Shown here: in pieces, positions 1-64,000 of the stretch | Numbering within the stretch: position 1 is the stretch's first letter | How the letters are laid out: each line of letters begins with the position of its first letter | Assembly (NCBI GenBank): GCA_033442325.1 | Contig: JAWQFM010000001.1 | Coordinates: 477,324-541,323, forward strand | Source of the DNA: Salpingoeca rosetta | Lineage: Eukaryota; Protista; Choanoflagellata | Direction: 5' to 3' | Length of the DNA: 64,000 nt | Program-made: the position numbers and the translations under genes | The notes under the pieces: model-generated | What the model was told of the DNA's origin: nothing | What the model saw: the letters and a program-made list of their open reading frames with translations, nothing else | The model's database searches: none

Positions 1-7159
<7,159 letters not shown>

Positions 7160-7950
7160 GATCTCTCACCTCCACGCACACTTCTCACACAGACGACACA
7201 AAAAAAATCCCTTGATGTCCCTGCTTTCTCCTGCACAACCTAGGCCAAAGCACTGGCTGTCTCTATGTGGCACCTGCTCCCAAACACAGTGCCGTTCACT
7301 GGCTTGTTGCACACAACGCACACACACGCACACGGCCAAGCACACACACGAACACTGGCTCGCTCTGCTTGCTTGCTTGCTTGCTCTTGTCGCAATCGTC
7401 GCGCACGTTGCTTTGTGGCGCACAGTGTGGGCAAGTTGTGGAAGATTTGAATAATTTTCGTCACGTCCTTGGGCACAACACAGCAGCCAGAGTGCAGCTG
7501 TTTGTTTGAAGTGGGTGTTGTTGTCTGCTTTGCTCCTCGGCTGTTGTCCAGTTGTGGTGGTAAGGAGGTGTGTGCGCGCCTCTCTATCTGTGCGTCTGTG
7601 TGCTTATTGTTGGAGTGGGGACAGTGCACCAGGGACTGCGATTGGGTGATAGTTCGGCAGCAGAGGTGCTGTTTGATGCTTCGGACCAACGGATCTCGTC
7701 CACATTTGAAACGCAAGAGAGAAAATTATAACAGCAGCAGCAGCAGCAGCAGCAGCAACCAAACCAACAACCAAACCAACAACCAAACCAACAACCAAAC
7801 CAACAACCAAACCACCAGCAACGGCACACCGGTGCTTGGTGTGACCACAGGCACAAGCCACAAGCGCGGGACTCCAGCTGTGGCTTAACAGCTGGTATCG
7901 CACGGAAACCTGCGGGGATACGGGACCACCTGCAAACGGCAACAGCCACG

Positions 7951-15703
<7,753 letters not shown>

Positions 15704-15777
15704 TGGATCACATGAGCATGTGTGTGTGTGTGTGTCTGTGTGTGTGTGTCTGTCTGTCTGTCTGTATGTCTATGTTT

Positions 15778-15810
<33 letters not shown>

Positions 15811-16409
15811 CTGTGTCAGTATGTCTATATTGTGTGTGTGAGGGAGCGAGCGAGGGCGGAGGAGGGCTGAGGGAATAAACGACGAGACCAGGATTTCGCA
15901 GTGTCCTTGCTCTGACTGGTGTTTATGTGCGATGATTGCGCGTGTGGTATGTGTGTCTGCTTGCACGCCTCTCTGTCTCCCAACCAACAGCCAAAGCAAG
16001 GGGAACACAATAATGAACAGCGCGGTACTTGCTGGTCTGCTTTCATTCACAAACAAACAACAGCACAGTCGTGGACACAACAGAAGAGACAATTACGCAC
16101 AAGATGACAGCGACAACGCACGAGCATCGTCAACCATCATGAGACAATCATGAGACATAGAGACAAAGAGCGCAGCCTGAATTGCAGGCAGGCGCAGATG
16201 GGTGGAGGTTAACAAAGACTGCTGCTTCGTAGACAAGCAAGCAACAACGAAAAGATGCAACACACACGACGGCAAAGGGGACAAAGAGAAAAAAGTGACA
16301 AACAAACACACACCCAACATTTGAAGGGGGCGCGAACTTGTGACTGGTACGGGTGCGTTGTTTGATGGTTGGGGGATGGTGACAAATGGGACGGCAAGTT
16401 GGGGAGTGA

Positions 16410-18349
16410 TCACTTGCGCACAAACGTTCGGCCGGTTGCCGTCTTCTTCTCCTTCTCTGCATCGGGGCGGGCGCGGTTGAGCACCTGTAACACAAAGCAA
16501 TAGCAAGCAACGTTGTGTTGGATTGTGGGGGTTAAAGGCGAGGCAGGTGAAGTGGTGTTACGGGGCAAGGTGAGCGTGGATAAAAGTGGCATCCGGTGTG
16601 ATATGCAATCAGAGGGAGGGGAGGGGAGCCAGGGGGAGTCGTTCGTCGTGGCAATGAGGGGCAGCGCGTGTGCTTGACACAGTTGGTGCTGTCGTTACCT
16701 TGAGCAGGGACGATGTGCGCGCGCGCATGCGCTGGTGCAGGTAGGCCTTTGAGCACTTGATGTGATAGTGCAGGTAGTCACGGAACGTGTGGATCAGGTC
16801 AATGGTGTGGTCCATCTTATCGTCCGAGATGTGGCGTGGGAACAGCACTGTTGGCGTTGGCGGCGTTGGAAGCAGTGGTGAGCATGTGTGTGTGTGTGTG
16901 TGTGTGTGTGTTTGTTTGTGTGTGTGTGTGTGTTTGTGTGTGTGTTTGTTTGTGTGTGTGTTTGTTTGTGTGTTTGTTTGTTTGTTTGTTTGTGTGTGTG
17001 TGTGTGTGTGTGTGTGAAACAGACAACAAGGTCAGGAAAACGTTTCCGTCCAGTTCTATCCACACGCTGCCGCGCACGCCCGCCTGCACCCCTCTCCCCT
17101 CTCATGCGCACGCCAACATGGCGTACCAAAGGTGACGTAGCCGACATTGTCGCCGGTGAGTGCAGAGGTGCCCTCGAGCTCGCGTGGAACATCCTTGGCG
17201 TGACCAAACAGAACCTGCGGCGCAGACGGGTTGCGCCCGCGCACATCTTGGAACGCCTGGTGTATTGCGGTGTCCGGAAGGGGGAGATGAATGAAGCACA
17301 GCGTGTTAACTCAAGTTGTTCCACATACAATTCAACGCAGGCACACACATACATTCACAAGTAGATATACAAACACAGATACGCGCGCGCACCACACCGT
17401 AAGTGCACACACACACGCGCCACACACACACGCACACACACACACACACAAACTAACACAAACAACGGCCAGGCTCACCTTCATGAAGACTTTGCCGATG
17501 ACAATGTCGTCCTTGTCTGTGAAGAGTGTGCTGAAGATGACGGTGACGCGGTCCTTCATGGCGTTGATGAACATCGTCTCCTTCTCCTTGTAGTTCAACA
17601 CAATCGAGTCCATCTTGCCGTCCTGCGTGTTCAAGTGAGTGAGTGTGTGTGTGTGTGCGTGTGTGAGTGAGTGTGTAAGTGTGTGTAAGTGTGACAGTGA
17701 GCGAGTGTGAGCGTGAGTGAATGAGTGTTTGAACAGCACGTGATGCGAGTGTGCGTGTGTGTTTGGCGACCTTCTGCATCTGGAAGAACTTGGTGAAGAC
17801 GGCTGCGAAGCAGTTGCGGCGAAGGCGGGCCACGTTGGAGATGGTCACCTCTGTTCCCAGGTCCACAAGATCCAGAAAGCAGGTCAAGTCGGCCAAGTCG
17901 ATGAAGCACATGAGTATGTGTGCATGGGCAGATGTCAAAGGTGCGTGAAGGAGAACACTGGCAAACGCATAAACATGATACCTCAATTAGCATCCCCTCA
18001 CAGAGAAGTAACTGAATGCACACCCACTCAAACACACAAGAGCACACGTGTGCACGGACCAGGGTTTGCGCCAAGCTTGCTGATGTCCACGAGCAGAGAG
18101 AAGTCATAACCTGAAAAGCAACCATACGTTCAGCACACACACACGCACACACGTCACGTGGAGGACGCACACGACCAGGCATGAGAGGATGCATTGCAAA
18201 CAGCAGCGGCATTACGCAGAACCCCACACACCAACACAACCATGCCGGAACGGCAGCAACGACCACAAAAAACTTACCGCTCTCGGGGCTGGTGACCATG
18301 TCGCCGTAGATGCCCTTCATGAACTGCAAAAGGCGTGTGTGTGTGTGCG

Positions 18350-18401
<52 letters not shown>

Positions 18402-18988
18402 GAAGGAGAGGTGGATGAGGCGAAACCATTCGGAGGCAAACAGCACAGACTGAAACGAAGAACAGGCGCATACCCGTTGTTCGACAACATGTTGGGGGAT
18501 GACGTACCGAATCGACGTCAAACTGCTGCAGTTGGTGGAAGAAAGGCACGGAGATGCTGACGAGGACCTTGGTGGCATCACCCTCGGGGTTGGACACATG
18601 ATACATGGTGCCGTCAAAGTCGGCAACCGTCATGTCCACGGGGGCGATCTGCTCAAAGTAAACAAGTGGTGAAGGGCGTGGGTATGTGTGGTGACGGAAG
18701 GGAAGGAAATGGAAAGGCTGAGCGTAAGAAACACACACGCACACACACACACACAAACACATACACACGCTGGGTCACATGCACGCGTACATGCCACGCG
18801 TCGATGAAAGCACACCTTCACCATGCAAGGAAGCACACGACACACACCTATTCAGCATAAACCAAAACACAAACACGCAACTTTGCACACATCCACCAGA
18901 AACGCCAACAACGTACCTCCTCTGTCTCCGATGCGCGGCTGGAGAGCACCTCCGAAAGGATGCGGTTCTCGACCTCAAGAAGGATCAT
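16410..18988 (-). CDS. ARPC2: Arp2/3 complex subunit 2 (p34-Arc), multi-exon
   Basis: Exons read [11 protein letters not shown]..., [122 protein letters not shown]. These are diagnostic ARPC2 sequences. Confidence 0.96.
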
Positions 18989-19377
18989 GGTGTTTGGTTG
19001 GCTTCAACTGTTGTGTGGTGGATAGACAAGGGAAGGGTATCAAGACGCCAGTGGCCACACAGAGGTTGGTGGACGGAGCTTTTTGGTTTGCTTTTGCTTG
19101 TCGCTTGTTGTCGCTTGTATGGGAGAGTGAGCGAGAGCGGTGAGCTGGATGGAAAGAAAGAGGGCGTCTTTCGCGATTTTTCGTCTACCTCAAACAAAGG
19201 CAAAATTGCCTTTTTGCTCCACCAACTACAAAAGGCAAACTTGACCTTGCCACTGGACTGGTTCGGAAGGACTGTACACAAGCAAGCAAGCGGTGTGGAA
19301 ATGACACTGGTTGCCTGCTGTGGTGCTGCTGGGTCTGGAAGCGAACATGCAAGCGAACAAACCAAAAGGCTACAGGT

Positions 19378-19418
<41 letters not shown>

Positions 19419-19482
19419 TGTGTGTGTGTTTGTGCGTGCGGGGGATGGTGGCTGATTCACTCTCTCGTTTTGACGACGAGGG

Positions 19483-20768
19483 ATGGCGAATGCGTTGATG
19501 TATTGATTTCATTGGTTGGCGTGTCGATGTGCTTGTATGTTGACGCGTTCCTGCACAAAGAGACGAAGGACAAAGAGCTTCACACTCACTCACACGCACA
19601 CACACACTCTCTCTCGCACACACACACACTCACACACTCGCGCACAGACTGAGTTGGTGCTGGGGAATGAATGTGTTGGTGATGGTGATGATGACCAAAA
19701 CGTGAGCGTCAACACAACACCTTCACGCGAACCAGCATCCTGACACCTGACCTGCTGCTGCCTGCTGGCCAAGTGCTTCCGGGAGAGAGGCAACTGGCTG
19801 CTTATTTTCCACCTTGCCCCCTGTGAGGTGGTCTGCCAGCAACAGCCGTCGCTTTCACGCCACAAGAGTCGAGCTGCAGTCCACGACAAGGGCACGCACG
19901 CACAGCCTCTGCATCGCCTCGGACGCCCCTTTTGGCCGCTGCGCCAGCTTCACCGGAGTGCTAGCGACTTTGCCAATCTGCAGGAACAGCAGCACTGGTC
20001 AGCATGCCGACCCACCAGCACCTCAACAGCATCTTGCTGTCCTCTGTCCAACGCAATGACCTCCTTCACGTGCGCCTGATCTTGGCCCAAGGCGCAAACC
20101 CAAATGCAACCAACACCTGCGGCTGGACAGCCCTGCACTTTGGTGAGTGTTGGTGTGTGTGTCCGTGTGTGTGTGTGTGTGTGTCTGTGTGCCTGTGTGT
20201 CTGTGTCTGTGTGTCTGTTTGTGTGTGTCTGTTTGTGTGTGCATGTGTCTGTAACTGCGTTTACTTGTGCACCAAGGGATGTGTTTCCGATGTGTGCTAC
20301 TGTATGTGTTCGTGCGTGCTGTGAATCGAGCGTCTCACCTCTTCCCTTCACACTGCCCCTCTTTGCCCGCACGTGTACCTGCGGTGTCGTTTCTGTGCCT
20401 CCCGTGTTCCTGTTTCATTGCCAGCGGCGGAATTGCCGAGGCGCACCGCCATCCTGTTTGCTCTGCTGCACGCTGGCGCACGCGTCAACAGCATCTGCGC
20501 CTACACGGGCCAGACCCCGCTGCACGTCGCCTCCATCGCAGGCAACCTGCCTGCGGTGAAGCTGCTGCTCAACTGCGGGGCAGACATGTTCCTGCGTGAC
20601 TTCAACAACCAGACGCCACGGGAAGTTGCTCGCCCATCATCGCTGCTGCGTCGCGTCGTTCTCGGCCCCACCGCATACGACTACCTCACGGCCCTCGGTG
20701 CGCATGCTGATGTGTGTGTGTGTGTGTGTGTACATGCGTTTGCTTATGTGCTTTGTGTGTGTGTGTGT

Positions 20769-20842
<74 letters not shown>

Positions 20843-22222
20843 GCGTACATGTATACTTGTGTGTACGCACACGCCTACAAGTGGTGGAGGCCGTTTCTTT
20901 GCTGAGAGCCGATTCCCCCTCGCCCCTCTCCTCCCAGTTTCTTCTTGCGCTTGTCAACGCAACCACGCTCATTCCAGTCTTCTCCCCCCCCACGCTTTCA
21001 ATTCACCTGCAACCAACCTCACACACACACACACACACACACGCACACACACACACACGCACACACACACACACACTCACACACACACATATATACATAC
21101 ATACATACACACACATCTGTAACCTGTTTCCTGCCCGTGCATGCAGAACACACGATGCTGGTCGTGTCGCCAAATGCACTGCGCCACCACCCACCGAATC
21201 CCCTGCAAGCCGGCCGCTCCCCCGCTGTGCGACGCCAGGTTGTGCCGCACAACACACGCACGCCCCTATCTCCTCCTCCTTATCAGCAGCACCAGCAGCA
21301 ACAACGCCAATTTCGGCAGCCGCGCCACCACCACCGCCGCGGCACGCAGGGTGGCAGCGATGGTGATGATCGACGTCAGCTGCTGCAGGACCCAGGCACA
21401 CCCAATATGGTGCACCGCGCGGCCCTGCCAGCACCAACTGCCACCACAACATCGGCAACAGCCACACCAGCAACAGTGACGACAGCGGATGCAGCTACAA
21501 GCACACGTGCAGGTGGGGTCACCATTGCAGGCACGACCAATGATGGCAATCAGCAGCGTCGGCGCCGGCGCGTGCGTGTGTTTGGGCGGTGGCTTCCGTT
21601 TGGTGGCACGACGCGGCAAGATGCACAGCAGGCATTGACACCAACGGGGGACGCAGATGAGGATGAGGACAGCAACCATGTTGAACTGCAGCCCGCACAC
21701 CTGATCCATCAGCATCAGCAACAACAGCAACAACAGCAACACGGCAGGAATGGTGCTGGCAATGGTACAGGCGGCGGTGACACAGGCATTGTGCGGCGAT
21801 CGCGGTGTTCATTCGGATGGAGGCGCCGGTCGTCCAGCTCAAACAACAGCAACAGCAGTGCCGACCACCGTGACACATCCAAGTGCACAGGAAAGCGTGG
21901 CCGAATTTGCCAGAACAAATTGCAAGCCGGCAGGGCGGATGGCAGAATCAAGCTGACACCAAGCCAGGTTGCGCAGCTTGCCACGGCGTTGGAGTGCGGC
22001 ATCTGTCTCGACACCATGGAAGACCCCGTGACGCTGCCCTGCGGCCACTCGTTCTGCGGCCACTGCTGCCAGCAACTTGTGTCGTCCACACGTGCGCGCT
22101 ACTTCTCCTGCCCGCTCGACCGCAGCAAGTTCCCGCGCCACATGCCGCTCGGCACTGCCGTAACCCTGCGCAACGTCGTCGCATGCATCAACCGCCACAA
22201 ATCTGTCACAACGTGCCTCTGA
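19483..22222 (+). CDS. Ankyrin-repeat + C-terminal RING finger protein (putative E3 ubiquitin ligase)
   Basis: Ankyrin exons ~20030-20142 (LILAQGANPNATNTCGWTALHF) and ~20425-20697 (GQTPLHVASIAGNLPAVKLLLNCGAD). Last exon 21147-22222 has the RING CGICLDTMEDPVTLPCGHSFCGHC...CPLD. The start (ATG 19483 on a micro-exon) is tentative. Confidence 0.85.
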
Positions 22223-22936
22223 AAAGCACGCTTGCGTGTGTGCGTGAGAGTGTGCGTGTATATGTGTGCGTGTGTATGTGTATATGTGTGCGTATGTGTA
22301 TGTGTGTGTGCGTGTGGTTGTGTCTCCACACGTGTGCATGCGCACAAAAGCACAAGAAGTGTGTGTGTGTGTGGTTTCTTTCCTTCTGCTCTGTCCTATT
22401 TGGTGCTGCTGCTTGTGTGGTGTGTGTGTGTGTGTTGCTTGGATGTGTTTTCGATGGCTTCATCATGGATGATAAAGCAAGCACGAAGGTTGTGCCATGT
22501 CCTGTGCATAAATTCATGCCATCAGCTCCGTGGATGTACACATGTTTGAGGCCGTTTAATTGCGAGGACACGAACAGGCATTCCAACAAGATGTTGCTCA
22601 GAAGAACGACATGCATATCATTGATTGAGAGGGAAACTCCCTCATGCTCTCAGGAACACATAACGGACGAACGGAGTGCGAACAAACGCCAAGCATAGGA
22701 AGAAAACAAAAAGGAAAGAGAACCAAGACAGAGGCAGAGAGAGAAAAAAAAAAAAACAAGCCCACACAATCATAGGACTCACCCCCCACCACCCATCCAC
22801 CCGTTTCCCTCCACAGTTCATTCAGTGACCAACGTCGATGTGCAAACAGCAAGTGGTCAAAGCAAGACCTTAGGCATATTCCAGCCAGCGAAGACATGAG
22901 CACATGGGGGTGCATGCATGAAATGCGCCAGCACCA

Positions 22937-24780
22937 TCAGTGCTGGCGCGGGTGTGTTGGCGGGGCCGGCGGGCTGCCCAAGCTGTGGCGGCGCGGCCTG
23001 GGATCATCGCTCATTGGCGTCTCCTCTGTGGCATCTTCCTCCTCCGTGAGACTCGGGTTGAGGGACACGGCAGAGGTGATGGTGGCTATCTCGCCCGAGC
23101 TCAGTGAAGGGGTGGACCTGTCCCCGTGCGGGAGCACAATATCGGACAGGTTCAGGACGCGACGCACGCCCGTGCTCTCATCGACGTAGTATTCCTCAAA
23201 CCGAAGGTCGTCGGGGTCGTCGGGGTCGTCGTTGCGTTGGTCGTTCAGGTCAACGTTGCTGAAGTCAAAGTTGAACGCGTCGTCGTTGAAGCCAAAGCTG
23301 TTGAAGTCAAAGTTGAAGACGTTGTGGTTGTGCTCGTGGTCGTGCTCGTGGTCGTTTGCGTCATCGCTGTCGCTGTTGTTGTGGTGGTCGTTGCGGTTTC
23401 CGTCAATCCCACGCAAGCCACCAAGCTCAACCAAGTCGTTGATGTTGTTGTCCAAGCCGCTGTGAGGATGATCAAAGCTGTCGTCATCGTCGCCCTCATA
23501 ATCGTCATCAGCCTCATATGCATGACCAATGTCGTCGCGATTGTCGACGACATGACCGCGTTCCTCATCATGGTGGCCGGCATCAAAGCCGCCAAAGTGG
23601 TCGCTGGAGATTTCAATGTAGCTTTCAAGGCCGTCGCGGCTGTTTTCGCTGTCGGAACCCGCGTCTCCTGCATTGTCGCCCAGGGCGACACCAACAGCTT
23701 CGTCACCAGAGGCACCACCATCCTCGTTGCGGAGGTGGTGGCGATGACGGCCGTGGTGGCGGCGGTAAAGGCGGTGCCGGTTGCCGTCCCTGGCAGGGGT
23801 GTTATCATCGTTGTCTGAGCTGGTGCTGGTGCTGAGGTTGTAGCGACCGCTGGTGTTGACGATGTCGGAGCTCCACACGGAAACGCTGCTGTGATCGGCG
23901 TCATTGTCACTGCCGGCATGGTCGCTGCCATCGCCGTTGCTGCCGTTACCACCGTCTCCATGGTGCAATCCAACGTCCTCGGCATCGCCGGAGCCATCCG
24001 GCTCACCTTCGCCACGGGATGGGGCGACAACTGGCGGCGGAGGTGTGCCGACGGCAAGCGTGGTGGGCGCTTGATGGGTGCCAGCGCGTTGGTTGGCTTC
24101 GGCTGCCACGGTGGCGTGCTCCACCAGTGCTGGTCCAACGGCTGGAGATGTGGCTGGCGCCTGGGTGTTGCCGTTGTGCTCCCCAGCTTGCTGGTGCGTG
24201 CGCGCCAGCATTGAAGTCAGCCGGGCAGATGACGATGACGAGGAGGACGAGGAGGACGAGGATGAGGACCCGGTGGTGGCGGTGCTCGTGACCGGGGTGG
24301 ATGCATGCATGCATGCACGCGGTTCACCAGTGTCGTGGCCCGCAAGACTGCGGTGTGCAGTGCTGGCCATGGCATCTGCTTTATCCACGGACTGGAGGTC
24401 AGCAGGGAGCGGTGTACTGCCATCTGTTGTTACTTTTGCACTGGAAGTGCCGGGCGATGGCTGGAGGTCAACGTCTACGACAACAGCAACATGGAGAGAA
24501 TGTGGATGTGCATGCAAGCATGAACGGGGATAGAAGGACGCAGCGTGAGATAGGAAAGGGGCAGGACATGAGCGAGCGAGGAGCAAATCAAGAGCGGCGC
24601 CGAGGTGCTGCGGATATGTGGGCTATGGTGACACACACACACGCACACGCACACGCACACACGCACCTGTGGCTTGTGAGGAGATGCCTTGCTCATACAT
24701 GCCTGCATGCACGTCAGTGCCGCCATCGTTGGCACTGCCGTCGAGCTTTTTGGCGAAGGAGGAGTGGTCCAGAGCTGCGC
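22937..24780 (-). CDS. Hypothetical acidic, disordered protein (large terminal exon; further upstream exons likely toward ~26.1 kb but unresolved)
   Basis: A ~1.5-kb open, microsatellite-free frame (22937-24586) with GC3-rich codons and a D/N/S/G/H-rich product. A probable upstream exon lies at ~24665-24780. No recognisable domain. Confidence 0.55.
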
Positions 24781-25205
24781 ACAGGTATGAAGAGGAGGCA
24801 TGAGAGGGTGACGTGCATGCAGGCGTGTGCATTCACATATGAAGGTGTGTTCACGACAGCGAACACCAACACATGCGCATATGTGTGAGCAGTGTGCGCG
24901 ATGCATGTCGAAATGAAGGCAAGTGTGTGAGGAGCCATGGGGCGCAAGCGCACGCACGATTCATTGTCGACGATCAACACTGAGCGATGGTGTTGCTGCT
25001 CAAGTGGAGCACGCAGACACGGCAGGGCCGGCGTCAGACTTGTGTCAACTGAAGTGAGGTCCTGGGATGGTTGTGGTGCTGGTGCTGTTGGTGCTGTTGT
25101 TCGTACTGCTGGTGACAGCGGTGGTGGTGGTGGTGGTGGACAAGCAAGCAAAGTGAAAATGAGTGCAGACGACGGAAAACAACGACGAATGAAAAAAAAC
25201 CGTTG

Positions 25206-25284
<79 letters not shown>

Positions 25285-26665
25285 TGTGCTTGAATGTGCG
25301 GGGAAGAAAGCAAAAACAAAGGGAGAAGAAAGAAATGGCGTGTGTGAGTGTGTGTTTGTGTGTGCGCGCAGAGTTGACACAGCAAACATAGAGTGCATGA
25401 CAGCAACCAAGGCTGCAACCAAAGCATGCAAGCCAAGCAAAACAACAACAAAAAAAAAAAGGAAAACAAACAGGCAGGCAAGTGTTCGCTGCACCTCGCC
25501 CAAGTACAACGGTCGGTTGGGTGCCAGTGAGGTGCACAGAGTGCGCGCACGCATGGAGGGGTGGGAAGAAAACAAAGCGAAGAGAAGGAAAACAACGCGC
25601 GCACGTGTGGGAGTGTTGTGGTTGCGTGCTTTACATGGTGCGTGCGTCGCATGGTTTGCTTGAAGCCACTGCGAGGGTGCAGCCACCAGCCACGTGCGCA
25701 ATAGCCATTATACCTCAAATTGTGAGGCACTCGCCAGCAATGGCTGCAAGCGGCAGTGGTAGTAGCAGTAGCAGTCCAAACTGCCAGCGACGGCGAGAGC
25801 GCACATGATCGCTGGCTTGGATGCATCTTGGCGCCGTGTAAAGTGCTGGGAAGACACGCAAGTTGTCCCTTGCGGCCACACGAGAAGACGCAGGGTGGAT
25901 GGGGAGCACAAAGGAATCAAAGAAGGCCCGCTACGGATAAGCACGTCAAGTTGAGCAGACAGAAAGATATAGCAGAGACTGCACCAGCCAGACACTGGAC
26001 AGCATGTCAACACGTACAGTTGTGCATGAGGGTGCGCATGCAAGCACACAATTAGACACAAAGGAACGAACGCACGCGCACACAGGAGTGCAGCCAACAT
26101 GCAGTTGCCACACAACATAGACATATGCTCTGTACCTGTTGCTGATCAGAAGACTTGTCGGGGAAGAACCCGTTCGGCAGCCGCACCAAAGTGGCACAGA
26201 ACCCCGCGCAGCAGAGCCTTATTCACGAGAGCCAGCCTGACGGCTCCGAAGCAAACGAAGACTAGGTCCTGATCTCTGCTTACCGATACCTCACATCATG
26301 TCACGCCTGTCCTGCGTTTCCGATCCGTATCCGCATCAAGCACTTGTCAAGTGTCTGTTGCACACCATGCATGCATCGAAACAAACACAACACGCAACAA
26401 AAACACACCAAAGCGTCAGTGAAACGATAGGACAAGCACCGCATGCCTCAGCGACAAGCAAGAAAGTGCACGACCTTACTTGCGTGACAGAGGGGGGGGG
26501 GAGCGGCAGACTTGTTGCGCTTGCACGCAAAACAACGTGCCAAGTTGCAGCACAAGGTCACAGCACAAGTGCATCTTTGTTGTCTTGGCAGCCTTGCTTG
26601 TAGAAGATTTGTAGAAATCTTCACACACATTTCCGTAATCCAAACAAACAAAACACCCACACTGA

Positions 26666-26692
26666 CAGAGGATGACATCAGTGAGCGGAAAA
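26666..26692 (+). repeat. Left terminal inverted repeat (27 bp)
   Basis: Exact reverse complement of 28686-28712. Confidence 0.95.
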
Positions 26693-26845
26693 TCACTTTA
26701 ACGTGTTTGACGATTTATTTCGCCGTTCTCGACCACAGAGAACACGCTAAAAACACCCTTTTCCTCAGCACAATTGACTACGGCACCCCACCCCACATCC
26801 ACCCACCAAGACACAATGAACCACACAACAGGCAAACCACTCACA

Positions 26846-28511
26846 CTAATCCTCGTCTTCATGTTCACCCTCATCGTCGTCCTCGTCACTGTCCTCGTCA
26901 CTGTCCTTGTCTTTGTCCTCGTTCACAACATCGACCTCTTCCATATTCTCATCATCATCATCACGCTGCCCGTCATCGAACACCCCATCATCGATTGCCT
27001 CCTCATCCACCTCATCGAGGCTCGTGATCTGCCTGTAAAGCTCATCCAGCCGAGCATCTGCTTTTGCAATGCATCCCTCAACTGTCTTCGGTGTCAGGGT
27101 TGCAAACGCCTCGTCCAACCGCTGGCGCACGTCCTTGAACGTTGTGTCGTAGTTGTACTGTCGACCAACGTCTCCTTTCACGTTTGCCCAAACAATCTCG
27201 ATGGGCTGAAGGTCGGAGTAATGCGGCGGTGTCCACAGCACCTCGTGCCCAGCGTCCTCTGCCATTTGCACGACGACGGGCTTGACTGTCTGCGCAATGT
27301 GTTCGCGAAGCCTGGCCCACAGCAAGGCCCGAGTGTCGGTGTCGGATACTGGCAGGCCGCGCGCCGTGCAGGCCTCGACCATGGCTGCCTTCTTCCATGA
27401 TTGCTTGGGCGTGTCCGCTGGGAGTGACTTGTGGTACTTTGGCGTTGTCCATGACAATGATGGTGTTTTTGATGCCACGGGCGTCGAGCGTGGCGAGCAG
27501 CGTCTGCATCCAGCGCTCAAAGTATGCACTGTCAAACATGCCATGGTAGTCTTTGGTCTGCGCCTTGCCACTCTGCTTCTTGCCCCCCTCAAAGATGTCC
27601 AGCGTCTCGGGTAACAGCTGTGCACGATGTTCCTCGGATCGCTCTGCTTCTGGTACTGCAGGGTCGCTTGAGATGATTGCCGCGATGAAACAGAAGCGCC
27701 GGCCTTTGTGCTTTTGCTTGGGGAGCAGGCGGTTATCACCGGGGTCGTACAGCGACTCATCATGCCGGCGGTAGTGGTGGTGTATGTAGCTCTCGTCGAG
27801 GTAGACAATGCGTCGCCGCTGCTGTCGGGCCTTGATCATCTGGGTGATGTACGCGTCTCGTTTGATCAGCACCTCCTCCTTCTCCATGTAGGTGGTGCAA
27901 CCGCCTCGCTGACCTCTCTCGTAGCCAAGTGACTCCAGGTATCGTTGCACAGCTCTCAGGGCGTTCGCTTTCGAAGTGGGATCAGAGTACATCGGCAGCA
28001 CACCGGAGGAGCAGAAGAAGCCGAGCACGTCCTTTGCCACAGTTCGGTTGCCCTTGACAGTGCGCTCGTACAACCAGTTCTGCAGCTTCACACGCAATGC
28101 CTCAGTGCGCTTGAACTTCGTCGTCTTGGTCCCGCGTGGCCCGTCGTTGTCTGCGACTGACACCGCTTGCGCGCGCTCGTAGTCCTTCCATGCTTGTTGA
28201 CAGACGTCTGTGCTGCGCTGAAGGACGTTCTTTGCGAGTGCCGTGAACCGATACTGCTTGGGCCTCCCTGACTTGTTCGCGTGGACAAACTTCTCATGGC
28301 GAAAGTACGCCTGCACGGCGACGATGTCCAGCTTTGCGTCCACCGTCAGCGTCCTGGAGTTTTCCTTGCGCTGCTTCTTGAGCCACTTCTTGAAGGCGTC
28401 GTACTCCTCATTGTCAAGGCTCCCGGCGTACAATCGGCCTTCTTTCTTCTTGACACACGGCGGTGTTCCGTCAGTGCTGCCTGCTGCGGTGGCCGATCTG
28501 CGCTGCGCCAT
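26846..28511 (-). pseudogene. DDE transposase interrupted by a 1-nt frameshift at ~27438
   Basis: ORF1 has RIVYLDESYIH (D1) and IIVMDNAK (D2). ORF2 continues YHK...VLWTPPHYSDLQPIEIVWANVK (E). The junction reads GCC AAA GTA C where GCC AAG TAC would join the frames. There are 82 residues between D2 and E after joining. Confidence 0.8.
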
Positions 28512-28685
28512 CTTGGATGCAGAAAGTCGTTGGCATCAATGTGAATAATCGGCAATCCTGGAGGTAACAGGAAAAGATGGTTCTGTGCTTGCGCTCTGTT
28601 GTGCGTGGGACAGCCAACGGACAATGGAAGCGATTGACGCATATTTCGGGTGGTTTTGAATGTGTGCCGGTGATGAAAACTTATT

Positions 28686-28712
28686 TTTTCCGCTCACTGA
28701 TGTCATCCTCTG
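28686..28712 (-). repeat. Right terminal inverted repeat (27 bp)
   Basis: TTTTCCGCTCACTGATGTCATCCTCTG, the exact reverse complement of the left TIR. Confidence 0.95.
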
Positions 28713-28801
28713 TGAACAGAAGCAACAACAAGGCAAAAGAAGCAACCACCCACGCAAGCACACTGATCCACTGCTATCCATCCAGTCTTGCACTGCCAAG
28801 C

Positions 28802-28994
28802 ATGAGCGACGAGGAGGAACTGAGGGCTGTTGAGGCGAAAGGCGACGCCCTTGCCACGGAAGATGAAGTCGTGAAGGCGTTTGAGGGCGCCAGCGAAGCA
28901 GACAACGAAGAGGCGGCCAAGGTTTGTCCGACATCATGTGAATCAAGTTTTGTCTTGGACTCTGTGACGGATGGATGGTGCCCGTGGCGTGCAG

Positions 28995-29086
<92 letters not shown>

Positions 29087-29104
29087 GTGGGTGTGTGGGT
29101 GTGT

Positions 29105-29162
<58 letters not shown>

Positions 29163-29885
29163 CACGCTATTTGTTTGGTTTCACACCGCAACGCACGCAA
29201 AGTAGCTCCGGCTCTTCGTGCCTTCCACTGTTCACCCTCTCCCCCCCCCCCCAATTCTTTACTTTTGCCAATGCTGTGTTTGTTCCGATTGCTCAGCTGG
29301 CGGAGCAAGAGCTGGAACACGATGCTGCTCGCGAGGCAGTGGTGACCGAACCGCCAAAGGACCGCGGCATCTTCGAACGCGCCGTGAAAAAGGTACGCAC
29401 ACATACACACACATACACACACATACACACACATACACACACATACACACACATACACACACATACACACGCATACACACATACACACACATACACACAC
29501 ATACAAGCCTGACAAGCACATACACACACAACTAAACACAACTGAACACATTGCCTTTGTTCATGCACGTGCTTGCATGCCCTTGTGCTGCTTGATAGCC
29601 ACTGCTTTTGGTTGCATACACGCCTCGCACAACTTGACCGACTTGTTTGCGATGTGCACGCCAACGTGCAGGTGCTGGACCTGCGCGAAGTCTACGAGGC
29701 GCTGGGGTACCGCCTCTCCTCCTGGGGCTATCTGGGCGTGAGCGTGGGTACCAGTGTTGGCATCAGCATCGGCCTTGAGCCCATCCCCGACGCAAAGCCC
29801 AAGGAAAACGTGCAAAAGGAAGACGCGTCCATGCTGCAATCCGTCGTGATTGGTGCGTACAACCAGTGCTGCTGGTGGTGGTGAT

Positions 29886-29924
<39 letters not shown>

Positions 29925-30431
29925 GTGTGTGTGGATAATGTGCGTGTGATCTTCTGTCTGTGTTTGCCACCATCCAAGGTCAATTTGCATTGATTTCCAT
30001 TTGTCTCTCAACTTGACCGCTCCTTGTGCATGCCATCACGCCAAATCGCCTTCGTCTCCTGCCACTGCCACTGCCACTGCCATGCTGTGTACAGGCCTGA
30101 TTAAGCGCGTCAATTCCGTTCTGGACGATTTGCAGCAATCGTCAATGAGGGTGAGAGGCTCAGACCCTGAGAGTGGAAATGATGCAGGTTACAAGCGGCA
30201 GCTTTGTTTCAACCATCACATGGCCTTCACAGCTTATTCCGCAATGCTGTTACTCTTTTGTTGTGTGCGTGCTTGTGTTTGCCCTTGTTGACAGCTGTCT
30301 CGCCTAACCATCTCCCTCGCTGGCATTGGCCTGGCCATTCCAAGCGCCACCGCCTCCCTCACGTTCGCAGACATCCCCGGTGCGTGTGCGTGTGTGTGTG
30401 TGTGCGTGTGTGTGTGTGCGTGTGTGTGTGT

Positions 30432-30470
<39 letters not shown>

Positions 30471-31772
30471 TTGTGTTGTGTGTGTGTGTGTGTGCGTGTG
30501 TTGTGTGTGTGTGCAAAGGTGGAGGAGCAACACGCGTCTCATGCTTTTGTGCCAACACGTGTTTATCATACAGAAGACGAAAAGAAGAAGGAGGACAAAG
30601 ACCAGCATGAAAAGGAGAAGGAGACACGGCAGAAGGTACGCGTGCGTCAGTGCTTGTATGCATGCATGTAAAGGCGGCACAGCACCTCGGGTTTCCTGGT
30701 TGATGGAGCCCACTCACCAAAACTTGTCTCTTTCTACAGCACTAACGCTTTCGCACACACACACACACGCGCACGCGCGCGCACGGGCAGGCTGGCGGGT
30801 CACTCTTGTCCAAGTATGCGCAGCAGCTGTCGGAGTTTGTGCAGCGCCCGTTCACCGCCACCACGGCTCCACTTGTGCGCACGCTGCTGGATGAGGTGCT
30901 TGACCTTCGTCGCTTCTTCTCCCAGATGGGCCTGACTGTCGGCAATCTGGACGGCACCTCCGGCTGGCTCACTGCGCGCATCGGCACCTATTTCGGCCTC
31001 GGCTTCAGCGTCCAGTTTCTGGATGCATTTAGCGCGGACCAGGAGCTGCCGGAAGGACTGACGCTTCTCCAGCGCGCGGTCCTCTCTGCCATGCTGACGT
31101 CACACTCGCTGGCCGTCAAGTCCACCGCAGGCATCCTCACGCCCCAGAAGATGTACGTGTCCCTCTCCGGCATTGGGCTGGCCATCCCAAGCGTGACCAC
31201 CACGGTGTACATGGCCAAGGCAGACGCTGCACAGGAGGAAGCACTGCAGTCCCTCGCCGCCACGCTCGCCGAAGAGGCAAAACCAGCGCCAGAGGAGCAG
31301 CAGCAACAGCAGGCCCAAGGCACACGTAGGTCTCGTGCGTGAATATGCGTGTGTTTCTGTGTGTGGGTGGGTGTGGGTGTGTGTGTTTCTGTGAGTGTGT
31401 GTGTTTCTGTGTCTGTGTCTGTTTCTGTGTTTGTGTCTGTGTCTGCGTCTGTGTAAATGTTTGTTGCGCCTCACGCTGCATCGTATTGTTTTTCTATCAC
31501 CGTCGTGTGCCCACTGACTGACACCTTTGCATGTCCGCACCACTTTCCTTTCTGACCTCACCTTCACTTTCATTCACGCCTACCGCCCTATCACTTCTTC
31601 GCCCGTCCCACCAGCCGAGCAACAAGGCAGCGGGCACGCGTTTGTGCTTGACAGCGATGATGCCGAGGACTCCAGCGGATCTGCCGTTGCCCGTCTCACC
31701 CGCGCCACCATCCGCACCATCTACGCATCAGGCGAGGCGGCAGGCAAGGTGGGCGTGCCACGCGCAAGAGCA

Positions 31773-31814
<42 letters not shown>

Positions 31815-31849
31815 TGTGTGTCTGTGTGTCTGTGTCTGTGTCTGTGTCT

Positions 31850-31902
<53 letters not shown>

Positions 31903-32259
31903 TTGGCGGGTGGGTGGGAAGTAGAAGGGTGCCCATCTCTCTTTGTTGGCAGGTAAACGGTCCGGTCCGTCAACCCAACCCACATTTCATTGATTCATCC
32001 ATCCGTTCCATTCACAAATCATCATCATCATTCTTGCACTGCCAGGTGCTGCAAGCGACGACCGACGCCATCAAGTCCTCTGCCCAGCGCATCTCCCGCG
32101 TCGCCACCGCCCCCGTCTCGGAGGCACTTCGCAATCTCCTCACCGTGCAGGACGTTTCAGGTGTGTTGAATCATCGAGCGGTAGGCAGTGCTGGCAACTT
32201 GCTGGTCTGCATTGCTTCGCTGTGTAGAAAGAACTGCCACACACACACACACACACACG

Positions 32260-32329
<70 letters not shown>

Positions 32330-32359
32330 CACACATTCGCACACGCACACACACACCCG

Positions 32360-32393
<34 letters not shown>

Positions 32394-32709
32394 TGCGATG
32401 CCGCTGCAGTTGGGCAAGCCATGCCTCTCTCTGACGTTTGGCACACAAGTTGGGGCTGGGCTTCGCTTTGTTGAGCGCCCTGGCATGAACGTGCTGCGCG
32501 ACAAACCGACCATCACCGTGAACAGCTCCAGCCACGTCGCTGTGCAGCAGCTGGTGCGCGGACTCAACTTCCTGCAGAGCGTGCCCGGTGTGCTGGCCGT
32601 TCTCCGCAAGGACCACGCCCACGCAGACCTCGTCACCCTCTCCTTCTCTGGTCTTGGACTGGGGATCCCCGCCATCTCCACAGGCATCTACCTGGGCTAC
32701 AAGGACTGA
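28802..32709 (+). CDS. Hypothetical multi-exon protein with three internal homologous domains
   Basis: ATG 28802 ([11 protein letters not shown]..). Exons near 29298, 29672, 30095, 30295, 30573, 30791, 31616, 32046 and 32393, ending at TGA 32709. Three units each contain a GTxxG strand and end in S(L/F)xG(I/L)GL(A/G)IP(S/A). Confidence 0.75.
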
Positions 32710-33438
32710 GCGCAGGCTGCACTGTCATCAATGCATGGCGCGCAAGCGGCCGTCCGCCATTGTTATGGCATGCGCGCGATTTCCCACTCTTGCTCTTTGA
32801 CTTGCTCACACACATGCACACACACGCACACACGCACACACACATACACACATACACACGCACATACACACACACACATTTTCACACATACCCATACCCT
32901 CTCATACAAACGACCCCAGTCTTTTCTTCTCTCCCTCCCTACCTCTGACCCCTGGTGATCTGTTCAGTGCCACACGTTGTTTTGTAACGGGCATGTGTTT
33001 AACAGCGCGAATGCGCACACATTGAACGCCAACATATCATCTGACGTGGGAAAAAAAACGACGTGGGTGAACCGTAATGAAACGGACAGACAGAATGCAA
33101 ACACTCGTGAGCACACAACGTGCAAGCATCACACAGTGTGCAGGGAACGCCGGTGGTGAATGAACGCAAGAGCACAAGCAACCAGGACTAACACAAGCAA
33201 TCAAGTCAGCAAGCATATTTGTCGTGTGGTGGAAGCAGGGCAATGAAGTGAATGAATGAATGAATGGGTGGATGGCGTCGACGAAACATGCACTTTTGGA
33301 CACGTGCGCTCTGACACAATGGCACTTGCGCGGAGAACAAGGGGAACGACGGGGCACAAGCGCGGGTGAATGCCCAAAGAAGCAAAGATCAACAGGTGCA
33401 AACCAACTGCCTGCACCTGCACAATGTCACGTGAGATG

Positions 33439-36400
33439 TCACACGTGGGTAAAGTCCATGGTGGGGTTCTCCTCAAATGAACTGCGGCGATCGCCATCCT
33501 TTGCCGAAAGAGCAATAGCAGCTGGACTTGCGCCCATGTCGTACTTGGCTCTGTGCTTGCTGGTCATGCGAATGCACATGTACACTTGCACAATCAGCAT
33601 CACAATCAGCACTACCAGAAGAGCATCTGCAAAGATCAACGACAAAAAGGGAAGGGTATTTGTGAGCATACAGGTGAGTGAGTCGCACATGCAACTGATG
33701 ATGCCATAGTATCAAGCTGTTCATACAAATACCATCACCCCACATTCCAACGCTTACACGCACACACACACATTCACGCACACACAAACTCCATCAGCAC
33801 ACTTTACTCAGCATGACAAGCAAACAGTGCATATCGCACAGTAACGCCAACAACATGAATAACAACACGAACAACACCACAACATCTCGCATGTGCCCAC
33901 TTACAGTTGGGGATATCGTTGTCTCCGCTGCCGCTGCTGTTGCCCGTGGAGAGCATGGAATCCGTCACAACATCTGGCGTGGCTGTGCCGTTGCTGGACC
34001 TTGAAGCCGCCATCAGCGTCACCTCCACATTGGAGAGCGGTGACACGTGGTTGAGGATGCTGCCCTCAGCAATGTCGGTGCTGTTGCTGTCCGAAACGAG
34101 GGATTGGAGCAGGTCAGCAAGCGCAGAAGACGTCATGTCGTCGCCTGATCCACGGCGTCGCGTCAGCTCCTCAATCGTCGTTGGCAAGATGTATGTGTCG
34201 ATGGTGATGCCAACGGTGTAATCAAGCGGGTCCGTCGGTGAGATGGCAATCACCTGCACGCGCGCCATACTAATGCCGAGCGCATCGGCAATGTCCGTCT
34301 CAATGATGTTGGTCACATTCTCAAAGGCAGCAGATGTCGTGTTGTAGTACTCCTGCTCGAATGGAAGGTCAAGCATCAGGCCCGTCACCTGCGTTGTGGC
34401 AGAGGCCAGCTCCAAATTCGCAAACTCGAACAGGTGCGTCAGGTCCTGCTGCACGCGGTTGCCATACGGGTCTTCAACGGTTGTGAGCAGCACACGTGCA
34501 GACCGGGCGTTTACCTCGTCCCAGGAGAACCCGCGGCGAAGCGACATGGAGATGCGGCGGCCCTCGCACACAATCACCATGTTGGTGTTGTCAAACACGC
34601 GGTCCACCCCCGTCACATCCATGCGCGCACCAAACTGGAATGGTTTGGAGCACTGCACTGGCTCGTCAAACTCAAACGAAATGTCGTCGCCTGGCTCGTA
34701 CACGCCGTCGGCAGGCTCGGGGAATCCCATCACCTGCGGTGACGTGCGGTCAACGACACCAACAGCCGTGATGGAGTATTGCTCGTCAATGCCGTCGGGC
34801 ACCTCGTTGACGGATGCCTGGCACTGCGCGCGGATGCGAACTTGGTACTGGCCCTCGCTCAGCGACTCCACGCTCCACCACATGGTGACGTAGCCGTAGT
34901 CATTCTCAAGCGTGCGAATGTCCAGGGCCTCCTGGTCCTTGTCGCGCGCCAGCAGCCACACCGTGGACGTGACGGGCTTGTACTCAACGTACACGCCAGT
35001 GAGCCTGTCGTCCTCTGTCCACTTGCGCATGGCAAAGTCTGGGTTGAACGCGACGAGGCGAAGCTCGCCAGGCCGCTCCTCCTGCTCGTCCGTGGCCTGG
35101 TTCACAACAAACATGCCTTCCTCACCAACCTCGCCGACCAGCTGCACGGGTGAGCACGGCTGCAGGAACTCCACCTCCAGCGTCACGCGCACCTGCGCCG
35201 CGGCCTCGTCGCTCAGATACCCTGTCTCCGCCAGCCGCTCCTGCTCGCACAGCGACGAAAACCACAGGTCAACCGGGTCGTACTGGTAGGCTGACGGCCC
35301 ACGCTTCATCACCACTGTTATCTGCGTGGCACCAGGCTCAAAGCCAACGTAGTCGATGGGCGCCACCAGCGGCCACCCATTCACGCTGATCTCCAGGCCA
35401 TCCTGGTTCTGTCCGTTGACCGCGTACAGCTGCATGTACGTCGTGTAGTCACCATCGTTGCGCAGCACAAGCTCAAACACGGCGGGCTCGTTGGGCAGCA
35501 CGGGTGCCTCTGGGCGCTTCAGCACGGTCATGCCAGGCTGCTCCAGCGCAAGCGTGTTTTCCTCGTGCGGGCATGACGACTGGCCAGAGGCCGTGTGGAA
35601 CACGAGCGTGTTGTAGTCGGGGTGCTTGAATACTTGCACATCAAACACATCAAATGGGTCGGGGTCGCCAAGCTGTCATGGTGGTGGTGGTGGTGATATT
35701 AGTGTGAAGCGATCATCGCAAACATGCGGGTTGGCAGGGGGCGGTGGCGAAAATGTAAACACAAGCATACAGTCACATACGGACACACAGACACACACTC
35801 ACAAACATTCACAAACACGCAGGTACTTGCTCGCGCACCGTGAACTCGACGTGCTCCTCCTCTTGGTATCCTTCCTGGTCTTCGTGAGACGCAAACCAGT
35901 GGCCGATGCCGAGTGGGGTCACCGTAAATTCAGCACCGACACCTGCAACATTGAGGAGCGTCGAAGAGAAGAAATCGTGTCAGATCGAGAATGGTGCTGT
36001 TGGTATGGTTGCACCAAGTCTGCCAACACGATCACTGCAAGAATGCAGACACACACACACACACTGACCTGATGACGCAATGTCGAAGGAAACTGAGGTA
36101 CCACCCTGAAAGTCGTGCTCGCGCATGGTGCCATCCGTGACCGACTTGTCCACGCTCGTGTCGTAGGCAAAGGTGTACGTAGAGCCGCCACCAGAAAACT
36201 TGATCGTGTTGATGGCTTTGAGCCCAGTCTGCTGTGTGTCTGTGGCAGCCGTGTCGTTCAGCTGCAACGCAGACTCAATCAACTTGTGCGGGGCGAGGGC
36301 AATGCCCTTGTTCATCTGCCCGTTGATGTTGTTCTTGCCAGAGAGGCTGAAGGTATCGGGCGACCACAGCTGCTGAATGGCATTCAATTCGCCGTTTGCA

Positions 36401-39400
36401 GCCATGTCACGCACCTCCGTGTTGCGGGCGAGATTCTCCTCCCACGCGTCAATGGCGTTCTGCAGCTCCGCCTTCATGTCCTCCGAGTCGCCGTTGGCAT
36501 CGGCGTTGGCGAGGCGTGTGCGCAGGTCTGGCAGTTCCTTCGTCTCAATCTCGTACGCGGACAGCCACGCCATTGCCTCGTCGTTCTCGCCGCTCGCAAG
36601 CGACCACGTTGTCTCCGTTCGCAGCGTCACGTCGCACGTGTCCGTGTCAAACTCCACAATGTCCGTGTCCAGGAACATGACGTTGAGCGACGGCACGAGG
36701 AACATGTCGGAGCGCTCGCCAGCCAGCACCTCGGCCTCGCTGGTCGTCACGTCCAGGCTGAACGACCACACTTTCTCCGTGTCGTAGTTGTCGTTGCCGT
36801 CCTTCGTGCCAAACAGGTTCGTTGTATCGGCCAAGATGGTGGCAGGATCCGACTTTGCCGTCAGCAGGTTGATGCAGTTGGCAGCGCCAAGACCCACGCA
36901 CAGGTCAAGCGTGGCATCCACCTTGAAGGGCGTGATTTCGAGCCCAAAGAAGAACCCACCATACTCCTCGTACGTGTCGCTCTCAATCTTGTAGTTGGCG
37001 TACGTGTTCGAGTAAGTGGCGGAGGACAGGCCACCAGGCGGGTCCTGCACCACCAGCAGCGGTTTGTAGCGCGGAAAGGGGATGGACGCGCCCGTGCCCT
37101 GCGCAACATCGCCCGTCACAATCACATACAGTGACTCTGTCACGGGGTCGTGTGGCAGCCGCTGCATGGTGGCGCGGAAGAGCTTCGTGTGCGGGTGATC
37201 GCTGTCCAGTGCTTCTGGGTTGGTCTGCGGCGACCCAGTCAAGATGTTGAACTGCGCACGCGAGTTGGAGAGCGTATCACCGGACGCGGTGGATGTCGTG
37301 TCCATGATCACAGGCATCTCGCAGGGGTAGTAGCACCGCTCCAGCAGCTTCAGCTGCGAATTGGTGAGTGATGGCATTGTCTCGTTCAGCACGGCCACCG
37401 TGTCTGGGGACTCACCAAGGTGGTTCTCAATCTCAATCGTGCCCGGCACAATATCGCACGTGCCAACGCTGTTGCCGTAGTCCTCCGTCACCTTGATGGT
37501 TACCAAGGTCTGAGTGTTCTGCTGAATCACGCGCAGCGGCGTGCCGTCACTGTACGAGCAGCTGTGCGACTTCTCCGAGTTGAAGGAGATGTCCAGCTGC
37601 GGTGCTGGATGGTACTCGAAGCGCGCGTACTTGAGCGTGTTGTTCATGTTCTTTGGGTCACGCAGGTCGACGTACTTTGAGCGAGATTCGCCCAGCGTGG
37701 CGGAGAAGTAGCGTGTCATCTCTTCACGCACGTTGCCGTCCCGCACGAGCCGCTGAAACCGCACGGTGATGATCTGGGCAGGCAGGTCCCACTTGGAGAC
37801 GCGGTCCGAGGTGCGTTCTGTTCTCACCCAGGTCGGGCAGTTGTCGTAGCGGAACTCGATGGTGGCGCGGCCTAGCGTGAGGTTGCACTTGCCGCCCGCC
37901 ACGTCCACCGTCGCCGTGTCTGTCGTCACGTCCTTGAAGTCGATGCGTTCCCACAGCTTGTCTTCGGTGATGTCGTAGTATGGGGTGCTCACGTCCTGCG
38001 ACGTGACAGGATCCTGGCGGATGTAGTAGCCGCTGGGGGCGTTGGGCGTGTTCTCCGTGTACGTCACACGCTTAAAGGTGTGGGAGGAGTTGCCAAAGGT
38101 GACAAACGTGCCGACAGAGGCGCCCAGCACGGCCTCTGCCGTGTAGTAGCCCTGGGCATCGGTGATGGCGCAGCCAACAACATAGTCGCCCTGGTTGCGG
38201 TCGTACAGGCACACCTCCACGTCCTTGAGTGGACACCCGTTGCTGTACCCCTGGTGCTCCGTGCCCTCGATCGTGACGCGGCCAGAGAAGGGCATGGTTG
38301 TGGTGTCGCGGATGTCCACCTCGTGGTCGAAGCGAAGATGTTCGACGACAACCGTCGTCTCCGTGCACGCCATACCGCCACAGGAGAAGGTGTGCTCGAT
38401 GCTGCCCGTGTACTTGGAGAAGCTGAGCGTCATCGTCTCGTGCAGGGACGTGATCTGGTCGGTGATGATGTGGATCTCAAAGAAGCCGTCTTCGTCTGTT
38501 GTGCGTGTGCCCGTGACGCCGCCAACCTCGAAGCTGACCTCCACACCTTCCACAGCCAGGTGGATTTCCTCAGAGTCAATTGTCACCTGCCCGCGCACAA
38601 TCACCTCCCACTGGATCGTCAGGTACTTGCAGGTCGAGGCTGATGCATAGCCCTGTGTGGGGTGCGCAGTGGGATGGAGATAACAAGGGGAGGTGTGATG
38701 GGGTGATATGGCAGCGTGTGCAAGTGTCGTCGGTGAGAGGGAGTCAGATGATGGTGGAGGGTCAACAGCATGAGTGACATGCATGCGCGTAAACTGCACG
38801 CGCACACGGCATGTACACGAAGGACAAGCGAATAAGTTTGATTCACAGCCCACATTTCACGAGCACCTGCCACGCAACGCAATGCTACGCACGGAGCTGT
38901 CGTAGTCGACGGGGTTGGTGGCAACGACGCAGTAGCGACGCGACACGCCTGGTGCCGTGCCCACATAGCGCCGGAAGTAGGTGGGCAGCGCCTTCTCGTG
39001 GTAGCTGGTCGGGTTTGTGGAGGTCGTCGTGCGAGCGTTCGCCGTGGCACAGTAGCTGGTGCCGACAAAGATCATGGCGCAGTCCGAATCGTCGGAGCAT
39101 GCTTGCATGCAGTCGTCCTTGGACCCGTCAAGGATGTATGTGCCACTCACGCCTGTGTTGGAAACGGTCACAGCCTCGTACGACTCCACAGTGACATCAT
39201 CTTGGCTGACACTGGCAAAGTAGAGAAGCTTGAGCTGGTGGCACACGAGCCCTGATGTCGTCCGCTGCACGACGATCCCGAGGCACCACTCCGATCGCTC
39301 CTTGCACAGGGTGGCGCACTCGGAAGCACGCGTGATCTTGGTGGAGGTGCCGGTTGCGTAAACCACCTCGTCTGTATCCGATGTTGTAGTGGACTGGAAG

Positions 39401-41201
39401 GAAGATGTGGAAGAGGTTGTCGTAGTGGTGGTGGTGGTGGTCGCAACACCAGGTGTGGTGAAGAGATCCGCACCGCCAGTGGTGCTGGCTGTTGTTGCCT
39501 CGGTTGATGTCGACGTCGATGTTGAGGACGTTGTGACCTCAGAGGACGAGGTGGAGGTTGACGTCGACGTCGATGTGGATGTCGTGGACGACGTGCTTGT
39601 GGACGTGAAGTGGCCACCTGGAAGTCAGGGGTGGGGGGGGGGGGGGTAAGGTGCGTGTGTGGGACGAGTGTGAGTGAGAGAGAGAGTGAGTGAGTGTGTG
39701 TGTGTGTGTGTGTGTGTCAGTGAGTGAGTGAGGGAAGGAGGTAGTGTGTGAGTGTGTGAGTGAGTGAGTGTGTGTGGGGGGGGGGTGAGTGAGTGAGTGA
39801 GTGAGTAAGAGTCGCAGAAGGGGGCGCATACGTGTTTGGATATACCAATCAGGCTGGCATGAACGCACAGATGCTCAATACGTGCAAGCACAACAGCACG
39901 CACACTTCATAACCCTGACCTGAAGCGAGCTCTGAGGGGTAGGCGAAGCGGGAGCCGGCAGTGTCAAAGGTGGACGTGACGCGCACGAAGAACGTCCCCT
40001 CTGGCATGGCGTAGAAGCTGCCATCGTCAAGCTCAGCATACACGTCGTCGCGCTGCACGGTCAGGTCGTCGTAGACGGTGGTTGGTGCGTGCTCACCACC
40101 GCACGTCTCCTCAGAGGTGACATCGTAGTTGGCAGAGAGGCCAACACTGTCGCGGAAGAAGCTAAACCCTGACTCGCAGTAGCTTTGGTCGGTCCATGCG
40201 AAGAAGACGCGACCAAGCGACTGCTGCAGCGCGAGGTCGGAGGGGGCGCCAGTGCGGTCGGATGACAGGCACCCGCAGTGCGTGGCAATATCGCCAGACG
40301 ACTCGCCGCCCACATACTGCACGCCTGTGACAAGATTGTCGTCGTTGTCGATGGGCGTGATGGTGACCTGGTTCACGTTGAACAAACAAGGACGAGAAGG
40401 TGTTGTTGGGGCAGTGAGTGAGGAGGACAAGGTGTCGAGGGGGGCATGGAAGTAGTCTTGCAATTGGTAGAGGAGAAGGGAACGTAGACATGCATGCAGT
40501 CGTTGAAGCAAGACAAACGCAGCAAGAGAAGATCGCAGGCAGGTAAGACAGGCACTGACACAAACAAAAGCGCACACGCACGCACGCACGCACACGCACG
40601 CACGCACACACGCAAGCACACACAACGCACACGCACACACACACGCGCGCGCGCACACGCAGACCTGGAATCGCCGGCCAGGGTTGAGGCCGGTGAACGT
40701 GCGGGATGTGAGAGGGCTGTCGACAGTGACGGGGTAGTTGGGCAGGGTCGTTGTTCCAGACAAGTCGAGTGCCCATTGGCCAATTGAGATCTAAGTGCGT
40801 GAAATGGAGGAGGGGGCATTGGTGTGTTAGAGATGGGGAAGGCGGGAGAGCGGGTGCGTCACGATAGCCGTGTCCATGCATGTGCACACACACGTGCACG
40901 CACTCAACACATACACAAACATTTTACGTTTCCCAACTCACGCACACATCAAACACCCCAATGCGCACCTCATATTTGGGGTAGGCGGTCGCATCGGAAA
41001 TGGCCAGGCTGATGGACGTGGCGCCTTCGGTGACGACAGCGGAAGGGCCGTCAACTGCACGAATCATTGAGACATAGCACAGCAAGATGCGTTGGGGTTG
41101 AGGGGACGCAGTGCTGAAGCACAGAGTAAGCACATGAATGTGGTTGTTCACATGCACGTACTAAAAGCACACGCAAATGGACCCACCCAGTCACCCAAAC
41201 G

Positions 41202-41232
<31 letters not shown>

Positions 41233-42473
41233 ACACACACACACACACACACACTCAAGCAAGCACGATCACACACACACGCACACACACACACCGTCAC
41301 ACTCGGTGCCAGAGGAATCGAGGTCGCCGTATGGACAGTTGCAGTAGAAGCTGCCCTCCGTGTTGACGCAAGTTGCAGGTGAGACGCAGTTGTGCGTGCC
41401 AGTCGTGCACTCGTTGATGTCTGTCCACAGGATGAGAAAGAGGTGTTGGTGAGACTGTGAAGGCAAACACGGGTGTATGTGCACACTTGTGTGGTGGAGA
41501 GAAACTGCCAACTGCTCTTTTCTGAAATGCAGGGCAAGTACAGCAACAAGCAAACGCGTAACCAACCGTCACACGTGCGAGGAGAACCACTCCAGCTGCC
41601 TTCGTTTGAGACGATGCGACACTCGCGTGCGCCAGCAGTTCCGGACGAAGAAAGCTCATAACCATCATCACATGAATCGTACGTGCACTGGTCACCTACA
41701 AGTTCGTGCGGTTGAGTCGGGGAGTGAGTGAGTAAGTGAGGATTCGTGTGTGCGTGGGTGAAGGAGTCGCGGAGTAACGAGGTAACGTGACAGCGACAAC
41801 AGCACCGCGAACACACGATGGGCACCAGGATGGACTTGTGCCTACGCACACTCAACTGACCGAATGTTCCGCCGCAATCGCCCGTGACTGTGCCGTGTGT
41901 CAGACTGAGAGATCCGCAGCTCACACCTGTGGTGGAGACGGACGAGAGTTAAAGCGTCAAAGAATGAGTGTGTGTGAGGTGAGGAGGTGAGAAGCGTCGT
42001 GATAAGCGAACCGTGCAATGTAGTGACAACAAGTCTTCGCGCAGCAACACAACAGTCACGTGCAACTGGACGCACGCACACGTACGGGTGCATCCGTAGG
42101 TGCCGGAGCTGACGTAGCCGTCGCTGCTGTCACAGTTGATCTGCGCGTGCCAGGAACAGATGGAGCAATGAGCATGATGCGCGGTGATGAGGTTGGCAAC
42201 ATGGCGGGCAAAGACGGGTTGGTATTGAGGGAAGCCATACATGCTTCTGTGCTTGAAGGGACCATGTTTTGGTCAAGACAGCGGTGCTCTCACCTGACAG
42301 GTGTAAATTTGCCAGCGGCGATCTTCGTTGTCGTTGTCATGGTACGAAGCAAAGCCTGCAGGCACATACGCACATGCATCGCACATGAGTATTTGGGGTG
42401 CCTTGAGCATTATGGTCAAAATTTAACTTCAAGTGGTGCAATCAATGATCTAACTTCGACCCACATGCAGGTG

Positions 42474-42515
<42 letters not shown>

Positions 42516-44316
42516 CACACACACACACACACAGGTGCACACATGTACGCACCAGCGATAGCGTAGCCATCACGGACAGTGTATTCGAGACGGTCATCAA
42601 ACGTGTTCTCGTAGTTGCCCTTTGAGCAGTAGTCTGTTGGCGATTTCAGATGTATGACACGATGAATGTAACAAAGGCAACGTCAATAAGCAGAGAGCAG
42701 CTGGGTTGGATAGAGGATAGCAAGGTTGACTGATGAGGGAATAGTGTACTACGTGTAAAGAGTGACTAGACGAGGCAATGTGCCAGGAGCAACAGTGCCA
42801 CGTGCAATGTGCAAGAAATCAACACACAAGGTCCATGCACACACCGAGGGTGGCACCGGTGATGCGTCGACACCTGAACTTCCAGCGCCTGCAGTGAACA
42901 ATCCATGCACGGTGGGGACAGTGGATGAGAATGGATGCATGTCGCGGCAAGAAGGGTCAACGAGAACGAAAACAGTTGGCACATGGTGCAAGGCGCACAC
43001 AGCAAGCACAGTAACAACAGCAACAGCAGCAGCAGCAAGCTTCGGCATTCAAGTGGTACATCATTTCATACCGATCCTCCTGTGTAGCGTGTTTGTGTGA
43101 TTGTGTGTGTGTGTGATTGTGTATGATGTGAGCGGTCAAGTGGGAATGGTGAAAAGGTGCGAGTGGCTACGTGCAAGATCATTGTTCGTTCCCATCTATG
43201 CGCTGCAAGCACCAGGACGAGGACACGACGTGCAGCGCAAACATCAGGTGCCTTGCGTCAAGCACCCTCGACACAGAGCTGCAAGTCAGAGAGTGTGGAC
43301 AATGAGCTACGTACTCTGTTCTGTGTATGTGGATCGCGAAGGCACGGAAAAATGCGTAAAGGTAGCGAGAGGATAGGGGAGGGCGTATCAGTGAGTTGGT
43401 GAGCAGGGCACTCTTTTGATTTCGCGAGCAAGGCACAGAAGGAAGGCACACGCACGCACGCACAACAACAAGAATGGCATGTACGTTGCTGTGGTAGGAA
43501 TAAACGCCCTCGATGTAGTAGTTGGTGTTGCAGAGGTAATCAAACGAATGGTCTGTGGTGTGGAGAGGCAGCAGGGAACACGGTGAAGATGAGATCAGGC
43601 GCAGTGATTCGTGGAGCAGCAGCGTCAGTGACGTGAAGGCTTGAAGGGTTGAAGGGTTGAGGCAGACCCAATTGTTTGTCATCCAGCGTCATGCTAGTTT
43701 GGGGACTCACCAAAGTTGTTCACGTAGTCGGTGACGTAGGAGCTACCGTACCCGCTGCCATACCGGGAGCATTCAAACGCCCAACGACGATCCTCCCGAT
43801 TGTTGCTGTCATGCACGCATGGCGTACGCATGTGTGAGAGTGTGTATGCTATGTGTTGGTCGCACACTGTCCAGCATGAACACGAAGTGCCATCAGATCG
43901 GGCAAATCAGGCTCAAGCAGGTGCCCCTGACCTGTGGTAGGAGTCGATTGAGGTGATGCCTTTCCCTGACAAGCACCTGAAGCTCAGTGCGTCGTCCCCT
44001 AGAGTCCATGAGCGGAAAACCATTCACAACAACGGCCATGGTGAGGATGGCATTCATGGTGATGGCGGTGGTCATGAGAAGCAAGCTGACATCATTGTGG
44101 AACTCGTCGATAGAGAGGTACGCGCAACAACACAACAACACAACAACACAACAACACAACAACACAACAACACAACAACACAACAACACAACAACACGCA
44201 TGCACGCACGCACACACACGCACACACGCACAGTTGTTCTCGTAGGCGTGGGCAAACTGGTGCAAGGTGGTGACAAGCACGAACAGCATCAGTGCCACTG
44301 CTGTGGCATCCGCCAT
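33439..44316 (-). CDS. Giant type-I membrane mosaic protein: signal peptide, dermatopontin-like repeats, Sushi, Ca-binding EGF, FN3-like, Ser/Thr mucin, 2x PAN/Apple-like, large beta-rich region, SEA-like, TM, short tail
   Basis: Signal MADATAVALMLFVLVTTLHQFAHA. DERM motifs NREDRRWAFEC and DNEDRRWQIYTC. Sushi GDQCTYDSCDDGYEL..REC..WSGSPRTC. EGF DINECTTGTHNCVSPATCVNTEGSFYCNC. S/T tract 39380-39615. ECATLCKERSEWCLG and DCMQACSDDSDC. Long exons 36069-38652 and 33905-35672. TM exon ALLVVLIVMLIVQVYMCI, with the stop after FTHV. Confidence 0.85.
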
Positions 44317-45548
44317 CGCTGCTCTTTCTCTTCTGCGTCTCCGATTGCGGGATCCACGGATCGATCGCTGTTACTGCCAAAGGAAGATGAGACGACGGAG
44401 GTGGGGTGGGTCTTCTGCTTCTTCTCCTCGCACACTGTGGCCTGCTTGCTTGCAAGCACTTGGCCTTGGCGTGGATGGGGAAGGGGCTGCGCCTGTCGGT
44501 GTGACCTGTGTGTGAGGGCTGTGGTTCTGTGGCCTGGCTTGTGGCTTGGTCTTTCGGGTGTGATCTGTGGAGTGTGTCTCTTCTGGCTCTTGTGGTGTGA
44601 CGTCGCGGTGGCTTGAGGAAGAACAACGTTGCAGCAGGGAAAATGAACCTTTGACCGACCACAAACCACAAGACAGAGCAGCCCACGCGGGGCAACCGCT
44701 TGGCCTGCAGGTTGTGTGTGGGTTGCGCTCGAGCCTACCTCAAGCGATGAGGACTGCATGTCTTCCTTGCTTGCTTGGTGGTTGTGCCTGTGGCGTTCCT
44801 CCTTTCACACAAGCACACTTTTGCGGGCACCCTGCACACAACAACAGCAACAACAACCCCGTCTTGATTGTCGTCATCATTCTGGGACAAATAATTTGTA
44901 TTCTCGCTGAACGGAGCTTGTGTTTTGCATGCAGGCAAGCCGCGTCGTCGTCACAAAACACCCACGCACGCCAAGAACGCACGCCAAGACAACGCTCTTC
45001 ACTTTCAGTGAGGAGGCGCGAGGACACTAATTTTTGCTGGCGTGGCCAGTTGGCCGTCGCAATGAGAAAAAGAGGACGACGGGAGGACAGAGGACTGGGG
45101 CAAACTGGACAGTGGCGACACCCAAAACGAAAAGCGTCTACCACGCGCAAACCGTAGGATGTGTTGGCTCATGCCACCTCACGAGTTAAACAAGCCACCC
45201 ACTCAACAACAACACGACGCCGCACGTCCCAGAAATCAAGCAAGCAAGGGTTCGCTCACACTGGTGCCGTTGTGCTGCTGTTTGGTTTCTTGGCTTCTTG
45301 GAGTGGTTGCATTCGCACACCCTGATTCATTTTCCCTCATGCCCAGCCATCCTTCAGTTCTGAACCCAAGAAACCAGCAGAGTCTCTTGTTTGCTGTTGC
45401 CAACCACCCACCCCCCCCCCCCAAACACACACACACAACACACACACACACACACAGACCACGACCCTCTGCCTTCTTGCGAACACTGATTCCTCCACTC
45501 TACTCTCTTCTGCTGCGTGCCAGCCTTCTTGCTTGCAAGCACGCCAAG

Positions 45549-45655
45549 ATGGCACACGCCGTGCTTGTTTTCGCCGTGTTCCTGCTGGCAGCCGCAACTC
45601 AAACACAGGCCTACGTCAACTGCTGGGGTAATAAGTCTGGCGGTGGGATCTGCTA

Positions 45656-45727
<72 letters not shown>

Positions 45728-48599
45728 GGCTGTCTCCGCTGCTCCTCCCCTCCCCTCAGCCCTTTCTCTCTTCGCCTGCACGTTTGCTGCTTGTTGGACT
45801 ACGACAGAAGACGACTCAAATCCCTACGATGCCTCCTCACCACACATCTCTCGCCCGCTGTTCCCTCTTCTCCTTACTATGTACATTCCCTGCTCTGCTG
45901 GATGCGGTAACACAGACTGCCCCTTCAAGTTCAAGTGCCCAAATCGGCAAGGCCTGGCTGCATTGACATCAATCCACTCGAATCGACGCGGTACGTACCA
46001 CACAGTGTCATGTGGTTCTTATGTGTGCCTGCCTGCAGTCTTCATATGTGTGTGTATGTGTGCGTGTGTGCGAATAAATGTGTGTGTGTGTGTGCGAGTA
46101 AATATGTGCGTGTGTGTGTGTGCGCGCGCGCGTGTGTGTGTGTACACGCTTGTGCCCTGTCGGGGGTTCTTGCTTGGCTTTCTTTGGTTCCAGGGAGAGG
46201 AGTGTTCTGGCTTGCTTTTCACGATCGGGTGCCTCTTCAGGCGGCTTGAGCCCCCCCCCCCGCAATTCTCGCACATGACTGACTCTCAACCACCATCTCT
46301 CCATCTTGCTGTGCAACATCTGTCAACCAAAACAACCGATATCCAACCTACCCTCGCAGAGGATCGTCGCTGGAACTTTGCTTGCGCATCCGCTGGCGTT
46401 GGCACAACCGGCCAAACGTCAAGGTCTGGCGGCCTCGATTTCAACCAGTTCGATCGGCCCCTGTCCTTCACTTGCCCAGAAGACTACTACCTCACCACCC
46501 TTGAGTCAGCGCATTCAAACAACAAGGAAGACAGGTGAGCGTGATGCGCTTGCTTCACCATTGCCTGCAGGCACACCTGTGCCACAGTGGCACATAGTCA
46601 AGTGTTTCTCCATCCTCTGCACACACACACACACACATACATGCACATACACATACACACATACACACATACACACACTTTCTCTTTCGCTTTTTCTCAC
46701 TCTCACAAACATGTCACACGCAATTGTGCACACCACCGCGCGAAACAATGCGGTGCAGGGTGTGGAGGTTTGAGTGCAGAAAGATCGCAAACGCATACCT
46801 CAGGGGTTGCTCCACCACGGGTTACCTCAACGGCTTTGTGAGTTGGCTTGTGTGTTGTTGGTGAAGTCATGAGGGCAGTGACTTGATCGCGTGCAGGCGT
46901 ACACGCACGTGCTTGCTGTTTATTTCTCACGCGTTCATGTCACACACCCACACCCACATGCATCTCACGCATTGATTCTGTTGAAAGGATCAACCCCTCA
47001 ACTACATCGCAAGCAACGATCGCATCATCACCGGCCTGCACTCCTATCACAGTGAGTACATGTGCGTACACTCACAGCGAGTACATGTGCGTACACACGC
47101 CTCCTGAATCCCTTCCTTTGTGTGTCTCCGTGTCTTCGTTTTCTTTGTGTCTGTGTTCTTCGCGCTTCGAAGACGATGTGTCGCCAACCACCACCACCAC
47201 ACACACATACACCCGCACACAACCACATACACACACGCACACACCACGACAGACAACCGCAAGGAAGACCGTCGCTGGAAAGTGTCCACGTGCAAGGTGG
47301 AGTGCGATCTCAACAGCAACTACATCACCCGCCGCGACCGCACTTGCGACAGTAAGCGTCTTACACGAGATGGGAAAATTAGAGCATCAGCCTCACGCAT
47401 CTGTGTGTCGTGTGTGGGTGTTGCTTTGCTTTCGGTCACCATCCTTCACATCCACAAACTCTCACACCTCATCACTGCATCGATTCACATGCTCTCTTGC
47501 AAACATGCGATCACGTCATCACAGCCATCAGCGAGAGTACGCTGTCTCAAGGCACGTACGTCAATGACTTCCAAAGCCCGTTTTACGTCACATGCCCCGA
47601 CAACACCGGCATGTATGAAGTTCGCAGCTATCACGAGTACGTTTCCACATGGGCGCGAGAGCGAGGCTGGAACTCAACTTTGCTGGAAAGTGTGACCCTG
47701 TTTGATGTTGATCATGATATGATGACTTGTTTGTGGGGTGTGTGTGGGGGGGGGCAAAGGGGTTTCACTGTCAAGCGTTCTCATTGTCATCTTGCATGCT
47801 GGTTCACAGCAACAACCAGGCAGACAGGAGGTGGCGGTACTATTGTGACACAATTGGTGGTCCGACTGCGGGCAGCAAGACCGGATGGAGCTCTGCCGAT
47901 TACTCTCGCCTTGGCCTGCGCCACACCTTCTCGTGTCCAGACAACACATGTGCGTTTGCGCCTTCCCATAGCCGCATTGTTGGGCGAAGGGGGTGTCCAC
48001 GACGTATTGGACGTCGAAGCGATGCGTGAGTCATGAGTGCATGCCTTATCGTTGTACTTATGGCACATCTTCCTTTTCTCTAACACGCACGAGCGCACAA
48101 CACAAACCAAACAACCGCACCCACGTCTGCGTTGTTTGGGACAGACATGCGCGGGATGAAGTCTACTTTCGTTGCTGACGCAAACGACCGCGTGTTCAGC
48201 TATCAGTGCCAAGCCATCTCATCCGCTACCCTTACAAACTGCATCACGCAGCCATTCCAGAATATCTTCGACAACGCGCTCACCTTCAACGCTGGCACAA
48301 AGAGAGTCATCACAGGTAACAGTGCCAGCACCATGACGGCCGCGTGTGTATGTTTACGCGCGAATACACGACCTTGTTGTGCGACGTGGGGGCCAAGGGC
48401 TTTCGCGTCGTCAGACTTCCGTGCTCGCTTTCCATTGTGTCCATGTCTCATTGCGGTGTGTGTGTGTGTGTGTTGATGATGTTGATGTTGACGTTGATGT
48501 TGATGCTAGGCATCCTTTCGGACTACCTCGCGTCAGCAATGGACCGCACGTTCCACATTCGAACCTGCCAAGTAAGCTTGAGTCATTGTGCGCTGTCCG

Positions 48600-48643
<44 letters not shown>

Positions 48644-51507
48644 ATGCCTGGTGTGCCACGGCACTAGCAAGCCATTCACCAAGTGCTTTTGTGCAATGCA
48701 ACCAGGTCTCGTGTGCCACGGACTACGTGTCGGACGGCGGTCGCGGATGTGTTTGTGAGTACTTCGACAACACTCCTGATGCTACTGTGTCATCTGCGAT
48801 CCACCCATGTGACAGCACCGTCAAGCACGCAGAGCACACTCCCCTTTTCACACGCATTCTCATTCACACATACGCGCGCACTTTGTCGCTCCTGCTCGCT
48901 TTCTAGTCAAACCATGTTCTGCCCTGTCTTTGACGCGTGGCAGCCTTTCCGGCGACTGCCAAGGCTACCCAGGTGTGTGATCGTGTGAAGTAATTGCTTG
49001 CATGCACTGGATGAGATGCCATAGGTGGATAAATTACATGTGTGCTGTTGCTCCTCCTCGTACTTTGTCACCATGAGCTTATTCACTCAACTGTGGCACC
49101 AATGCTGTGTGCTTTTATGTGCATCCATGTCTTCCTTCGCAGGCGACGTGTGCTCGTACAGCAGCTGCAATGAGGGCTATGTCTTGTCTTCCACCGGTGT
49201 CACCCGCACGTGCCAGGATTCTGGCTCCTGGACAAACAGCGCTGCCACGTGTCAGCGTGAGTACCTTCCAGCGCTGTGTGTGGTTGTGTATGTGTGTGAG
49301 CGTGAGTTAGCGTGTGTGTCTGCTGAGTGTGAGTGCGTATGCGCGTGTGTGTATGCGCGTGTGTGTATGTGCATTCGTGGATTACGCCTTCGTCTGGTCA
49401 GCCTTCCTTCGTGGTTTTGTTCATCTTTCTATTGTTGCGTGCTTACAATCATGTGCTGCCGTATCCGTGACGTGACGTGACGTGTGTGTTTTCTAGGGGT
49501 CACCTGCGGTTCGCTGTCCCTCTCCCACGGCACCCTCTCCGGCAGTTGCAGCGGCGACTACGGTGTGTGTGTGTGTGTGTGTATGTGTGCTTACTTGTTT
49601 GCTCGCTCGCTTGCTTGTTTGCTTGTCTGTTTGCTTTGCTTGCATGCACGTATCTTTCCTCTACCTTTTCCTGCGCCTGTAACTAGTTCCATTGCTTCGC
49701 CACCCGCTTCGTGTGCGCTTACTTCTCCACACCCACACCACGTACATGCATGCGCCTCCCCCTTTCTTGCAGGCGAGACATGCACTTTTTCGCGGTGTGA
49801 TGATGGATATGCCCCGACGTCTGGCTCGACATCCCGCACATGTGGTTACAACGGCTGGTCTGGATCCGCCATCAGCTGCGAACGTGAGATGTCAGCGCCT
49901 GTTGTATGTATGTGCGCGTGTGCGCGCGCGCGCGTGTGTGTGTGTGCGTGCGTGTGCCTGTGCCTGCCCCTCTGTCTGCGTGAAAAGCGTTGTGGATCAC
50001 AAGCGGAAACAAGTATGCATTCACCATCGCAAACATCACCGCCTGTGACTGCATGAACACCCCAACAGCCGTGTCCTGCCCATCCCTCTCCATCAGCAAC
50101 GGCGCCACCAGTGGCTCGTGCAACGGCGACTACGGTGAGTCACTCATGCACATGTGTGTGCGTTTGGACATGCGTGCGTGTGTGTGCGCGTGTGTGTGCG
50201 TACATGTGATGTACATGTGTGTGCGTTGGTTTGTTTGAACTGTGGTGCCGCCATCCAATATCAGCAGCTTCTGCCCTTCTTCGCTGGCACAATACTGTGT
50301 GACGCACTTCCAACACACAGCGCACCACCAACCCTCCACAACGAGACATCATATGCAACCACCACGCTCACCTTTGACTTGACACGCATTCTGCCTGGGT
50401 TCGTCGCCTGTGATGGTTTTGCAGGCGACTCGTGCACGCTGCGGTGCAACGTTGGCTATGCATTGACACACAGCCACATGCACACAGTCGCAAGTCGATG
50501 GCAGTGCGGCTTGGACCGGCAGCGACGTGTCATGCACACGTGAGTGAATGCTTGTGAGTGAATGCTTGTGTGTGTGTGTGTGTGTGGCGAACTTGTGTTC
50601 TGCGGATGACAATGTGCACGGCGTATTTGGATATGTGCATCGCCGCTGCTTTGTGTTTAGCCATAGCACTCCCGCCCTGATCCGACGCTCATCTCACGTC
50701 CTCACGTGCGACAATGTGTCTGCTACTTGCAGCGATTGATTGTGGATCACTGAGCTTGTCCAACGGGCAGCTGGCTGGCGGCTGCAGCGGCTCTTACGGT
50801 GAGATTCTGTTGCATGCGTGTGCGTGCGTGTGTGAACATGTGCGATCACATGTGTTGTACGAAGTCGACTAGCTGTGTGCAGATATGTCATCTCTTTGCC
50901 TATCACCTCACACCATGCTCATTTGCGTTTTGTGTTTGCTCTTCTTGTGATCCCAGGCGATGCATGCACGTACGACTCGTGCAATACCAACTACGAGCTC
51001 TCCGAGGATGGTGATGCAACGCGCGTGTGTCAGCAGGACGGCAACGACGGCGTTTGGACTGGCACTGCCAAGACCTGCGAACGTACGTCATGTGTATGCT
51101 TGTGTGCGTGTGTGCTGTGTGATTGTGTGATTGTGTGTGTGTGTGTGTGTGTGTGTGAGTCAGTGTATTGTGCGTGTGTGTGTGTGTGTGTGTGTGTGCG
51201 TGGGCTCGAATGTACTTACACTTCTGATCCCCTCCCGTTGGCACATGCATGCCTGCAAGCACACCTGTACGTGCGCGCTTGTGCTAACAATGAAACCATC
51301 GCTTGTGCTGAAACCAGGCATCAAGTGCCCAACGCTGACCGTGGCCAATGGCGCTGTCAGCGGCGACTGTGATGGCCTGTCAGGTGTGCCATTGCGTTTT
51401 GTTTGGGTGGACAATGCTGCTGACGAACAAGAGTAGTTTTCCATGCGGTGCTGTTGTGCTGCGCGATGCCTGCCTTTGTGGATCGTGCTCCCTTGTCTCT
51501 CATTCTT

Positions 51508-51599
<92 letters not shown>

Positions 51600-51897
51600 T
51601 CTCTCCCTCTCTCTCTCCCTCTCTCTCTCCCTCTCTCTCCCTCTCTCTCTCCCTCTCTCTCCCTCTCTCTCCCTCTCTCTCCCTCTCTCTCCCTCTCTCT
51701 CCCTCGCTCTCTGTACGCTCTGTGTGTGTTTACAGTTGGAGACGAGTGCACCGTGTCCTCGTGCGACTCTGGGTACTGGTTCTCTGACAGCGGCAGCAGG
51801 ACGGTCACGTGCACAGAAGTCAACGGCGAGCGCATGTGGTCCGGATCTCTCAACACATGCGAAGGTGAGCAGGCAAGGAGAAAGGAATACAGTTGCT

Positions 51898-51931
<34 letters not shown>

Positions 51932-52273
51932 GCGGTGCACACCAGAGCTTCGCCTCCTCCATCTGCGAAAATCGGCAGAGACTATCTCCATTCGCAATGC
52001 TCACCACAACCCCGCCCCCACTGTGGTTGTCCGTATTTCATGGTGCGTGCAGCTGTGACGTGTATGGCGCTGTCGCTGAATCATGGCTCCGTGTCTGGCT
52101 CGTGCTCCGGCACTGTCGGTATGTCATCAGAGCAGTTCAATCAATGCCAGTAGCACTTGATGCGTTGGGGTTCACACGCAGCTGCTGCTTTGCTCCATGC
52201 CTTGCGAGTGCCACTCCATCGCCACCTCGACGCCCTCTCACATTGTGCGTGAATTCGAAATGCGTGCAACCAC

Positions 52274-52332
<59 letters not shown>

Positions 52333-55300
52333 CCAACAACAACACCACCAACAACAACAACAATAACAACCAGGCGACCAGTGCACGTATTCGGGCTGTG
52401 ACGACGGCTTCCTGCTGTCGTCTGAAGGCACAACAACGCGCACATGTACTCAGAACGAAGACACCGCAAGCTGGAGCGGCGACGCCAAGAGCTGCTTCGG
52501 TTCGTGCATGGATACGTTGTAGTGGATGATGACATGGGCCACTCTACAGCTGCAGTTGTTTCCTTTGCTGACAGTTGCACGTTAATCCCGGCTGTCTTCA
52601 TCAACACTCACTCCTCGCCTCTTCTGTCTCTTGTTGCGTACAGAACTGCTGGAAGGGGCGTCGGGGGAGACGTTCACGCTCTCTTGCGCTTCCGGCCAGG
52701 GCTTTGTTGGCGTCACCTCAGATGCCCAAAACTCGGCTGTGGGAGGTGTGCTGTTCGTTTGCTTGTTGTGTGTGTGTGTGTCATTTGTGCGCGTCGCTTG
52801 TACGCACACTCGTATGCACACTTGCACGTGTGCAGCCTCAAAAGTTCTTGCTCATGTGCGCGAGCAGTATGTTGTTACAACTTCCCTACTTGCTGTTGTG
52901 CTGCGCTCTCCTCATCTTCGTCTTCATCTTCGTCGTCTCATCGATGATTGTTGTGTTGTTTCGATTGCATCTTCGCATTGCCGTGAACAGACCGCCGCGA
53001 CTGGGGCTTTGCCTGTGATGATGTTGGCAGCAACGACGCCAACCGTGTGTGGAACATGCACGAGGAGATCAACTCTGCTCGCGGCAGCTTTGACTTCACC
53101 TGCCCTCATGACTCATACTGTACGTCTCATGGGATCATCATGTCTTTGCATCTGTGTGCGTGTGATTGTTGTCTGGTTGTATGCATCCGTGTGCGTGAGC
53201 GACCATGTTGTGTATTTGCGGTTACATGTGCACTTTTGACTGTGATGGCTTCTTGACCCCTTCCATCTTGTTTCTTGCACACCTGCTGCAGACATCTCTG
53301 GTGTGACGACATCATACCTTGACAGCCCCAACGACCGCCTGTGGGGGTTCCAGTGCTCGCTCATCTTTGGCGCCACACTCGGCAACTGCCAGCTCAGCAG
53401 CTCTTACAGCGCCAGCACCTTCAACTTTGACTACGCCGTCCCCACGGGACACGTGCTTGTCGGTGAGTGCGTGAGTGTTTGTGTGATGAGAGTGTGTGTG
53501 CGGGGGTGAGTTTGAGTACGCGTACATGTGTACATGTGTGAGTGAGTTTGAATACGCATGTGGGTTGACGATCGTGCCTTTCTCTCGTGTTGCTCATGCT
53601 TCAAATTATGCATGCAAACACGCACGTCGTCTCTGTCCATCTTTCTCCATTCAACTGCAGGTGTCAAGTCGTCGTACTCCACATCCTCTGGCTCCCGCTC
53701 CTTCCAGTTTAGGACCTGCGAGGTACCCACCACATGCCATCGTGTGTGAAAGTGTGCGTGCGTGCGTGATGCTTGGAAGAACTGCGTGAACAGATTATGT
53801 GTTGACGTCCACTCATTCAACCCGCTGCACAATATGCTGGATATGAACGTGTTCAGGTCCAGTGTAGGACTGGACAGGAATACTTTTCCACTGGTGGTGC
53901 AGAGTGCCAGCGTGAGTGTGGCTAAGATCGCGATCATGCGCACTCCCAGAGAGTGAAGCTGTTTGTGTGCTTGCTGACACAATAGTGCCTTTCAGGGAGG
54001 TTGAGCGTGTGGGCTGTTCTCATCTCGCTTCAACTGTTAGCGCGCCCCCTCACGTACACCATCACACCCCTCACCACACTGTGCTTGTCTGCGCAGGTGT
54101 TGGCTGTGGAGCGCTGACGCTGGAGAATGGCGCTGTGTCGGGTTCCTGCGATGGCAACATCGGTACGAATGCGTGGAGTGTCTGCCCATGCTTTGGTTGC
54201 ACTCGTTCTCATTTTTTCTTCTCTTTCTCCATCTACAGCAGCAGCTGTTGTTGTTACATCCCTTGCTTGCATCTTATCATGCGACGCCTGGCGGTGTTGA
54301 TGATGACGCCGATGTTCGCTCACCGTCACTGCACTGCACGATGACTGCCACCTGCCAGGCGATCAATGCGACTACGAGCAGTGCAACGGCGGCTACACGC
54401 TCTCAGAGAGCGGCAGTTCCCAGCGCGAGTGCGTTGTGGTCAATGACAAGCCACAGTGGTCGGGCCAGGCCAAGACGTGTGAACGTAAGTCAAAGCGTGC
54501 ATGCGTGCTTGTGTGAGCTTTGGGGGTGCATGTGGCACCGCTTATGTGCACATCTGCTCTTGCGTCATTGCTCGATTGACAAACACGACTCGCTCACTCA
54601 ACTCACTCGCTCACACACGTACACACACTCACTCACTCACACGTGCACACACACTCTCGGCTGCTGTAGGCGTGACAACGACGACCGCCGAGCCAACAAC
54701 GCTGGATGTGTGCAGCGTGTACAAGACTGCGCCCAACCCAACAACGTGCCGCTCACAATGCGACTACTACGACAGAGGCGATGCAACCTTCAGCAAGTCT
54801 TACGGCGAATGCTCCAACGTGTGTACACAAAGTGTATCTGTATTGATGTGTTTGTGTGATCATGGTACCCGTAATTGCATGACCTTTCACTGTCGTTTGT
54901 GGTACTGCTGTCCCGTCGTTTCAGTCACGCTGTGCACTGTGAAATCCTCAGCATCTGACACGCACGCACACACACGCTTACACGCGCACACTGCATACAC
55001 GTGCAACCACCACTCTTGTGACTTTGCTGACCTGTTCGTTCAGGTGTGCACGTGCGGGTGCCGACGTCGCTTCAAGATCACCAAGACGGAGGAGCGGTGC
55101 AGTGCACACTGTGCAGACCAGGGTCTGGCCGCTGCGTTCCGCGACATGCACCTTGGCTGCCGAAAGGTGGGTCAATTGTCTTTGCTTTCTTGTGTTGGCT
55201 CTGTTTATTTGCCTCGGTGTACCGTTTTGTGTGTGTGTGTGTGTGTTTGTGGTGGCTTTTCAAGTATCTGTATTTGCACAGTGTATCATTTGCCTACGTT

Positions 55301-56914
55301 CGTACAGTGTATCGCATGCCTACATTTGCACAGTGTGCGCGTGCGAAAGTGTGCACTCCTCGTACTACAGTGCCTGCTCAACCCATTCTCTCATTGTGAT
55401 GTTTTTTTTTTTTTTTGATTCCCTGTGCACATCACTCGCTGCTCCTCACATGATCCACCACCTTGTCCCAGGTGTGCCTGTGTGTGGATGTGGATGCGCC
55501 AACGACGCCAGCTGGTGGTGCGCTGACAGAACCTGATGCTGACGAGAACGCGCTCGACTTCCCATTCAGCGAGTACAACTACGAAGAGACGTTCACAGGC
55601 GCGATCACGGGCAACAGCAACCCGCGTCGCTTCTCAACTGCATTTGAGACCAGCGCCACCATTGTGAACATGGAGGGCGAGTCGATGCTGCAGTGCCTGC
55701 GGTACTGCGATGCAGACCCGGATTGTCTCGGCATCTTCGCCAGCGTCGTCAACGGCATGCTTCGGTGCCAGCTCATGAGCGACCTTGGCTCCGGCACGGG
55801 CGTGTCCACACAGATTGTGTCCAAGTCGCTGACCAAGGGCACCCAGCCGTCTGCTGTTGGGACGGCAACGCCTTCCATTGCCAGCGCCATCCAGACGGTT
55901 GTTGGCAACGGCGGCACGACGTGGGACTCGTCAGCAACCCTGCTCAACACGGGTCTCAACCAACCGGACTGCGTCACCTTTGACGGCGAGCACGAGATGC
56001 TGGTGACGATGGTGTCCGACCACCGCGTCATCCGCGTGGACTTGCGCACGCGCACGTCATCCCTGGTTGCCGGCACGGGCGAGATGGGCGCGGACGGTGT
56101 TGGCGGCGCTGCCACGAGCGCACAGCTGAACCGCCCCCGCTGCGCCATTGCCGATGTGGAGGGCAACGTGTACATCACGGAGGAAGGCAACCACCGCGTG
56201 TCTGTTGTCGATGTGGTGAGCAAGAAGCTGTCGGTGTTTGCTGGCACCGGTGATGGCGGGCACCGCGGGATGGGCGGTGTGGCGACGGCTGCGCAGATCC
56301 ATTCGCCACAGGCCATGGCATGGACAGAGGAAGGCAACCTGCTGTTCTCGGACGAGGAGAACCACGTCGTGTACATGGTGAACCCGCACACCACCATCAT
56401 CTCCGTTGTCGCCGGCACGCCGCGGGTGGCTGGCGATGAGGGCGACGGGCAGCTGGCGATTGGGGCGCGCCTCAACATGCCTGCAGGCATTGCCGTGTAC
56501 GACCACATGCTGTACATTGCAGACAGCGGCAACCACCGCGTCCGCGCAGTGGATCTGTACACGCAGGTCATCACCACGGTGGCCGGCACCGGTGTTGCTG
56601 GGTTCAGCGGCGATGGTGGCCTGCCCACGGACGCGCGTCTCGACACCCCGCGTGGCGTGGCCGTGCACTCGTCTGGCTCGCTTGCCATTGCAGACAGCGG
56701 CAACCACCGCGTCCGCGAGTTCAACATTGGCGTTGGCGCGGCCGGCATCATCACCACCACCGCTGGTAACGGCCAGCGCGGGTACAACGGTGACGGCATG
56801 GTGGCCACAGACACGGCGCTCAACTTCCCGACGGGCATCACCTTCTCCCCGCTCACCGACAACGTCCTCTTTGTCGACCGCCGCAACCGCCGCGTCCGCC
56901 AGATCTGGGCTTGA
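45549..56914 (+). CDS. Secreted mosaic protein: signal peptide, dermatopontin-like domains, 7 Sushi/CCP modules, Cys-rich linker, PAN-like, NHL beta-propeller
   Basis: Signal MAHAVLVFAVFLLAAATQTQA. Repeated EDRRWNFAC / EDRVWRFEC / EDRRWKVSTC / ADRRWRYYC / NDRVFSYQC / NDRLWGFQC. Paired Sushi exons 48945-52499 and 54097-54484. Terminal exon 55472-56914 has QCLRYCDADPDCLG and NHL repeats (LNMPAGIAV..LYIADSGNHRVR). No TM seen. One Sushi exon is out of frame (see findings). Confidence 0.85.
51509..51712 (+). repeat. Compound (CA)n-(CT)n-(CCCTCTCTCT)n intronic microsatellite
   Basis: Seen directly; representative of dozens of CA/GT tracts across the window. Confidence 0.95.
52274..52370 (+). repeat. 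(AAC)n microsatellite abutting a splice acceptor
   Basis: The AAC run ends directly at CAG|GCGACC (Sushi exon at 52374). Confidence 0.9.
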
Positions 56915-57534
56915 TTGTGTGTGCAGCCGACAGTAAACACGCAGTTGGAAGGATGTTGATATGTTGATTGCTTTCACGCTCTGAACTCTTGATCTGACCA
57001 TTCAACTAATTCAAGCTACCCTCAACTTCATCAGTCATGAGGGCTCAAGAGAGCATTGCATGTCTTCTTCTTCCTCCCCCCTCCTCCTTGTTCACCACAC
57101 ACTCGCTCTGCTTGTAACGCAACGGCTCAATGAATCAAAACAATCTTGCTTGCCTTGTTCTTCTTGCTTTCTTCATGTCTTCGTGTCTTCGTGCTGGACT
57201 CTTCAGTTCTTCAGTTGTTCAGTTCTTTTGTTCTGTTTGTTCCGTTGTTCACTAATTCTCCTCCACTTTGTTCTCCTTACTTTTGCTGCTCTTCTTCCAT
57301 TCACACGCCCCGACCGAGCTGGTGCTTGCTTGTCCTGCTTGTTTGCTTTTGTGTCATACACAACACATGGAAGCATTGAACCTTTGAAATTAAGGAGCAT
57401 GTCGTACAACTTGACACGTGAAGAAAACAGAAGAGCGACAAGTAAGCAGAGGCAGCGTCACAGTACGAGGTTTGCGACTGAATTCAGTTTTTCGACATTC
57501 TTCACCCGCAACAACAAGCAAGCAAAGCAACAAC

Positions 57535-57959
57535 ATGCGGCTCACATCAGCGGCGGCAGTTGTAGTGGTGGCAGTGGCCTGCTGCTGCGTGTCGACGACA
57601 CACGCTGACATCACGGAGGAATACAAGCGCGTAAGCAGAGCAGCCTGTTTGTCTCGATAATGCTGTGTGTGTGCGTGTGTATATGTGTGTGACAAAGCCT
57701 TGTGTGCACGTTCATACCGCATTGAGTTTTTGACTGCGTTACATGCCACCTGGTTGCGTATGACACGAAACGCAGGCTGCGCTTGCCTTTCAACAAGGTC
57801 GCCTGGGCGAAGCTGAAGCCATCTTCGAACAGGTGTTGCCTGCTATCCTTGGTGCTGTTGGTGCTGATTGATGCTGACTGTGCTGCTGTTGGTAATCTTG
57901 GGCGCCTTTTCTGCTGTTTAAAATCGCTATCATCTGTCCACACCCAACCACGAATCGAT

Positions 57960-58010
<51 letters not shown>

Positions 58011-61000
58011 GAATGCTTGCAGCTCTCGCAACTGTTTCCGGACGTGTCGGCACCATTTGTCAACCTTGCTGTCGTCAACGAGAAGAAGGGCAACGTAAGC
58101 GAACACCCACCTGTGATGGTGCTTGGCTTAATGGGGTTGTTTTGTGTCCACCACTGTGTCGCTCATTGTCATGTTTGTAGCTCATGTTCGGTCACATGTC
58201 CGCACGCGCAAATGCTGCTGCCTCAGGTGCTGAAGGCCTATCGGCTCTTTGTGCAAGCGCGCAACAACTTCCCTGATGATTATGAAGTGGCCATTTCCAC
58301 TTGCCGCTTTGGCGCCAACCTGCTCAACACGAAGGTGTGCTTGCTCCTGCGTACGAGTTAGTGTGACTGCTTGTCGATATGCCGTCCGTGTAGAAGGCGT
58401 TCTGCAAGCCACGTGTACTCTGTGCTCACACTCATGACACCTTCATGCATGAATGAAACCTACACAGTTGGCTGTGAGCCCCAAAATGGACTCTGACGTG
58501 TTCTTGGAGGCATGCAAAGACGCAGAAAGGTACAACAAATTGCACAAGCCACCGCACGTTGTCCCCTGCATGTGTGTGTGTGTGTGTCTGCGTGCGTGTT
58601 GTGTTGTGCATCGTTCTCGTGGCTGATACTCGCTGTTGTGTCATGACACATTGCCCACGAATCCTTAACACCACGACTGTACCATTCTATCCTTCCAGGC
58701 TTCGGCCCAACGAGCTCGAGGCAACCAGCATGCTCGGCAACATTTACGTTCTACTCATGCGCTTCCATGAGGTCTTCAAGGCGTTTTGTCTGTGTATGTG
58801 TGCGTGTGTGTGCGTGTGCGTGTGTGTGTGTGTGTGCGTGCGTGTGTGTATGTGTGCGTGTGTGCGTGTGCGTGTGTGTGCGTGCGTGTGAGTGTATGTG
58901 TGCGTGTGTGTTTCAAAGGCATGTGCTTCGAAACCTTGTGTTGCGTGTTGGATGGCACGGGTGCATTATGTCTCACCATCTCACCAACCAAACCTACCTG
59001 TCAGGCCATCCCCATCCTCATGCGAGCGGAAAAGATTGCACGCAACGACGAGGCCTCACACGTTCAAGTGCTGGTGCGCACTCGCCATCATGCGTGTCAA
59101 TGCTGAGGCGTCTCCCGTCCTACCCGTTCTCCTTCATTCCTTTCACTTGCCCCATGCCATCCACACACACACACACACACACAGGCAGACACACCCACAC
59201 ACATTCAAACACGCACACACGCACACATACACACACACACGTACATTCAAACACGCGCACATTCACACATTCAAACATACATTCAAACACACATTCAAAC
59301 ACACATTCACACACATGCAGACGAACATTGCACTTGCGAATCTTCGTGGTGGGATTGTGTCTGGCGCCGTTGACGCCGTGGAAACGCTTCTCACGCGATA
59401 CGGCCATCTCCCAGGCATCTCCTCCACAGCCGGTGGCGTGCGAAGGTGCATCACACGCAATGCCTTGCGTTGTTCCGTCTCTGCACTGCTCGTTTGCTTT
59501 GTTCGTGTTGTTTGTGGTATTTGTGTTGTTTGTGGTGTTTGTGTTGTTTGTGTTGTTTGTGGTGTTTGTGTTGTTTGTGTTGTTTGTGTTTCGTGATTAC
59601 TCACTCAAGATTCGACCACATAACCTCCGCAACAACCGCAATACGCTCGTGTGCATGTGCATATGCGTCTATGTGTGTGTGTGTGTTGATAGCATTCTTC
59701 TTCCTTACGATGAAGAGTCGGTTCGTCTGCTCACCACGTCGCTTGTCGAGGTAGTGAGCACCGGGTCACCCTGCCCGCGCACACTCACATTGACACGTGC
59801 ACAACTTTGCTCAAACACGCCCTGTCACCTCTCATTCCGCAGTGCATTCAGGTTTTACAATCACATCCACACGCATTCATATCCGCAACCATCCCTCCGC
59901 ACGCAACTGTCCCCCCCCCCCTGCTTTGCTTTGTCATTCTCACCCACATATCACTCTCCGCCAATACGCGCACCCTGCAGTTTGCGTCGACAGTGGACGT
60001 GTCTGATGAGACGTGCCAGAAGGGACGCTGGTCCATGGATATGGACTGGACAAAGGGGAAGAAGCATGTCAAGAAGGTTCGCGCATGTTGTGTGTGGTTG
60101 AAGTGCGTGAGTGTGGCAACGGATTTGCTGATATGCATGCAGGGTGAACAAGCTGCACGTGAGTGCGTGATTGTTGCTTCCCGCGTTCTGGCCCTCTTGT
60201 CTGTTTACTCGCTTTCATATTTCAACACACTCACACACTCTCTCAAACACACACGCCCACACACACTCTCTCAAACACACACGCACACACTTCTCCCTCA
60301 ACGGTATTGTGCTGCTACATCAGACGCTCCTGAACCGAGACACCGCCGGCAGCAAGTATTCGTCATCAGAGGAGGCACATCTCGTGGGCAGCGCCCGCAA
60401 CGAACTCAAGCCGTACTACACATCGTACCTGGAGAGGTCCATCTACTTCCTCGCCATCTCCAAGGCTGTCCTGTGGAAGAGTGGGGCGCAGCTCTCCACG
60501 CCGTGTGTCTTCCACACCGCTGCACAGCTCTGGAATGCAGAGTTTACCCAGGCCGTCTCCGACGCACAGTGAGTCCTCAAGTGTGGTGTGTGTGTGTGTG
60601 ATATTGCGTTTGCGTGTGCACGTGTGTGTGTGTGTGAGCATGTGATGCATGTGTGTCTGTCTGTCGGTACATTGTTCACTGCATTGCTTGCTGCGCACGT
60701 TTGTGTGGTGTGTGTGTGTGTGTGCGTGCACGTGTGTTTGTGTGTATGTTAGCCTGTCTGTCCGTACATTGGTCACTGCATTGATTGCTGCGCACGGTCA
60801 TTTATTTGTGTGTTTTCACGGGTGTCATGTGCTTCGTTTCGTTGATCGAATTGGCACTGTCTTGCAACCTCGGCCTCTTTGGTTTCAACTCCTCCGTTCA
60901 CAACCGTCGTGTCGCGTTGTCCTGCTCATTTTGTTCATGTGTGTGCAGGTACATTCAAACCAAGCACATCAAGCACCGCGTGGCTTCAACCCTTCCACTC

Positions 61001-62560
61001 AAGAACATGCGCAACTACTACCACTGGATGCTTGAGGTGCGCCCAGGGAATGTGTTTGTTATGTGTGACTATGTGTGTAAGTGTATGTTATGGTGTGCTT
61101 GCACGTGAATGTGACTTTCTAATACATATGTGGCCGAACTGTGTATGCTTGCAACCGTTCGCTTGAACGTGGCACCTCTCCCTGTCTTGTTGACATGTAC
61201 CTGATCTCTGTTGCTTCCAACCACAACCACCTATCTTTTCAATTTTTCCTTTTCGCAGGGCATGGTGCGTTTGGTGTACATTCAAGAACTTGTTTTGGAC
61301 AAGCCTAGCTTTGACGACGTGAAGATTCTTGTGCCGGACACGCACACCGCACACGTTGCACAGTCCCTTGAGGTTCGTTCAGCCTCTCCTTGAGATGTCC
61401 TTCGTGCACATATGAACGTACATGAAGCAGTGGCTGCTCACGCCAACGCTTGCACCAACCCATGTTCCTCATGGCATCACCATGTCCCAATGCGCACACC
61501 CAACAGCTGCTGCACATCCCCAAGAACCGCATCTTGTCTTATTCTGCCACGGACAGTCAGCGCTGGGTCTTTGATCAAGACTTTCTCCTCATCGACTGGA
61601 TGCAACCAAAGGGTGCGTGGTATCTTGTGCTGATACAGTGTGTGTGAGTGAGTGTGTGTGTGTGTGTGTGTATACTTGTAAGCTTCGGCGCGCGTGTATG
61701 CGTACGTGATTCTGTNNNNNNNNNNNNNNNNNNNNNNNNNNNNNNNNNNNNNNNNNNNNNNNNNNNNNNNNNNNNNNNNNNNNNNNNNNNNNNNNNNNNN
61801 NNNNNNNNNNNNNNNAGTTCCGAAAACCCAATTCCCGCCACCTTCTCGTACTCCAACACTTTCTCCACCTGATACCTGCAAATCCAAACATTTTTACCCA
61901 GGAGATTAATATCACACTCCACCCCGCCAAGCATATTCAGATAATCAACCCTCTAAAAAAGGAGTACATCTCTGTAAGTCACAGTTTGTGCCAGTACGTC
62001 CAAACCTATATGGGTGTGTGCGCGTGTCACCGCGTGTGTGTGTGTGTGGGTGTCTCGGTGGGTGTCTGGGTGGCTGTGTGGGTGTGTGTGTGTGTGTGTG
62101 TGTGTGGTGGTGTGTGGTGGTGTGTGGGTGGGTGTGTGGGTGGGTGTGTGGGTGGGTGTGGGTGTGCGCTCTAAGTGTGTGTGGGTGTGTGCAGTGTGTT
62201 GCATACCCAGGTGTGCTCAACACCATTGCGTGTTGTGTCGGGCCAAACCAGACCCCAGATCTCACACATGCACACATACACACATGCACACACGTGCACG
62301 ACCAACAAACAACCAAAACAACTCCCCAACCCGTGTTGCATTTGATGTGCAGTTGATTCAATTGGCTCGCTGTCCAAGGACGTGTGGTCTCCGTTTTATC
62401 CGCCGCGCGAGGGCATCTTGAAACTCCGCGAACGTCTTCGTGGCGCTCTGATGGAGTTTGATCCAGACTACGACCAGAAGTCGTCGGGCGTTGTGTTCAT
62501 CTCGCGCGACAAAACAAAAGCTGTCCGCTCCATCACAAACCAGGACAAGCTCATTGGTGC

Positions 62561-62592
<32 letters not shown>

Positions 62593-63467
62593 TTGTATAC
62601 TTGTGTGCTTGCGCGCGCGCGTGTATGCGTACGTGATTCTGTGCTTGTGCATGCTCGGCAGTGGTTTGTTGTCGCGTTGCTGCTTGAGTACCACATTGTT
62701 TCAGCAACACCACGGGCTCACTTGCTTGTCCTTTCCATACACGCGCACACACCGCCTGCTAACTGCTGGTTCTGACTCCGACGCCACCACAAACACCACC
62801 ACCGCCGACGCCACCACCCAACCACCACCACAATCATGGCGCAGCTGCGCTTGCGGAAGCGTTTGGGGCGGATCGCGTCACCATCCACCACGGGACAGAG
62901 CCGCTGCACGAGCAGCTGGCCATGTTTGCAACGGCAGACTTGATCCTCGGCTCACACGGCGCAGGCCTGAGCAACGTGGTGGTGGCCAAGCCAAACACGC
63001 CCGTTGTCTTCTTCCCGCTCAAGCCGCACGTTGACCGCACGTTTGGGCACCTCTGCACCGCCCTCAACCTCCCGCAGTGGGTGTTGTCAGACGTGTCCTC
63101 GTACTACTACGGCAACTTTGGCGACCTGTCCACTTTGCAGATCAAGGCCATCGTGCGCACTGCCAAGAAGGCGTACGCACATGTACACGAGACTGAGCGC
63201 ACCGGTGCTGCTGGCGATGATGATGATGATGATGATGGCAATGACGGCGACGCGTTGAACGTTGATGACTTTGCTGCGGATGAGAGCTCGGCCGCACTGA
63301 ACGAGCACGCGTCCTCACCAAGCGCACCAGCTTCTTCATCGGCCACGACCAAGAAGAAGAGGAGGAAGAGACAGGACAGCGACGAGGCGAAGACGGCCAC
63401 GAAAGCGCGCCGCTCGCGTCGCCAGCGCCGCAGGAGGAAGGCAGCGCCCACACGCACGGAGCTGTAG
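57535..63467 (+). CDS. Signal peptide + TPR-like + GT61 (DUF563) glycosyltransferase with C-terminal RTEL
   Basis: Signal [27 protein letters not shown]-like exons ([20 protein letters not shown]; [35 protein letters not shown]). GT61 motifs [20 protein letters not shown], and [22 protein letters not shown]. Ends in RTEL-stop. The gene spans an assembly gap. Confidence 0.82.
61716..61815. other. Assembly gap (100 N)
   Basis: Run of N inside the GT61 gene. Confidence 1.
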
Positions 63468-63897
63468 TGCAGTGTTGAGTTCAGCATGACCCGCGCCCGT
63501 GTTGTTTTTGCATTTGCACGCACATGCTTGCTTGTAGGCAACTTTTCAGCCACCTCCAGTTCGACCTTGTTCCCCCTCGTGACTTTTTCATCACGCAACA
63601 CTTCAACACCACCACCGTCAACACACAACACTTCCACCAACACCACCACCACCACCACAACCCCACCTTTTCAATTCCTCTCTCATCAGCTCCACTTGCG
63701 TTTTGGTCCTCGATTTTCTTCTGGACATGCATGCATGCATGCGATGCGAGTTGTGTTCGTCTTGCTGACTTTTGCATGATGATGTTGATGGAAAGAGAAA
63801 CCAAAACCAATTCAAATCCTTCACACGCAACCAACGCATGGTATCAACAAACACATTTGTATGCAAGCCCTGGCTTCACTGCCAGCCAATGCAACGG

Positions 63898-63971
<74 letters not shown>

Positions 63972-64000
63972 ACGTACGTACGTAAGTTACGTCGTTCGTT

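Follow-up and report, generated by a model that had tools for sequence, protein, structure and literature searches.

Seven head-to-head pairs of dermatopontin-domain genes in Salpingoeca rosetta: a co-duplicated cassette with one predicted anchored and one predicted secreted product

The window analysed here (a stretch of 64,000 nucleotides of the Salpingoeca rosetta genome) carries two large divergent genes, A (PTSG_09549) and B (PTSG_09548), each coding for an extracellular mosaic protein headed by DERM (dermatopontin) domains. The locus is probably one of the seven copies of a two-gene cassette in which A and B diverge from a very short shared promoter and are expressed pair by pair, mostly in thecate cells, their products acting together outside the cell. 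The anatomy of the cassette, its seven-fold co-duplication, the compactness of its promoter and the pair-specific co-expression of its sister copies were observed directly, and they suggest that the A and B products act jointly in the extracellular space. A two-gene unit kept through six duplications is a clean case, and one that argues for selection on the linkage, not for chance adjacency.

Comparison with the NCBI record showed the window sequence to match assembly GCA_000188695.1 exactly. This record contains three genes, namely A (coding sequence starting at 44316, minus strand), B (45549-56914, plus strand) and a GT61 glycosyltransferase gene (57535-63467, plus strand), and confirms both start codons (44316 and 45549) that an earlier note on this DNA had assigned to a pair of large divergent genes. 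A Pfam profile search found all four families predicted for the locus (DERM, Sushi, NHL and GT61); A's own type of Sushi module was without a Pfam match in the paralogues. The features identified are collected in Table 1.

Table 1. Position, strand and supporting evidence of the features identified in the window
Feature	Position	Strand	Evidence or remarks
Gene A coding region, PTSG_09549	33439..44316	-	NCBI gene range; spliced alignment to paralogues P0160 and P0162; Pfam on exon pieces
Gene A giant ectodomain (exons 36069-38652, 35839-35942, 33905-35672)	33905..38652	-	No Pfam family; predicted beta-sandwich chain
Gene A calcium-binding EGF exon	41295..41420	-	Pfam EGF_CA, 40.2 bits
Gene A Sushi-like module, two exons (66 nt + 129 nt)	41861-41926, 41567-41695	-	Paralogue module homologous to B Sushi units
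Gene A Cys-linker exon, 55 nt	42086-42140	-	Spliced alignment; exon analysis
Gene A DERM domain, ~7 small exons	42294..43998	-	Collinear Pfam DERM matches; spliced-model match; introns 43932/43805 and 43711/43552 in RNA contigs
Gene A 5' untranslated exon, spliced to 44491	44738..44873	-	RNA contigs X4/X5, CT..AC joint 44491/44738
Shared bidirectional promoter interval	44874..45081	.	At most ~208 bp, bounded by the outermost A and B exons that RNA contigs support
Gene B 5' untranslated exon, spliced to 45523	45082..45248	+	RNA contig, GT..AG joint 45248/45523
Gene B coding region, PTSG_09548 = P0170, 1505 aa, 32 coding exons (public model)	45549..56914	+	NCBI; Pfam; four introns confirmed by RNA contigs
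Gene B DERM1 and DERM2	45916..48571	+	Pfam and DERM profile matches
Gene B Sushi array, each unit a 66-nt plus a 111-129-nt exon, phase-1 introns	48907..52499	+	Pfam; exon analysis
Defective b-exon of Sushi 3 (gene B), 115 nt	50425..50539	+	Without 17 nt (after 50474) present in the chromosome-4 twin
Gene B DERM3	52644..53722	+	Pfam and DERM profile matches
Gene B last exon with six-bladed NHL propeller	55472..56914	+	Pfam NHL 71.6 bits, TEN_NHL 62.1 bits
GT61 glycosyltransferase gene, 731 aa (NCBI)	57535..63467	+	N-terminal signal/anchor, TPR-like stretch, GT61 domain
Assembly gap (N)	61716..61815	.	Also in the public assembly; ~100 bp into the GT61 intron starting at 61613

The earlier note had proposed a common N-terminal plan for A and B (signal peptide, DERM, Cys linker, split Sushi), and the DERM and Sushi matches and the exon lengths of the two genes agree with it. 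The exon series from the linker region measures 62, 55, 66 and 129 nt in A, 62, 55, 66 and 126 nt in B after DERM3, and 62, 49, 66 and 114 nt in B after DERM2; with these lengths, and with Sushi introns that are all in phase 1 in both genes, the description of the modules as identically split holds. The A-type Sushi-like module is 47% identical to the B Sushi units (E 2e-19) and shows the same 66+129-nt exon split. No Pfam Sushi match was obtained at E ≤ 1 in the four A-type paralogues searched; B-type paralogues scored 25-34 bits, and residues 370-700 of B itself 68.4 bits over three stretches (PF00084; cut-off 20.7). A has a single DERM domain (PF14704; gathering score 28.3), whereas B has three. 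The individual exon pieces of A gave weak but collinear matches (24.7, 20.9 and 17.4 bits), and the spliced model of A a full-length match of 179.6 bits to a profile made from Pfam-verified paralogues; B (P0170) reached 470.8 bits over its three domains. A structural model of DERM (pLDDT 95) takes the form of a three-fold beta-prism, the nearest match being the Vip3 beta-prism domain (Z 7.0), with weak resemblance to jacalin lectins; these model-based fold matches are of middling strength (Z 2-7), and a search by sequence found no solved relative of DERM. The C-termini differ, also as claimed, A finishing in a transmembrane helix and a short tail, and B having a signal peptide only and an NHL propeller at its end. 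Together, these results support the view that A and B have paralogous heads, and that one product is anchored and the other secreted.

By its predicted topology, A is a giant type I membrane protein, of 2304 aa in the NCBI record and about 2330 aa in the spliced model built here. Its parts follow in the order signal peptide, DERM, Cys linker, Sushi-like module, EGF_CA, Ig/FN3-like region, Ser/Thr-rich mucin stalk, PAN-like region, beta-sandwich ectodomain, transmembrane helix and short tail; the helix is single and lies near residue 2240, and the S/T-rich stretch was detected as well. The ectodomain (roughly 1,650 aa) has 361 homologues spread over choanoflagellates, diatoms, a dinoflagellate and Paulinella. 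An AF2 model of the large exon, together with a fold search, indicates tandem beta-sandwiches of the kind found in adhesin and pilin stalks. This fold search returned nothing beyond generic tandem beta-sandwiches, and no named look-alike of the exon was found in the ESM Atlas, nor any relative by sequence in the PDB. Between 43485 and 42888 the model of A uses an 8-nt exon and the junction is uncertain; an RNA contig implies a 13-nt insert at this point, for which no matching micro-exon was located.

Gene B codes for a product that is predicted to be secreted (signal peptide, no transmembrane helix), and the exons of the window reproduce the public protein at 1505 of 1505 residues. The signal peptide is followed by DERM1, DERM2, a Cys linker, the Sushi array, DERM3, a second Cys linker, Sushi, two Cys-rich exons and the NHL propeller, with about seven Sushi modules in all. 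The closest solved relatives of the propeller are teneurin-like proteins (E 3e-66). The PAN-like regions of A and B showed no detectable homology to one another (E 0.49).

The GT61 gene lies where the earlier note had placed it, starting 620 bp past the stop codon of B, and its last exon matches Pfam PF04577 above the cut-off (34.2 bits, profile positions 83-137; cut-off 27); the NCBI product carries PF04577 as well. The exons on either side of the assembly gap (ending at 61612 and starting at 62353) join in frame without it; the intron containing the gap could still hide a small exon. The suggestion that this gene forms part of an adhesion system was not borne out. Its exon is single-copy in the genome, it accompanies no other cassette, and the other cassettes are differently flanked (a kinase and a retrotransposon are among their neighbours); moreover, homology with the twin locus stops at the stop codon of B, before GT61. 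The GT61 gene is an unrelated neighbour of the cassette.

The S. rosetta genome contains exactly seven A/B head-to-head cassettes. Each of the seven NHL-type B genes stands head-to-head with one of seven single-exon-type A genes, while the other A-like genes, also seven, are all unpaired. The public annotation shows the same arrangement at other cassettes, the pairs being numbered consecutively. Trees of A and of B share the topology ((C12,(C19,C23)),(C4b,(C24,(C1,C4a)))), with support of 81-100%, which indicates that the pair was duplicated as a unit. Homology tracts stop at the ends of A and B and the flanking genes differ among cassettes, and both partners are retained in every cassette, although identity falls to 45-52%. 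The earlier note had warned that many dispersed paralogues would reduce the adjacency to a simple local duplication; paralogues are indeed many, yet the copied unit is the A/B pair itself. The DERM domains group by type (A, B-D1, B-D2, B-D3) and not by locus, and Microstomoeca roanoka has a B-type protein; judging from these sequences, the divergence of A-type and B-type DERM had already taken place when the cassettes were copied. This grouping by type ruled out concerted evolution of the DERM heads within pairs.

The window cassette and its chromosome-4 twin differ in age along their length, the heads and promoter being old (dS 0.66-1.4) and the bodies nearly identical (dS 0.01-0.2), a mosaic in which gene conversion is evident. 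The stretch that sets this cassette apart from its twin runs from 43.5 to 48.9 kb. All parts of these two cassettes are under purifying selection, and windowed dN/dS values (0.09-0.36) gave no support for positive selection on the heads. In S. infusionum, one protein (P0006) joins DERM, a propeller, PAN and an A-type ectodomain; its propeller shows no sequence relation to the NHL of B, so that the fusion makes a weak argument.

The 5' ends of the A and B transcripts are at most about 210 bp apart in the window, and the ATG-to-ATG distance is 0.45-1.5 kb in six cassettes. No promoter motif common to the cassettes was found beyond chance in six intergenic regions. RNA contigs of A and B were both present in runs X4/X5 and neither was present in X9/X10. 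In the accessible expression tables of Fairclough et al. (2013, PMC4054682; 8 samples), the two genes of a pair correlated with r values of 0.98, 0.99, 0.96 and 0.96 in four sister cassettes, and no other of the 120 pairings did better. The cassette genes listed there were mostly upregulated in thecate cells; for A in the window, the log2 of the attached/colony ratio was 4.4 (P 7e-16), with weak expression (about 12 units at best). Strong expression was seen in the cassettes PTSG_11194/13151 and PTSG_03009/03008. The A gene of cassette C12 was biased towards swimmers and colonies, and the C23 pair correlated poorly (r 0.25), which may be due to mis-assignment of reads between the near-identical twins C23 and C19. 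Among attached cells on different bacteria, with one sample for each bacterial condition, AtA gave the peak for C24 and for A in the window, and AtB/AtAB for C19 and C23. None of these genes was present in the mSphere 2025 supplements. The claim that A and B form a co-regulated unit was thus strengthened by the seven-fold arrangement, the matching phylogenies, the close 5' ends and the co-expression in four other cassettes; the window pair itself contributes the profile of A and the joint presence or absence in RNA runs. As far as these tables reach, the expression data favour thecate (substrate-attached) cells over rosettes. Thecate cells are described in the same source as upregulating many choanoflagellate-specific genes of unassigned role (Fairclough et al. 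2013, PMC4054682).

These results are consistent with a mechanism in which the A product would display a beta-prism DERM head on Sushi/EGF modules, a mucin-like stalk, a long beta-sandwich chain and a membrane anchor, and the B product, which would be secreted, combines three DERM domains with a Sushi array and an NHL beta-propeller. The two genes of each cassette would be transcribed jointly, mainly in thecate cells. In a surface coat or attachment matrix, A would provide the anchored component and B a soluble or matrix component, and the DERM heads might bind a glycan or matrix ligand, or one another. Direct A-B binding is putative, and a real if minority prospect. In a more elaborate form, which appears quite improbable, the seven cassettes would be matched lock-and-key pairs: the heads of A and B and the promoter would be inherited together and stay specific to each cassette, gene conversion would even out the bodies (a pattern observed for the window cassette and its twin), and different cassettes would serve different cell types or bacterial environments.

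Agglutinating activity is known among members of the DERM family, and it is possible, if somewhat unlikely, that A (at the surface) and B (secreted) are co-regulated but independent lectin-like proteins, whose DERM heads would bind outside targets (bacterial or substrate glycans) and never each other, the cassettes representing a diversified recognition or capture repertoire. One S. rosetta paralogue is named hemagglutinin/amebocyte aggregation factor by NCBI, a Microstomoeca B-type protein also bears SUEL lectin domains, and the modelled DERM fold is similar to the binding domains of beta-prism lectins and toxins, although these fold matches are weak. The peaks of different cassettes in attached cells fed different bacteria would also fit, but each condition in those tables is a single sample, and this reading does not require both genes and their arrangement to be kept, as they are, in seven of the seven copies. 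The same conservation bears on the suspicion, which is harder to sustain, that A and B are neighbours by an accident of history, through an old inverted duplication and later segmental duplications and gene conversion that carried along whatever was adjacent. The paralogy of the heads, the mosaic dS of the twins and the retrotransposon beside one cassette can be read in this way, and bidirectional promoters are common in compact genomes, so that co-expression from a shared promoter might arise with no functional coupling. Nevertheless, the homology tracts end with the two genes while the flanks vary, no partner has been lost even at 45-52% identity, and both genes are under purifying selection.

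A separate matter is whether the window copy is intact. Inclusion of the Sushi-3 b-exon of its B gene shifts the frame and leads to a stop at codon 549; the exon is omitted from the public model, and without it the frame is preserved. This 17-bp deletion, as assembled, and the weak expression of A indicate that the window copy may be impaired. It is doubtful that it is decaying outright, in which case B would be a pseudogene or yield a shortened or truncated protein, and the cassette would be the low-activity counterpart of the strongly expressed one on chromosome 4. That the public model has to leave an exon out, that A is expressed about ten-fold below its chromosome-4 twin in the accessible tables, and that the depth of the B RNA contigs is low (1-3) all favour decay. 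However, more than 950 codons downstream of the deletion are intact, the NHL exon of B is 99.7% identical to that of the twin, skipping leaves B in frame, and the heads are under purifying selection. The deletion may itself be an assembly error: in an ambiguous check, only one of three sampled 31-mers across it was found in any public run, the absence of the other two being a hint and not decisive, and the NCBI record, coming from the same assembly, provides no independent check.

With the cassette read as a co-regulated pair acting together outside the cell, this strictly paired, seven-fold set of anchored and secreted dermatopontin proteins provides concrete candidates for building an attachment matrix or recognising surfaces or bacteria, and their pair-specific expression makes them testable by CRISPR. 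As for the idea of an adhesion locus, the glycosyltransferase falls outside the unit, and the expression data available fit attachment rather than rosettes. Both genes had been listed before: PTSG_09549 and PTSG_09548 appear in a table of 'DPT/Ca2+-EGF' candidate horizontal transfers, which gives PF14704 for PTSG_09549 (Matriano et al. 2021, PMC7971027). That paper does not describe head-to-head pairing, seven cassettes or co-duplication, and text searches of the literature on the gene identifiers and on the pairing found no description of these either; the seven-cassette arrangement, the duplication as a unit and the close 5' ends are new here.

Compared with animal dermatopontin and the DERM-family agglutinins (PF14704, including the Limulus hemagglutinin/amebocyte aggregation factor), the domains described here belong to the same family, with D-R-R-W repeats, conserved cysteines and an extracellular setting. 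The animal proteins are small (~20 kDa), single-domain, stand-alone and secreted, whereas here DERM heads giant mosaic proteins of ~2300 aa (A, one domain) and 1505 aa (B, three domains), in which ligand binding is putative. The modelled ectodomain of A resembles beta-sandwich adhesins and fibres (Marinomonas ice-binding adhesin 4p99, Gram-positive pilins, Chlamydomonas mastigoneme 8wa2; Foldseek E 1e-8 to 1e-10), and giant adhesins share its plan, in which a long anchored stalk carries the head; TM-scores are low, however, there is no sequence relation, and the A family is eukaryotic and without a Pfam model. The propeller of B matches TEN_NHL and solved teneurin-like proteins, but B is not a teneurin, since it has no YD shell, toxin domain or transmembrane helix. 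The GT61 neighbour is like other members of its family (PF04577; EOGT, POMGNT2) in the Pfam match of its last exon and its N-terminal signal/anchor, and differs from them in its TPR-like N-terminal region and in its charged tail, whose last residues, RTEL, do not form a canonical KDEL-type signal. For gene layout, a parallel is offered by tgrB1/tgrC1 of Dictyostelium, a kin-recognition pair of divergent neighbours with a common promoter, co-expressed and belonging to a multi-copy surface-protein family; the two Tgr proteins both have membrane anchors and Ig folds and are highly polymorphic between strains. In the S. rosetta cassettes one partner (B) is secreted and the folds are unlike those of Tgr; shared features are divergent genes, a short common promoter, a multi-copy surface family and, in the tables available for four sister cassettes, co-expression of the two partners.

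The window, DNA of Salpingoeca rosetta, is eukaryotic and GC-rich, with short introns rich in GT/CA microsatellites, and positions 35549–64000 are 100% identical to GL832980.1 (GCA_000188695.1), a run of Ns included. When the NCBI gene ranges were converted to window coordinates, they coincided exactly with those that the earlier note had assigned to two divergent genes, here termed A (PTSG_09549, encoding a giant membrane-anchored protein) and B (PTSG_09548, encoding the secreted protein P0170), and to a downstream glycosyltransferase gene, GT61. A and B were modelled with a purpose-written protein-to-genome spliced aligner, which, when run on the locus of a public paralogue, returned that paralogue's model without any difference. 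The window's exons recovered 1505/1505 residues of the public B protein, and RNA contigs from two runs backed four introns in B and three in A. PTSG_07019 was the closest relative of one large window exon. Although the two ATGs lie 1.2 kb apart, the positions of the 5′ untranslated exons leave an untranscribed interval of at most ~208 bp.

Coordinates of the features of the A/B locus and its neighbour
Feature	Position	Strand	Basis
Gene A (PTSG_09549)	start 44316	-	NCBI gene range, converted to window coordinates
A 5′ untranslated exon	44738–44873	-	RNA contigs
B 5′ untranslated exon	45082–45248	+	RNA contigs
Gene B (PTSG_09548)	45549–56914	+	NCBI gene range, converted to window coordinates
B Sushi-3 b-exon, 115 nt, defective	50425–50539	+	Comparison with the chromosome-4 twin
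GT61 gene, 731-aa product	57535–63467	+	NCBI gene range, converted to window coordinates
N run in GT61 intron	61716–61815		Also in the public assembly

According to Pfam, B contains three DERM (dermatopontin, PF14704) domains (470.8 bits), a Sushi array at residues 370–700 (68.4 bits) and an NHL propeller; a check for TM helices found none beyond the signal peptide. A has one DERM, whose separate exon pieces gave weak, collinear Pfam matches and whose spliced model gave a full-length match of 179.6 bits. After it, one exon encodes the Cys linker; the Sushi-like module that comes next is not called by Pfam in A-type paralogues, yet is 47% identical to the Sushi units of B (E = 2 × 10–19). Beyond it lie EGF_CA, a Ser/Thr-rich stretch and ~1,650 residues for which a Pfam search matched no family; a single TM helix with a short tail completes the protein. 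The exon lengths of A (62, 55, 66 and 129 nt) recur in B (62, 55, 66 and 126 nt; 62, 49, 66 and 114 nt) and the Sushi introns are in phase 1, so the modules had correctly been described as identically split. The proposed common head of DERM, Cys linker and Sushi (in A, Sushi-like) module was likewise borne out, as were the differing C-termini, a TM helix and tail in A and a propeller without TM helix in B.

The earlier note had allowed that many dispersed paralogues might reduce the adjacency to a simple local duplication. Paralogues are indeed many (DERM matches at >20 genomic places), but the pair itself was copied, as a seven-copy cassette. The large exon of A has 14 genomic copies, seven of a single-exon and seven of a three-exon type, and the NHL exon of B has exactly seven. 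All seven single-exon-type copies lie head-to-head with one B NHL copy each; all seven three-exon-type copies are unpaired. The cassette loci fetched were collinear with the window over the whole of both genes. Trees of the A large exon and of the B NHL exon gave the same topology for the seven cassettes, ((C12,(C19,C23)),(C4b,(C24,(C1,C4a)))), with 81–100% support. Since 10,395 rooted topologies are possible for seven tips, this identity means that A and B were duplicated together, on six occasions. The DERM domains grouped by type (A, B-D1, B-D2, B-D3), each clade broadly tracking the pair tree, which rules out homogenisation of the heads within pairs; together with Microstomoeca roanoka P0167, a B-type protein with all three DERMs, this grouping indicates that the A/B split is older than the copies. 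Further DERM genes, unrelated to the cassette, were seen on chromosome 22 (G000 C22:494912–499821 and C22:533643–534086), one place with matches on both strands and another where one open frame of 691 aa holds an entire DERM (137 bits).

GT61 had been proposed as a third member of the locus, but it lies outside the unit: its exon is single-copy in the genome, and homology to the closest cassette copy, the chromosome-4 twin, ends at the B stop codon. The flanks of the cassettes are unlike, with a kinase at C24 and a copia-like element at C12 in place of GT61, and a three-gene locus was therefore rejected. Homology in a second near-identical cassette pair (G000 C23:1153001–1188000 and C19:918001–952000; 95–98% DNA identity) likewise stops where the two genes stop. 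The element directly downstream of the C12 A gene is a copia-type retrotransposon (RVT_2, Pol_BBD; L027:21965–26023, GL832970.1), a possible vehicle for dispersal of the cassette. The GT61 product has a TPR-like stretch (57535–58340) between its signal/anchor and catalytic domain, and a long tail, acidic then basic, whose last residues, RTEL, do not form a canonical KDEL-type signal. The N run starts ~100 bp past the GT donor at 61613; the exons ending at 61612 and starting at 62353 join in frame in an ab initio model, and the public model bridges the gap too. At ≥740 bp this intron exceeds most introns here, so a small exon hidden in the gap is possible.

Expression values were taken from Fairclough et al. 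2013 (PMC4054682), whose supplementary tables cover eight samples, three each of thecate cells and rosettes and one each of swimmers and chains. In table order, the eight values for C4b were 28, 28, 41, 17, 2, 4, 17 and 2.5 for A, and 29, 25, 37, 15, 2, 6, 17 and 2.9 for B. The A–B correlation of log values inside the pair was 0.98 in C4a, 0.99 in C4b, 0.96 in C24 and 0.96 in C19, and the true pairing was the top score among 120 permutations. It was low in C23 (0.25), whose DNA is 95–98% identical to that of C19, such that reads may have been mis-assigned between them. The expected co-expression was found for A and B in four other cassettes and was not seen in C23. The window's A was thecate-biased, with 11.7, 1.7 and 2.5 in attached cells versus 0.2–0.5 in colonies (log2 4.4, P = 7 × 10–16). 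Most cassettes were upregulated in thecate cells; with a single sample per condition, C24 and the window's A peaked in thecate cells fed Algoriphagus only, and C19 and C23 in those with mixed bacteria. C12 A was biased to swimmer/colony. Among public RNA runs, the window's A and B were both present in X4/X5 and both absent from X9/X10. The sole X9/X10 reads on a 6-kb stretch fell at CA/GT microsatellite introns (43300–43499 and 47100–47299) and continued into unlike sequence; they are repeat cross-mapping, not expression.

Taken together, anatomy, strict co-duplication, the compact promoter and pair-specific co-expression support a two-gene functional unit. Such a unit would make one anchored and one secreted extracellular protein simultaneously, chiefly in substrate-attached cells, and we infer that the products act together on the cell surface or in the attachment matrix. 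Among the rival readings, A and B might be lectin-like proteins that act independently and have only their promoter in common, or their adjacency might be purely historical. Matriano et al. 2021 listed the genes as DPT/EGF and NHL horizontal-transfer candidates, and a literature search found no paper on their head-to-head pairing.

The window's cassette could also be a decaying copy. In the Sushi-3 b-exon of B, 17 nt that the twin carries after position 50474 are absent, shifting the frame: with the exon included a stop arises at codon 549, and with it skipped, as in the public model, the ORF is intact. Only one of three 31-mers sampled across the deletion was present in any of 17 public runs, against a share of up to ~0.9 elsewhere in the locus; as the other two were absent from all 17, the deletion may be an assembly error. 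Against the twin (PTSG_11194/13151), windowed dN/dS was 0.09–0.36, and hence purifying selection acts on the A and B head sets. In the comparison of window 33982–43562 and 48692–56917 with G000:C4:135685–158673, the remaining parts, or bodies, of A and B are nearly identical between the two (dS 0.01–0.2). Three parts are old (dS 0.66–1.4, introns unalignable): the A DERM, the promoter region with B DERM1–2, and the membrane-proximal end of A (C-terminal 230 residues). The simplest reading of these mosaic twins is gene conversion of the bodies that spared the heads; a linked block of heads and promoter would then keep the two cassettes distinct.

A DERM model built from 19 sequences (pLDDT 94.9) predicted beta-hairpins repeated three-fold. 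The closest solved folds were the Vip3 toxin beta-prism domain (Z 7.0 and 6.7), with jacalin-type lectins weak (Z 2–3); the predicted fold is compatible with a ligand- or glycan-binding head and proves neither. The A ectodomain (33905–38652, minus strand) belongs to an unnamed family without a Pfam model, with relatives in choanoflagellates, diatoms (Seminavis), a dinoflagellate (Durusdinium), Paulinella and many metagenome contigs; a D-P-P-G motif is nearly invariant at residues 528–531 of the large exon. Family members differ in their N-terminal head (DERM, JmjC/cupin, WD40 propellers, fn2 + F5/8C, MAR), and these other heads in other protists suggest that the ectodomain is a general stalk presenting variable heads. 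The 847-residue exon of A was modelled as a beta-sandwich chain (pLDDT ~90 over residues 1–510), which adhesin, pilin, mastigoneme and alpha-2-macroglobulin domains match generically only. The closest relatives of the B propeller are teneurin-like NHL domains.
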